Shown here: positions 1 through 64,000 of the stretch, one piece after another | Layout of the letters: each line of letters begins with the position of its first letter | How positions within the stretch are numbered: the stretch's first letter is position 1 | From: Fistulifera solaris | Taxonomy: Eukaryota | Assembly (NCBI GenBank): GCA_030295235.1 | Contig: AP026137.1 | Coordinates: 806,001 to 870,000 of the forward strand | Direction: 5' to 3' | Length of the DNA: 64,000 nt | Position numbers and translations under genes: made by a program | The notes under the pieces: generated by a model | The model's input: only the letters and a program-made list of their open reading frames with translations | The model's database searches: none | Told to the model about the DNA's origin: nothing

Positions 1-593
1 CCAGCAGAACAAACGGAGCTTAGGTAGCAGTGGAACTCGGACCAATCCTGATTCATGACTGAAAAGCAGTCGTGGTTAACATCATTCGTTACGAGTTACG
101 AGGGGGATCGCTGCAATCTATTTACTCCTATTACTCAGTCTTAGCAACCAGCAAACTAAATAGAATTTTTTTTGAAAACATCCAATCTATTATTGCTAAA
201 AATGGATAGAACGCAGATCCCAGAATCAAAAGGAGCACAACTCTTGCACGAGGAGCTAGAAGAAAGAACACTGTCTCACTGCACCAAGCCACCGAGCTAC
301 GAGTGATTCAACACATGAATCACACCCGCAGACGGCACATCTGGCGTCTTAACGAGAGACATGGGGCCCTACCTTCATCGCAGCGCGAGAGTTGGCTTGC
401 CACGCCTGGCCAATTGATTTGGGTTTAAAAGAGAGAAAACAAAATAGATTTGGACTTGAGAGTGAACGTACCTTGTCACGGTCCCTGCCAGATACTCTGC
501 CGTCGAGTTCAAAGCAAACCGGGATTCCAGCACCTCCTCGTGACATTCTCTCATCCTCACCTTTTCTGTCCCTAAGATCAATAAATTATTACA

Positions 594-3500
594 CTACTTG
601 GGATATCGAACATTCTCCTTGCACAGTCGAGCCAAGTACGGGGCGCGCGGAAGCAAACATTCTCCTTGCACTTCCGCTCCAGAAAGGGACGGGTGCGGAG
701 GCAAGGACCAAGTGTTTTCTTTCGCTTTCGCATCGCATCCACCTCCATTGAATCCACATCGCAAAAGTGTGGAATGGTATCCACGTCCATTCCACTCGTG
801 ATATCAAATCTCGGCATGGTATCCATCTCCGTTTCACTCAAAAAAATCCAATGTCGACATTGCAGAATCCTCCTCTACAAAAGGATCAAGACACAATCGA
901 TGACGCTTCGAACTCCTCACCGGAGAAGAGGAAGAAACAACATCAGCTTCCAATGCGCGCTTACGCGTCTCACGACCAAGATCCACCACCACGACGACAG
1001 GATCAAGACACAATCGACGACGCTTCCAATTCGTCACCGGAGAAGAGGTAGAATCAACATCATCTTTCAAAGCGCGCTTACGCGTCCCGCGAACAAGATC
1101 CACCACCACGACGACAGGATCAAGACACAATCGACGACGCTTCCAATTCGTCACCGGAGAAGAGGTAGAATCAACATCATCTTCCAAAGCGCGCTTACGC
1201 GTCCCACAGCCAAGATCCACCACCACGACGACAGGATCAAGACACAATCGACGTCGCTTCGAACTCCTCACCGGAGAAGAGGAAGAAACAACATCATCTT
1301 CCAATGCGCGCTTACGCATCCCGCGAACAAGATCCACCACCACGACGACAGGATCACGACACGATCGACGACGCTTCGAACTCCTCACCGGAGAAGAGGA
1401 AGAAATAACATCATCTCCCAAAGCGCTTACGCCGTCCCACAGCCAAGATCCACCACCACGACGACAGGATCAAGACACAATCGACGTCGCTTCGAACTCC
1501 TCACCGGAGAAGAGGAAGAAACAACATCATCTCCCAAAGCGCGCTTACGATTCCAACGAGACGGATCATCCAAACCAGCCATCTCATCTATCTCCATAGG
1601 AACCGGATCATCCAAACCAGCCATCTCATCTATCTCCATAGGAACCGGATCATCCAAACCAGCCATCTCATCGATCTCCATAGGAACCTCCATAGGATCA
1701 TCCAAGCTAGCCATCTCATCGATCTCCATAAAAACCGGATCATCCAAACCAGCCATCTCATCGATCTCCATAGGAACCGGATCATCCAAACCAGCCATCT
1801 CATCGATCTCCATAGGAACCTTCATAGGATCATTCAAACCAGCCATCTCATCGATCTCCATAGGAACCGGATCATACAAACCAACCATCTCATCGATCTC
1901 CATAGGAACCTCCATAGGATCATACAAACCAGCCATCTCATCGATCTCCATAGGAACCTCCATAGGATCATACAAACCAGCCATCTCATCGATCTCCATA
2001 GGAACCTCCATAGGATCATTCAAACCAGCCATCTCATCGATCTCCATAGGAACCTCGATAGGATCATACAAACCAGCCATCTCATCGATCTCCATAGGAA
2101 CCGGATCATCCAAACCAGCCATCTCATCGATCTCCATAGGAACCTCCATAGGATCATTCAAACCAGCCGCCTCATCGATCTCCATAGGAACCTCCATAGG
2201 ATCATACAAACCAGCCATCTCATCGATCTCCATAGGAACCTCCATAGGATCATACAAACCAGCCATCTCATCGATCTCCATAGGAACCTCCATAGGATCA
2301 TACAAACCAGCCATCTCATCGATCTCCATCAAAATCAGATCATCCAAACCAGCCATCTCATCGATCTCCATAAAAATCAGATCATCCAAACCAGCCATCT
2401 CATCGATCTCCATAGGAACCTCGATAGGATCATACAAACCAGCCATCTCATCGATCTCCATAGGAACCGGATCATACAAACCAGCCATCTCATCGATCTC
2501 CATAGGAACCGGATCATCCAAACCAGCCATCTCATCGATCTCCATAGGAACAGGATCATACAAACCAGCCATCTCATCGATCTCCATAGGAACAGGATCA
2601 TACAAACCAGCCATCTCATCGATCTCCATGGGAGCAGGATCACGAGCAAGATCCGCAAAGTACTCGCGAACACTTCGTTGCCCGATCCGTTCGATGAAAC
2701 GACACGACACCAATTTATCATCGGGCGCAAAATGAACTCGACGACGATCACCACTTTTCTTTACAATACGCTCCGCAAACAATTTCGTTTTCAATGATTC
2801 TAGAGCCGTCGGCTCAATCGACTCCACAACCGGTATCGTCTTCACTGGAGCAGAAGGCAATGTCCCGACTGCAACGGAATCCTCCACAGCCGGTTGCTGA
2901 ACACAGCAACGACGATGAGCAAGACCCGAAAAGTATTCGCGAACACTTTGTTGCCCGATCCGTTCGATGAAACGACACGACACCAAATTTTCATCGGGGG
3001 CAAAACGAACGCGAAGAAGACCGCTTTCCTTCAACAAACATCGGAAATGTGCGTTCCAAACAGCACGCTTGTTTGAGAATTCACACAAAAGACGAAGGGG
3101 ATCGAGACCAATAGAGCTGCATGTCTCGAAATTCCCCAATCGCACGATATGAATTGCTTTTGTTGCTGCGGACGACCCACGAAGCTCAGCCAACAACAAA
3201 AACAAGCCAACTGCGGAAGCACCGATCCATCTGGCACCTCCACAAGCAGTAACAACTCCAATCACCATAAGAAAGAGAATGAAGACGAAAGACACGCAAA
3301 AATGACACGGTGCTTTCGCTTCAAATCAAATTGCTTCTCCGTAGCGTCAAGTACCGGAGCTACAGGACGAAACATCGTGAGAGGTAGAGTCTCCAAACGA
3401 ACTGGAAACTCCGTGTTCTTTGCCAAGAGAACATCGTCACGATGCGTACAACCGTTTGCGTGAAAAGAACGAAGCAAACAGCCGCACGACGACCAAACGA

Positions 3501-3848
3501 CAGCCACATGGTCGAGCAAAAACTCTTCAGCGCCAGAAGAGCGATTTCTGCGACGGTCCGAGCGCAGAAACGCATCAACACAAGCCCCGCAACGCAAGCA
3601 GGCACAAGGATGATGCAAAGAACGGAAAAGAGCGACAGAACAAGCAAACAGACGCAGGAGAAAACACACACCGACTCCGAAAGCGACTGAACACTTGCGA
3701 TGCCGCGCAGCATACTTCCAATCTCCAGAGCAAACTGAATCTCCGCCGGAGCGAAGAAACAGCCAATCCGGCCGACAGGAGACGAAAGGATGCAAGTAAA
3801 GAGCACGAAGCTCGCGAAAGTTTTGTTTGTTTTGATAAAGTTTATCAT
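594..3848 (-). CDS. Orphan repeat protein copy 1: hydrophobic N-terminus, 2x RVxF module, 24 MEID repeats, ~6 39-aa basic repeats; broken by frameshifts as assembled
   Basis: ORF pieces 3360-3848 (ATG MINFIKTNK...), 1427-3295, 834-1421 and a C-terminus ending ...CKENVRYPK* at 594. The link between the N-terminal piece and the main ORF (TAG at 3360-3362) is unresolved. Confidence 0.6.
883..1548 (-). repeat. 117-bp coding minisatellite (39 aa, RKRALEDDVVSSSSPVRSSKRRRLCLDPVVVVVDLGCGT)
   Basis: ggatca anchors at 883, 1000, 1117, 1234, 1351 and 1467. Equivalent arrays at ~8524-9540 (~8.7 units), ~16571-17237, ~23641-24424 (~6.7 units) and ~31094-31760. Confidence 0.95.
1563..2640 (-). repeat. 42/48-bp coding minisatellite (MEIDEMAGLDDPVP / MEIDEMAGLYDPMEVP)
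   Basis: Period 42 (ggatcatcc at 1563 and 1605) mixed with 48-bp variants. Units counted from the ORF translations: 24, 26, 12, 17 and 14 in copies 1-5. Confidence 0.97.
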
Positions 3849-3913
3849 TTTGTTGCAAGACCTTGTTTCAAAAGAAAAAAGTGGGCAACCGAGAAGGCGA
3901 GGGAGGCCAGCTG

Positions 3914-3970
3914 CGGACCGCGGTACATGTTGTACGGACCGCGGTACATGTTGTACGGACCGCGGTACAT
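3914..3970. repeat. 21-bp tandem repeat (cggaccgcggtacatgttgta) in the divergent intergenic region
   Basis: Starts at 3914, 3935 and 3956. Three copies in units 1, 4 and 5; one copy in units 2 and 3. Confidence 0.9.
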
Positions 3971-4383
3971 TTTCTACGTAACCTTCACGGCTACTATTTG
4001 AAAGAGAAAGTATATTCGATGCGACATGATACTCTATTCGGACAATGTACGCTGCATACATCCAGTATATCAACGTACGGGTACCGTACCGGATGGATGG
4101 ACTTTGCTGTGTCCTCGTTTTTCCGTGCTTTTTTAAAAAGTCTTGTTGTAATCATTACCAACCAGGTCTTGCTTATTGCTTCGCTATGGAAAGAAAGATT
4201 GTCGATCAACTGCCACTCGACAATAATGATAGCAAACAAACGAATTCTTTTCTCGTCACTTCGACGCGGAGCAAAGGATCGACGGAGATTAGGAATCACC
4301 TTTTTTCGAGATAGATCCCATGTGAGCTCGCAACTCGCCACATCATCGCTTGCAGCACGAAATCCTTCCTTTTCGTTAGTTCA

Positions 4384-5790
4384 ATGCAGTCAAACGTAGG
4401 CTCGATATCAAACAAGTACACTTCCTTTCGGATCCGTAATCTACGGTACAAGAGTGATCAATCTGATCCTGCAAGGAAAACAACAAGAAATGAAGAAACA
4501 CCCGTTATAGCACCGGGATCGAAGCCTCACTCCGCCATCGCGGCTCAATTGGAAGAGCGACTCAAACGAGTTGTTAGCGATCTAAATTTGAGCGATCAGC
4601 TTTCGGTAATAGGCATTGCTGTCCTTACGGCTCTCATTTTGACGGCTCCTTATGTTATTCGGCAAATGAAGAAATCAGGTCGAGAAGATTATTCGGTCAC
4701 GTCGGAAGATCCGGTGGATGATTTGACCATGGTTGTGAGACGTGCGTGGGACGAGGAAGACGAAGATGAGTCATCTCGAAAAAGCGCTGTTGAAATAATG
4801 CTTAAGGATATTTTGAAATCGCAAGGACTGCAGTAAGCAGCACAGGATTTTCTCATTCGCATTTTGGAAGCGCCCGAGTTCCAGGCGGCGCTGCAACGTT
4901 TGGTAAAAAACGATTTGGGCGGACTTAATTTCGGATAAGGAAACTGTGGCACAAGTGATTCGACTGCTGCAAATAGCCATTCAAGATCCGGCTGTGAAGA
5001 AAGCGGCTCAACTTCTTGTGCTTCAAATTGTTCAAGATCAGCAAGTCAAAGAGTCGCTCATTGAGCTCATCAAAAGTTTGGGTGCCGAAAAGGCTGTTCT
5101 GGGTGCTACTCAGACTCTTCTAACAGAGGCCGCGCATAATGCTTTGAATGATGCGGAAATATTAGACCATTCGATGGAATTCGCGACGGACGTGGTGGGA
5201 GACGATGTCGTCCAACGAACGGCCGGTGAGGCTTTGCGCAAATCAGTGGGACACGCTTTTAGACCTGCGTCCACGGTTTTGTTGACAGCGGCAGGTATTG
5301 GTTTGATGGTATTCGGTGTGGCTACAATTGGCTATGCCAGATCGTCCGACCAAGAAATAGTTTTGTTGGAAACAGCTGCTCGATCACTACAAAGCAATGC
5401 CTCTTATGGGATTATGAGGATCGTCACTTGGCCTTTTCGTGCAGTGCAGGGTATCTGGAGCGATACAGAAATTTTATTGTGGAAACCTGTATGTTGGCTT
5501 CAAGATAGTGCCGCTATAATTTCGGAGCAAGCATTATCATTGATTTCAGACTCGTTCGACTACGTGTCGAGTCTACCAAGTCGGGGAAGTGTGGCGGTGA
5601 TGCAAGCCTTGTCGCAAGCTGGACAGGCCACTGCTGATGCCGTTGTTACTTTTGTTGATCGATTGTTTCAAAAGATCGCCTCCTTGGCGTGTTTATACAA
5701 AGATGAATTGGTCGCAGCCATCACTCAGTACTTAAGGGCAGCTGTTGATTTCGTAGTGGAGTTCGCTCAATCCAATGGCCAGGTCGCGAT
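4384..5790 (+). pseudogene. Truncated nonsense copy 1 of the 515-aa helical membrane protein gene
   Basis: Matches 34146-35551 but has CAA>TAA at 4834-4836, and the amplification junction at 5790 removes the 3' end. Confidence 0.9.
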
Positions 5791-5993
5791 TCTATGGATG
5801 TTATTTAAGTGCTCAATTGATGCTATAGCGATGTTTTGGTTGCAGTCGCCAGGTACGCCTGTTTTCTTGTTAGCTTCAGCTGGTACATTTTGCTACGTCA
5901 CTCTGCACGCCCACTTCTTTTATCTCCATCGCCGTGCATCGTACTCGATGCCATTGCAATTGCAAGTTCTGCATTCCTTTTATCGTTATCGTA

Positions 5994-7148
5994 ATGCTCT
6001 TTTTCCTTCTTCTAGCAGAAAAGGGTGACAACGCACGGTCGCACGGTGGACACAGTGTGTGGTCAGTGTCGGATTTCTTTCCTGTTGATGCCGATGCCGA
6101 TGCCCTATCGACGCATCATCAAAGACTATCCGTGTCTGCCAAACAAAGGTTACATACTCGCCAATCTCATCTTTTTTTCGGCGGCGGTGGCGGCGGTAGG
6201 ATCGGATAAAGTCGATGTGTCATCATCAGTCGAGGAAAGCAGATGGGACCGCGTCCGAAGGGAAGGAGGCATGTTCTCCATACACACAAAACATACGGTG
6301 TTTTTGAATCCGTTTGGACTCTGGTACGGTGCGGTGGCTGTCACTCTCGGTATCCCGTGGTATATTGCCATGACAATCTGTCAAATCTTTTACAAGTTGA
6401 CCGGAGAACGTTTCGATTGACTACGATGCATTCCGATTTTTTATTACACAAATTTTTATTACACAAATTTGGGGGACATTGTTGTTCCGATTGACACATT
6501 GTTATCCCAAAATGGAAGGTTTGGATATTTTACGAAAATTCTATAAAGAGTGAGTATGTTGGCAATAACCGTGCTGGACATTCGCCTTCGCGGTTCGCAG
6601 GAGGAGTCTCATAATGTTTTTTCGACGTCACAGGGGTCGATGTGCCATGCTTGCGGCGAATCACAGCTCATGGATGGACACTTTCTATTTGGGTGCGACC
6701 GTCGGCTGGAGAAATTTTAGCCTCATTAGCAAAAATGAAGTGCAGCGCGTCCCTATTCTCGGTAAGGCCATCGAGGTTGGCGGCAATATTCTACCTGGTA
6801 GTAGATCGACAAGATCGCAAGTCGCAGCTCATGACGTTGAAAAAGGGAATTCAATACCAGTACTTACAAGACTTTGTACATTTGTGAAGGTATCCCGAGG
6901 GAACACGTGCGCATACAAGAAGAGTCGTGCCCTTTAAAAACGGAGCTTTCAAAATGGCGCACAAGGCTGGTGCACCGGTCATCATCCCCATTTCCATCGT
7001 AGGCGCCGATAAATCCATGGCAATTCACTGGATGTTCCCTTTCTGACCCGGTCACCCCCTATCACGCGTGGTCGTTCATAAACCGATTGAATCCGAAGGA
7101 AGGACGGAAGAGGAGCTGGCGGAGGCTGTTTCGCACTGCTATGAATAG
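5994..7148 (+). pseudogene. 1-acyl-sn-glycerol-3-phosphate acyltransferase (LPAAT/PlsC family, plastid type) pseudogene, copy 1
   Basis: Motifs NHSSWMD (NHxxxxD), PEGTR and PFKNGAFKMAHKAGAPVIIPISI. GT-AG intron 6550-6633. Transit-peptide-like N-terminus. In-frame TGA at 6418-6420 and ~7044, plus frameshifts and small duplications (FITQI x2, QYQY). Start position approximate. Confidence 0.85.
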
Positions 7149-7299
7149 CGGATTGGACGATTACCAAAAGCCACTTGACAAGTGAATCATTGTCCTTGAA
7201 AGTACCAGGTACCAGGTACCAGGTATGATCGGGCAAAAGTGAAATGAGGGATAGTTTCCGGGACTGAAAAGTTGAGTCGTTGGAGAAAAGTAGACAACC

Positions 7300-7720
7300 G
7301 GATTTTTGAAGTCGAAATTCGAGACATGGATTGCAATCGCTACTGCAAGCTGCAAGTAGTCGACTACTAATGAAAATGAAGTTAGCCTACCAAACTGTAC
7401 CCAAATGAACGGAGGTTAGTCTAGAGGTATAGCAGTCTGCGCCACTTTTCAATGATTCATGACTGATGACTGAAACGCAGTCGTGAAAAAGGTAGCGCAC
7501 ACCATTATGGGTCTCTATATAGAACAGATGAAAGACAATGATTTCGCAAGGAATTTCGACCTAAGCAATCGAGTTGTGAATTGCAAATGCTGCAAGGATC
7601 ATTGTATTAGCACGTCATAAAATACAAACATAGCTTACCAACCCAGCAGAACAAACGGAGCTTAGGTAGCAGTGGAACTCGGACCAATCCTGATTCATGA
7701 CTGAAAAGCAGTCGTGGTTA
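7300..7720 (+). repeat. Degenerate ~240-bp repeat units of the dispersed ~230-bp family (also ~15345-15765, ~22415-22835, ~29870-30290, 1-80)
   Basis: gattcatgactga...gcagtcgtg at ~7454 and ~7692. aagacaatgatttcgcaaggaatttcgac at ~7532 matches aagacaatgttttgcaaggctattcgac at ~63719. Confidence 0.7.
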
Positions 7721-8235
7721 ACATCATTCGTTACGAGTTACGAGGGGGATCGCTGCAATCTATTTACTCCTATTACTCAGTCTTAGCAACCAGCAAACTA
7801 AATAGAATTTTTTTTGAAAACATCCAATCTATTATTGCTAAAAATGGATAGAACGCAGATCCCAGAATCAAAAGGAGCACAACTCTTGCACGAGGAGCTA
7901 GAAGAAAGAACACTGTCTCACTGCACCAAGCCACCGAGCTACGAGTGATTCAACACATGAATCACACCCGCAGACGGCACATCTGGCGTCTTAACGAGAG
8001 ACATGGGGCCCTACCTTCATCGCAGCGCGAGAGTTGGCTTGCCACGCCTGGCCAATTGATTTGGGTTTAAAAGAGAGAAAACAAAATAGATTTGGACTTG
8101 AGAGTGAACGTACCTTGTCACGGTCCCTGCCAGATACTCTGCCGTCGAGTTCAAAGCAAACCGGGATTCCAGCACCTCCTCGTGACATTCTCTCATCCTC
8201 ACCTTTTCTGTCCCTAAGATCAATAAATTATTACA

Positions 8236-11200
8236 CTACTTGGGATATCGAACATTCTCCTTGCACAGTCGAGCCAAGTACGGGCGCGCGGAAGCAAACA
8301 TTCTCCTTGCACTTCCGCTCCAGAAAGGGACGGGTGCGGAGGCAAGGACCAAGTGTTTTCTTTCGCTTTCGCATCGCATCCACCTCCATTGAATCCACAT
8401 CGCAAAAGTGTGGAATGGTATCCACGTCCATTCCACTCGTGATATCAAATCTCGGCATGGTATCCATCTCCGTTTCACTCAAAAAAATCCAATGTCGACA
8501 TTGCAGAATCCTCCTCTACAAAAGGATCAAGACACAATCGATGACGCTTCGAACTCCTCACCGGAGAAGAGGAAGAAACAACATCAGCTTCCAATGCGCG
8601 CTTACGCGTCTCACGACCAAGATCCACCACCACGGCGACAGGATCAAGACACAATCGACGACGCTTCCAATTCGTCACCGGAGAAGAGGTAGAATCAACA
8701 TCATCTTTCAAAGCGCGCTTACGCGTCCCGCGAACAAGATCCACCACCACAACGACAGGATCAAGACACAATCGACGACGCTTCGAACTCCTCACCGGAG
8801 AAGAGGAAGAATCAACATCATCTTCCAAAGCGCGCTTACGCGTCCCACAGCCAAGATCCACCACCACGACGACAGGATCAAGACACAATCGACGTCGCTT
8901 CGAACTCCTCACCGGAGAAGAGGAAGAAACAACATCAGCTTCCAATGCGCGCTTACGCGTCTCACGACCAAGATCCACCACCACGACGACAGGATCAAGA
9001 CACAATCGACGACGCTTCCAATTCGTCACCGGAGAAGAGGTAGAATCAACATCATCTTTCAAAGCGCGCTTACGCGTCCCGCGAACAAGATCCACCACCA
9101 CAACGACAGGATCACGACACAATCGACGACGCTTCGAACTCCTCACCGGAGAAGAGGAAGAATCAACATCATCTTCCAAAGCGCGCTTACGCGTCCCACA
9201 GCCAAGATCCACCACCACGACGACAGGATCAAGACACAATCGACGTCGCTTCGAACTCCTCACCGGAGAAGAGGTAGAATCAACATCATCTTCCAAAGCG
9301 CGCTTACGCGTCCCACAGCCAAGATACACCACCACAACGACAGGATCACGACACAATCGACGACGCTTCGAACTCCTCACCGGAGAAGAGGAAGAAACAA
9401 CATCATCTTCCAATGCGCGCTTACGCGGCCCGCGAACAAGATCCACCACCACGACGACAGGATCACGACACAAAGGACGACGCTTCGAACTCCTCACCGG
9501 AGAAGAGGAAGAAACAACATCATCTTCCAATGCGCTTACGATTCCAACGAGACGGATCATCCAAACCAGCCATCTCATCTATCTCCATAGGAACCGGATC
9601 ATCCAAACCAGCCATCTCATCGATCTCCATAAAAACCGGATCATCCAAACCAGCCATCTCATCTATCTCCATAGGAACCGGATCATCCAAACCAGCCATC
9701 TCATCGATCTCCATAAAAACCGGATCATCCAAACCAGCCATCTCATCGATCTCCATAGGAACCTCCATAGGATCATCCAAGCTAGCCATCTCATCGATCT
9801 CCATAAAAACCGGATCATCCAAACCAGCCATCTCATCGATCTCCATAGGAACCGGATCATCCAAACCAGCCATCTCATCGATCTCCATAGGAACCTCCAT
9901 AGGATCATTCAAACCAGCCATCTCATCGATCTCCATAGGAACCGGATCATACAAACCAGCCATCTCATCGATCTCCATAGGAACCTCCATAGGATCATAC
10001 AAACCAGCCATCTCATCGATCTCCATAGGAACCTCCATAGGATCATACAAACCAGCCATCTCATCGATCTCCATAGGAACCTCCATAGGATCATACAAAC
10101 CAGCCATCTCATCGATCTCCATAGGAACCTCGATAGGATCATACAAACCAGCCATCTCATCGATCTCCATAGGAACCGGATCATCCAAACCAGCCATCTC
10201 ATCGATCTCCATAGGAACCTCCATAGGATCATTCAAACCAGCCGCCTCATCGATCTCCATAGGAACCTCCATAGGATCATACAAACCAGCCATCTCATCG
10301 ATCTCCATAGGAACCTCCATAGGATCATACAAACCAGCCATCTCATCGATCTCCATAGGAACCTCCATAGGATCATACAAACCAGCCATCTCATCGATCT
10401 CCATCAAAATCAGATCATCCAAACCAGCCATCTCATCGATCTCCATAAAAATCAGATCATCCAAACCAGCCATCTCATCGATCTCCATAGGAACCTCGAT
10501 AGGATCATACAAACCAGCCATCTCATCGATCTCCATAGGAACCGGATCATACAAACCAGCCATCTCATCGATCTCCATAGGAACCGGATCATCCAAACCA
10601 GCCATCTCATCGATCTCCATAGGAACAGGATCATACAAACCAGCCATCTCATCGATCTCCATAGGAACAGGATCATCCAAACCAGCCATCTCATCGATCT
10701 CCATAGGAGCAGGATCACGAGCAAGATCCGCAAAGTACTCGCGAACACTTCGTTGCCCGATCCGTTCGATGAAACGACACGACACCAATTTATCATCGGG
10801 CGCAAAATGAACTCGACGACGATCACCACTTTTCTTTACAATACGCTCCGCAAACAATTTCGTTTTCAATGATTCTAGAGCCGTCGGCTCAATCGACTCC
10901 ACAACCGGTATCGTCTTCACTGGAGCAGAAGGCAATGTCCCGACTGCAACGGAATCCTCCACAGCCGGTTGCTGAACACAGCAACGACGATGAGCAAGAC
11001 CCGAAAAGTATTCGCGAACACTTTGTTGCCCGATCCGTTCGATGAAACGACACGACACCAAATTTTCATCGGGGGCAAAACGAACGCGAAGAAGACCGCT
11101 TTCCTTCAACAAACATCGGAAATGTGCGTTCCAAACAGCACGCTTGTTTGAGAATTCACACAAAAGACGAAGGGGATCGAGACCAATAGAGCTGCATGTC

Positions 11201-11923
11201 TCGAAATTCCCCAATCGCACGATATGAATTGCTTTTGTTGCTGCGGACGACCCACGAAGCTCAGCCAACAACAAAAACAAGCCAACTGCGGAAGCACCGA
11301 TCCATCTGGCACCTCCACAAGCAGTAACAACTCCAATCACCATAAGAAAGAGAATGAAGACGAAAGACACGCAAAAATGACACGGTGCTTTCGCTTCAAA
11401 TCAAATTGCTTCTCCGTAGCGTCAAGTACCGGAGCTACAGGACGAAACATCGTGAGAGGTAGAGTCTCCAAACGAACTGGAAACTCCGTGTTCTTTGCCA
11501 AGAGAACATCGTCACGATGCGTACAACCGTTTGCGTGAAAAGAACGAAGCAAACAGCCGCACGACGACCAAACGACAGCCACATGGTCGAGCAAAAACTC
11601 TTCAGCGCCAGAAGAGCGATTTCTGCGACGGTCCGAGCGCAGAAACGCATCAACACAAGCCCCGCAACGCAAGCAGGCACAAGGATGATGCAAAGAACGG
11701 AAAAGAGCGACAGAACAAGCAAACAGACGCAGGAGAAAACACACACCGACTCCGAAAGCGACTGAACACTTGCGATGCCGCGCAGCATACTTCCAATCTC
11801 CAGAGCAAACTGAATCTCCGCCGGAGCGAAGAAACAGCCAATCCGGCCGACAGGAGACGAAAGGATGCAAGTAAAGAGCACGAAGCTCGCGAAAGTTTTG
11901 TTTGTTTTGATAAAGTTTATCAT
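8236..11923 (-). CDS. Orphan repeat protein copy 2 (26 MEID repeats, ~9 39-aa repeats); frameshifted as assembled
   Basis: ORFs 11435-11923, 9520-11370, 8475-9578 and a C-terminus to 8236. Confidence 0.6.
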
Positions 11924-12419
11924 TTTGTTGCAAGACCTTGTTTCCAAAAGAAAAAAGTGGGCAATATCGAGAAGGCGAGGGGGAGGCCAGCTGCGGACCG
12001 CGGTACATTTTCTACGTAACCTTCACGGCTACTATTTGAAAGAGAAAGTATATTCGATGCGACATGGTACTCTATTCGGACAATGTACGCTGCATACATC
12101 CAGTATATCAACGTACCGGTACCGGATGGACGTTGCTGTGTCCTCGTTTTTCCGTGCTTTTTTTTTTTTTTAAAAAGTCTTGTTGTAATCATTACCAACC
12201 AGGTCTTGCTTATTGCTTCGCTATGGAAAGAAAGATTGTCGATCAACTGCCACTCGACAATAATGATAGCAAACAAACGAATTCTTTTCTCGTCACTTCG
12301 ACGCGGAGCAAAGGATCGACGGAGATTAGGAATCACCTTTTTCGAGATAGATCCCATGTGAGCTCGCAACTCGCCACATCATCGCTTGCAGCACGAAATC
12401 CTTCCTTTTCGTTAGTTCA

Positions 12420-13825
12420 ATGCAGTCAAACGTAGGCTCGATATCAAACAAGTACACTTCCTTTCGGATCCGTAATCTACGGTACAAGAGTGATCAATCT
12501 GATCCTGCAAGGAAAACAACAAGAAATGAAGAAACACCCGTTATAGCACCGGGATCGAAGCCTCACTCCGCCATCGCGGCTCAATTGGAAGAGCGACTCA
12601 AACGAGTTGTTAGCGATCTAAATTTGAGCGATCAGCTTTCGGTAATAGGCATTGCTGTCCTTACGGCTCTCATTTTGACGGCTCCTTATGTTATTCGGCA
12701 AATGAAGAAATCAGGTCGAGAAGATTATTCGGTCACGTCGGAAGATCCGGTGGATGATTTGACCATGGTTGTGAGACGTGCGTGGGACGAGGAAGACGAA
12801 GATGAGTCATCTCGAAAAAGCGCTGTTGAAATAATGCTTAAGGATATTTTGAAATCGCAAGGACTGCAGTAAGCAGCACAGGATTTTCTCATTCGCATTT
12901 TGGAAGCGCCCGAGTTCCAGGCGGCGCTGCAACGTTTGGTAAAAAACGATTTGGGCGGACTTAATTTCGGATAAGGAAACTGTGGCACTAGTGATTCGAC
13001 TGCTGCAAATAGCCATTCAAGATCCGGCTGTGAAGAAAGCGGCTCAACTTCTTGTGCTTCAAATTGTTCAAGATCAGCAAGTCAAAGAGTCGCTCATTGA
13101 GCTCATCAAAAGTTTGGGTGCCGAAAAGGCTGTTCTGGATGCTACTCAGACTCTTCTAACAGAGGCCGCGCATAATGCTTTGAATGATGCGGAAATATTA
13201 GACCATTCGATGGAATTCGCGACGGACATGGTGGGAGACGATGTCGTCCAACGAACGGCTGGTGAGGCTTTGCGCAAATCAGTGGGACACGCTTTTAGAC
13301 CTGCGTCCACGGTTTTGTTGACAGCGGCAGGTATTGGTTTGATGGTATTCGGTGTGGCTACAATTGGCTATGCCAGATCGTCCGACCAAGAAATAGTTTT
13401 GTTGGAAACAGCTGCTCGATCACTACAAAGCAATGCCTCTTATGGGATTATGAGGATCGTCACTTGGCCTTTTCGTGCAGTGCAGGGTATCTGGAGCGAT
13501 ACAGAAATTTATTGTGGAAACCTGTGTGTTGGCTTCAAGATAGTGCCGCTATAATTTCGGAGCAAGCATTATCATTGATTTCAGACTCGTTCGACTACGT
13601 GTCGAGTCTACCAAGTCGGGGAAGTGTGGCGGTGATGCAAGCCTTGTCGCAAGCTGGACAGGCCACTGCTGATGCCGTTGTTACTTTTGTTGATCGATTG
13701 TTTCAAAAGATCGCCTCCTTGGCGTGTTTATACAAAGATGAATTGGTCGCAGCCATCACTCAGTACTTAAGGGCAGCTGTTGATTTCGTAGTGGAGTTCG
13801 CTCAATCCAATGGCCAGGTCGCGAT
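12420..13825 (+). pseudogene. Truncated nonsense copy 2 of the 515-aa protein gene
   Basis: TAA at 12870-12872, an extra 1-bp deletion near 13510, junction at 13825. Confidence 0.9.
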
Positions 13826-14028
13826 TCTATGGATGTTATTTAAGTGCTCAATTGATGCTATAGCGATGTTTTGGTTGCAGTCGCCAGGTACGCCTGTTTT
13901 CTTGTTAGCTTCAGCTGGTACATTTTGCTACGTCACTCTGCACGCCCACTTCTTTTATCTCCATCGCCGTGCATCGTACTCGATGCCATTGCAATTGCAA
14001 GTTCTGCATTCCTTTTATCGTTATCGTA

Positions 14029-15194
14029 ATGCTCTTTTTCCTTCTTCTAGCAGAAAAGGGTGACACGCACGGTCTCACGGTGGACACAGTGTGTGGTCAG
14101 TGTCGGATTTCTTTCCTGTTGATGCTGATGCCGATGCCGATGCCGATGCCCTATCGACGCATCATCAAAGACTATCCGTGTCTGCCAAACAAAGGTTACA
14201 TACTCGCCAATCTCATCTTTTTTTCGGCGGCGGTGGCGGCGGTAGGATCGGATAAAGTCGATGTGTCATCATCAGTCGAGGAAAGCAGATGGGACCGCGT
14301 CCGAAGGGAAGGAGGCATGTTCTCCATACACACAAAACATACGGTGTTTTTGAATCCGTTTGGACTCTGGTACGGTGCGGTGGCTGTCACTCTCGGTATC
14401 CCGTGGTATATTGCCATGACAATCTGTCAAATTTTTTACAAGTTGACCGGAGAACGTTTCGATTGACTACGATGCATTCCGATTTTTTATTACACAAATT
14501 TTTATTACACAAATTTGGGGGACATTGTTGTTCCGATTGACACATTGTTATCGCAAAATGGAAGGTTTGGATATTTAGCGAAAATTCTATAAAGAGTGAG
14601 TATGTTGGCAATAACCGTGCTGGACATTCGCCTTCGCAGTTCGCAGGAGGAGTCTCATAATGTTTTTTCGACGTCACAGGGGTCGATGTGTCATGCTTGT
14701 GGCGAATCACAGCTCATGGATGGACACTTTCTATTTGGGTGCGACCGTCGGCTGGAGAAATTTTAGCCTCATTAGCAAAAATGAAGTGCAGCGCGTCCCC
14801 ATTCTCGGTAAGGCCATCGAGGTTGGCGGCAATATTCTACCTGGTAGTAGATCGACAAGATCGCAAGTCGCAGCTCATGACGTTGAAAAAGGGAATTCAA
14901 TACCAGTACTTACAAGACTTTGTACATTTGTGAAGGTATCCCGAGGGAACACGTGCGCATACAAGAAGAGTCGTGCCCTTTAAAAACGGAGCTTTCAAAA
15001 TGGCGCACAAGGCTGGTGCACCGGTCATCATCCCCATTTCCATCGTAGGCGCCGATAAATCCATGGCAATTCACTGGATGTTCCCTTTCTGACCCGGTCA
15101 CCCCCTATCACGCGTGGTCGTTCATAAACCGATTGAATCCGAAGGAAGGACGGAAGAGGAGCTGGCGGAGGCTGTTTCGCACTGCTATGAATAG
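14029..15194 (+). pseudogene. LPAAT/PlsC pseudogene copy 2
   Basis: Same motifs and stops as copy 1, with an additional TAG near 14577. Confidence 0.85.
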
Positions 15195-16281
15195 CGGATT
15201 GGACGATTACCAAAAGCCACTTGACAAGTGAATCATTGTCCTTGAAAGTACCAGGTACCAGGTACCAGGTATGATCGGGCAAAAGTGAAATGAGGGATAG
15301 TTTCCGGGACTGAAAAGTTGAGTCGTTGGAGAAAAGTAGACAACCGGATTTTTGAAGTCGAAATTCGAAACATGGATTGCAATCGCTACTGCAAGCTGCA
15401 AGTAGTTGACTACTAATGAAAATAAAGTTAGCCTACCAAACTGTACCCAAATGAACGGAGGTTAGTCTAGAGGTATAGCAGTCTACGCCATTTTTCAATG
15501 ATTCATGACTGATGACTGAAACGCAGTCGTGAAAAAGGTAGCGCACACCCTTATGGGTCTCTATATAGAACAGATGAAAGACAATGATTTCGCAAGGAAT
15601 TTCGACGTAAGCAATCGAGTTGTGCATTGCAAATGCTGCAAGGATCATTGTATTAGCACGTCATAAAATACAAACATAGCTTACCAACCCAGCAGAACAA
15701 ACGGAGCTTAGGTAGCAGTGGAACTCGGACCAATCCTGATTCATGACTGAAAAGCAGTCGTGGTTAACATCATTCGTTACGAGTTACGAGGGGGATCGCT
15801 GCAATCTATTTACTCCTATTACTCAGTCTTAGCAACCAGCAAACTAAATAGAATTCTTTTTGAAAACATCCAATCTATTATTGCTAAAAATAGATAGAAC
15901 GCAGATCCCAGAATCAAAAGGAGCACAACTCTTGCACGAGGAGCTAGAAGAAAGAACACTGTCTCACTGCACCAAGCCACCGAGCTACGAGTGATTCAAC
16001 ACATGAATCACACCCGCAGACGGCACATCTGGCGTCTTAACGAGAGACATGGGGCCCTACCTTCATCGCAGCGCGAGAGTTGGCTTGCCACGCCTGGCCA
16101 ATTGATTTGGGTTTAAAAGAGAGAAAACAAAATAGATTTGGACTTGAGAGTGAACGTACCTTGTCACGGTCCCTGCCAGATACTCTGCCGTCGAGTTCAA
16201 AGCAAACCGGGATTCCAGCACCTCCTCGTGACATTCTCTCATCCTCACCTTTTCTGTCCCTTAGATCAATAAATTATTACA

Positions 16282-18990
16282 CTACTTGGGATATCGAACA
16301 TTCTCCTTGCACAGTCGAGCCAAGTACGGGCGCGCGCGGAAGCAAACATTCTCCTTGCACTTCCGCTCCAGAAAGGGACGGGTGCGGAGGCAAGGACCAA
16401 GTGTTTTCTTTCGCTTTCGCATCGCATCCACCTCCATTGAATCCACATCGCAAAAGTGTGGAATGGTATCCACGTCCATTCCACTCGTGATATCAAATCT
16501 CGGCATGGTATCCATCTCCGTTTCACTCAAAAAATCCAATGTCGACATTGCAGAATCCTCCTCTACAAAAAGATCAAGACACAATCGATGACGCTTCGAA
16601 CTCCTCACCGGAGAAGAGGAAGAAACAACATCATCTCCCAAAGCGCGCTTACGCGTCCCACAGCCAAGATCCACCACCACGACGACAGGATCAAGACACA
16701 ATCGACGTCGCTTCGAACTCCTCACCGGAGAAGAGGAAGAAACAACATCAGCTTCCAATGCGCGCTTACGCGGCCCGCGAACAAGATCCACCACCACGAC
16801 GACAGGATCACGACACAATCGACGACGCTTCGAACTCCTCACCGGAGAAGAGGAAGAAACAACATCATCTTCCAATGCGCGCTTACGCGTCCCGCGAACA
16901 AGATCCACCACCACGACGACAGGATCACGACACAATCGACGACGCTTCGAACTCCTCACCTGAGAAGAGGAAGAAACAACATCATCTCCCAAAGCGCGCT
17001 TACGCGTCCCACAGCCAAGATCCACCACCACGACGACAGGATCAAGACACAATCGACGACGCTTCGAACTCCTCACCGGAGAAGAGGAAGAAACAACATC
17101 ATCTCCCAATGCGCGCTTACGCGTCCCACAGCCAAGATCCACCACCACGACGACAGGATCAAGACACAATCGACGACGCTCGAACTCCTCAACGGAGAAG
17201 AGGAAGAAACAACATCATCTCCCAAAGCGCGCTTACGATTCCAACGAGACGGATCATTCAAACCAGCCATCTCATCGATCTCCATAGGAACCTCCATAGG
17301 ATCATACAAACCAGCCCTCTCATCGATCTCCATAGGAACCGGATCATACAAGCCAGCCATCTCATCGATCTCCATAGGAACCTCAATAGGATCATACAAA
17401 CCAGCCATCTCATCGATCTCCATAAAAACCAGATCATCCAAACCAGCCATCTCATCGATCTCCATAGGAACCTCCATAGGATCATACAAACCAGCCATCT
17501 CATCGATCTCCATAGGAACCTCCATAGGATCATACAAACCAGCCATCTCATCGATCTCCATAAAAACCAGATCATCCAAACCAGCCATCTCATCGATCTC
17601 CATAAAAACCGGATCATCCAAACCAGCCATCTCATCGATCTCCATAGGAACAGGATCATTAAAACCAGCCATCTCATCGATCTCCATAGGAACCGGATCA
17701 TCCAAACCAGCCATCTCATCGATCTCCATAAAAACCGGATCATCCAAACCAGCCATCTCATCGATCTCCATAGGAGCAGGATCACGAGCAAGATCCGCAA
17801 AGTACTCGCGAACACTTCGTTGCCCGATCCGTTCGATGAAACGACACGACACCAATTTATCATCGGGCGCAAAATGAACTCGACGACGATCATCACTTTT
17901 CTTTACAATACGCTCCGCAAACAATTTCGTTTTCAATGATTCTAGAGCCGTCGGCTCAATCGACTCCACAACCGGTATCGTCTTCACTGGAGCAGAAGGC
18001 ACTGTCCCGACTACAACGGAATCCTCCACAGCCGGTTGCTGAACACAGCAACGACGATGAGCAAGACCCGAAAAGTATTCACGAACACTTTGTTGCCCGA
18101 TCCGTTCGATGAAACGACACGACACCAAATTTTCATCGGGGGCAAAACGAACGCGAAGAAGACCGCTTTCCTTCAACAAACATCGGAAATGTGCGTTCCA
18201 AACAGCACGCTTGTTTGAGAATTCACACAAAAGACGAATGGGATCGAGACCAATAGAGCTGCATGTCTCGGAATTCCCCAATCGCACGATATGAATTGCT
18301 TTTGTTGCTGCGGACGACCCACGAAGCTCAGCCAACAACAAAAACAAGCCAACTGCGGAAGCACCGATCCATCTGGCACCTCCACAAGCACCAACAGCTC
18401 CAATCACCATAAGAAAGAGAATGAAGACGAAAGACACGCAAAAGTGACACGGTGCTTTCGCTTCAAATCAAATTGCTTCCCCGTAGCGTCAAGTACCGGA
18501 GCTACAGGACGAAACATCGTGAGACGTAGAGTCTCCAAACGAACTGGAAACTCCGTGTTCTTTGCCAAGAGAACATCGTCACGATGCGTACAACCGTTTG
18601 CGTGAAAAGAACGAAGCAAACAGCCGCACGACGACCAAACGACAGCCACATGGTCGAGCAAAAACTCTTCAGCGCCAGAAGAGCGATTTCTGCGACGGTC
18701 CGAGCGCAGAAACGCATCAACACAAGCCCCGCAACGCAAGCAGGCACAAGGATGATGCAAAGAACGGAAAAGAGCGACAGAACAAGCAAACAGACGCAGG
18801 AGAAAACACACACCGACTCCGAAAGCGACTGAACACTTGCGATGCCGCGCAGCATACTTCCAATCTCCAGAGCAAACTGAATCTCCGCCGGAGCGAAGAA
18901 ACAGCCAATCCGGCCGACAGGAGACGAAAGGATGCAAGTAAAGAGCACGAAGCTCGCGAAAGTTTTGTTTGTTTTGATAAAGTTTATCAT
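16282..18990 (-). CDS. Orphan repeat protein copy 3 (12 MEID repeats, ~6 39-aa repeats)
   Basis: ORFs 18502-18990, 17073-18437 and 16282-17169. The last shows the 39-aa repeats running in frame into the C-terminus ...MEVDAMRKRKK...RARPYLARLCKENVRYPK*. Confidence 0.6.
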
Positions 18991-19488
18991 TTTGTTGCAA
19001 GACCTTGTTTCAAAAGAAAAAAGTGGGCAATATCGAGAAGGCGAGGGGGAGGCCAGCTGCGGACCGCGGTACATTTTCTACGTAACCTTCACGACTACTA
19101 TTTGAAAGAGAAAGTATATTCGATGCGACATGGTACTCTATTCGGACAATGTACGCTGCATACATCCAGTATATCAACGTACCGGTACCGGATGGACGTT
19201 GCTGTGTCCTCGTTTTTCCGTGCTTTTTTTTTTTTATAAAAAAAAGTCTTGTTGTAATCATTACCAACCAGGTCTTGCTTATTGCTTCGCTATGGAAAGA
19301 AAGATTGTCGATCAACTGCCACTCGACAATAATGATAGCAAACAAACGAATTCTTTTCTCGTCACTTCGACGCGGAGCAAAGGATCGACGGAGATTAGGA
19401 ATCACCTTTTTCGAGATAGATCCCATGTGAGCTCGCAACTCGCCACATCATCGCTTGCAGCACGAAATCCTTCCTTTTCGTTAGTTCA

Positions 19489-20893
19489 ATGCAGTCAAAC
19501 GTAGGCTCGATATCAAACAAGTACACTTCCTTTCGGATCCGTAATCTACGGTACAAGAGTGATCAATCAGATCCTGCAAGGAAAACAACAAGAAATGAAG
19601 AAACACCCGTTATAGCACCGGGATCGAAGCCTCACTCCGCCATCGCGGCTCAATTGGAAGAGCGACTCAAACGAGTTGTTAGCGATCTAAATTTGAGCGA
19701 TCAGCTTTCGGTAATAGGCATTGCTGTCCTTACGGCTCTCATTTTGACGGCTCCTTATGTTATTCGGCAAATGAAGAAATCAGGTCGAGAAGATTATTCG
19801 GTCACGTCGGAAGATCCGGTGGATGATTTGACCATGGTTGTGAGACGTGCGTGGGACGAGGAAGACGAAGATGAGTCATCTCGAAAAAGCGCTGTTGAAA
19901 TAATGCTTAAGGATATTTTGAAATCGCAAGGACTGCAGTAAGCAGCACAGGATTTTCTCATTCGCATTTTGGAAGCGCCCGAGTTCCAGGCGGCGCTGCA
20001 ACGTTTGGTAAAAACGATTTGGGCGGACTTAATTTCGGATAAGGAAACTGTGGCACTAGTGATTCGACTGCTGCAAATAGCCATTCAAGATCCGGCTGTG
20101 AAGAAAGCGGCTCAACTTCTTGTGCTTCAAATTGTTCAAGATCAGCAAGTCAAAGAGTCGCTCATTGAGCTCATCAAAAGTTTGGGTGCCGAAAAGGCTG
20201 TTCTGGATGCTACTCAGACTCTTCTAACAGAGGCCGCGCATAATGCTTTGAATGATGCGGAAATATTAGACCATTCGATGGAATTCGCGACGGACATGGT
20301 GGGAGACGATGTCGTCCAACGAACGGCTGGTGAGGCTTTGCGCAAATCAGTGGGACACGCTTTTAGACCTGCGTCCACGGTTTTGTTGACAGCGGCAGGT
20401 ATTGGTTTGATGGTATTCGGTGTGGCTACAATTGGCTATGCCAGATCGTCCGACCAAGAAATAGTTTTGTTGGAAACAGCTGCTCGATCACTACAAAGCA
20501 ATGCCTCTTATGGGATTATGAGGATCGTCACTTGGCCTTTTCGTGCAGTGCAGGGTATCTGGAGCGATACAGAAATTTATTGTGGAAACCTGTGTGTTGG
20601 CTTCAAGATAGTGCCGCTATAATTTCGGAGCAAGCATTATCATTGATTTCAGACTCGTTCGACTACGTGTCGAGTCTACCAAGTCGGGGAAGTGTGGCGG
20701 TGATGCAAGCCTTGTCGCAAGCTGGACAGGCCACTGCTGATGCCGTTGTTACTTTTGTTGATCGATTGTTTCAAAAGATCGCCTCCTTGGCGTGTTTATA
20801 CAAAGATGAATTGGTCGCAGCCATCACTCAGTACTTAAGGGCAGCTGTTGATTTCGTAGTGGAGTTCGCTCAATCCAATGGCCAGGTCGCGAT
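19489..20893 (+). pseudogene. Truncated nonsense copy 3 of the 515-aa protein gene
   Basis: TAA at 19939-19941, junction at 20893. Confidence 0.9.
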
Positions 20894-21096
20894 TCTATGG
20901 ATGTTATTTAAGTGCTCAATTGATGCTATAGCGATGTTTTGGTTGCAGTCGCCAGGTACGCCTGTTTTCTTGTTAGCTTCAGCTGGTACATTTTGCTACG
21001 TCACTCTGCACGCCCACTTCTTTTATCTCCATCGCCGTGCATCGTACTCGATGCCATTGCAATTGCAAGTTCTGCATTCCTTTTATCGTTATCGTA

Positions 21097-22262
21097 ATGC
21101 TCTTTTTCCTTCTTCTAGCAGAAAAGGGTGACACGCACGGTCTCACGGTGGACACAGTGTGTGGTCAGTGTCGGATTTCTTTCCTGTTGATGCTGATGCC
21201 GATGCCGATGCCGATGCCCTATCGACGCATCATCAAAGACTATCCGTGTCTGCCAAACAAAGGTTACATACTCGCCAATCTCATCTTTTTTCGGCGGCGG
21301 TGGCGGCGGTAGGATCGGATAAAGTCGATGTGTCATCATCAGTCGAGGAAAGCAGATGGGACCGCGTCCGAAGGGAAGGAGGCATGTTCTCCATACACAC
21401 AAAACATACGGTGTTTTTGAATCCGTTTGGACTCTGGTACGGTGCGGTGGCTGTCACTCTCGGTATCCCGTGGTATATTGCCATGACAATCTGTCAAATT
21501 TTTTACAAGTTGACCGGAGAACGTTTCGATTGACTACGATGCATTCCGATTTTTTTATTACACAAATTTTTATTACACAAATTTGGGGGACATTGTTGTT
21601 CCGATTGACACATTGTTATCGCAAAATGGAAGGTTTGGATATTTAGCGAAAATTCTATAAAGAGTGAGTATGTTGGCAATAACCGTGCTGGACATTCGCC
21701 TTCGCAGTTCGCAGGAGGAGTCTCATAATGTTTTTTCGACGTCACAGGGGTCGATGTGTCATGCTTGTGGCGAATCACAGCTCATGGATGGACACTTTCT
21801 ATTTGGGTGCGACCGTCGGCTGGAGAAATTTTAGCCTCATTAGCAAAAATGAAGTGCAGCGCGTCCCCATTCTCGGTAAGGCCATCGAGGTTGGCGGCAA
21901 TATTCTACCTGGTAGTAGATCGACAAGATCGCAAGTCGCAGCTCATGACGTTGAAAAAGGGAATTCAATACCAGTACTTACAAGACTTTGTACATTTGTG
22001 AAGGTATCCCGAGGGAACACGTGCGCATACAAGAAGAGTCGTGCCCTTTAAAAACGGAGCTTTCAAAATGGCACACAAGGCTGGTGCACCGGTCATCATC
22101 CCCATTTCCATCGTAGGCGCCGATAAATCCATGGCAATTCACTGGATGTTCCCTTTCCGACCCGGTCACCCCCTATCACGCATGGTCGTTCATAAACCGA
22201 TTGAATCCGAAGGAAGGACGGAAGAGGAGCTGGCGGAGGCTGTTTCGCAGTGCTATGAATAG
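21097..22262 (+). pseudogene. LPAAT/PlsC pseudogene copy 3
   Basis: Same motifs. The C-terminal part is open (22041-22262) but the upstream stops and frameshifts remain. Confidence 0.85.
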
Positions 22263-23349
22263 CGGATTGGGCGATTACCAAAAGCCACTTGACAAGTGAA
22301 TCATTGTCCTTGAAAGTACCAGGTACCAGGTACCAGGTATGATCGGGCAAAAGTGAAATGAGGGATAGTTTCCGGGACTGAACAGTTGAGTCGTTGGAGA
22401 AAAGTAGACAACCGGATTTTTGAAGTCGAAATTCGAGACATGGATTGCAATCGCTACTGCAAGCTGCAAGTAGTCGACTACTAATGAAAATGAAGTTAAC
22501 CTACCAAACTGTACCCAAATGAACGGAGGTTAGTCTAGAGGTATAGCAGTCTGCGCCATTTTTCAATGATTCATGACTGATGACTGAAACGCAGTCGTGA
22601 AAAAGGTAGCGCACACCCTTATGGGTCTCTATATAGAATAGATGAAAGACAATGATTTCGCAAGGAATTTCGACGTAAGCAATCGAGTTGTGCATTGCAA
22701 ATGCTGCAAGGATCATTGTATTAGCACGTCATAAAATACAAACATAGCTTACCAACCCAGCAGAACAAACGGAGCTTAGGTAGCAGTGGAACTCGGACCA
22801 ATCCTGATTCATGACTGAAAAGCAGTCGTGGTTAACATCATTCGTTACGAGTTACGAGGGGGATCGCTGCAATCTATTTACTCCTATTACTCAGTCTTAG
22901 CAACCAGCAAACTAAATAGAATTCTTTTTGAAAACATCCAATCTATTATTGCTAAAAATAGATAGAACGCAGATCCCAGAATCAAAAGGAGCACAACTCT
23001 TGCACGAGGAGCTAGAAGAAAGAACACTGTCTCACTGCACCAAGCCACCGAGCTACGAGTGATTCAACACATGAATCACACCCGCAGACGGCACATCTGA
23101 CGTCTTAACGAGAGACATGGGGCCCTACCTTCATCGCAGCGCGAGAGTTGGCTTGCCACGCCTGGCCAATTGATTTGGGTTTAAAAGAGAGAAAACAAAA
23201 TAGATTTGGACTTGAGAGTGAACGTACCTTGTCACGGTCCCTGCCAGATACTCTGCCGTCGAGTTCAAAGCAAACCGGGATTCCAGCACCTCCTCGTGAC
23301 ATTCTCTCATCCTCACCTTTTCTGTCCCTTAGATCAATAAATTATTACA

Positions 23350-26300
23350 CTACTTGGGATATCGAACATTCTCCTTGCACAGTCGAGCCAGAGTACGGGC
23401 GCGCGCGGAAGCAAACATTCTCCTTGCACTTCCGCTCCAGAAAGGGACGGGTGCGGAGGCAAGGACCAAGTGTTTTCTTTCGCTTTCGCATCGCATCCAC
23501 CTCCATTGAATCCACATCGCAAAAGTGTGGAATGGTATCCACGTCCATTCCACTCGTGATATCCAATCTCGGCATGGTATCCATCTCCGTTTCACTCAAA
23601 AAATCCAATGTCGACATTGCAGAATCCTCCTCTACAAAAAGATCAAGACACAATCGATGACGCTTCGAACTCCTCACCGGAGAAGAGGAAGAAACAACAT
23701 CAGCTTCCAATGCGCGCTTACGCGTCTCACGACCAAGATCCACCACCACGACGACAGGATCAAGACACAATCGACGACGCTTCCAATTCGTCACCGGAGA
23801 AGAGGTAGAATCAACATCATCTTTCAAAGCGCGCTTACGCGTCCCGCGAACAAGATCCACCACCACAACGACAGGATCAAGACACAATCGACGACGCTTC
23901 GAACTCCTCACCGGAGAAGAGGAAGAAACAACATCATCTTCCAAAGCGCGCTTACGCGTCCCACAGCCAAGATCCACCACCACGACGACAGGATCACGAC
24001 ACAATCGACGACGCTTCCAATTCGTCACCGGAGAAGAGGTAGAATCAACATCATCTTCCAATGCGCGCTTACGCGGCCCGCGAACAAGATCCAACACCAC
24101 GACGACAGGATCACGACACAATCGACGACGCTCGAACTCCTCACCGGAGAAGAGGAAGAAACAACATCATCTTCCAATGCGCGCTTACGCCGTCCCACAG
24201 CCAAGATCCACCACCACGACGACAGGATCACGACACGATCGACGACGCTTCGAACTCCTCACCGGAGAAGAGGAAGAAACAATATCATCTCCCAAAGCGC
24301 GCTTACGCGTCCCACAGCCAAGATCCACCACCACGACGACAGGATCAAGACACAATCGACGTCGCTTCGAACTCCTCACCGGAGAAGAGGAAGAAACAAC
24401 ATCATCTCCCAAAGCGCGCTTACGATTCCAACGAGACGGATCATCCAAACCAGCCATCTCATCTATCTCCATAGGAACCGGATCATTCAAACCAGCCATC
24501 TCATCGATCTCCATAAAAACCGGATCATCCAAACCAGCCATCTCATCGATCTCCATAGGAACCGGATCATACGAACCAGCCATCTCATCGATCTCCATAG
24601 GAACCTCCATAGGATCATACAAAAAAGCCATCTCATCGATCTCCATAGGAATAGGATCATACAAACCAGCCATCTCATCGATCTCCATAGGAACCTCCAT
24701 AGGATCATACAAACCAGCCATCTCATCGATCTCCATAGGAACCTCCATAGGATCATACAAACCAGCCGCCTCATCGATCTCCATAGGAACCTCTATAGGA
24801 TCATACAAACCAGCCATCTCATCGATCTCCATAAAAACCAGATCATCCAAACCAGCCATCTCATCGATCTCCATAGGAACCTCCATAGGATCATACAAAC
24901 CACCCATCTCATCGATATCCATATGAACCTCGATAGGATCATACAAACCAGCCATCTCATCGATCTCCATAGGAACCGGATCATCCAAACCAGGCATCTC
25001 ATCGATCTCTATAGGAACAGGATCATCCAAACCAGCCATCTCATCGATCTCCATAGGAACAGGATCATTAAAACCAGCCATCTCATCGATCTCCATAGGA
25101 ACCGGATCATCCAAACCAGGCATCTCATCGATCTCTATAGGAACAGGATCATCCAAACCAGCCATCTCATCGATCTCCATAGGAGCAGGATCACGAGCAA
25201 GATCCGCAAAGTACTCGCGAACACTTCGTTGCCCGATCCGTTCGATGAAACGACACGACACCAATTTATCATCGGGCGCAAAATGAACTCGACGACGATC
25301 ATCACTTTTCTTTACAATACGCTCCGCAAACAATTTCGTTTTCAATGATTCTAGAGCCGTCGGCTCAATCGACTCCACAACCGGTATCGTCTTCACTGGA
25401 GCAGAAGGCAATGTCCCGACTACAACGGAATCCTCCACAGCCGGTTGCTGAACACAGCAACGACGATGAGCAAGACCCGAAAAGTATTCGCGAACACTTT
25501 GTTGCCCGATCCGTTCGATGAAACGACACGACACCAAATTTTCATCGGGGGCAAAACGAACGCGAAGAAGACCGCTTTCCTTCAACAAACATCGGAAATG
25601 TGCGTTCCAAACAGCACGCTTGTTTGAGAATTCACACAAAAGACGAATGGGATCGAGACCAATAGAGCTGCATGTCTCGGAATTCCCCAATCGCACGATA
25701 TGAATTGCTTTTGTTGCTGCGGACGACCCACGAAGCTCAGCCAACAACAAAAACAAGCCAACTGCGGAAGCACCGATCCATCTGGCACCTCCACAAGCAC
25801 CAACAGCTCCAATCACCATAAGAAAGAGAATGAAGACGAAAGACACGCAAAAGTGACACGGTGCTTTCGCTTCAAATCAAATTGCTTCCCCGTAGCGTCA
25901 AGTACCGGAGCTACAGGACGAAACATCGTGAGACGTAGAGTCTCCAAACGAACTGGAAACTCCGTGTTCTTTGCCAAGAGAACATCGTCACGATGCGTAC
26001 AACCGTTTGCGTGAAAAGAACGAAGCAAACAGCCGCACGACGACCAAACGACAGCCACATGGTCGAGCAAAAACTCTTCAGCGCCAGAAGAGCGATTTCT
26101 GCGACGGTCCGAGCGCAGAAACGCATCAACACAAGCCCCGCAACGCAAGCAGGCACAAGGATGATGCAAAGAACGGAAAAGAGCGACAGAACAAGCAAAC
26201 AGACGCAGGAGAAAACACACACCGACTCCGAAAGCGACTGAACACTTGCGATGCCGCGCAGCATACTTCCAATCTCCAGAGCAAACTGAATCTCCGCCGG

Positions 26301-26399
26301 AGCGAAGAAACAGCCAATCCGGCCGACAGGAGACGAAAGGATGCAAGTAAAGAGCACGAAGCTCGCGAAAGTTTTGTTTGTTTTGATAAAGTTTATCAT
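23350..26399 (-). CDS. Orphan repeat protein copy 4 (17 MEID-type repeats, ~7 39-aa repeats)
   Basis: ORFs 25911-26399, 24185-25846 and 23345-24121. This is the most diverged MEID array (IEIDE and MDIDE variants). Confidence 0.6.
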
Positions 26400-26949
26400 T
26401 TTGTTGCAAGACCTTGTTTCAAAAGAAAAAAGTGGGCAATATCGAGAAGGCGAGGGGGAGGCCAGCTGCGGACCGCGGTACATGTTGTACGGACCGCGGT
26501 ACATGTTGTACGGACCGCGGTACATTTTCTACGTAACCTTCACGGCTACTATTTGAAAGAGAAAGTATATTCGATGCGACATGATACTCTATTCGGACAA
26601 TGTACGCTGCATACATCCAGTATATCAACGTACGGGTACCGTACCGGATGGATGGACTTTGCTGTGTCCTCGTTTTTCCGTGCTTTTTTTTTTTTTATAA
26701 AAAAAAGTCTTGTTGTAATCATTACCAACCAGGTCTTGCTTATTGCTTCGCTATGGAAAGAAAGATTGTCGATCAACTGCCACTCGACAATAATGATAGC
26801 AAACAAACGAATTCTTTTCTCGTCACTTCGACGCGGAGCAAAGGATCGACGGAGATTAGGAATCACCTTTTTCGAGATAGATCCCATGTGAGCTCGCAAC
26901 TCGCCACATCATCGCTTGCAGCACGAAATCCTTCCTTTTCGTTAGTTCA

Positions 26950-28355
26950 ATGCAGTCAAACGTAGGCTCGATATCAAACAAGTACACTTCCTTTCGGATC
27001 CGTAATCTACGGTACAAGAGTGATCAATCTGATCCTGCAAGGAAAACAACAAGAAATGAAGAAACACCCGTTATAGCACCGGGATCGAAGCCTCACTCCG
27101 CCATCGCGGCTCAATTGGAAGAGCGACTCAAACGAGTTGTTAGCGATCTAAATTTGAGCGATCAGCTTTCGGTAATAGGCATTGCTGTCCTTACGGCTCT
27201 CATTTTGACGGCTCCTTATGTTATTCGGCAAATGAAGAAATCAGGTCGAGAAGATTATTCGGTCACGTCGGAAGATCCGGTGGATGATTTGACCATGGTT
27301 GTGAGACGTGCGTGGGACGAGGAAGACGAAGATGAGTCATCTCGAAAAAGCGCTGTTGAAATCATGCTTAAGGATATTTTGAAATCGCAAGGACTGCAGT
27401 AAGCAGCACAGGATTTTCTCATTCGCATTTTGGAAGCGCCCGAGTTCCAGGCGGCGCTGCAACGTTTGGTAAAAAACGATTTGGGCGGACTTAATTTCGG
27501 ATAAGGAAACTGTGGCACTAGTGATTCGACTGCTGCAAATAGCCATTCAAGATCCGGCTGTGAAGAAAGCGGCTCAACTTCTTGTGCTTCAAATTGTTCA
27601 AGATCAGCAAGTCAAAGAGTCGCTCATTGAGCTCATCAAAAGTTTGGGTGCCGAAAAGGCTGTTCTGGATGCTACTCAGACTCTTCTAACAGAGGCCGCG
27701 CATAATGCTTTGAATGATGCGGAAATATTAGACCATTCGATGGAATTCGCGACGGACATGGTGGGAGACGATGTCGTCCAACGAACGGCTGGTGAGGCTT
27801 TGCGCAAATCAGTGGGACACGCTTTTAGACCTGCGTCCACGGTTTTGTTGACAGCGGCAGGTATTGGTTTGATGGTATTCGGTGTGGCTACAATTGGCTA
27901 TGCCAGATCGTCCGACCAAGAAATAGTTTTGTTGGAAACAGCTGCTCGATCACTACAAAGCAATGCCTCTTATGGGATTATGAGGATCGTCACTTGGCCT
28001 TTTCGTGCAGTGCAGGGTATCTGGAGCGATACAGAAATTTATTGTGGAAACCTGTGTGTTGGCTTCAAGATAGTGCCGCTATAATTTCGGAGCAAGCATT
28101 ATCATTGATTTCAGACTCGTTCGACTACGTGTCGAGTCTACCAAGTCGGGGAAGTGTGGCGGTGATGCAAGCCTTGTCGCAAGCTGGACAGGCCACTGCT
28201 GATGCCGTTGTTACTTTTGTTGATCGATTGTTTCAAAAGATCGCCTCCTTGGCGTGTTTATACAAAGATGAATTGGTCGCAGCCATCACTCAGTACTTAA
28301 GGGCAGCTGTTGATTTCGTAGTGGAGTTCGCTCAATCCAATGGCCAGGTCGCGAT
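26950..28355 (+). pseudogene. Truncated nonsense copy 4 of the 515-aa protein gene
   Basis: TAA at 27400-27402, junction at 28355. Confidence 0.9.
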
Positions 28356-28558
28356 TCTATGGATGTTATTTAAGTGCTCAATTGATGCTATAGCGATGTT
28401 TTGGTTGCAGTCGCCAGGTACGCCTGTTTTCTTGTTAGCTTCAGCTGGTACATTTTGCTACGTCACTCTGCACGCCCACTTCTTTTATCTCCATCGCCGT
28501 GCATCGTACTCGATGCCATTGCAATTGCAAGTTCTGCATTCCTTTTATCGTTATCGTA

Positions 28559-29724
28559 ATGCTCTTTTTCCTTCTTCTAGCAGAAAAGGGTGACACGCAC
28601 GGTCTCACGGTGGACACAGTGTGTGGTCAGTGTCGGATTTCTTTCCTGTTGATGCTGATGCCGATGCCGATGCCGATGCCCTATCGACGCATCATCAAAG
28701 ACTATCCGTGTCTGCCAAACAAAGGTTACATACTCGCCAATCTCATCTTTTTTCGGCGGCGGTGGCGGCGGTAGGATCGGATAAAGTCGATGTGTCATCA
28801 TCAGTCGAGGAAAGCAGATGGGACCGCGTCCGAAGGGAAGGAGGCATGTTCTCCATACACACAAAACATACGGTGTTTTTGAATCCGTTTGGACTCTGGT
28901 ACGGTGCGGTGGCTGTCACTCTCGGTATCCCGTGGTATATTGCCATGACAATCTGTCAAATTTTTTACAAGTTGACCGGAGAACGTTTCGATTGACTACG
29001 ATGCATTCCGATTTTTTTATTACACAAATTTTTATTACACAAATTTGGGGGACATTGTTGTTCCGATTGACACATTGTTATCGCAAAATGGAAGGTTTGG
29101 ATATTTTGCGAAAATTCTATAAAGAGCGAGTATGTTGGCAATAACCGTGCTGGACATTCGCCTTCGCAGTTCGCAGGAGGAGTCTCATAATGTTTTTTCG
29201 ACGTCACAGGGGTCGATGTGCCATGCTTGCGGCGAATCACAGCTCATGGATGGACACTTTCTATTTGGGTGCGACCGTCGGCTGGAGAAATTTTAGCCTC
29301 ATTAGCAAAAATGAAGTGCAGCGCGTCCCTATTCTCGGTAAGGCCATCGAGGTTGGCGGCAATATTCTACCTGGTAGTAGATCGACAAGATCGCAAGTCG
29401 CAGCTCATGACGTTGAAAAAGGGAATTCAATACCAGTACTTACAAGACTTTGTACATTTGTGAAGGTATCCCGAGGGAACACGTGCGCATACAAGAAGAG
29501 TCGTGCCCTTTAAAAACGGAGCTTTCAAAATGGCGCACAAGGCTGGTGCACCGGTCATCATCCCCATTTCCATCGTAGGCGCCGATAAATCCATGGCAAT
29601 TCACTGGATGTTCCCTTTCCGACCCGGTCACCCCCTATCACGCGTGGTCGTTCATAAACCGATTGAATCCGAAGGAAGGACGGAAGAGGAGCTGGCGGAG
29701 GCTGTTTCGCAGTGCTATGAATAG
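28559..29724 (+). pseudogene. LPAAT/PlsC pseudogene copy 4
   Basis: Same motifs. TGA after GERFD retained; intron donor changed GT>GC at 29126-29127. Confidence 0.85.
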
Positions 29725-30804
29725 CGGATTGGACGATTACCAAAAGCCACTTGACAAGTGAATCATTGTCCTTGAAAGTACCAGGTACCAGGTATGATCG
29801 GGCAAAAGTGAAATAAGGGATAGTTTCCGGGACTGAAAAGTTGAGTCGTTGGAGAAAAGTAGACAACCGGATTTTTGAAGTCGAAATTCGAAACATGGAT
29901 TGCAATCGCTACTGCAAGCTGCAAGTAGTTGACTACTAATGAAAATAAAGTTAGCCTACCAAACTGTACCCAAATGAACGGAGGTTAGTCTAGAGGTATA
30001 GCAGTCTGCGCCATTTTTCAATGATTCATGACTGATGACTGAAACGCAGTCGTGAAAAAGGTAGCGCACACCCTTATGGGTCTCTATATAGAACAGATGA
30101 AAGACAATGATTTCGCAAGGAATTTCGACGTAAGCAATCGAGTTGTGCATTGCAAATGCTGCAAGGATCATTGTATTAGCACGTCATAAAATACAAACAT
30201 AGCTTACCAACCCAGCAGAACAAACGGAGCTTAGGTAGCAGTGGAACTCGGACCAATCCTGATTCATGACTGAAAAGCAGTCGTGGTTAACATCATTCGT
30301 TACGAGTTACGAGGGGGATCGCTGCAATCTATTTACTCCTATTACTCAGTCTTAGCAACCAGCAAACTAAATAGAATTCTTTTTGAAAACATCCAGTCTA
30401 TTATTGCTAAAAATAGATAGAACGCAGATCCCAGAATCAAAAGGAGCACAACTCTTGCACGAGGAGCTAGAAGAAAGAACACTGTCTCACTGCACCAAGC
30501 CACCGAGCTACGAGTGATTCAACACATGAATCACACCCGCAGACGGCACATCTGGCGTCTTAACGAGAGACATGGGGCCCTACCTTCATCGCAGCGCGAG
30601 AGTTGGCTTGCCACGCCTGGCCAATTGATTTGGGTTTAAAAGAGAGAAAACAAAATAGATTTGGACTTGAGAGTGAACGTACCTTGTCACGGTCCCTGCC
30701 AGATACTCTGCCGTCGAGTTCAAAGCAAACCGGGATTCCAGCACCTCCTCGTGACATTCTCTCATCCTCACCTTTTCTGTCCCTTAGATCAATAAATTAT
30801 TACA

Positions 30805-33600
30805 CTACTTGGGATATCGAACATTCTCCTTGCACAGTCGAGCCAAGTACGGGCGCGCGCGGAAGCAAACATTCTCCTTGCACTTCCGCTCCAGAAAGGG
30901 ACGGGTGCGGAGGCAAGGACCAAGTGTTTTCTTTCGCTTTCGCATCGCATCCACCTCCATTGAATCCACATCGCAAAAGTGTGGAATGGTATCCACGTCC
31001 ATTCCACTCGTGATATCCAATCTCGGCATGGTATCCATCTCCGTTTCACTCAAAAAATCCAATGTCGACATTGCAGAATCCTCCTCTACAAAAGATCAAG
31101 ACACAATCGATGACGCTTCGAACTCCTCACCGGAGAAGAGGAAGAAACAACATCATCTCCCAAAGCGCGCTTACGCGTCCCACAGCCAAGATCCACCACC
31201 ACGACGACAGGATCAAGACACAATCGACGTCGCTTCGAACTCCTCACCGGAGAAGAGGTAGAATCAACATCATCTCCCAATGCGCGCTTACGCGGCCCGC
31301 GAACAAGATCCACCACCACGACGACAGGATCACGACACAATCGACGACGCTTCGAACTCCTCACCGGAGAAGAGGAAGAAACAACATCATCTTCCAATGC
31401 GCGCTTACGCGTCCCGCGAACAAGATCCACCACCACGACGACAGGATCACGACACAATCGACGACGCTTCAACCTCCTCACCTGAGAAGAGGAAGAAACA
31501 ACATCATCTCCCAAAGCGCGCTTACGCGTCCCACAGCCAAGATCCACCACCACGACGACAGGATCAAGACACAATCGACGACGCTTCGAACTCCTCACCG
31601 GAGAAGAGGAAGAAACAACATCATCTCCCAATGCGCGCTTACACGTCCCACAGCCAAGATCCACCACCACGACGACAGGATCAAGACACAATCGACGACG
31701 CTTCGAACTCCTCAACGGAGAAGAGGAAGAAACAACATCATCTCCCAAAGCGCGCTTACGATTCCAACGAGACGGATCATCCAAACCAGCCATCTCATCT
31801 ATCTCCATAGGAACCGGATCATCCAAACCAGCCATCTCATCAATCTCCATAGGAACCGGATCATTCAAACCAGCCATCTCATCGATCTCCATAGGAACCT
31901 CCATAGGATCATACAAACCAGCCCTCTCATCGATCTCCATAGGAACCGGATCATACAAGCCAGCCATCTCATCGATCTCCATAGGAACCTCAATAGGATC
32001 ATACAAACCAGCCATCTCATCGATCTCCATAAAAACCAGATCATCCAAACCAGCCATCTCATCGATCTCCATAGGAACCTCCATAGGATCATACAAACCA
32101 GCCATCTCATCGATCTCCATAGGAACCTCCATAGGATCATACAAACCAGCCATCTCATCGATCTCCATAAAAACCAGATCATCCAAACCAGCCATCTCAT
32201 CGATCTCCATAAAAACCGGATCATCCAAACCAGCCATCTCATCGATCTCCATAGGAACAGGATCATTAAAACCAGCCATCTCATCGATCTCCATAGGAAC
32301 CGGATCATCCAAACCAGCCATCTCATCGATCTCCATAAAAACCGGATCATCCAAACCAGCCATCTCATCGATCTCCATAGGAGCAGGATCACGAGCAAGA
32401 TCCGCAAAGTACTCGCGAACACTTCGTTGCCCGATCCGTTCGATGAAACGACACGACACCAATTTATCATCGGGCGCAAAATGAACTCGACGACGATCAT
32501 CACTTTTCTTTACAATACGCTCCGCAAACAATTTCGTTTTCAATGATTCTAGAGCCGTCGGCTCAATCGACTCCACAACCGGTATCGTCTTCACTGGAGC
32601 AGAAGGCACTGTCCCGACTACAACGGAATCCTCCACAGCCGGTTGCTGAACACAGCAACGACGATGAGCAAGACCCGAAAAGTATTCACGAACACTTTGT
32701 TGCCCGATCCGTTCGATGAAACGACACGACACCAAATTTTCATCGGGGGCAAAACGAACGCGAAGAAGACCGCTTTCCTTCAACAAACATCGGAAATGTG
32801 CGTTCCAAACAGCACGCTTGTTTGAGAATTCACACAAAAGACGAATGGGATCGAGACCAATAGAGCTGCATGTCTCGGAATTCCCCAATCGCACGATATG
32901 AATTGCTTTTGTTGCTGCGGACGACCCACGAAGCTCAGCCAACAACAAAAACAAGCCAACTGCGGAAGCACCGATCCATCTGGCACCTCCACAAGCACCA
33001 ACAGCTCCAATCACCATAAGAAAGAGAATGAAGACGAAAGACACGCAAAAAGTGACACGGTGCTTTCGCTTCAAATCAAATTAAGCTTCCCCGTAGCGTC
33101 AAGTACCGGAGCTACAGGACGAAACATCGTGAGACGTAGAGTCTCCAAACGAACTGGAAACTCCGTGTTCTTTGCCAAGAGAACATCGTCACGATGCGTA
33201 CAACCGTTTGCGTGAAAAGAACGAAGCAAACAGCCGCACGACGACCAAACGACAGCCACATGGTCGAGCAAAAACTCTTCAGCGCCAGAAGAGCGATTTC
33301 TGCGACGGTCCGAGCGCAGAAACGCATCAACACAAGCCCCGCAACGCAAGCAGGCACAAGGATGATGCAAAGAACGGAAAAGAGCGACAGAACAAGCAAA
33401 CAGACGCAGGAGAAAACACACACCGACTCCGAAAGCGACTGAACACTTGCGATGCCGCGCAGCATACTTCCAATCTCCAGAGCAAACTGAATCTCCGCCG
33501 GAGCGAAGAAACAGCCAATCCGGCCGACAGGAGACGAAAGGATGCAAGTAAAGAGCACGAAGCTCGCGAAAGTTTTGTTTGTTTTGATAAAGTTTATCAT
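30805..33600 (-). CDS. Orphan repeat protein copy 5 (14 MEID repeats, ~6 39-aa repeats)
   Basis: The 662-aa ORF 31086-33074 joins the hydrophobic segment, both RVxF modules, the MEID array and the 39-aa array in one frame. The C-terminus (30805-31071) follows a 1-bp shift in an A run. Confidence 0.65.
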
Positions 33601-34145
33601 TTTGTTGCAAGACCTTGTTTCAAAAGAAAAAAGTGGGCAATCGAGAAGGCGAGGGAGGCCAGCTGCGGACCGCGGTACATGTTGTACGGACCGCGGTACA
33701 TGTTGTACGGACCGCGGTACATTTTCTACGTAACCTTCACGGCTACTATTTGAAAGAGAAAGTATATTCGATGCGACATGATACTCTATTCGGACAATGT
33801 ACGCTGCATACATCCAGTATATCAACGTACGGGTACCGTACCGGATGGATGGACTTTGCTGTGTCCTCGTTTTTCCGTGCTTTTTTTTTTTTATAAAAAA
33901 AAGTCTTGTTGTAATCATTACCAACCAGGTCTTGCTTATTGCTTCGCTATGGAAAGAAAGATTGTCGATCAACTGCCACTCGACAATAATGATAGCAAAC
34001 AAACGAATTCTTTTCTCGTCACTTCGACGCGGAGCAAAGGATCGACGGAGATTAGGAATCACCTTTTTCGAGATAGATCCCATGTGAGCTCGCAACTCGC
34101 CACATCATCGCTTGCAGCACGAAATCCTTCCTTTTCGTTAGTTCA

Positions 34146-35693
34146 ATGCAGTCAAACGTAGGCTCGATATCAAACAAGTACACTTCCTTTCGGATCCGTA
34201 ATCTACGGTACAAGAGTGATCAATCTGATCCTGCAAGGAAAACAACAAGAAATGAAGAAACACCCGTTATAGCACCGGGATCGAAGCCTCACTCCGCCAT
34301 CGCGGCTCAATTGGAAGAGCGACTCAAACGAGTTGTTAGCGATCTAAATTTGAGCGATCAGCTTTCGGTAATAGGCATTGCTGTCCTTACGGCTCTCATT
34401 TTGACGGCTCCTTATGTTATTCGGCAAATGAAGAAATCAGGTCGAGAAGATTATTCGGTCACGTCGGAAGATCCGGTGGATGATTTGACCATGGTTGTGA
34501 GACGTGCGTGGGACGAGGAAGACGAAGATGAGTCATCTCGAAAAAGCGCTGTTGAAATAATGCTTAAGGATATTTTGAAATCGCAAGGACTGCAGCAAGC
34601 AGCACAGGATTTTCTCATTCGCATTTTGGAAGCGCCCGAGTTCCAGGCGGCGCTGCAACGTTTGGTGAAAACACTTTGGGCGGATTTAATATCGGATAAG
34701 GAAACTGTGGCACAAGTGATTCGACTGCTGCAAATAGCCATTCAAGATCCGGCTGTGAAGAAAGCGGCTCAACTTCTTGTGCTTCAAATTGTTCAAGATC
34801 AGCAAGTCAAAGAGTCGCTCATTGAGCTCATCAAAAGTTTGGGTGCCGAAAAGGCTGTTCTGGATGCTACTCAGACTCTTCTAACAGAGGCCGCGCATAA
34901 TGCTTTGAATGATGCGGAAATATTAGACCATTCGATGGAATTCGCGACGGACGTGGTGGGAGATGATGTCGTCCAACGAACGGCCGGTGAGGCTTTGCGC
35001 AAATCAGTGGGACACGCTTTTAGACCTGCGTCCACGGTTTTGTTGACAGCGGCAGGTATTGGTTTGATGGTATTCGGTGTGGCTACAATTGGCTATGCCA
35101 GATCGTCCGACCAAGAAATAGTTTTGTTGGAAACAGCTGCTCGATCACTACAAAGCAATGCCTCTTATGGGATTATGAGGATCGTCACTTGGCCTTTTCG
35201 TGCAGTGCAGGGTATCTGGAGCGATACAGAAATTTTATTGTGGAAACCTGTATGTTGGCTTCAAGATAGTGCCGCAACAATTTCGGAGCAAGCGTTATCA
35301 CTGGTTTCGGACTCGTTCGACTACGTGTTGAGTCTACCAAGTCGGGGAAGTGTGGCGGTGATGCAAGCCTTGTCGCAAGCTGGACAGGCCACTGCTGATG
35401 TCGTTGTTACTTTTGTTGATCGATTGTTTCAAAAGATCGCCTCCTTGGCGTGTTTATACAAAGATGAATTGGTCGCAGCCATCACTCAGTACTTAAGGGC
35501 AGCTGTTGATTTCGTAGTAGAGTTCGCTCAATCCAATGGCCAGGTCGCGATGGCATCAGCGACCTCTGTGTTCAACAGAGGGAAGACGTCTGTTCATATT
35601 GCTGATAAGGCTATCATCGATTACTACAACAGGCTGCTCGAACTTTTGGAAATCCTTCTGGAGCAGCTGCGTTCATCCATACGAATCGAGTAG
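34146..35693 (+). CDS. Hypothetical alpha-helical protein with two hydrophobic segments (intact parent of the truncated copies)
   Basis: 515-aa uninterrupted ORF; hydrophobic stretches LSVIGIAVLTALILTAPYVI and VLLTAAGIGLMVFGVATIGYA. An out-of-frame upstream ATG at 33989 (MIANKRILFSSLRRG...) resembles a mitochondrial presequence, so the real start may lie there. Confidence 0.8.
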   Translation: MQSNVGSISNKYTSFRIRNLRYKSDQSDPARKTTRNEETPVIAPGSKPHSAIAAQLEERLKRVVSDLNLSDQLSVIGIAVLTALILTAPYVIRQMKKSGREDYSVTSEDPVDDLTMVVRRAWDEEDEDESSRKSAVEIMLKDILKSQGLQQAAQDFLIRILEAPEFQAALQRLVKTLWADLISDKETVAQVIRLLQIAIQDPAVKKAAQLLVLQIVQDQQVKESLIELIKSLGAEKAVLDATQTLLTEAAHNALNDAEILDHSMEFATDVVGDDVVQRTAGEALRKSVGHAFRPASTVLLTAAGIGLMVFGVATIGYARSSDQEIVLLETAARSLQSNASYGIMRIVTWPFRAVQGIWSDTEILLWKPVCWLQDSAATISEQALSLVSDSFDYVLSLPSRGSVAVMQALSQAGQATADVVVTFVDRLFQKIASLACLYKDELVAAITQYLRAAVDFVVEFAQSNGQVAMASATSVFNRGKTSVHIADKAIIDYYNRLLELLEILLEQLRSSIRIE

Positions 35694-35821
35694 ATGTATC
35701 ATTGATCATTATTTATAATACTACGCAAAATAAAATGTATAGGATCTTGGAACTTAGTCGTCGCTGCTACCATCCTCAAAAGCAGAAGATACATATTTCG
35801 CCTGAGTTTTGTCGAACTTCT

Positions 35822-38323
35822 TTATCTTGGCATTGGCAACAAAAGTCTGCAAAGGAAGAACCCAGCACCAGCCAACCCAAGAGATCGGAATAGACTCTTG
35901 CTTGCCAAACCGGCCACGTTTAAGCAAAGTGACGCAAGCAACATGTTTTCTACCGCACCCTGTCTTAATCCCATTCGCTCAAGCGATTTTTCGTTTTCAA
36001 GCGATCTAACACGAATCTTCAGCGATCCTGTTTCGATTGCTCGGACTGTTTCTTCGATGTAAGCAATTTTACGAGGTTGCATTATGGCAGTATTGATGTC
36101 GTCCTTGTTCAAACCCGTTGCTTTTTGAAAATGGAGAAATTCTTTTCTGATTCGGATGCATAGCCTTTTTCAGCGTCAATGAACTTCTCAATGAATGGCT
36201 GGGCGAGCTTGCCTAGATCAAAGTCTGCGTCCAACTCTTTGCCGATACCTTCGATGCACACGTAAGCTCTGAAAACAAAAGTAAACGTGCTAGGAAAACG
36301 GAAGGAGTTGTTCTCTGTAAGTGTCTGGAGGTCAGTACCCAGAGTCTCTTTGATATTCTTTCCTTTGTTCTTTCCCAATTGAGCATCCTTGAAGGATCGC
36401 ATAAAGTATCTGGAAAGCTTTTCCACCGCAAGACGATCTGCTCCTTTCGACAACACGCCGGCTTGTTCCACTCCGTTGACTAGTTCTTTTGCGTTCCGGG
36501 CTAGTTGCAGGTCAGAAATCATCGGCCCACCAGCAAACAATGCTTTGCAGAAAGTCTTCAGCCCGTTGCTGACGTTTGGTTTCAATTCATCCATTTGCCC
36601 AAAATCGTAAAAAACAAGGTTTCCTTGTTTGTCGACACACAAATTTCCCCTTTCAAGATGTATCGAAGTGTGAGATTCAGAAATAGTCGCCAACTGCAAA
36701 GCGAAAAAAAACGAAAAGTTTTACGTACGAGTGGGGATCGCAATGGAAATAGGACGTTTCTATGACTTGTCGAAGGAACGAATCAGCCACTCTTTTAGCG
36801 AGAAGCTTGCGGTCTAGTTCGTACTTCTCGATGGTTTTAATATCCGTCAGCTTCATGGACTCGACGAACTCCATAACCAATACCCGGGGCGTAGTGACCT
36901 CTCGATACACACGAGGTACTCGTACCCACTCAATATCCGCAAAATCACGAGCAAAGCGTTCAGCGTTGCTGGCTTCGTTCAGATATTCTATTTCGCGGTA
37001 CAACTGTCGCTCCGATTCATCGTAAATACTCACCCAATCGCGGTCTGCACCATCCGACTTGGGGTCAAATTTCTCCAAAAGTACAGCAAGTTTGCGGAGA
37101 TTCTTCAGATCAATATCAAACAACTCTTTTAATCCAGCGCGCTGCACTTTGATAGCCACTTTGGTCCCTTTGTAAAACGCGGTATGCACCTGACCTAAGC
37201 TTGCAGCCTTGAGTGGTTCCGGTGAAAAGTCACGAAAGATCTCGTCGACCGGCCGCCCAAGTTCTTTCGATACAATCTCCTTCGCTCGTGCTCCGCTGAA
37301 TCCGGGAACTTCATCTGTTAAGGTTTTCAGAACATCGGTATACGTTTTCGGAAGAACATCCGTACGAGTCGAGGCAACTTGTCCCAGCTTGACAAAGGAA
37401 GGTCCCAATCTCAGTAAGTTGTCTCGAATAAATTCGGCTGCTTCTATTTGAGCTTTGTTAATTTCCTCTTCACTCGCCCCCTTCTTTCTCATCTTTCGGG
37501 GCTTTAGTACTCGAAACACGGCTTTGAGAGCAAACTTCCAGACTTCGGCGTTTCGTTTAATGGACGAAGAATTGGCGCGTTCTTCCCACCCTCTTTCTAA
37601 AAGTTCACCGTCCGTCAGACCACTCAAATCTTCCTTTGTTTCCTTTATCGAAGATTTTCCGAACGCAGATCGAACAGCACCCATCACCGACGATACTTTC
37701 GACTTCCAAGTAGGGGTCGATTCAACGGCTGACGTCTCGGCTTCGTCATCTTCCTCTTGTTCATCATCATCATCGAGAGAGCCACGGCTGACCAGTTTCA
37801 ACGTTTTCCCAATGGTTGCTTTCATGCGTAACCGCAAACTTTGCTTGGACTCTTCATCGACACAAAGTTCATCCTTGGCTTCCCCCGTGAGGGGGATTGA
37901 TTTCACATTCCTCATCGACCAATTCTTCGGCGATTTTCTCCGCCTCTAATTCCACTTCTTCCAAAGCAAAATCTCGGCTACATCCTCGTTTTCGAGTACT
38001 AGCGCAGCCGAGGTAGCCGTGGCGTTGTCGATAAAGGCGGTTTCGCTGATCGGTTCCAGTTCTTTTGAGTCGTCAGTACGGACGGCTTCAACGACTGTCT
38101 TTGCCGTTTCTTGAATCGATTCGTTTACGGCGGTCTGATTACTTTCCAACTGTGGCTCATCTTTCGCAGTTTTCTGTTCCACGACAGCTCCATCGAGGGT
38201 CGAAGCCTTCAAGGCAAGCGGTGAAGGAACTTGTACGCTCCTCAATTGAAATGTTTTGGGTACAGGCTGATTCGTAAAGGCTACTGCGGGCACAAACGTG
38301 CACAGCAGAACTGAGAGCTTCAT
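35822..38323 (-). CDS. ABC1/UbiB (ABC1K) atypical kinase, plastid-targeted
   Basis: Motifs LGPSFVKLGQ, AASLGQVH, VAIKVQR and YDFG; HCDPHSGNL is restored by a GT-AG intron at 36650-36728. N-terminus MKLSVLLCTFVPAVA-F is a signal peptide with an ASAF-like cleavage site. Apparent 1-bp frameshifts near 37950 and 36115. Confidence 0.9.
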
Positions 38324-38698
38324 CTTTTGTGTTGCTTTCAGTGATAGATAATAATCAAAGTCTCATGTAATATGTGCGTCAAGTATGGTTTCCTTTTTCA
38401 ATTTGAATGGCAATGATCGCCCGTTCCATTGCAGCGCAACAAGAAACGCAACACGTACGCCATTTATTAGTGCTAGTACGACACATAGCACGTTCTTACT
38501 CTATGTTGTTCAGTAGTCTCGTCGCCCTAAACGTTTTCGGCGACTGCACAGAAATTTTTGTTGCATAGAAATAAATAAACGCAGCGACACCAACCTCCAA
38601 AATGGCGTCGACAGCTCTTTACAATAAGAGCGTTTCTAGCCGTCATTAGGCAACCAACAATCGACAATTCACCATCAACGTTTCAATTTGTGACATAG

Positions 38699-39919
38699 AT
38701 GGCGAAATTACCACCCAATGCGCGATCTACCGACCCTCCGCCCTCGCCATTGGAGAAAATTCTGAGCCTTCTCGAAGGCTGTGAAGAACCGAATATTGTG
38801 GCTTCCCGCAAATATTATATGAAAGACTTGATGTCCTATGTTCCTAAAGCCAGAGAGGAACGCATGAAAGCGAATATTACGACGCGATTGGGTCCGGTCA
38901 TTCGTTGTTACACGGCCCCGGAACGCGTTCTTTTTGGGAGCCGCGCGTGCTGGTTGCGGAGTGCGCCCTGTTTGATTTATTCCTTGACGCTGCTTTTTTA
39001 TGTTCCAAAACACGGTCTTTTGGTCGAATCGACGTCGCCAGAATTTTGTGATAACTTTTTGGCGGAACATCCCGGTGTACTGGAATTTTGTATCAAGGTT
39101 CTCTTTTGGCGGAGTCATGATCCGGAAATATTTGTCGAACTGGAAGATTTGCGACAACGGAATTTGATTTTTCCCGGTTATGTGTATGAACAAATGCAAG
39201 ATAGTGCGGTTCGGATTTTAGGAAGATATGTCAATGGCAGTGTGAGACAAGTCGAAGATATGGCAATTTCCGACAAATCAGACGAAGATGCCCGAAAGAC
39301 AATGGAGCAGTATAGTTTCGAAAGCCAGGAACGTGCCCTGTGGATTGCAAGTCTTCCTGTCACGCGCAATTTGGAAGGTGATATGAGCTTTGCTGCGAAT
39401 GTTCTGGATGTCATGCTTCATTGCGTGCAAAATCCTGACTTAGCGCAATGTCTTAAGGGATTGTTCGTCATTACCCAGAGAATAACAGTTGCCGCCGATT
39501 CAATAACACCACTCGGTATAAATGCCATGACCAAGCTATGTGAACTCGCGAGCCGTGTCACTGGACAGATATCGGCAAAAACGGCTCTCGACTTAATTCT
39601 AGCCGGATTCAGCAAAGGCATTGACGACGACTTGTTGTGTGAGGCAGTGAACGCGAATATTCTGGAAACACTGTTATCTCTGATAGCAAAATTTACTTCC
39701 AACAATATTGAGGATCCAAGGCAGCAGAGGCTAGCGAGGAAATGTCTCCGAACAACAGGCAAACTGATTCAGGTGCTCAACAATGGGTCCAAATTAGATA
39801 AAACGAGTGACGCTCTTCGCGTTCATGCCAGGCATGCTCGAAAACTGGCAGATTTGCTGGTCAAGAAAGGATGTCAAGAAAGTCAGGTAACGATGATTGT
39901 TCAACTTCTGAAGGAGTGA
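38699..39919 (+). CDS. Hypothetical 406-aa helical protein
   Basis: Long ATG-started ORF with protein-like composition and no recognised motif. It ends ~75 bp before the 234-bp array. Confidence 0.65.
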   Translation: MAKLPPNARSTDPPPSPLEKILSLLEGCEEPNIVASRKYYMKDLMSYVPKAREERMKANITTRLGPVIRCYTAPERVLFGSRACWLRSAPCLIYSLTLLFYVPKHGLLVESTSPEFCDNFLAEHPGVLEFCIKVLFWRSHDPEIFVELEDLRQRNLIFPGYVYEQMQDSAVRILGRYVNGSVRQVEDMAISDKSDEDARKTMEQYSFESQERALWIASLPVTRNLEGDMSFAANVLDVMLHCVQNPDLAQCLKGLFVITQRITVAADSITPLGINAMTKLCELASRVTGQISAKTALDLILAGFSKGIDDDLLCEAVNANILETLLSLIAKFTSNNIEDPRQQRLARKCLRTTGKLIQVLNNGSKLDKTSDALRVHARHARKLADLLVKKGCQESQVTMIVQLLKE

Positions 39920-39993
39920 AGTGCGGCGACTTTTCTGTTTACACCCTAGACACAATGAATGCGAACAGGGCCCTTCGACGCCAAAAAGGCAAC

Positions 39994-41737
39994 TTTTATT
40001 TTCACGTCGAAAATCCGAGGATCGACATTATGAATTTCCACTATGAAACGGAGTGTTGGTTTACGCCAGCCAAGACTGGATTGTACAGTGGTCATGAACC
40101 GAAAAACAAAAGGTTCCGTTTTGCGTCTCTCGCGTCCTTCCAATGTCATTCAACTGCGAGTATTGATTGTAATTACGAGTAAATAAAGTTGCAACAATGA
40201 TGATTCTGATTTATTTGTTAAAAGTTTCTTTTATTTTCACGTCGAAAATCCGAGGATCGACATTATGAATTTCCACTATGAAACGGAGTGTTGGTTTACG
40301 CCAGCCAAGACTGGATTGTACAGTGGTCATGAACCGAACAACAAAGGGTTCCGTTTTGCGTCTCTCGCGTCCTTCCAATGTCATTCAACTGCGAGTATTG
40401 ATTGAAATTACGGGTAAATAAAGTTGCAACAATGATGATTCTGATTTATTTGTTTTAAAAATTTTTTATTTTCACGTCGAAAATCCGAGGATCGACATTA
40501 TGAATTTCCACTATGAAACGGAGTGTTGGTTTACGCCAGCCAAGACTGGATTGTACAGTGGTCATGAACCGAACAACAAAGGGTTCCGTTTTGCGTCTCT
40601 CGCGTCCTTCCAATGTCATTCAACTGCGAGTATTGATTGAAATTACGGGTAAATAAAGTTGCAACAATGATGATTCTGATTTATTTGTTTTAAAAATTTT
40701 TTATTTTCACGTCGAAAATCCGAGGATCGACATTATGAATTTCCACTATGAAACGGAGTGTTGGTTTACGCCAGCCAAGACTGGATTGTACAGTGGTCAT
40801 GAACCGAACAACAAAGGGTTCCGTTTTGCGTCTCTCGCGTCCTTCCAATGTCATTCAACTGCGAGTATTGATTGAAATTACGGGTAAATAAAGTTGCAAC
40901 AATGATGATTCTGATTTATTTGTTAAAAATTTTTTATTTTCACGTCGAAAATCCGAGGATCGACATTATGAATTTCCACTATGAAACGGAGTGTTGGTTT
41001 ACGCCAGCCAAGACTGGATTGTACAGTGGTCATGAACCGAACAACAAAGGGTTCCGTTTTGCGTCTCTCGCGTCCTTCCAATGTCATTCAACTGCGAGTA
41101 TTGATTGAAATTACGGGTAAATAAAGTTGCAACAATGATGATTCTGATTTATTTGTTAAAAAATTTTTATTTTCACGTCGAAAATCCGAGGATCGACATT
41201 ATGAATTTCCACTATGAAACGGAGTGTTGGTTTACGCCAGCCAAGACTGGATTGTACAGTGGTCATGAACCGAACAACAAAGGGTTCCGTTTTGCGTCTC
41301 TCGCGTCCTTCCAATGTCATTCAACTGCGAGTATTGATTGTAATTACGAGTAAATAAAGTTGCAACAATGATGATTCTGATTTATTTGTTAAAAATTTTT
41401 TATTTTCACGTCGAAAATCCGAGGATCGACATTATGAATTTCCACTATGAAACGGAGTGTTGGTTTATGCCAGCCAAGACTGGATTGTACAGTGGTCATG
41501 AACCGAACAACAAAGGGTTCCGTTTTGCGTCTCTCGCATCCGTCCATTGTCATTCAACTTCGAATATAATTATATTTACGGATAAGTTAAGTCGCAACAA
41601 TGATGATTCCGAACTACTAGTTAAAAGTTTCTTTTATTTTCATGTCGAAAATCCGAGGATCGACATTATGAATTTCCACTATGAAACGGAGTGTTGGTTT
41701 ATGCCAGCCAAGACTTGGATTGTACAGTAGTCATGAA
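39994..41737. repeat. Tandem array of 233-235-bp units, ~7.4 copies, near-identical
   Basis: ca(c/t)gtcgaaaatcc anchors at 40003, 40238, 40473, 40708, 40941, 41174, 41407 and 41641. The last unit is more diverged. Confidence 0.97.
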
Positions 41738-42136
41738 TTACTATTGTTTCATTTGTCGAGATGCCTCTCACCGCCTTTGACATCACAACAAAGCAATGTT
41801 GATTTCATTACCATCCTTTGTTCGTCCCTTTATACTAAATACGCAAAAGGCCGCGCTATTGAAATACGGAGTAGAGATATACGGAGTAATAGATGACTTG
41901 TTTCTGTCAGAATTTCTGTCTACCTCAAAGCTTTAGAATTTTCTTTCGACTAAAACATTTCACACAGAATTTCCGTTTAAGAAAAAACTGTATTTATTTC
42001 CTTGACGACGTGACGACGATGGTACTGTATACAAAGTAATAAAGCGATTGAAAGGATTAACGATTGCTTTTGCTTGCATTTTTCTTACTCCGTACCATCA
42101 ATAAAGACGTCAAAACTTAGTGAAACATACTATTAA

Positions 42137-45100
42137 ATGTCGGAAGCTCGCAAAACTGATAGAGAAGAACAGAACACTCCGCATCGCCTGACGTCTTTGC
42201 TTCCGTCCACCGGAGGAGGTCTCCTGCCAGGGACCGCCGCAATATCCAATTCAGGAAAGTCGCTGCTGGGCTTGGATCAATTGGCGGCTGCCAAACGGGA
42301 CGAAAAGAAAAATAATGAGCGCAAAAACTACCGGAGGCCTATGGATGAGACGCCATCGCATCCCGGTGGAGTGAATCGCGAAGTTCAAGCCATGAAACGA
42401 CACGTCAAGAAACCGTTCGAAGGAGGCAACAATCGACAATATCAAAATTTGAATCGATATTATGAACACCATCAAAGAGAAAGAGACAATAGAGAGAACG
42501 GCGACAGAGGTCGACAGGGAAGCTACGACGATAGAGGAAGACAAAGAGATTCTGAGGATCGAGGAAGACGTGGTGATTATTATGACAGAAGGGACCGTCA
42601 TCAGGAAAGTAATTGTCGAGATAGATATCGTGAAGATGACAGGAGGTCTCGAAGTCGAGACTACGATCGGAAGGACAGGAAAAGGAATCATGACGAAATG
42701 CCTGCTCCGCCCAATCGTCCTTCGACTGTCACACCTTCTTTTTCAAAAAACGCACGATCCGTCTCAGCCCGCGGAAGAAATGAGCACAACAATTCTAGAA
42801 CGGATCGATCGTTTTCGGCAAGTACACAAAGCCGCTACGGGGCTTCTGTGGATGCACCTACCCCGATGAGGATGCCACCACCGGCGCGCCCCCCATCGCA
42901 AATACCGACGTCGTCTTGGGATGTCGAAACGCCCGCTCGCGCCCAAGCAAGTGACGACCCGGACCATGCTTTGACTTCTCCTGGTGATAAAACGTTTGAG
43001 CGTCAATTTTATTTGCAAGAAGATGAAGGTCATTATGTACAGGATGCGGATGAGGGTGACATGGGTCGCTTCTTATTCAACAATCCAAAGATTGAAGCTC
43101 GTGAGAAAGAAATGGAACAAAAGAGGCAACAAAACGCGACGCTATCTAGAAGAAATCCTAGACGATCTGCAATGGAAGATGACCAGGAGGCTTGGGAGAA
43201 TAATCGACTGTTGTCTTCCGGGGCTGCAGTAACGGGGGAAGTTTCTTTGGATATGACAATGGAAGAGGACACGAGGGTGACTTTAATAGTGCACCAAGTC
43301 AAGCCGCCTTTCCTGGATGGACGCGTTAGTTTCTCAACTGTTCGCGAAGCTGTTCCCACGGTGAAAGATGCCAGCTCCGACTTTGCAAGGATGGCGAGAG
43401 AGGGATCGGAAACTTTGCGATTCATTAGGGCCAATAAAGATAAAAATGCCATGCGACAGAAATTTTGGGAATTGGGTGGAACTAGAATGGGCGACGCTGT
43501 TGGAATAAAGGAGAGCGAGAAGCTCAAAGACGAGCAAGAGGAAGATAATGTAGCCGAAGAGAACGCTGATGGTGAGATCAACTACAAGAAAAGTACTGGT
43601 TTCGCTGAGCACATGAAGAAGAATAAAGATGGTCCTGTCTCCGATTTCGCAAAGCAGAAGTCGATTCGTGAACAGCGAGAGTTTTTACCCGTCTTTACAG
43701 TCCGCGAAGAACTGCTGAATGTGGTGCGGGAAAACAACGTTGTTGTTATTGTGGGTGAGACAGGATCTGGAAAAACGACGCAGTTGACTCAATACTTAAT
43801 GGAAGAAGGCTATTGCGAGTTGGGATTAGTAGGATGTACCCAGCCGAGAAGGGTGGCAGCTATGAGTGTCGCTAAGCGAGTGAGCGAAGAAGTAGCCGCT
43901 TCAATTCTGGAGAAAGGCGGAACGTTGGACGAGAAAGCAGATCTTGGAGGTATCGTTGGTTACTCGATCCGTTTCGAAGACTGCACTGGTGAGCACACGT
44001 TAATCAAGTATATGACGGACGGAGTTCTACTCCGAGAAGGTCTGAACGATCCTGATCTGAATAAGTACAGTGCGATAGTGTAAGTGCATCGCGCTTGTCA
44101 GTGCTGGTTTGTTGTCACATCGGTCTCACTTTTTTGTTGACGCTTAGGATGGACGAGGCTCATGAGCGAAGTTTGAACACTGACGTTCTTTTCGGAATAT
44201 TGAGAAAGGTCGTGGCCCGGAGGTCGGATTTGAAACTAATCGTAACCAGTGCAACATTGAGTGCCGACGTGTTTAGCGATTTCTTCGGAGGAGTTCCGGT
44301 CTTTCGTATTCCAGGGCGAACATTTCCTGTTGAAACATTTTTGCGAAATCTGTGCAAGAGGACTACGTTATGGCTGCAGTCAAACAAGCTATGCAGATTC
44401 ACTGTAACAGTCCTCCCGGGGATATTCTTATCTTCATGACTGGGCAGGAAGATATTGAAGGAACTTGTCAGGTTCTAGCTGAAAAAATGGAAAAGCACGC
44501 AGCAGATTCATCACCCTTGCTTATACTGCCCATGTACAGCCAGCTTCCAGCTGATCTCCAAGCAAAGATATTCCAAGCTGCTCCAGAGGGTACCAGAAAG
44601 TGTATCGTGTCCACCAATGTCGCTGAAACGAGTCTAACGGTTGACGGCATTAAATATGTGATTGACGCCGGATATTTCAAACTGAAAGTATACAACCCAA
44701 AAATTGGAATGGATGCGTTGCTGGTGACTCCCATCAGTAAAGCGAACGCAAAACAGAGACAAGGTCGCGCAGGAAGAACGGGGAAAGGATTTTGCTTCCG
44801 TCTTTACACGGAGATTCAGTTTCGAAATGAAATGATGGAAAATACTGTTCCCGAGATTCAAAGAACTAATCTGAGCAATGTCGTCTTGCTCCTCAAATCA
44901 CTTGGCGTTAAAAACTTGCTCGACTTTGACTTTATGGATCCTCCTCCCCAAGATAATATTATGAATTCCATGTACCAGCTATGGATTCTCGGAGCACTGG
45001 ACAATACTGGTGACCTGACTGAAACAGGTCGACGAATGGTTGAATTCCCTTTGGACCCGCCGTTGAGTAAAATGTTGCTTTATTCACATGACCATGGATC

Positions 45101-45883
45101 CTGCTCTGCTGAAACATTGGTGATTGTCAGCATGTTGTCTGTACCCAGTGTCTTTTTTCGGCCGAAAGATCGAGAAGAGGAAAGTGATGCTGCACGGGAG
45201 AAATTTTTGTACCCGAATCCGATCATCTTACGCTGTTGAATGTGTATATGAGAGCCAAACAATACAAGTTTGATGCCGCATGGTGCACGCGTCATTTCAT
45301 CCACTCGAAAGGGTTGCGAAAAGCACGCGAGGTCCATGCCCAACTTCTCGATTTGATGAAGCAACAAAAACTTGAGCCTCGATCATGCGGCAATTCGTGG
45401 GATGCCATTCGTAAGGCTATCTGTTCCGCCTACTTTTACAATTCTTCCAAAATCAAGGGAATCGGTGATTATGTCAACATGCTGACAGGTATTCCAGCAG
45501 CACTCCATCCAAGTTCATCCTTGTTTGGATTGGGTTTTACACCGGACTACGTCTGTTACCATGAGTTGATCTCGACAACGAAAGAGTACATGTCCTGCGT
45601 AACCGCAGTAGATGGTGAATGGCTAGCAGAAGTTGGACCGATGTTTTTCTCCGTCAAAGAATCGTACGATAGTATGCTGGCACGTCGTCAAAAACAAAGA
45701 CAAAATCAATCTTCTATGGAGGAAGAACTGCGGAAGAAGCAAAAAGAAGAGGAAGCGAAAGAAGAAGAAATGCGTGCCAAACTGTCGTCTCTTCGTCGCA
45801 GCCAGACCGTTGCTACACCAGGTCGCTCTGCGAATGCAACACCGCGATTCATTCCCAAGAAACGAGGGCGACTCGGTCTCTAG
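42137..45883 (+). CDS. PRP16: Pre-mRNA splicing DEAH-box helicase PRP16/DHX38
   Basis: [30 protein letters not shown] (joined by intron 44080-44147), SAT and QRQGRAGR, plus PRP16-type N-terminal [12 protein letters not shown] and [10 protein letters not shown]. 1-bp shifts in T runs near 44340 and 45205. Confidence 0.93.
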
Positions 45884-46428
45884 CTGCTGGTAGACCACGT
45901 ACTAAGATATCATGCAGATGGAGCAACGCAGCTCAACGCAGCCAAGAACGGATTACTTGCCGAGCGTCGCATCGGATAAAGAACCGTGCTCTAGCTTCTG
46001 TTTGTTAAGACGTCACGAACTCGAGAGAGGCAACGATGAAGCTGCAGCCAACAAAAGTTCTTAGATCGGTAGTACGGAGTTGTAGACGTTTAGGGTAAAG
46101 TGTTACGTTCAACTATCCATAGTCGTCATAATCACAAGTCTCTTAATGGAGACGCCTTCCTCTACTACTAGCCAAATCTTGGGGTTCGGTACTTCGGTAC
46201 TTATAGTTATACATTTATCGCCTACAGTATCTTCGCTGTGACTATGATGTATGATGTGTGACACCTTTTCCGCATCGAACTGTCCATTTTCGTCACGTGC
46301 CGAAATTCTTTTCGTTTTCATTGTAATGAAAGGGCTCTGAAGATAGTCATTACAAACCTAAGGGCCCTGAAAAAGGCAGACAAACACATACATAAGGAAC
46401 AAAAGGAACCTGGAAAAGACTTACAGCG

Positions 46429-46890
46429 ATGATTGCTTCGCGAGTTAATGCGAAGAGTCGCCTCGCCGTCGCGCGATGGTTGAGTTCATCGTCAAAGAAT
46501 TCGAACACTATTCCGCCCATGTTAAATGCCCCGCCAGTTTACATTCATCCTCTTTCCCAAATTGTTTTGCTGTACTTCCAAAACGAATGCCACTCCTGGA
46601 TTTGTGCACATAAGTTTGATCGCTCTTTAACCCTTCACCGTGATGGAACGTTTGTGCTACGAAATGGAACGGCCGACGATGCTCCCCGGATTTGGACGTA
46701 TTACGACCCAATGGACAAGAAGCACTGGCTTTCCTACAATAACAAAGACGACATTCAACATCGATTCCTCCTGCAAGATAATTTAATGCCCGCTTGGCAT
46801 GGGAATCGACGCAAGAGCTTGGCGGAACGAGTTCAAGAATCGGTGGTCGCTTTGATGGCAAGTGCCGATCAAGACTTGCGAAAGGAGTGA
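46429..46890 (+). CDS. Hypothetical 153-aa protein, possible mitochondrial presequence
   Basis: ATG ORF with an Arg/Ser-rich N-terminus (RLAVARWLSSSS) followed by a globular-looking domain. Confidence 0.65.
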   Translation: MIASRVNAKSRLAVARWLSSSSKNSNTIPPMLNAPPVYIHPLSQIVLLYFQNECHSWICAHKFDRSLTLHRDGTFVLRNGTADDAPRIWTYYDPMDKKHWLSYNNKDDIQHRFLLQDNLMPAWHGNRRKSLAERVQESVVALMASADQDLRKE

Positions 46891-47085
46891 TTGTTTGATG
46901 GCATATCATTGTGCTTCTGAATTGAGTTATCACTTTATCATAAAACATCCAACGAGAAGTTAAATATTACACGGAGCAGTTATTTGTCGTGTTAGCGAAA
47001 TCTCACAAATTCATTGATATATATGCAACGACCTACTGGAACGTCTGGTTTTACAGACGGAAAAAGAGAAATCAGCCTTTATGAT

Positions 47086-47928
47086 TTAGCTTAAATAAGG
47101 CACAATATGACACCCTAGCAAGCCACGGCCGGCCCAAGGTCTTGGACTAAGATGAATCGTGACTATTTCGGTGGTATTCCGTCGGACGGTCAAGGGGATC
47201 GAAGACATTTCGGCCGCCGCTTTGGGAACGATATCTCTCACCGACTTCATCGGATCACTAGTTTCATCCAAAGTAATATTCCCGAATCGCAGTATCAAAT
47301 CGTTTTCGGCCAGTCCTGCTTGGAAAGCCGGGGACTGGGGTTCGACCGAGTTGACACGAGCAAACGGCCGAGAGGGGATCTTTGGAAGAACGGATTGTTC
47401 GTTAGCAGGAGTAATACTGCTAGCTAGAGCAACTGGATTGTCCACTTCAATTTGCATTGCATTGTCGGCCAACAGATTGTCAAATGAGCGATTTTTGCCA
47501 TTCGGGGCACCAGCCACACTCCCATCCCAATTCTTTACCACCCATTTCTTCGAAATAGGGTCATACTTGGGCAATGGTTTCGGCTGTAGTCGAGCTTCCA
47601 GTTCGGCTTTTTCTTCGAGGGCTTTGTTGGGGTTTTGAAGAGCGGCTAGTTGTTGTAACGTTCGTTCGATATTCTGCATAAGACCTTTGTGATCCGTCCG
47701 AATGACACTGAGTCGACCTCGTAACGTCCTGGCTCGATAAACATCAATATCGGCTCTTGGAAATCCTTCTGCATCGGTCAAAGGAGTGTCGACGCCCATG
47801 GGTTCACCGTTCGATCGATCGTTCAATTCCGATACGACAGCCTCCGCTTCGAGCTCGAGCGATTGACGCTGTACATTGAGGCGCTGGAGCGAATCTTTCA
47901 CCTGCTGAATGAGGTCCTGACTTGTCAT
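47086..47928 (-). CDS. PSMD9: 26S proteasome regulatory particle assembly chaperone Nas2/p27
   Basis: Nas2 N-domain motif PLTDAEGFPRADIDVYRAR and a C-terminal PDZ-like region PFARVNSVEPQSPAFQAGL...PRPWAGRGLLGCHI. Start taken at the ATG of MTSQDLIQ (47928). Confidence 0.92.
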   Translation of the reverse strand: MTSQDLIQQVKDSLQRLNVQRQSLELEAEAVVSELNDRSNGEPMGVDTPLTDAEGFPRADIDVYRARTLRGRLSVIRTDHKGLMQNIERTLQQLAALQNPNKALEEKAELEARLQPKPLPKYDPISKKWVVKNWDGSVAGAPNGKNRSFDNLLADNAMQIEVDNPVALASSITPANEQSVLPKIPSRPFARVNSVEPQSPAFQAGLAENDLILRFGNITLDETSDPMKSVRDIVPKAAAEMSSIPLTVRRNTTEIVTIHLSPRPWAGRGLLGCHIVPYLS

Positions 47929-48101
47929 ATTTTCCGACAGGATATTTGCATAAACGGTACTGGTATAACTGCTAAACGAAAGGAATGCTCTTGGAGCTTG
48001 GAGAGGTTCTTGTCGATACAGAAATGGGCAAGAATCAAGACGAACTGCATCGAAACGATGAGAAAGAAAAAAAATGTACTGTAACAAATAAATGCAAAAA
48101 A

Positions 48102-48174
48102 TGGAGGATAGATGATTCGAACACCTGACCTATCGCATGCAAAGCGATCGCTCTGCCAACTGAGCTAAACCCCC
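48102..48174 (-). tRNA. tRNA-Ala (anticodon TGC)
   Basis: The reverse complement folds as a cloverleaf: GGGGGTT/ATCCTCC acceptor stem with G3:U70, GCTC/GAGC D-stem, ATCGC-TT TGC AT-GCGAT anticodon arm, TTCGAAT T-loop. It is followed by a T6 Pol III terminator. Confidence 0.95.
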
Positions 48175-48238
48175 TTCCAGACTGATTTGGGGATCTTTAA
48201 ATTCTTGTACTTGTTTTTACAATAACAATTACGGAGTA

Positions 48239-48347
48239 TCTCAAGCTAGGCATTACTCAGTATAATCTTGAAACTGCCAAACAAGAGCATTTTCTCAAGC
48301 TAGGCATTACTCCGTATAATCTTGAAACTGTTTAACAAGAGCATTTT
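48239..48347. repeat. 54-bp direct duplication upstream of tRNA-Ala
   Basis: tctcaagctaggcattactc(a/c)gtataatcttgaaactg...aacaagagcatttt at 48239 and 48293. Confidence 0.9.
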
Positions 48348-48602
48348 GTAAAAAGTTTTAACCGGTTTCTGTTAAAGACTACTACGTAGTCTATTGATCT
48401 TATGATAGTGACGATAGTGACATTTGTACTTGTAGGTGAAACGGAAGCTGGCTCTGAGGTCTAAGGTTGCCTCTAGATTGTTGACTGACTTCTGGCAACT
48501 AGGTCTACTGTACTGGTAATAAGAAAAACTCTCAATGTACAAGAATGCAAAACGAAGCTCAAAGCATATCAGACTAAAACCTATGAAGCCATCTACGACT
48601 AA

Positions 48603-49399
48603 CTAACGAATGAATTTGTCCAGGAAACGCTTATGGAAATCGTTCCGTATGGTGTCGTTAATGAACCGCTTCTTCGGCTTGGGTTCATCCTTTGCCTGAT
48701 TCCGAAAGACAACGTCTATCGAAGAATTGATATTGGGTGTTAGGATGCATCGTAGACTCGCTAAAGAATCGAAGTAGGCAATCAAATTATACGTACCATC
48801 ATTCCATTTTCTTTTGATTTGCTGTCCAAACGAATCATTCAAAAGTGGATTTCCAACTAGAGCAGCCTCTTCTTGTCTTTCATTTTCCTCTGCCTCTAAT
48901 TGTTCCTGTTCTTTCCTTTTCGCTTCCTCCCGTTCGGCCCGAATTTTCGCTAATTCCGCTTGCAACGCCGCTTCATCATCTTCATCATCGTCACTGGAAT
49001 CACTATCATCTAAATCCGAGTCCTCCGCGTCCAAATCGCTCTCCTCTTCTTCTCCTCCTCCACCATCTTCTACATCCGAGTCATCGTACTTGGCTTTCAG
49101 CGCCACCTCATCGACTTCGGCCGTTTGTTTCAATAAACGCTGCTGCGCGCGTTCTTCTACGGCCGGATCCAAAGAACGACGACGAATCTTTTGCATCGCC
49201 GAGGCTTCCACTTCTTCTAACGCCAACAAGGACTGGCGGAGCGCCTCTTTTGGTCGACATTGTTGCGGTATTTCAGAGTCGTGTGAGCGGGGGCGGCGTA
49301 AACCGAACGACCCGCCGAAGAGAGTCCTCCGGCGGACCAACCGCCATCTTCCGAACGACCGACGGCGGCTTTCCACGTGGGGCGGTGTGCTGTTGTCAT
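48603..49399 (-). CDS. CWC15: Spliceosome-associated protein CWC15
   Basis: N-terminus MTTAHRPTW...HTTLKYR, an acidic tract, and C-terminal KRKWNDDVVFRNQA...FINDTIRNDFHKRFL. Intron 48716-48796; one apparent frameshift near 49250. Confidence 0.93.
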
Positions 49400-49526
49400 T
49401 GTTGCGTTGTTCCTCTATTCGAAAAATGGGAATGAACGAGCTTGATTATTAGGATTGAATAGAGTTGAGTTAGAAAAAGAGGGGAGCATCAGCTGAAAAC
49501 GAGGGACGGAGGAAAGACGTTCGTGT

Positions 49527-50038
49527 AAATACCACCACCCGCTTTCCTGGGAACGTACCAGGTAAAATTACAACTGGTCCAGATTTTCTGGACCACAGTG
49601 AGTACCGTACCCCCAGATTTCCTGGGAACGTGAAACTACAACTGGTCCAGATTTTCTGGACCACAGTGAATACCGCACCCCCAGATTTCCTGGGAAGGTG
49701 AAACTACAACTGGTCCAGATTTTCTGGACCACTGTAAATACTACACTCCCAGATTTCCTGGGAACGCGAAACTACAACTGGTCCAGATTTTCTGGACCAC
49801 TGTAAATACTACACTCCCAGATTTCCTGGGAACGCGAAACTACAACTGGTCCAGATTTTCTGGACCACAGTGAATACCGCACTCCCAGATTTCCTGGGAA
49901 CGTTAAATTACAACTGGTCCAGATTTTCTGGACCACTGTGAATACCACAGCCCCAGATTTCCTGGGAACGTGAAAATACAACTGGTCCAGATTTTCTGGA
50001 CCGCTGTAAATACCGCACCCCCAGATTTCCTGGGAAGG
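49527..50038. repeat. 68-bp tandem repeat x7, each unit with two inverted repeats
   Basis: caactggtcc at 49571, 49639, 49707, 49775, 49843, 49911 and 49979. Each unit has tggtccag-atttt-ctggacca and cccag-atttc-ctggg. Confidence 0.97.
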
Positions 50039-50156
50039 TTGAATAATGCATTCTGAAACGATAATGAATAGAAGACGCGCAAAGCGAATAATATAACATT
50101 GCATTCAGTATTGCAAAGCAATCACTATTTTATTATTACAACAACGCAAACACACC

Positions 50157-51824
50157 ATGGTGCTCGCCGAGTTGGGCGGTAAACTCCGCGACTCGTTACG
50201 GAAACTGCAAACGGGAGGACATGATGTCACGAAAGCTCAATTGCAGCAAATATTGAATGAAATTGCCCGGGCCCTCATGGAAGCGGACGTCAATGTCAAA
50301 CTCGTCATGACGTTGCGTGACAAAGTACAGAGTAAAGTAGAACATTTGTTGCGCAATGAAGAAGACGAAGAAGTTACGAGACGTCATTCTTCGAATTTGA
50401 GTAAAACCGTACAACGGGCGGTGGTGGATGAGTTAGTAGCGCTCTTGTCTCCGGGAGGTGATGTCAAGGGAGCCAAAAAGGTGTACACGATGAAGCGAGG
50501 AAAACCCAATGTCATTTTGTTTCTGGGTTTACAAGGAGCGGGAAAGACTACAACGATTGCCAAGTTTGCGAATTACTATCAGCGACGTGGCTGGAAGACC
50601 GCCATGGTGTGTGCCGACACGTTTCGAGCCGGGGCGTTTGATCAGTTGAAACAAAATTCCACCAAATTACGAGTGCCCTTCTACGGAAGCTACACAGAAG
50701 CCGATCCGGTCATTATTGCCGAAAAAGGTGTCAATCAATTCATCAAAGAACGTTATGAAGTCATTATTGTCGACACGTCGGGTCGGCATCGACAAGAGGA
50801 AGCATTGTTTGAAGAAATGCAAGAAATTGCGGCGGCGGTGCAACCCGATAACTGTGTTCTTGTGGTAGATGCTACACAAGGACAAGCGGTCTATGATCAA
50901 GCCTTGGCATTTCATAATGCTGTGGATGTGGGATCCGTGATTATCACCAAGTTGGATGGGCACGCCAAAGGTGGTGGGGCCTTGTCCGCCGTATCCGCCA
51001 CAAAGAGTCCCATTATCTTCTTGGGCTCCGGAGAACATTTTGATGACTTAGAACCCTTCAATGCACAATCTTTCGTTTCGAAACTTTTAGGCTTCGGTGA
51101 TATTCGTGGTCTCATGGATGCGATGAATTCCGTATCCGACGGAAAGTCACAGGAAGAGCTCATGAAGAAAATGTCACGAGGAGAATTCACGTTGCGGGAC
51201 ATGTACAACCAATTCTCCAAAGTCATGAATTTGGGCCCCATGAATAAACTGATGGGAATGATTCCCGGTATGCCAGATTATCTCATGCCACAAGGAGAAG
51301 AATCCACGCATCGCTTGAGAAAGTTCATGGTCATGATGGACTCCATGAGCAATGCCGAACTCGATGGTAAGGTCGATTTGCGAACCAAATATGATCCGCA
51401 GGTAGAGAAACGCATTCGACGCATCGCGGCTGGATCGGGTTGTCACCCCAATGAAGTCAAAATGTTGTTGGTCGTTCACAAACAATTTGAAGGAATGGTG
51501 AGCAAAATGGGCAAGTCGGGGATGGTGGGAAAGAACGCACAAGCTCGTCAACAACAATTGGCAGCGCAGATCAAGAAGAACCCGAATTTCATTCAACAGC
51601 GATTGAATCAGATGGATCCCAAGATGCTGCAGCAGATGGGCGGTCGGGAAAAAGTAACCGCCATGATGCAGCAAATGGCCAAAGGAGGAGGAAACGCGGG
51701 AGGCATGCCCGACATGGACGCATTGATGAGTGGCGGCATGCCGGGTGGTATGCCGGGAATGGGCGGTATGGATACGGGAGCAATGATGAAGATGGCACAA
51801 GCCATGGGCATGGGACAGCGGTAG
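50157..51824 (+). CDS. SRP54: Signal recognition particle 54 kDa subunit (cytosolic)
   Basis: MVLAELG start; GLQGAGKTT, DTFRAGA, DTSGR and TKLDGHAKGGGALS; Met-rich M domain. Intact 555 aa. Confidence 0.97.
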   Translation: MVLAELGGKLRDSLRKLQTGGHDVTKAQLQQILNEIARALMEADVNVKLVMTLRDKVQSKVEHLLRNEEDEEVTRRHSSNLSKTVQRAVVDELVALLSPGGDVKGAKKVYTMKRGKPNVILFLGLQGAGKTTTIAKFANYYQRRGWKTAMVCADTFRAGAFDQLKQNSTKLRVPFYGSYTEADPVIIAEKGVNQFIKERYEVIIVDTSGRHRQEEALFEEMQEIAAAVQPDNCVLVVDATQGQAVYDQALAFHNAVDVGSVIITKLDGHAKGGGALSAVSATKSPIIFLGSGEHFDDLEPFNAQSFVSKLLGFGDIRGLMDAMNSVSDGKSQEELMKKMSRGEFTLRDMYNQFSKVMNLGPMNKLMGMIPGMPDYLMPQGEESTHRLRKFMVMMDSMSNAELDGKVDLRTKYDPQVEKRIRRIAAGSGCHPNEVKMLLVVHKQFEGMVSKMGKSGMVGKNAQARQQQLAAQIKKNPNFIQQRLNQMDPKMLQQMGGREKVTAMMQQMAKGGGNAGGMPDMDALMSGGMPGGMPGMGGMDTGAMMKMAQAMGMGQR

Positions 51825-51985
51825 ATTTACTGGAGCAAGTTACATGCTAAATTGGATAATCCTTTGAGCATGTATCCCAGGCCAGTGAACCGCTTTGACG
51901 ACTGCAGCACTTTAATGATTTTTTTGTTTTGAAGCTATAGAGACAGCTACAGCTGATATTGTTTATAAAGTTCGTTAGGTTACAA

Positions 51986-53277
51986 TCAAATCATATTCGC
52001 GCTAGCATCGCTGGTTTCTCCGTCACTATCGTCTCGTCCTCCTACTTTCCGACTGGCTTTTAGGCGCCAAACGGCTGCCAGTATACTCCCCAAACAAGAA
52101 TGTGCCGTCGCTGACAACGCTCCCGGCAAACTGGCCAAGGGCGGAGCTCCAATCGAACGCGCTAGCACGACAGCCAGTGCTGAGTTTTGCATGCCCACCT
52201 CGATCGAAATAGTGCGCGAGCTCCGTTCGCTGCGCCCGAAAACTGTCCGAGGGATCCAGTAACCGCCGGCAAAACCGAGAGCGTGAAGTAACAGGACCGC
52301 GGGCAAGAGCGCACGGGGACCTGCTTCTCCCACCAACAAGGCAGCATTTTGAGCAACAACACCACCACAAATCAGAGCCACCAGAAGGACGGAAGCAAAG
52401 GTGTAAAGCGGCTCAAAAACCGAGCCACACGTGGTAGTTTGGCATTGAGCACCATTCCTCCGAGCACTGGTGCCAGAACAACTCGCGCCGTTGCTTCGCA
52501 CAAAGCCATACCGGATACTTGTATATTGGCCCCCACTAAGAATTTGACCAGGAGTGGTGTCATGAATACGGCCATCATAGTGGAGATAGCCGTCAAAATG
52601 ACAGAAAGAGCCACATCAGCCTGGGCAATGAGAGACACAAGATTGGAGGCGGTTCCGCCCGGAGAAGCTCCCACCAAACACAATCCCAGGAAGAGAGCGG
52701 AACCGGTAGTCGATGCCGCTGGTTGCAATAACAATTGACCTACCGTCCAAGCGGCTATGGGCATGATAGCGAATTGACAAATCACACCGAGGGGTACGGA
52801 CTTCCAATCGTCTGTCAACACTTTCTGAAAATCCTTGGTTTCCAAGGTAAGACCCGTTCCACACATGACACTGGCCAACATGATCGAAATAATATTGCCT
52901 CGATTCACCCACGTGAGTGTAGAGGGGCGGACAAGAGCGAGGATAGCGGCAGAAAGAACGAAAAGAGGAAACAGTGATGTGCATTGCGAAAGGATTTGAT
53001 CAAGGCGATTGTTTTTAGATTGTTGATTATTCTTGTTTGTTGCGTCCCCTTCACTAGCAGTTTCGGATGCAGCAGCAAGCAACTTGAAGGTAGAAACGGA
53101 TTCTTCTTGATTTAATTTCGATGAAGAGTGCGTCGCATAATTGTAAACAGGAGTTGCTCGAATCTTGAATGGCTTTTGTCGGCACGACGTAATAGGAACC
53201 GATTTCATAATCAGTGCATCATTTAGTGGCAACAGGCACAACAGTCCGCAAGTAAACGCATTTGAAAAGCACCTCAT
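51986..53277 (-). CDS. Bile acid:sodium symporter (BASS/SBF) family transporter, probably plastid-targeted
   Basis: GASPGGTASNLVS and SRTISIEVGMQNSALA motifs, multiple TM segments and an N-terminal presequence. 1-bp shift near 52400. Confidence 0.9.
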
Positions 53278-53373
53278 TCTTCAAAATAAGGATTAATCAC
53301 TTGCAAGTAGTTTATAAATAATAACAGTAATGATGAAGCAAAGATGTTCACTTGATGTTTTGTCGTCACAATC

Positions 53374-53650
53374 GGTCCAGATTTTCTGGACCAGTGTACT
53401 ACGTAGATACCACCCGCCCAGCTTTTCTGGGAATGGGAAAATACAACTGGTCCAGATTCGCCCACATTCTGGACACGTGAAAACCCCACGCGCCCACATT
53501 TTCTGGGAACGTGAAAAACCACACCCCCACATTTTCTGGGAACGTGAAAAACACACCCCATATTTTCTGGACACGTGAAAACCCCACGCGCCCACATTTT
53601 CTGGGAACGTGAAAAACCACTCACCCACATTTTCTGGGAACGTGAAAGAC
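53374..53650. repeat. Second locus of the CCAGATTTTCTGG repeat family: partial 68-bp unit then ~6 monomers of 31-34 bp
   Basis: ggtccagattttctggacca at 53374. cccacattttctgg(g/a)(a/c)acgtgaaaa-type monomers at 53461, 53493, 53526, 53557, 53591 and 53624. Confidence 0.9.
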
Positions 53651-53831
53651 CACACATGCCCCCATGCCCGCATGCCCTCATTTCCTAAAGATACACAGAT
53701 TTTTTCCGTGCATCACGAATTTTCGCTGAATGAAGAAGAGAAAGCTTGAACAGGAGAAGTAAATGATTATGAAACAATCAGCAAGTTTATACTCAAGGCG
53801 AGCAAATTGTTAAAACATCCGTCCAATCATC

Positions 53832-56800
53832 ATGACATCGAAAAGGACACCCCGCAAAGCAAAGAATGTCAAATCCCCCGTCGTTTCTTCGCTTCCCAAA
53901 CTACCCATCCCCTACTCGTCTCTTTCTCTGTCACCGGATCGACAATTTGCGGTATTAGCAAGCAAAGACACGTTACATATTGTTCAGATACATTCCAAGG
54001 GACTCAAGGCCGTCAAAACGATACCTGTCGCACAACACTTTGTACGCAATACAGGCGTTACGGGAGATACGCGGTCATCCAAGGGATCGATCTTTAGTCT
54101 GAACGAACCAGCAGCACCGTCCGCTTCGACACTGGTGAATGTTGTCATTACAGATGTCGCATGGAATTGCGGTTCGAACGCAGAAACCGAAATGGATGGA
54201 AGTCGGCATTCATCTTCGTCCACCAAAAGTATCAATACATCGGATGGATCTTTGATTGCGGCTGCTGGATCCAATGGTCTCATTGTTGTTTGGAATGCGG
54301 ATAATTTGCTGGGTGGATCCAATGCACCCGAAGTTGTTCTTAGTCAACACGCACGAGCGGTCAATCGACTCGACTGGCATCCGACGCGTCCTGGCTTGCT
54401 CCTTTCGGCCTCACAAGATGCCAAAGTACTATTGTGGGAACGCGTCAAGGCGGAAGGAGACTCGACCGAAGGAAAGAAATCACAGAATCGATTCAACCGC
54501 ATCTTTGGAGGCATGGCTGCACAGACGATGACACGGCGGTCCTTTACTTGGCATTGCCGTGCCACATTTGAACCCAAAAGTGAAGCCGTTCGTGACATCA
54601 AATGGAGTCCCTATTTCCCCGATGGTACGTTTCTTCAGATTATTGTATCCTCCGCAAACAATCGTCTCTAACGAGAACGACAGTGTTTGCTTTGGTCACA
54701 AGCAGCGGGAGTTTGATTGCGTACAACATTCATTTGTATCATAAAGCGATCGCTATACTGACAGCTCATGCTGGAGAAGCCACCACCCTGGATTGGCATC
54801 CCAAGCAACGAGGGCTTATAGCCACCGGCGGAGCTGGGGATCGCTGTGTCAAGGTCTGGAATTTACTGGAAAAGCTAATGATGGACAAAGACGATGCTTA
54901 CATGTCCTACAACTCCAACACGGTCAACAGTCGAGCGGATTCCATCAATACGGATAGTTCAATAGACAATGATAGCAGGTACAGTGAATAGATTGTTGCG
55001 TTCATTCATGTCACTCTTTCGATGCCTTTATGTTAGCCCTTCTCACTTCTTGACAGTCCGATGGTGACTTCGAGTCTTGGCTCACAAACCGGGATGATGT
55101 ATGCATCGCGGTTGAGTCCGGTGACACCCTTCTCGACACGACTGAGAGGCGGCGCTCAGCAGGAATTGTATACACTTTCCATTGCGTCTTCAGTGACGCG
55201 CGTGAAATGGCGACCCGCGTCGACAACAATCGTCAAGAATCCGGAAGCAATGGATTTGCACGAACCAATGCTGGCGGTGGCAACGTCGTCCATTAAGGGA
55301 GCTAGTGCTGGAGGAGCCGGACAAGTTTCGTTATGGTCCTGGAGTCGTCCATTCATGCCCGTATGTGTTTTGGAAGGACACACAGAAGGAGCAGTTCCAG
55401 ACTTTGATTGGATAGACACACCTGCTTCGGAATCGATACAAAAGGATTTGTTCAGCGGAAAGCTTTCCAAAGATGGAGGAGGAGCATCAAACAACAAAAA
55501 GGCTCCTCTAACTGGAAAACACCGTTACAGGGAGACGTGGTGCAGTTTGATGCGATGGAACAAGACGGCTATCTTGGATTAAATTTCTGGCAACATATCT
55601 TGAGCGTGGGTAGGGATGGGCGGTGTCTCATTCAAAGTTTTGTTAGAGGTAAGACCTTCACAGCATTGCTCGCTTCCGCTTGCTTTCCCTTGACCTAATG
55701 ATTCTTGTTTGGCTAGGTGACAGGCCCATTGCACGAGTTCCCCCTTCTTGCTTCTCAATGGCAAATTTATCACCCTTCCAAGAAGGTTACGGCTCTCTTC
55801 AAATTTTCTCCATTTGTCAGCCAGTTCCATCGGGACAAAAGGACGACTTTTTACTCACCGGCTTGCGCCGCGATGCTAATACGGCGAAAGCGCCGGGTAT
55901 ATTCCGCGAAGATCCGATCCTGGAAGATGATAAACTCAAGAAAGAGGCCCTGCTTGATACTTGGACCATCGGCAGTCATGTACCAACTAATATGCCAGAG
56001 CTTCACTTCAACGTGATCGATCAGGGACACTTGGAAGAATTCGAGGATGATGCTCATCACATTGAAAGTCGTGGCATTCGGATTGCCCCGGAAGTTGTTC
56101 ACTTTTCGAGATTTGCAGATCGATACGAGTATTACGTCGGTGAGAAGTACGAAACTCGAGTAGAGATATGTATGCACAATGCTCGGGTGGCGAACTCTTT
56201 GCGATTCGGACAGTTAGCTGAAATGTGGAAATTACTAGCCATCATGCTCGATAATGCTGGAACTGACGGATTAACAGAGGCAGGGCCTAATGTCGGAAAT
56301 GTGATGGAATTTATTATGCTTCCTACAATTCGATCCATGTTGGAGGAACGAGCGGATGCTGGCGACCTGCAAACATGCGTCACGTTGTGCGAGGTCCTTC
56401 AAGTTGTGACCCAAGACGAGAAAGTGAAAATACCTAACATTGACATTGAATTGATCCGGGAATGGTATTTAGCGTACATTGACATCCTCCGCGACATGTG
56501 TCTGTTCTCTCAGGCAAGCCATTTGATCAGAAACTGTGATGATCCGTTTATAAAGGCGCTGAACAAGCAATCCACAACGTAAGTTCGATGCGCACCAATG
56601 CTTCGTCGCAGATGCTTGATGAAAAACTAATTTCTGTGATCCTGTCCGTAGAATTCATGAATGCTGTCCAAGCTGTGGGAAGTTGCTTCTTTCGTCCGAT
56701 GGCGCGGATTCGATTGGGGAGTCGAGTTCCGTGAGAAGACAGTGCAAGAGCTGCCGCCGCCGAATAGGCTTTTGTTTTCTCTGCCACGAGCCAGTGAAAG

Positions 56801-57015
56801 GCATTTATGTCTGGTGCCCTGGTTGCGGTCATGGTGGTCACCTTGAGCATGCCTTGGAGTGGTTCGGTGGCTCCAATGGCAATCCTGTTCGAGAAATGTG
56901 CCCGACGGGTTGCGGACACCGTTGCAACATGTTGCAGCAGCTCAATGCGTTTCCTAGGACTGATTCTTTGCTGCGCGAATCGAATGCACAGAACGATATG
57001 ATTGATCTAATTTAA
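53832..57015 (+). CDS. WDR24: GATOR2/SEACAT complex subunit WDR24 (Sea2/Rtc1)
   Basis: WD40 repeats (HARAVNRLDWHP...LLLSASQD, SEAVRDIKWSP, AHAGEATTLDWHP) and a C-terminal zinc/RING region CFLCHEPVKGIYVWCPGCGHGGHLEH...CPTGCGHRC. Several short introns (~54625-54683, ~54979-55055, ~55649-55716, ~56579-56651; boundaries approximate). Confidence 0.88.
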
Positions 57016-57052
57016 AAACGATATCCGATAGCCCGAAAGCTGCGACTGCTTT

Positions 57053-57349
57053 CTAATGGTGTTTAACGTCGTACGGGTCGTCTCTGGGTCGTTCAATAAA
57101 GAACGCCAAAGCCAATATCAAGCCAAGTACCCCTCCCCAAACTTTTTGACTGATCAAACCGGCAAAATGCAGTTGCATTTTGTAATGATAAGCTTTTTCT
57201 TCATCTACCAAGGTTGCGCTACTGAGAAGAACTGATGATATCAAGCTGACGAGAAAGGATATAAAAGAAACCACAAGCCATTTGAGGTTCTTAATTGACA
57301 TGGCTGTACCTTGTTTCATCGATATTGTCGCTAGAGCAGACGATATCAA
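57053..57349 (-). CDS. Possible small membrane protein (start uncertain)
   Basis: 98-aa ORF with two hydrophobic segments, filling the gap between WDR24 and P5CS. No clear ATG start. Confidence 0.3.
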   Translation of the reverse strand: MISSALATISMKQGTAMSIKNLKWLVVSFISFLVSLISSVLLSSATLVDEEKAYHYKMQLHFAGLISQKVWGGVLGLILALAFFIERPRDDPYDVKHH

Positions 57350-57853
57350 TGCAGCCAGATGAGCATTCCCCGCTACGAGGCAGCAGCAGTTGATAACGAG
57401 AAGGATCTTTGTTGCATTTCGGTGTTTGCGATTCCAACCGGTCGATGTTTCTGTGGCGGCGACATCTTGTTGTTAAGCGATAACTAAGCACAGTTTCCTC
57501 TGTTTGAGTTCCGGGCAGGAAATGGATACATTCGTTGATTTTCAAGAACGGAAATGGAAATGTCGAAAGAATAAAACATCACCATCAAAAGTCAGTCGTA
57601 CATGGAAACGGTGACCTCGAGTCGTGTTTGGGCTTAGTCATGATATCGTACCGGTTCCTGATAGTACAATCAGGAACATAGCCACGAAAGAAGCGTCAAG
57701 CACCATTCATTTGTTATCTCTATCTCTAATAAGCTGTCTCTTCCAGTTGTAATGACCTCATTATTTTCATGTCTTTTCGCAAACACGCACCACATTCCTT
57801 TGATTGCATTGAAACATCATTTTACGGAGTCTTCGTTGCTTCATTGCCTAAAT

Positions 57854-60170
57854 ATGTCTACTACAGAGCCTCCTAGTCGTGCTGCGTTGCGCCGAGCCCG
57901 CCGCGTATGTGTAAAAGCCGGCACTAGCGTTGTGGCGAACGAGAACGGAAGTCCTTCGTTGACTCGCTTGGGTGCTATCGCCGAACAGATTGCGGAGCTG
58001 TGCAATGCGGGTGTCGAAGTTATCTTTGTTAGTTCCGGCGCTGTCGGTATGGGGAAGCGGCTTTTGCGCAAACAAAGCAACCTACTCATGTCCTTTCGCG
58101 ATCTACAAGGCGAATCGACCTCCAACGAGAAGCTCTTGCGTACCAAGAGTTTCGAGTCGTTGCTGGCCGGTACCGTACGTCCCCATTCGTCGGCAGAAAA
58201 GAAAAAAGTTTTACGATTCGGCTTGTGCATCGGCGGGTCAGTTTGAGATGATGAATCTGTACAGCAATCTTTTTGCGCAGTGCGATGTGTCCCCTTCTCA
58301 GATTCTCGTCACGCAAACGGACTTTACCGATGAAAGACGCTTGCACAATCTCAAGTACGCGATCGACCGATTGCTTGGGCTGGGAATCGTCCCCATCATT
58401 AACGAGAATGATGCAGTGAGTGCCAATCTTGGATACGGGCCGGATGATGTCTTTTCGGATAATGACTCTCTAGCGGCTCTTTGTGCACGCCATTTTGGTG
58501 CGGAAGTGCTGTTGTTATTGACCGATGTACCGGGTGTTTACGACCGTCCTCCGTCGGACCCCTCTTCAAAGTTGTTGCCGTTCTACAAATCCGGAGAATC
58601 GTCTGTGGAGATTGGCGCCAAATCCGCACAAGGCCGAGGAGGCATGGCGTCCAAAATTGACGCGGCACTCTCGGCGGTGCAACCAGGATCCCCCTGCAGT
58701 GCTTGTGTGGTGGCGGCGGGCAGTGATCTCAACACTATCCGTGCCGTCTTGGGCCCTCCCGGAAAGCACAGTTCAACGGGCACTCTTTTCTGTACGCCGG
58801 GTAGTGATTTGGAGCAGCAAGCTCTTCTCGATTACGCTGTCAACAATTTAGATGAAAACGTCTCGGACGAAGCTCGTCGAAAGGCTGTAGCAGCTCGAAC
58901 CGAAGCCCGCAAGCTGTTGGCTATGCCGCATTCTGTGCGACAAGATATTCTCAAGGAAATGGCCAGTGCCCTGTTGACTCGGAAATCGGAACTACTAGAA
59001 GCCAATGCGAAGGATATAACAGCGGCCGAGACAGAGGACGTCGCTTCTGCTTTGAAAAATCGACTCAAACTGACGGAAGACAAGTTAGCTACGCTTGCCG
59101 CCGGACTGGAACAACTGGCCGACATGGCTGATCCTCTTAATGTAGTCAAAAGCAAGCGTGAGCTGGCGGATGGTCTGGAGCTATCCCTTGTTACTGTTCC
59201 AATCGGAGTCCTCATGATTATATTCGAGTCTAGACCAGACTCCATGCCCCAGATCACTGCACTTGCCATTGCCAGTGGTAATGGCTTGCTGCTCAAAGGC
59301 GGAAAAGAAGCTACGCATTCAAACCAAGCAATCTACGAGGTTTTAGGAGATGCAATTGAAAAAGGAAGCGGTGGGAAGGTTAAGCGGGACATTATTGCGT
59401 TGATTACCAGTCGAGGACAGGTTGCAGACATGTTAGCCTTGGATGAAGTGATTGACCTTGTCATTCCTCGTGGAAGTAATGCTCTTGTATCTTACATTAA
59501 AGCGAACACGCGAATTCCCGTGCTTGGTCACGCCGACGGAGTGTGTCATGTTTATGTCGACAGTTCTGCCTCTGCCGAAAATGCCTCAAAAATCGCAGTA
59601 GATGCAAAGACTGACTATCCATCAGCCTGCAACGCGATGGAGACGTTGCTTCTTCACGAGGATTGTATTTCGAACGGCGTCGGTCCGACTGTACTCATGG
59701 CCCTGCGAGCAGCTGGTGTTAAGTGTCTTGGTGGTCCGAGGGCAATGAAGGTTGGGCTTTGTGATAGTGCAGCACTAGAGCGAAAGGTCGAATACGGAGA
59801 TTTAACTTGTCAGGTAGAGGTGGTTTCCAGTCTTGACGAAGCAGTTGATTGGATCCATGCTTACGGTAGTGGTCATACCGAGACAATTGTTTGCAGCGAA
59901 GACAGTCCGGCTGGAGAGGAATTCATCAAACGAGTCGATGCGGCTTGTGTTTTCAAAAACGCGTCAACTCGTTTCACTGACGGGTTCAGGTTTGGCCTCG
60001 GAGCAGAGGTTGGAATTGCGACCGGCAGAATCCATGCACGCGGTCCTGTTGGAGTGGAAGGACTGCTAACCACAAAGTGGCAGCTGCGGTCCACGAAAGG
60101 TATACATTACGTGTCCGAATTTAGTGGAAAAGATCCACGGAAATCTTACACGCACAAGGAATTGATGTGA
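57854..60170 (+). CDS. P5CS: Bifunctional delta-1-pyrroline-5-carboxylate synthase (glutamate 5-kinase + gamma-glutamyl phosphate reductase)
   Basis: Kinase motifs VKAGTS, VSSGAVGMG, PIINENDAV, DNDSLAA and GRGGMASK. Reductase motifs IFESRPD, KTDYPSACNAMETLL and FGLGAEVGIATGRIHARGPVG. 1-bp shift in the A run near 58205. Confidence 0.95.
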
Positions 60171-60293
60171 AGATATTTGCTCAATCTAATCAAACAAACA
60201 TCTAATTTAAGATGAATTTTCTTGTTTACATTAGCTTCCATTCTATGCGGGGTATTGGTCGAGGATCCGTCAAATAGGTATGCTTAAACTAAA

Positions 60294-63096
60294 CTATTGC
60301 TCCGATTTCATAACGTTCCGACTGACGAATGCCCGTACAAAAGTTCCCGTAAGTTTCGGCAATACAGCAACTCTCGCCTCCTCACCAACAAAAGCACCGA
60401 AATTCTCAATTGACAACTTCTTTCGCTTTGAAGACCCATTCAGATCGGTTATTGTAAGCACGTTGGCCGGTCGTTTAGCAGCTTTAATGCCAACGAGGTG
60501 CAGCCCGAGCGTGGGTACCATTTTGCCGGCGCTTTAGCAGAAGACGGTGGTATGTATTTAATGTCCACACCTTCATTGCTGTCCATATTGATGCAGGTAA
60601 TTTCTCCGTTTTTAAACAACGTGTACAAAACTGTCCTTGAAACATCTCCATCATCCCATTCATCTGAGAGCCGCTGACTAGCACCGCCTACGAGACCGAC
60701 AATCTCGTCATCGTAGATCATATTGACTTGCTCCTCTAATTGGAGACCGGTCTTCAAATCGAGAAGTACCACACGCGATTTGTTGTTCGTTAAGTCTATC
60801 AATATCACCGAAACAAGGCCCGCAAGCGGAATTATGCTCCGAATAGACCATTCACCCGACGGTGATCTCCAGAACCAATCTTTGGAGGAAATCCCCTTGT
60901 TTGCGTAAGGCGACTGAAGAGCGATCGAAGACGACGATTGACTCAGAAGCATGCCCTCAAGTTCTCCTGACTTTACAAAATGAACTGTTTCAACAATATC
61001 GTCGCCTTCATCGTGACGGAGGGACGTAAGTAGCGTCACATTATGGCGGTCCCAAAGAGTCACCAAATTACCAAAACCTATCGCTAAAACAGAAGAATCA
61101 TTCGAAAACGACACTGCTGATGGACCCGACGAAGCGTTTGCGTAGCCAGATGGAAACTGAATTCGGTACGTGCAGTTCCAATCGTCACCTTCCTCTTTTG
61201 TACTCCGTCTCCAAAGCCGAAATGCTTTTTCGTCGTTGCTTACTGTACAAGCGTATTTTCCATCCGCGGATAGAGCAGCGGAGGAAACTTTGCCCGTGGA
61301 CCATGTGGCGAAGCCATAGCGGCACACGGATCGAAAGCAAGGGAATTCTCGTTGAACTTCCAAAATCGTATCGTCGAAACTGTTCCAATCATCGTGCCGT
61401 CTTCTAACTGTTCAATGACTCCAATGGCGCTGTTCTCTGTTGGAACCGTGTCAATCGTTAAAAGCCGCTTAGCAATTGCATCCCATTCGGCATGAATAAT
61501 AGTCGGCGCCGGCAATTGACTTTGACTGTATTTCATGCGACTGACGCGATTGAACGGGGCGACTTGCAAGGTTGCAATGACCTCCTGTTGTCTCACATCA
61601 TACGTTTGAATATTCCCCGCAGCTTTCGCCAGGCCAGCACATAATATTTTCGGGCTCGAAAATCCCATAGAAGTAGGGTCAAGGATCATTTTAGGACTTC
61701 CTGATAAAATGTTGCGCTTGTCTCCAGCTCCTAGTCCCTGAACTTTCCACTTCAAGTGCTGGTTGTGCGTCTCGAAGAGATGAAGAGAGTTGTCTGCGCA
61801 GTAGACAAGCAGACTATCTGCTTCACCGCTCTGGTGCGAAGAAACCATGTGAACGATTCCGGCCAAAGCAATGCGTGGTAAGACTTCGGCGGGTTTGTCG
61901 GAACCGCGCGAAAGTTGCCATGTGACGATTACGCTCTCTTCGGCACCACTGTAGAGCATGGAATCGCCAGCAGACTTGGGTATACTATCAAACACCAACG
62001 TGGACACAGGGTGAGCATGCCAGTGAAACTTCCGAACCACAATACCTTTCGATGGATGGCGTGGCTTTTTATCGTTGATGAGACTTTCATTGGCAAGCTG
62101 AGCCTCATAGCGAGCCATATTGTCGTTGTACTCTTCGACACGAGGAATCAAATCAACTAAAACCTGAATTGATCCCCGCATGTGTCCACACGCTATGTCT
62201 CTTTTGTTCGGTGCTATTGCCAAAGTAGTGATTTTGTTACTGGAGCTAAGATTCCAGACAAACGGTGCGACCATGGTCGTTCCAGAATCTGTGGTTTTCT
62301 CCATGAAAATAAGGAGCGACGAAGAAAAGCCAATTACGACGACGGAGCAGTAAGGTCCATCAAGATTTGCATCATTCCCATCCTTTTCATAATTGCAGAC
62401 GGACAAACCAAACGGATTCTCCGGATTTTCTTCCGAAAACCTTGATACGTTCGATTCCAAACAGATGATGCTCGAGGAATCCAGCTTTTTCTTTTTATTT
62501 TTGCCTAGTTTCAACTGCAGCATGAACCGATAGGCACTCATAACGTTATCTCCTTTTGCGATGGCATAAACAGCCACGTGATCCTTGCGACAATAACCAA
62601 ATTGCATGTGATGGACCACACCCTCCTTCTTATTCAATTGAAAGACCTGCTGAGGTCGATAGCAGTCTCCCGGAATCCAATACGGACCACAATTCTGCAT
62701 TTTCGCACCTTTATTTCTCAAGACGTCAAGAGATAGAGTCCGGAGAGACCCATCGTTGCAAGCGAGCACAAGAATCTGGTGATCTCCCGCAGCTCCCGAC
62801 GCCACCAGATCTTTTACATTGACGGTTTGTTGGGTGGATCCAAGAGTGACAGCGGTGATTTCAACGGGCACACGTTCCGTATCCAAAGACGGTAAAATAG
62901 TCGCAATTCGTTTTCCTGTTTTGTACGCCAGAACACTGATGAATCGAGGATTGGGAAGAACAACGAAACGTTCGGACTTGCTTTCCTGAGGATCGGTAAT
63001 CAACGGAGCAAACGTGCGCCAGGCCTCGAGCGGACTTGACTCATCGATCTCGGTCTTTGTACCTAGTAGAGGGGCACCGACAAGTATTCTCTTCAT
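60294..63096 (-). CDS. WDR75: WD40 protein WDR75/Utp17 (NAN1), SSU processome t-UTP
   Basis: Signature FHWHAHPVSTL...LYSGAEESVIVTWQL...EVLPRI, further WD repeats and a C-terminal LPKLTGTFVRAF. Apparent frameshifts near 61300 and 60520. Confidence 0.8.
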
Positions 63097-63229
63097 TTTC
63101 AATCAATCCTCTTGAAAGCTTAAGCTGGATGCAGCTACAAAGAATGATTGGAATAATGCAGCTTTTTTCTTTCAGTTTTTTTGATGGTAGCCAAGGGCAA
63201 AGCGAGCGAAGGCCAGACGCCATCAAACC

Positions 63230-63910
63230 GGACTGAAAATCTTTTTAGTCGTCGGAAAATTGTCACGCCTAAACACTTCACAAGGCTTTTCGACGTAAAA
63301 ATAGGATGGCGTTTAATGGAAACGCTTGTAAAAGACTATTCCATTGCAACTATGTCAAGTGTAGCTCAAAACTTGTTGAACGAACGAATAATTGTAGGTA
63401 GCATTATCGCTCGAAAGATTTTTTAATGAGAAAATGCATGCAGTCGTGGTTGCCTTAAACTAACACTCTAGTCCATAGTAAATCCGAAAGCTTGCATTTT
63501 GCAAGGCTCTTCGACGTAAACATATGATAGCGTGTAACGAAACGCTGCTAAAGACTATTTTCATTTCAACGACAACAAACGGAGCTCAAGAACATTATTT
63601 GCTGAACGAACGAATTGTATATAGGAAGCAAGAATATTGATTCATGACTGAAGTGCAGTCGTGGCGAAAATACGGAAAACACAGTGCTCCATTTTCTAGT
63701 AGATACGGAGTAATACGGAAGACAATGTTTTGCAAGGCTATTCGACGTAAAATATAAGGACGTGAAATGCAAACACTGCTAAAATCTATTTCGTTGCCAC
63801 AACGATGAATAGGGCTCAAATCATTTTTGCTTAACGAACGAGTTGTAGGAAGCATAGTCGCTCGAGAGTCTTTTCATGACTCGTGGATACTGACAAACTA
63901 ATACTCTGGG
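63230..63910 (+). repeat. Degenerate tandem array, ~3 units of 221-231 bp, same family as the 234-bp array (opposite orientation)
   Basis: caaggct.ttcgacgtaaa with ttcgacgt at 63289, 63510 and 63741. The following text (aaac.ct...aaa..ctatt, aacgaacga.ttgta) also recurs. Confidence 0.85.
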
Positions 63911-64000
63911 GTAGGCAACAAGTCATCTCTTTTATGCTTCGTGATTTCCGTCAGCATTGTGGTCCATCACGGAGCCTTCTACAACACGAAATTCATGAAA

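Follow-up and report, generated by a model that had tools for sequence, protein, structure and literature searches.

Which of the genes carried by a tandem array in the diatom Fistulifera solaris is still alive, if any, and has selection raised its copy number? The array lies at the left end of the window, the 64,000-nucleotide stretch of contig AP026137.1 analysed here, and a first-pass annotation had named an orphan repeat gene as its only plausible live cargo. The account that we consider probable, if not secure, is that this is the published array of chromosome 9 (Fso_h subgenome), that its LPAAT copies and helical-protein gene fragments are dead, that each unit holds one complete member of a gene family, most copies of which are probably intact, and that neutral expansion is the default explanation of their number.

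Array structure and helical-protein gene fragments

Self-BLAST resolved positions 1–35551 into a head-to-tail array of five units of 7.1–8.0 kb, with unit starts at 1, 7643, 15689, 22757, and 30212, an array end at 35551, and long HSPs of 96.9–98.3% identity between units. When junction and unit alignments are added, the unstranded array divides into U0 (1–5790, cut off by the window start), U1 (5791–13825), U2 (13826–20893), U3 (20894–28355), and U4 (28356–35551); the fifth unit passes into unique sequence beyond 35551, and the window contains five units and four junctions. The first junction (...GGTCGCGAT/TCTATGG..., unstranded) was placed by alignment at 5790/5791, and further copies lie at 13825/13826, 20893/20894, and 28355/28356. 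All four instances are identical across 160 bases, which bears out the earlier claim of at least five copies with one identical junction. The right-hand neighbour of the array is an ABC1/aarF-type kinase gene on the minus strand (36109–37945; Pfam PF03109, E 4.6e-59).

The relatedness of the units, labelled a to e by their copies of the repeat gene, is mosaic. Copies a and b, and likewise c and e, agree in the repeat gene; b, c, and d are near-identical in the helical-protein fragment, where unit e differs from them at 20–21 sites. The single junction type and this mosaic support the proposal of one duplication followed by unequal crossing-over. A non-homologous duplication would have joined the middle of the helical-protein gene to a point ∼270 bases upstream of the LPAAT remnant, and unequal crossing-over and gene conversion would then have raised the unit number to five and reshuffled the units. 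Each unit contains a dead LPAAT relic, a helical-protein 5′ fragment with a shared TAA, and one complete family gene transcribed divergently from the helical-protein gene.

The full-length helical-protein gene (34146–35693, plus strand) spans the array end at 35551, is 93% identical to FisN_10Lu097, and has a CAA codon at 34596–34598. The truncated 5′ fragment on the plus strand at 4384–5790 has TAA in this place (4834–4836), as do those at 12420–13825 (TAA at 12870), 19489–20893 (19939), and 26950–28355 (27400). As first annotated, all four junction-bearing copies share both the truncation, which removes the last 47 codons, and the CAA>TAA change, a T where the terminal copy reads C at 34596. 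Contigs from two read data sets agree, with the T at 85.8 of 85.8 depth in X1 and 22.2 of 33.2 in X2, a wetland sample. The helical-protein fragments are dead.

In its passages on this locus (fso:g9516a-e, Chr 9_h), a 2021 preprint on the oil-rich F. solaris reports a tandem row of five ‘LPAAT’ genes, each of 96 aa, next to an aarF kinase, of which a, b, and e match exactly, as do c and d, the LPAAT genes being separated by TM-protein fragments with homology to fso:g8025 and by ‘highly repeated elements’ (bioRxiv 10.1101/2021.11.10.468027). The array in the window appears to be the same locus: it likewise has five units, 96-aa ORFs of two variants, the kinase neighbour, TM-protein fragments, and repeated elements. 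The two ORF variants, one residue apart, run A, V, V, A from U1 to U4, which fits the identities given for a–e. The array itself, as that account describes it, is thus already published; what is added here is the relic status of the LPAAT, the reading of the repeats as coding, and their membership in a family.

The repeat gene and its family

Each unit carries one copy of the repeat gene on the minus strand: a at 594–3848, b at 8236–11923, c at 16282–18990, d at 23350–26399, and e at 30805–33600. The gene opens with a hydrophobic N-terminal part, followed by a pair of RV[RH]F modules, then by the MEIDEMAGL repeats and the 39-aa repeats, and ends in a C-terminal ...CKENVRYPK tail. The 42/48-base coding repeat (MEIDEMAGL.DP.., minus strand; TRF and motif counts) occupies 1562–2642 in copy a and 9553–10717, 17250–17784, 24438–25193, and 31773–32391 in the others, with 24, 26, 11, 14, and 13 MEIDE motifs in a–e. 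The 117-base coding repeat (39 aa, RKRALEDDVVSSSSPVRSSKRRRLCLDPVVVVVDLGCGT, minus strand; TRF and unit spacing) lies at 882–1549 in copy a and at 8523–9535, 16572–17237, 23641–24424, and 31094–31760 in the others. Repeat numbers vary widely with the frame kept, from 11 to 26 MEIDE motifs and from 5 to 9 39-aa units, copy b having 26 and 9. The RVxF/MEID frame is open in all five copies (ORFs of 632, 626, 464, 563, and 664 aa), as the first-pass annotation stated, but this ORF covers no more than the central part of a longer gene, whose N-terminal part and, in most copies, tail sit in other frames of the assembly. What the preprint's account of the locus treats as homology-free repeat elements with no known function are coding repeats in the middle of a full family gene with annotated paralogues.

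The gene is not an orphan. Its sequence places it in a Fistulifera-specific family of predicted diatom membrane proteins with at least five annotated paralogues, all F. solaris hypothetical proteins: FisN_5Hu265 (P0122), FisN_2HuN01 (P0127), FisN_7Lu031 (P0129), FisN_10Lu019 (P0124), and FisN_15Lu056 (P0130). The N-terminal 128 aa are 88–91% identical to all four F. solaris proteins found, the RVRF region matches five cluster representatives, and relatives are confined to Fistulifera-like sequences. Shared with the paralogues are the hydrophobic helices, the RRVRF module, conserved throughout the family, and the C-terminal C.R.RP[YF]L.R.CK.NV motif. P0122 and P0127 also contain single-copy counterparts of the 39-aa unit, which is homologous to a single-copy stretch of P0122, and of the acidic repeat, as MELD-type units. 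The window gene differs in having a second module, RVHF, in the strong expansion of its repeats, and in lacking the FFVDEKGER.HPAHW middle domain that four paralogues have. Members of the family are built from a hydrophobic N-terminus of several helices, an RVRF...REYF module in one or two copies, an acidic MEIDEMAGL repeat that can expand, a 39-aa repeat of basic character, and a conserved C-terminal motif rich in Cys and Arg. No Pfam family was found for any of the FisN paralogues.

A cell-division role had been read from the motifs. The kinetochore scaffold KNL1/Spc105 carries RVSF and MELT repeats with a phosphorylatable T at the fourth position, and the window gene resembles it in having an RVxF-like site followed by a number-variable array of M-E-[IL]-x units. 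In contrast to KNL1/Spc105, all 82 canonical units have D at the fourth position; the N-terminal region is hydrophobic with several helices, the repeat protein has no Pfam match of any kind, and its only relatives are Fistulifera-like. Membership in KNL1/Spc105 was rejected on these grounds, and the proposed role has no support. PP1-docking proteins of the PNUTS, NIPP1, and PPP1R15 types have RVxF followed by a hydrophobic pair, a short-motif pattern that RVRF-APDEN-LV and RVHF-APDDK-LV fit as candidate motifs. The likeness is confined to this short linear motif, and no homology of the repeat gene to any known PP1 regulator was found.

Frame breaks, substitutions, and copy number

The open frame had been taken as the sign of a live gene, yet the full gene is broken three to five times in every copy of the assembly: five times in a and b; three times in c, where the 39-aa repeats and the tail share one frame; three times in d, besides a −1/+1 pair within the 117-base array that cancels out; and three times in e, including a copy-specific 2-base insertion at 33083–33084. 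The family gene copies may therefore be truly frameshifted too, and the array a neutrally drifting block of pseudogenes, a reading that we consider unlikely. It is favoured by the real-looking insertion in copy e and by several breaks that are not plain homopolymers, namely GC missing from (CG)n stretches (a, b), an inserted G in the tail of d, and an inserted TT in e.

The breaks themselves, however, are largely unreliable. According to the preprint's description, the assembly is nanopore-only and was made with Canu and Nanopolish alone (bioRxiv 10.1101/2021.11.10.468027). Read contigs were compared with the window over 32400–39990 only, a range that takes in, of the repeat gene, the 5′ half of copy e. 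The comparison gave 12 indel rows, all except the 2-base one (33083) in or beside runs of at least three identical bases. Three runs from two studies jointly contradict the window at 35850, 37891, and 37962, whereas at 36703 the X1 reading is that of the window, and the extra base occurs in X2 alone; indel errors were found at five places within 35850–37962. Inside the kinase gene, used as an indel control, three read-supported indels each lengthen its ORFs, and with a fourth (37962, outside the coding sequence) these grow from 422 and 203 to 505 and 295 aa. Two frame breaks fall in the essential DEAH helicase gene, at runs A3 and T5. Assembly indel errors thus come near the density that the repeat-gene breaks would need.

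At the first repeat-gene break (33214), the X1 contig has an extra base at 58.7 of 58.7 depth, X1 being the sole run there. The same contig reads without the 2-base insertion of copy e at 49.4 of 49.4 depth. With both X1 indels applied, copy e yields an ORF of 837 aa that begins at the start codon of the family (MINFIKTNK). Furthermore, the N-terminal A, B, and C segments, read in their homologous frames, contain no nonsense substitution in any of the five copies, and the tail is free of nonsense in four of five, a low-identity in-frame alignment of the tail of copy a showing two stops; the LPAAT relic has two to four per copy. Part of the breaks are homopolymer or low-complexity indel errors, as seen for the first break and suspected for those others that lie in homopolymers. 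Because an assembly from nanopore reads alone has introduced part of the breaks, most copies of the repeat gene, at least, are probably intact.

The substitutions bear no mark of purifying selection after the amplification. Among the copies, the coding part outside the repeats has 10 nonsynonymous changes and 1 synonymous, against a neutral expectation of ∼8.3 to 2.7, and it has diverged about as fast as the pseudogene parts of the units (up to 9/651 vs 7–13/1125). Minor codon types of the MEID unit comprise 4 synonymous vs 19 nonsynonymous. These figures, too, would suit an array in which every gene is dead. Against the wetland relative (X2 contig), by contrast, all four differences in the RVRF...REYF module are synonymous, and six of seven in the linker are nonsynonymous.

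Since the LPAAT is a relic (see below) and the helical-protein copies are both cut short and interrupted by a stop, no gene in the unit other than the repeat gene is complete. To this extent the earlier view of the cargo stands; orphan status does not, and an open frame is no proof of life. Dosage of the gene and diversity of its repeat number could in principle be adaptive or conflict-driven, with copy number upheld by selection. The sole complete gene and the in-frame variation in repeat number would fit such amplification, the nonsynonymous excess is compatible with diversifying selection, and contig depths correspond roughly to ∼5 units in X1 and ∼3 in X2. The 10 to 1 ratio, however, does not differ from the neutral one, contig depth is no measure of copy number, and neutral unequal exchange predicts the same pattern. 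We rate selected amplification as less probable than the death of all cargo; nothing found supports selection on copy number or the suggested genetic conflict, and neutral expansion with ongoing copy-number change would be the default reading.

The LPAAT relic and the reality of the array

LPAAT copies lie on the plus strand at 6063–7182 (U1), 14145–15228, 21213–22296, and 28675–29758, and were compared by tblastn with the full-length F. solaris LPAAT P0128 (333 aa). As had been claimed, in-frame stops occur in all four window copies, two to four in each. Two TGA codons (GERFD*, VHL*RYPEGTR), with homologous residues on either side, and seven additional bases that follow GGNIL are common to all four; a further TGA (MFPF*) is found in two copies and another stop (DI*RKFYKE) in two. 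The 7-base stretch parts the HX4D block from VDRQDR/EGTR. These lesions mark the LPAAT as a dead relic, and because all copies carry identical ones it would have died before the amplification.

The preprint's account of the locus instead regards the LPAAT as relevant and possibly active cargo, with transcripts for the 96-aa ORF and a transcriptome said to support expression (bioRxiv 10.1101/2021.11.10.468027). The short product would then keep some acyltransferase function and contribute to the oil-rich phenotype. The ORFs of annotated type, starting at 6647, 14693, 21761, and 29223, all retain the HX4D motif (NHSSWMD) and the subsequent VPILGKA stretch, and the relic has a partial Pfam Acyltransferase match (PF01553, E 1e-07). 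Only residues 1–47 of the 96, however, are homologous to LPAAT, the remainder being an out-of-frame reading past the 7-base stretch. In this enzyme family the EGTR block is required for activity; in all four copies it sits behind both the 7-base frame break and an in-frame TGA, and a separate in-frame TGA severs the N-terminal membrane part. LPAAT dosage is therefore very improbable.

Repeats are a familiar trap for long-read assemblers, and nothing was found in favour of an assembler having expanded a single-copy locus. That reading is refuted as far as the data reach and deserves almost no credence: two independent, unrelated read data sets (X1, X2) both contain the junction, many fixed sites and the number of repeats set the units apart from one another, and the preprint's description of the locus reports five copies with 8 MinION reads spanning the whole array, and PCR (bioRxiv 10.1101/2021.11.10.468027). 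In the read contigs, the continuation across the junction appears as a loose end behind 35551, of 185 letters in X1 and 190 in X2.

A single junction joins the repeated units

The array consists of five units of mosaic relatedness that share one breakpoint, with a dead LPAAT gene, dead fragments of a helical-protein gene and one family gene per unit, the last being the minus-strand gene with RVRF/RVHF motifs and MEIDEMAGL repeats. Self-comparison of the window placed the units head to tail over positions 1–35551, with starts 7.1–8.0 kb apart and long alignments of 96.9–98.3% identity. The units are bounded by true breakpoints: U0 (1–5790, cut at the window start), U1 (5791–13825), U2 (13826–20893), U3 (20894–28355) and U4 (28356–35551). 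Copies of each gene are named a to e in the same order, e being the terminal copy. At the junction, ...GGTCGCGAT is followed by TCTATGG..., and all four instances are identical across 160 bases, in agreement with the first-pass annotation that the units share one junction. Past the same GGTCGCGAT, U4 runs into unique sequence. Neither tRNA genes nor Rfam families were found when sought in the array.

The array was described in a 2021 bioRxiv preprint on F. solaris (10.1101/2021.11.10.468027), whose passages on the locus report five tandem LPAAT genes of 96 aa, fso:g9516a–e, on Chr 9_h, with a bromodomain gene to one side and an aarF-kinase gene to the other. Copies a, b and e of fso:g9516 are given there as identical, as are c and d; gene fragments of a TM protein are associated with the tandem LPAATs, and the sequence between them is termed 'highly repeated elements with no homology' (10.1101/2021.11.10.468027). 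In the window, 96-aa ORFs start at 6647, 14693, 21761 and 29223 with A, V, V and A, respectively, as third residue, and an ABC1/aarF kinase gene (36109–37945) is the right-hand neighbour of the array. The window thus matches the preprint's description of the ORF variants and the kinase, so the array is already known, and the one LPAAT copy of the five that the window lacks must be situated immediately to its left. A search of other literature on F. solaris, LPAAT and tandem genes returned no further paper treating the array. That it exists is no longer news; what matters for workers on this biofuel diatom is a pair of corrections to its content, set out below.

An assembly artefact is contradicted by independent data. 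The junction continuation is present as loose ends in contigs of two sequencing runs, X1 (185 letters) and the wetland metagenome X2 (190 letters), and the preprint's account of the locus has the five units spanned by eight MinION reads and confirmed by PCR (10.1101/2021.11.10.468027). The runs were available as contigs, and contig depth, as the tool itself warns, is not copy number, so that all depth ratios here are a rough indication. In X1, depth is 16.8–25 in the unique flank, 114.8 in the stretch invariant across all units (34986–35235), 98.9 at the junction-type end (35253–35551) and 25 at the terminal-type end. In X2, it is 7.7–14.1 in the unique flank and 28.5 in the array, with T at 22.2 and C at 11 at position 34596. 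These depths would fit about five units in X1 and about three in the wetland relative, contig depth being no measure of copy number.

Relatedness among the units is mosaic. Family-gene copies a and b show 0 differences, as do c and e; within the helical fragment only 1–2 sites separate b, c and d, and e differs at 17–21. A duplication followed by unequal crossing-over had been proposed, and the head-to-tail order, the single junction and the mosaic relatedness all accord with it. A single duplication would have linked the helical-protein gene with a site that precedes the LPAAT relic on its upstream side, and unequal exchange among the units would have followed.

Relics of the LPAAT and helical-protein genes

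For the LPAAT ORF just one longer relative was found, an F. solaris enzyme of 333 aa (P0128), which matches all four window copies over nearly its full length at ∼80% identity. Compared with P0128, each copy contains 2–4 in-frame stops and several frame breaks, confirming the earlier remark that the LPAAT carries stops in every unit, and none has an uninterrupted colinear ORF. TGA codons between GERFD and LRCIPIF and between VHL and RYPEGTR are present in all four copies, as is a 7-base extra stretch directly after GGNIL that puts VDRQDRKSQ in another frame. A TGA between MFPF and PGHP is confined to U1 and U2 (CGA in U3 and U4), a stop between DI and RKFYKE is found in U2 and U3, and small duplications also occur. 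A normal intron, GTAAGT...AG, accounts for the interruption after YKE, according to the P0128 alignment and direct reading of the sequence. Stops flanked on either side by homologous residues in the same frame, as here, are not producible by indel errors; because lesions are common to all copies, the gene was dead before the amplification.

A functional LPAAT (PlsC-type, PF01553) was considered and rejected. The HX4D block is kept as NHSSWMD in all four 96-aa ORFs, but the ORF is interrupted and EGTR is out of frame with it, YPEGTR lying behind the 7-base stretch and the in-frame TGA in every copy. The Pfam PF01553 match is partial, covering model positions 13–71 of 132, and in the 96-aa ORF the HX4D block and VPILGKA make up 47 LPAAT-like residues, after which come 49 that are out of frame. 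The tandem 'LPAAT genes', which had been put forward as a possible basis of the oleaginous phenotype, are relics whose catalytic blocks are separated by stops.

The helical-protein gene is full-length and open at the array end (34146–35693, the terminal copy), where it shares 93% identity with FisN_10Lu097 of Fistulifera solaris. At E ≤ 0.001 the gene has 132 relatives, and the named ones are all from diatoms. The four junction-bearing copies end 47 codons before the gene's end and carry T at the equivalent of 34596 (CAA>TAA) together with 15 further shared differences from the terminal copy. The same T is present in X1 and X2 contigs. The earlier observation of a truncated gene with a common CAA>TAA holds in all four copies.

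Three side observations concern these relics and their intact counterpart. Several nonsense codons, at 6418, 7044, 15090, 4834 and equivalent positions, represent C>T substitutions, from CGA to TGA in the LPAAT relic and from CAA to TAA in the helical fragments; deamination of methylated repeats would fit them. The helical protein (34077–35693 in this comparison) is near-identical to FisN_10Lu097 up to about residue 380. The 499 aligned residues contain 35 mismatches, of which roughly three quarters lie past that point; the skew may stem from gene conversion between homoeologues or from an older gene model that is chimeric. Within 34667–34691, the letters at 34667, 34673, 34674, 34685 and 34691 are peculiar to the terminal copy, and all four runs carry the letters of copies a–d. 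These include contigs of the runs X3 and X4 with the intact C at 34596, which indicates that the functional copy of those runs differs here from copy e of the window.

A Fistulifera-specific family gene in every unit

The minus-strand ORF containing the RVRF/RVHF motifs and MEIDEMAGL repeats is open in all five copies, as the first-pass annotation had stated, but it is only part of the gene. An exhaustive HMMER search with the non-repeat part of this ORF returned five cluster representatives. Three are or contain the annotated F. solaris proteins FisN_5Hu265, FisN_2HuN01 and FisN_10Lu019, and two are known only from JGI records. With these and other Fistulifera-specific relatives, the gene is not the orphan it had been called. 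The family proteins start about 190 residues before the window ORF with MI..IKTNKTFASF... and several hydrophobic helices, and end in ...GPC.R.RP[YF]L.R.CK.NVRY.K. Their N-terminus is encoded in the window (copy a: 3848–3465) at 88–91% identity over 128 aa to all four proteins found, and a search with it adds FisN_7Lu031 and FisN_15Lu056 to the family. Hydrophobic segments in the N-terminal region lie at about 14–33, 52–107 and 179–213. The window copies also encode the family tail, with both the RRVRF module and the C-terminal C.R.RP[YF]L.R.CK.NV motif.

FisN_5Hu265 contains both repeat types as single copies, KRKRDLED...KRRKLCQDPVPVVD and then MELDEDKASLDDPV, and the repeats are therefore coding sequence. 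The complete gene spans ∼2.7–3.7 kb per unit (30805–33600 in U4) and is oriented for divergent transcription relative to the helical-protein gene, with ∼540 bases between the two start codons. MEIDE motifs number 24, 26, 11, 14 and 13 in copies a to e, and 39-aa repeat units 6, 9, 5, 6 and 5. The repeats termed homology-free are thus coding repeats in a complete gene of a lineage-specific family. As the sole complete gene, it has no rival as candidate should the amplification serve a function at all.

Domain and structure searches gave no match. Pfam returned no family for the window ORFs at E ≤ 0.01 or for all five single-gene paralogues at E ≤ 0.05, and a PDB profile search with the family protein yielded only chance-level rows (E 0.08). 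The Atlas yielded no usable feature match for the family protein, its own model having a pLDDT of 0.38, and an AlphaFold2 model of FisN_5Hu265 from a 9-row alignment was unreliable (mean pLDDT 41.8), with only N-terminal helices. A metagenome scan with the RVxF region gave 194 pattern matches, none of which was confirmed.

The gene had been taken to encode a cell-division-motif protein, and a KNL1-like reading fails on the defining features. The MELT repeats of KNL1/Spc105 have a phospho-acceptor T/S, whereas the family repeat has D at position 4 in all 82 units of 14 or 16 aa. Neither a C-terminal kinetochore-binding RWD domain nor a Knl1/MELT Pfam model was matched by the window ORFs or by any of the five paralogues. 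RRVRF is conserved across the family, and the gene has both RVRF and RVHF, each with LV five residues on. At the level of short motifs, RVRF with its hydrophobic pair resembles PP1-docking sites of the RVxF type and would be a lead in that direction.

Two side observations concern the wider family. FisN_2HuN01 (1265 aa) contains the family N-terminal region twice, from residue 1 and from about residue 450, and looks like two adjacent family genes merged in one model; if so, the family would be duplicated in tandem on a further chromosome as well. Over 33162–33669 (family N-terminus and promoter), summed contig depth is 165–284 in X1 and 249–275 in X2, compared with unique-flank depths of ∼20 and ∼10, and loose contig ends at 33217, 33622 and 33636 lead to other sequence. 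Further near-identical copies of this stretch are probably present elsewhere in the genome.

Frame breaks, constraint and flanking sequence

Compared with the family proteins, the window copies contain frame breaks: five each in a and b, three each in c and e, and three plus a compensating pair in d. In every copy the first coincides with a T4 run, which in copy e is 33214–33217. For the second, copies a–d have a T4/T5 run, and copy e has a 2-base insertion at 33083 plus one more T, its T run being 33047–33051. Others fall at an A6/A7 run (840, 8481 and equivalents), a TT>T change and (CG)n stretches; places of the last kind are found in the 117-base units near 1420, 9530, 17180, 24140 and 24190, and as GGG(CG)n near 640, 8283 and 23391. 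The assembly described in the preprint was built from R9.4 reads with Canu and Nanopolish, without short-read polishing (10.1101/2021.11.10.468027), and genes in the unique flank served as controls. An essential DEAH-box splicing-helicase gene (42137–45883) has one true intron, which begins with GTAAGT at 44084. It also has a frame break at each of two short homopolymers, GAAAC near 44320 and AAATTTTTG near 45205; these two we read as assembly indel errors and not as a broken gene.

Contigs of four runs were compared with the window over 32400–39990, a range in which the family gene is represented by its 5' part. With the exception of a 2-base one, the 12 indel rows fall within or next to runs of at least three identical bases. 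The window is contradicted at 35850, 37891 and 37962 by three concordant runs from two studies, and at 36126/36127 by all four runs; at 36703 the contradiction comes from X2 alone, with X1 siding with the window. Three indels lie inside the kinase gene and each lengthens an ORF; together with 37962, outside coding sequence, these four read-supported indels extend the kinase ORFs from 422/203 to 505/295 aa. In the family gene, a single X1 contig has an extra base at the first break (depth 58.7/58.7), and at 33083 an X1 contig is without the copy-e 2-base insertion (depth 49.4/49.4); for copy e's second T run the contigs report no indel. Once the two X1 changes are applied, copy e (or a copy-e-like sequence) reads as an 837-aa ORF from MINFIKTNK. 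Since control genes and contigs both reveal assembly indels, the frame breaks in the window are weak evidence of pseudogenisation, and the two N-terminal breaks are probably errors. The family-gene copies would then be mostly intact. In the present nanopore-only assembly, homopolymer frame breaks are not readable as pseudogenisation; the helicase and kinase genes have them too.

Selection on the gene or its copy number had been proposed, with dN/dS among copies as the check. Over 1164 non-repeat coding bases the copies fall into two haplotypes, {a,b} and {c,d,e}, with 11 variable sites, of which ten are nonsynonymous and one synonymous, indistinguishable from the neutral expectation of ∼8.3 to 2.7. 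Divergence between units is alike in the C segment of the family gene (0–9/651), the LPAAT relic (5–13/∼1125) and the spacer, and the N-terminal 384 bases of the family gene are identical in all five units. Codon variation among the 82 repeat units has no synonymous excess, the minor types comprising 4 synonymous and 19 nonsynonymous. Nothing indicates purifying selection since the amplification, at low power.

Some signal does appear on a longer time scale. The homologous frames of the three successive N-terminal segments A, B and C contain no nonsense substitution in any copy, and that of the tail none in four of five copies, the low-identity alignment of copy a having two stops. An X2 wetland contig at 32426–32768 differs from the window at 12 positions, and among the 11 listed all four changes in the RVRF...REYF module are synonymous and six of seven in the linker nonsynonymous. 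Contigs of X3 and X4, guessed to be RNA, cover the helical-protein and kinase genes and give almost no cover of the family gene (depth 0 in bins 32654–33415); a short piece at 33471–33622 has six mismatches and is perhaps from a paralogue. This cover is evidence in neither direction.

No selective driver of the amplification is demonstrated by these data. We regard as improbable the fuller reading, in which the true cargo is a Fistulifera-specific multi-pass membrane protein with a conserved PP1-docking-like RVRF module and two hyper-expandable repeats, whose copy number (about five in the culture strain, about three in the wetland relative) and repeat number are under ongoing change that is adaptive or conflict-driven. 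Were it true, the LPAAT explanation of the oil-rich phenotype would be wrong.

Other repeats lie to the right of the array. Between a gene at 38699–39919 and the helicase gene, a 38% GC stretch (39994–41737) holds 7.5 copies of a 235-base tandem repeat with 97% matches. A tRNA-Ala (TGC) gene is on the minus strand at 48102–48174. Two intergenic tandem arrays, at 49565–50036 and 53467–53655, have periods of 68 and of 33/67/98 bases, respectively. Both contain the 13-mer T[TC]CTGGGAACGTG, with six matches at ≤1 mismatch compared with 0.17 expected, and the shared 13-mer could represent a motif, regulatory or from a mobile element, that has been repeated.

Follow-up and report, generated by a model that had tools for sequence, protein, structure and literature searches.

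The open reading frame (ORF) at 1427..3295 on the minus strand is, in our preferred reading, the middle piece of a larger gene (about 594-3848), which forms one of five tandem copies within the window, i.e., the stretch of 64,000 nucleotides from Fistulifera solaris contig AP026137.1 analysed here. The gene product is probably a membrane-anchored and mostly disordered protein, which carries a phosphatase-docking-type motif and two amplified short repeats. According to this explanation the arrays are coding and lie between conserved coding parts, the protein may serve as a membrane-tethered, multivalent scaffold for protein phosphatase 1 (PP1) and not as an analogue of KNL1, and the frame breaks within the copies are more likely artefacts of the assembly than mutations. 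To this explanation as a whole we assign a probability of about 0.5. The family to which the gene belongs is proposed as a new, diatom-specific group of putative PP1-docking scaffolds.

Gene Organization and Tandem Copies

The ORF comprises 622 amino acids from a GTG and 613 amino acids from the ATG at 3268 (ORF list). It contains CLLKESGLLRVRFAPDENLVSCRFIERIG with RVRF and RIVKKSGDRRRVHFAPDDKLVSCRFIERIG with RVHF, and the array of MEID units starts directly behind the latter. The preliminary description, in which two RVxF modules followed by an array of 12-26 copies of P-M-E-I-D-E were reported, was confirmed in both respects. It mentioned neither that the ORF is one of five tandem copies nor the further array with units of 39 aa (117 bp, 882-1549), which carries the gene past the stop at 1427. 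The ORF ends within the first of these basic units (stop codon 1427-1429), because this unit consists of 116 nt and not of 117 nt; in copy 5 the basic array continues the MEID frame (ORF 31086-33017). All features are listed in Table 1. Repeats were determined with Tandem Repeats Finder and units were counted by splitting on the unit start.

Table 1. Positions of the five gene copies and of the parts of copy 1 within the window.
Feature	Position	Strand	Basis and remarks
Gene copy 1, 24 MEID units	about 594-3848	-	parts as listed below
Gene copy 2, 26 MEID units, 8.7 units of 117 bp	8234..11923	-	ORFs and tblastn
Gene copy 3, 12 MEID units; basic array and tail in one ORF ending CKENVRYPK	16285..18990	-	ORFs and tblastn
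Gene copy 4, 17 MEID units	23348..26399	-	ORFs and tblastn
Gene copy 5, 14 MEID units	30805..33600	-	longest unbroken ORF 31086-33080, from linker end to basic array
N-terminal hydrophobic domain (MINFIKTNKTFASF...AAVCFVLF)	3465..3848	-	signal-peptide-like segment and 2-3 transmembrane segments (hydropathy)
Basic linker (HANGCTHRDD...MFRPVAPVLDATEKQFDLKRKHRVIF)	3298..3462	-	third frame; 82% identity to P0003 residues 130-184 (tblastn)
Transmembrane hairpin (VSFVFILFLMVIGVV...AVGLFLLLAEL), then AELRGSSAATK	3158..3295	-	most conserved motif of the family
RVxF module 1 (CLLKESGLLRVRFAPDENLVSCRFIERIGQQSVREYF; RVRF 3002-3013)	2930..3040	-	homologous to the single module of P0003
RVxF module 2 (RIVKKSGDRRRVHFAPDDKLVSCRFIERIGQRSVREYF; RVHF 2729-2740)	2657..2770	-	internal duplicate of module 1
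Acidic array, 24 units of 14 or 16 aa, MEIDEMAGL[DYN]DP(ME)VP	1563..2635	-	Tandem Repeats Finder and unit splitting
Basic array, about 5.7 units of 39 aa, DDVVSSSSPVRSSKRRRLCLDPVVVVVDLGCGTRKRALE	882..1562	-	Tandem Repeats Finder; in frame with the MEID array in copy 5
Acidic tail (FVEEDSAMSTLDF...MDVD...MEVDAM) and conserved C-terminal motif RKRKKTLGPCLRTRPFLERKCKENV-CFRARPYLARLCKENVRYPK	594..881	-	five tails aligned; also in homologues

Alignments of the F. solaris proteins P0003 (FisN_5Hu265), P0004 and P0007 with each of the five copies extend from MINFIK as far as the tail, over at least three frames (tblastn). All parts of the family are encoded in the window; they are spread over different frames with breaks of 1-2 nt, which differ between the copies. 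Each copy holds four out of four elements (N-terminal transmembrane (TM) domain, AELRRSSAAT, RVxF module and tail), again over different frames. The N-terminal domain lies in a frame other than that of the ORF and shows 88-90% identity to residues 1-128 of the three proteins in all five copies (tblastn). Outside the arrays the copies are 94-99% identical to each other. At its C-terminus the protein carries the Cys/Arg tail specific to the family, GPCLRTRPFLERKCKENV..., with the pattern C.R.RP.L.R.CK.N and the family consensus GPCxRTRPYLxRKCKENVRY.K. In copy 1 this tail is interrupted at two places, a T7 run and a CG run; it is intact in copy 5 (ORF 30805-31095) and in copy 3 (16285-17214).

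The five tandem units are located beside a gene encoding an aarF/ABC1 kinase, and short, split acyltransferase ORFs were found inside the units. This arrangement fits the five-unit LPAAT tandem array described for F. solaris chromosome 9_h in the available part of a preprint based on nanopore reads (bioRxiv 10.1101/2021.11.10.468027), which also reports that F. solaris can be transformed.

Relatives of the Gene

The protein had been regarded as an orphan, which does not hold, as 17 homologous proteins were found. In the representative search only seven matches at E ≤ 1e-3 were obtained among 1.84 billion entries. The only named source of the family is F. solaris; the other members are environmental records, one of which is labelled a bacterial MAG. 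Pfam scans of the window proteins, both modules, the tail and 11 homologues gave nothing meaningful. The layout of the family, as deduced from homology, starts with a signal-peptide-like segment and TM segments. A basic loop comes next, then a TM hairpin with AELRRSSAAT and an RVxF module that is rich in arginine and lies in a disordered stretch; the middle is acidic and variable, and the protein ends with the conserved Cys/Arg tail. Within AELRRSSAAT, an alignment of 13 sequences shows no variation at E28, S33, A34 and A35 and at least 90% conservation at L29, R30, S32 and T36. In the majority of relatives a small helical domain takes the place of the array.

The closest relatives are the F. 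solaris hypothetical proteins P0003 and the first half of P0014 (FisN_2HuN01), whose N-terminal TM domain is 88% identical to that of the window gene, with 49-59% identity in the TM hairpin and RVxF region. P0003 also shares the type of Cys/Arg tail and single copies of both repeat units. Unlike the window gene, both proteins carry one RVxF module and one to three acidic motifs (vs. 12-26 units) and are annotated as one open frame; P0003 has one basic unit, compared to 6-9 in the window gene.

Conservation of the RVxF Modules

RVRF and RRVHF fit the short RVxF consensus [RK]x0-1[VI]{P}[FW], which is found in about a quarter of all proteins (PMC4794898). Module 1 fits this consensus and not the extended one, whereas RRRVHF of module 2, like the modules of most relatives, fits the extended, high-specificity consensus [KR][KR][ACHKMNQRSTV]V[CHKNQRST][FW] quoted in the same source. 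While P0003 contains one module, the window gene contains two.

The assumption that RVxF is a conserved element and that V-x-F is kept in homologues was supported. R86 does not vary in the alignment of 13 sequences, with V87 and F89 conserved to at least 90%, and 16 of 19 modules still have the motif at the homologous site; these modules are not all independent, as P0009 and the second half of P0014 are near-identical. P0012 has lost the motif, and so have both modules of P0015. The cores of both modules have identical amino acids in all five copies. A diverged metagenomic contig differs from the core of module 1 by four synonymous and no non-synonymous changes, the respective numbers just downstream being one and five. 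In shuffled versions of the protein, a strict five-residue RVxF pattern was present in 20 of 500 cases.

In both AlphaFold2 models, which are poor overall (mean pLDDT 43 and 42), the RVxF region is predicted as coil with a pLDDT of 27-46; this apparent disorder may partly reflect the shallow alignments of 15-16 sequences. Because RVxF is conserved and lies in predicted disorder, PP1 docking is a fair hypothesis, and we consider putative docking by the RVxF modules plausible.

No match to any PP1 regulator was obtained from Pfam or from PDB sequences for the window proteins, the modules, the tail, 11 homologues and the family profile. PP1c_bdg (PF10488) in particular gave no Pfam match at E ≤ 1 with the window proteins or at E ≤ 10 with the modules and the tail. 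The PDB sequence search with the family profile returned nothing below E = 2, a Foldseek search of the P0005 model against the PDB returned nothing at E ≤ 0.001, and all structure rows of the ESM Atlas had TM values below 0.4. The nearest Pfam-named cluster of the ESM Atlas is PP1c_bdg, with a score of 0.84 and the name on 16% of the cluster members; it is a lead only. A full-text literature search yielded no paper combining diatoms, protein phosphatase 1 and RVxF.

Amplification of the Acidic and Basic Arrays

Tandem Repeats Finder reported the acidic array of copy 1 at 1563-2633 with a period of 42 and 23.8 copies, and the five gene copies contain a total of 93 MEID units. MEIDE starts 90 of these, the spacing between units is 42 or 48 nt in 88 of 88 cases, and position 4 of the motif is D in all 93 units and T or S in none. 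Ser and Lys are absent from the MEID units, and the acidic array of copy 5 has a net charge of -66 across 205 aa. At 42, 48 and 117 nt, the units have lengths divisible by three, and no frame-breaking indel was found in the 93 units and the N-terminal regions (5 x 633 nt). Among the unit variant types 6 are synonymous and 29 non-synonymous without third-position bias, and the N-terminal 633 nt of copies 1-5 differ at eight non-synonymous vs. one synonymous site. As a synonymous bias is missing, no signature of purifying selection can be seen outside the conserved cores, in tests which small numbers and non-independent units make uninformative.

The MEID motif itself is not conserved in the homologues, contrary to what the preliminary description would have required: MELD, MGVD, MDWD/E, M[DE]WS or xEVDAM were found, and nine of the 17 homologues contain none of these. 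Single acidic motifs are PVDMDWDP in P0012, VNMELDE in P0003 and VPM[DE]WSP in P0014, and an independent EVDAM-type array is present in P0009, P0014 and P0018. The MEID array therefore looks recently amplified, since M[DE][WLV][DSE] occurs as a single motif in relatives and a separate array of the EVDAM type in one F. solaris lineage.

The basic array, of which each gene copy contains about 6-9 units and P0012 and P0003 one unit each, looks like a recent amplification as well. Its 39-aa unit combines KRRRL/RKRAL with DPVVVVVDL and contains two R-x-L sites and a Ser run. The basic patch may be NLS-like, and the VVVVVDL core may resemble a SUMO-interaction motif. As further hypothetical readings, the W-acidic motif of kinesin light chain (M-D-W-[DE] in P0012 and P0015), the TRAF6 motif PxExx[acidic] and Met-rich copper sites were considered.

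A long open frame over the repeats is not evidence of coding on its own, because the plus strand also holds an ORF of 689 aa there. That the arrays are non-coding intergenic repeats and the ORF a mere repeat artefact has nevertheless next to no chance of being correct: long ORFs of the plus strand do cross the arrays, and in the available part of the preprint the repeats that separate the LPAAT copies are described as intergenic, without homology and of unexplained function (bioRxiv 10.1101/2021.11.10.468027), but both array flanks match annotated proteins at E-values of 1e-49 and better, the unit lengths preserve the frame, and homologous single units or arrays occur inside annotated proteins.

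Frame Breaks: Assembly Errors or Decay

The strongest rival to our reading is that the five copies are decaying pseudogenes, with untranslated RVxF and array parts and with arrays that are neutral minisatellites in a segmental duplication of 7-8 kb. None of the copies has an open frame all the way from MINFIK to the tail. All five share the same break between TM domain and linker, at the T run 3463-3466. The discontinuity between linker and RVxF part (about 3298) is kept modulo 3 in all five; it is located at a T run in copies 1-4, while copy 5 has T5 and a TT insertion upstream. Among the indels listed, none corrects the frame at about 3298 or at 3463-3466. Real breaks would leave the RVxF and array part downstream of a stop codon. 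The ratio of eight non-synonymous to one synonymous difference between copies and the unit variants without codon-position bias agree with decay, and the repeats keep the frames of both strands open anyway. Introns were rejected as the reason for the frame changes, as homologous residues are contiguous over the breaks with an offset of 1-2 nt.

On the other hand, the breaks cluster at T runs and CG runs, with no frame-breaking indel in about 7 kb of N-terminal regions and MEID arrays, and for each segment past the first two N-terminal breaks there is at least one copy with an open frame. Breaks of the same 1-nt kind occur in the neighbouring genes of the repeat unit. Short-read contigs covering the tail break of copy 2 show the intact version: a GC that is missing from copy 2 and present in copies 3 and 5 was found at 8283 in the contigs from each of three runs. 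At 4905 a base which breaks the neighbouring gene of copy 1 is absent from all four runs. The preprint on the matching locus, moreover, used nanopore reads. Consensus errors of a long-read assembly are thus the more likely cause of the breaks than real mutations, and we consider pseudogene decay unlikely, though it is the most probable of the alternatives. Contigs of two runs, which are only guessed to be RNA, touch the gene parts at 2634-2779, 3719-3870 and 8100-8522; no conclusion is drawn from them.

Proposed Function and Topology

In our preferred reading of an intact gene, an endomembrane would anchor the protein, whose tail would face the cytosol or the nucleoplasm. RVxF would dock the catalytic subunit of PP1, and the tail would offer many copies of acidic and basic motifs to readers. 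The middle part would represent two short linear motifs of the relatives in amplified form, the acidic M-E-I-D-E-M with 12-26 copies and the basic 39-aa unit with about 6-9.

Family members and the upstream frames of the window contain 4-5 hydrophobic segments, and the P0005 model has two helices at the place homologous to the TM hairpin (AlphaFold2). Both the loop ahead of the hairpin and the stretch behind it are K/R-rich, so that the positive-inside rule would place the tail on the cytosolic side. The tail also contains a conserved Cys pair, which would suit a lumenal disulfide, and the tail would then be on the wrong side for PP1.

A bolder version, which we regard as speculative and quite unlikely, is that the proteins are diatom-specific regulators of PP1 at endomembranes, possibly the nuclear envelope, whose disordered tails evolve by explosive motif amplification and could either concentrate PP1 and the readers at one membrane or titrate them. 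A tail would then provide two RVxF sites, up to 26 acidic sites and up to nine basic units, with the gene being present five times. In its boldest form the reader would be Bub3-like and the mitotic checkpoint would be tuned.

Very unlikely in our view is a secretory or lumenal repeat precursor, for example one associated with cell wall or biosilica and cut at RXL, in which RVxF would be incidental, as the tail would not come into contact with PP1. Diatom precursors of the silaffin and silacidin type typically show cleavage at RXL as well as repeats that are acidic or rich in Ser and Lys, and the window protein has a signal-peptide-like N-terminus followed by CFFAP, the R-x-L sites KRRRL and RKRAL together with a Ser run in each 39-aa unit, and the Cys pair of the tail. 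However, further TM segments follow the signal-like segment, the K/R-rich flanks of the hairpin point to a cytosolic tail, the MEID units contain neither Ser nor Lys, and the conservation of RVxF would be left without explanation.

Provided that the gene is unbroken and PP1 does bind to the RVxF module, a family of PP1-targeting subunits from diatoms would be described. It would also be a natural case in which the dosage of a short linear motif is changed by array amplification, from 12 to 26 units. Furthermore, a region of the assembly is flagged for probable frame errors, which affect all three genes of the repeat unit.

Comparison with Known Systems

The layout had been described as KNL1-like, i.e., as that of a scaffold or decoy whose RVxF would bind PP1 and whose MEID units would act as constitutively phosphomimetic MELT motifs read by Bub3. 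The likeness to KNL1/Spc105 consists in an RVxF motif N-terminal to a fast-evolving array of short acidic-hydrophobic units in identical order, and P-M-E-I-D-E is akin to the drosophilid KNL1 repeat consensus EP[MI]EEE, as given in the available part of PMC4558858; M[DE]WS-P in some relatives could moreover be phosphorylated. The window protein differs from KNL1 by the missing SILK, the missing Thr in the repeats, the lack of any KNL1 sequence match, its TM anchor and its own tail. SILK ([GS]IL[RK]) is absent from all 18 sequences scanned (the window protein and 17 homologues), with CLLK and RIVK located 5-6 residues ahead of RVxF. Spc7, Knl1_RWD and MELT gave no Pfam match at E ≤ 1 with copies 1 and 5 and none at E ≤ 10 with both modules and the tail. 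A small helical domain replaces the array in most relatives, the leading M is not conserved in the related EVDAM arrays, and the MEID array looks like an amplification that is both recent and local. A KNL1-like scaffold or decoy is hence hardly tenable; the earlier remark that the protein, lacking the C-terminal RWD region and having hydrophobic N-terminal segments, is no plain KNL1 agrees with the Pfam results and the TM segments. The missing Thr alone would not exclude the analogy, as drosophilid KNL1, in the accessible text of PMC4558858, is an exception with EP[MI]EEE. For kinetochore evolution the gene has no bearing unless localisation shows otherwise.

A further comparison is with PP1-interacting proteins of the RVxF type. 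GADD34 (PPP1R15) joins membrane association, acidic repeats and RVxF. With PPP1R15/GADD34 and the glycogen-targeting PPP1R3 subunits the window protein presumably has in common a basic RVxF in a disordered stretch, with hydrophobic residues a short distance behind it (L.S[FC]..I in the window). It differs from them by having no Pfam or PDB sequence match and by belonging to a family limited to few diatom-like sequences.

At the level of the locus, the window shares with the published LPAAT array, in the part of the preprint accessible to us (bioRxiv 10.1101/2021.11.10.468027), the five units, the aarF/ABC1 neighbour, the split acyltransferase ORFs and the highly repeated elements in between. 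The difference is in the interpretation, as the "intergenic repeats" of that locus are read here as coding arrays of a family gene.

Organization of the locus

GC-skew periodicity and self-BLAST divided the locus into five tandem units of ~7.1-8.0 kb each, with starts near 1, 7643, 15689, 22757 and 30212 and the last end near 35551, which are 94-99% identical outside their arrays. Each unit comprises a repeat gene on the minus strand and a divergently oriented 515-aa ORF on the plus strand with no assigned function; the latter is intact in copy 5 (34146-35693) and split in copy 1 (4384-6028). On the plus strand of units 1-4 two overlapping ORFs match the Pfam family Acyltransferase (PF01553), unit 5 ending before that point, and an ABC1/aarF kinase gene adjoins the tandem array. 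According to a preprint, a nanopore assembly of F. solaris contains five tandem short LPAAT genes beside an aarF kinase gene, and the highly repeated elements of the LPAAT "intergenic regions" are without homology and of unclear function (bioRxiv 10.1101/2021.11.10.468027). The window fits this description; the locus has already been published there as LPAAT genes in tandem, the repeats between them left unexplained.

Further repeats occur in the window. Within the ~540 bp separating the MINFIK start of the repeat gene (3848) from the point where the divergent gene begins (4384), a 21-bp unit (CGGACCGCGGTACATGTTGTA) is repeated 3.1 times (3914-3978). A 235-bp tandem repeat (39994-41737; 7.5 copies, 97% identity) sits where the window is richest in AT (GC 0.38 at 40001-42000). 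Two related tandem arrays at 49565-50036 (68-bp units, 6.9 copies) and 53467-53655 (33/67-bp units) have the words TTCTGGGAACGTG and CCACACCCCCA in common, are located upstream of two genes, one of them SRP54, and may have a regulatory role or represent a small mobile element.

Extent and relatives of the repeat gene

The ORF of the preliminary description exists, and both of its RVxF modules lie within it, module 2 passing directly into the MEID repeat. To judge from its homologues, the gene extends beyond this ORF at both ends (see table). Homologues start ~195 residues further upstream with MINxIKTNKTFASFVLFT and several hydrophobic segments, and tblastn located these parts in each of the five copies, with the N-terminal part, the linker and the ORF lying in three different frames. 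Downstream, a second array that had been overlooked, consisting of 117-bp units coding for DDVVSSSSPVRSSKRRRLCLDPVVVVVDLGCGTRKRALE, lies between the MEID array and a conserved tail, which in the homologues reads K.FGPC.R[TS]RP[YF]L.R.CK.NV.Y.K. The ORF ends at 1427 only because the first basic unit of copy 1 has 116 nt. The net charge in copy 5 amounts to -66 for the 205 aa of the acidic array and to +27 for the 228 aa of the basic array.

Features of the repeat gene copies and of a neighboring gene
Feature	Copy	Position	Strand	Remarks
N-terminal 128 residues	1	3465-3848	-	88-90% identity, tblastn, all five copies
Linker	1	3298-3462	-	tblastn
ORF	1	1427-3295	-	622 aa from GTG, 613 aa from ATG 3268
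RVxF module 1 (RVRF)	1	3002-3013	-
RVxF module 2 (RVHF)	1	2729-2740	-
MEID array	1	1563-2633	-	Tandem Repeats Finder: period 42, 23.8 copies
Basic array	1	882-1562	-
Conserved tail	1	~594-733	-
Basic array and tail	3	16285-17214	-	single ORF, tail intact
Conserved tail	5	30805-31095 (ORF)	-	intact, ends CKENVRYPK
Split acyltransferase (example)		29145-29513 and 29464-29724	+	PF01553

Contrary to what had been proposed, the protein is not an orphan: searches with the non-repetitive, RVxF-containing N-terminal 207-215 aa found homologues nearly all from F. solaris, 17 in total after a profile search added a few. The closest, FisN_5Hu265, is 51-59% identical (E ~1e-49). Exhaustive searching of 1.84 billion representatives with HMMER yielded just 7 matches at E<=1e-3, and the family is known so far solely as "hypothetical protein" entries. 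In FisN_5Hu265 the RVxF module and the basic unit (KRKRDLEDAFVNASLVRNLKRRKLCQDPVPVV) each occur once, and the stretch VNMELDE..DDPVDMGVDAM supplies one or two acidic motifs. In homologue P0012, PVDMDWDP precedes NRKRRLEED..SSKRQRTLDSPVMV, an arrangement colinear with the point where acidic and basic arrays meet in the window, the local alignment alone not being significant (E=32). The first half of FisN_2HuN01 (P0014) has VPMDWSP, VPMEWSP and VPMELD. The arrays are thus amplified forms of motifs singly carried in the family. The amplification is recent; family membership, layout and the conservation of the RVxF module are likewise established. The M-E-I-D motif itself is not kept in the homologues, M[ED][ILVMW][TSDE] being wholly absent from 9 of the 17; in P0009, P0014 and P0018 a separate, independent array is built from.EVDAM[AP]S[LF][DN]D units. 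FisN_2HuN01 (1265 aa, annotated) is a head-to-tail fusion of two members of the family, so that family genes stand in tandem elsewhere in that genome too. Paralogues that otherwise share ~50% identity are 88-90% identical over their N-terminal 128 aa, which suggests gene conversion or strong constraint.

Frame breaks

No copy (0/5) is open from start to tail, the breaks being indels of 1-2 nt. Those downstream of the N-terminal region occur at T runs, at a CG run in the tail and in the basic arrays, where three units have 116 nt and one double spacing has 235 nt. We favor, at about two-to-one odds, consensus errors of the long-read assembly, because these downstream breaks fall at such sites and are mostly unlike between copies, the contigs of three public runs carry the GC at 8283 (missing from copy 2, present in copies 3 and 5), those of all four runs are without the base at 4905 that breaks the neighboring gene in copy 1, the acyltransferase gene is split in like manner, and frame-breaking indels are absent from 93 MEID units and 5 x 633 nt of N-terminal regions. 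The contigs of three runs also add a T after 4369, which together with the base at 4905 points to indel errors in the window's consensus. Against artefacts stand the break between TM and linker at 3463-3466, which is the same in five copies, and the linker-to-RVxF discontinuity, which is preserved modulo 3 (copy 5 having a longer T run and a TT insertion); among the run-contig indels listed none corrects either. If the breaks were real, a stop codon would precede the RVxF and array part, and the copies would probably be dead; we consider such pseudogenes rather unlikely. A DEAH-type helicase gene (Helicase_C, HA2; 42137-45239) is also divided into two ORFs, 42137-44083 and 44370-45239, by what could be an intron or a further frame error.

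RVxF modules and putative PP1 binding

The RVxF match, proposed as a PP1 docking site, is kept in 16 of the 19 modules from all sequences spanning the site and is lost in P0012 and in both modules of P0015, a further homologue. Invariant or near-invariant columns of a 13-sequence alignment include R86, V87 and F89 of RVxF and AELR.SSAAT after the TM hairpin. The common context is basic residues, R-V-[RHCQ]-F-[A/other]-..-L.S[FYC]..[IV], then M-S-.-E-E. According to one source, the short consensus [RK]x0-1[VI]{P}[FW] occurs in ~25% of proteins and the extended [KR][KR][ACHKMNQRSTV]V[CHKNQRST][FW] has higher specificity (PMC4794898). Module 2, with RRRVHF, fits the extended form, as do most relatives, with RRRVRF; LLRVRF of module 1 fits the short one only. 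Between the five copies 9 sites vary in 633 nt, 8 of them non-synonymously, and the amino acids of both module cores are unchanged. In the diverged metagenome contig X2, synonymous changes number 4 in the module-1 core and 1 just downstream, non-synonymous changes 0 and 5; these are small numbers, and the pattern is in part conversion toward module 2. AlphaFold2 was applied to homologue P0005 and to the N-terminal 207 aa of the window protein. Both models, poor overall, include the TM hairpin and give the module as coil (pLDDT <50); that of P0005 contains a small confident helical domain (residues 210-280) absent from the window protein. Among the Pfam-named ESM Atlas clusters, PP1c_bdg comes nearest (score 0.84; name carried by 16% of members), a lead only.

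The family's most conserved stretch, AELR[RG]SSAAT (3158-3190), follows right after the TM hairpin; its RRSS resembles a basophilic kinase site and, speculatively, could be a substrate beside the putative RVxF dock.

The protein is a putative RVxF-type PP1-interacting disordered scaffold, unusual in its membrane anchor and extreme in the amplification of its motifs. By the positive-inside rule, the K/R-rich loop before and the RR-rich stretch after the hairpin would orient the tail toward the cytosol or nucleoplasm, where the RVxF module would dock PP1c and the arrays would present an acidic-hydrophobic motif and a basic unit many times over. With this topology, a lumenal RXL-processed precursor appears improbable. 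Presumably, KRRRL/RKRAL resembles nuclear localization signals and DPVVVVVDL SUMO-interaction motifs. Full-text searching found no paper combining diatom, protein phosphatase 1 and RVxF. The significance of the protein hinges on the frame breaks being artefacts and on the putative PP1 binding.

The MEID array and comparison with KNL1

The reported range of 12-26 repeat copies was reproduced, with 24, 26, 12, 17 and 14 MEID units in copies 1-5 (93 in total, split at the unit start). MEIDE starts 90 of the 93 units, and unit spacing is 42 or 48 nt in all 88 cases. A 689-aa ORF crosses the same DNA on the plus strand, so that the open frame alone is no proof of coding; non-coding repeats are considered highly improbable. 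Unit variant types (6 synonymous vs 29 non-synonymous) have no codon-position bias.

The KNL1-like layout originally put forward is equally improbable, there being neither a SILK motif nor Thr/Ser at position 4 in any of the 93 units, nor a Pfam match to Spc7, RWD or MELT. Unlike KNL1, the protein has TM segments and a family-specific tail. The analogy survives at the level of a short motif, the sole real likeness being that of VPMEIDE in the window to the EP[MI]EEE repeats reported for drosophilid KNL1 (PMC4558858).
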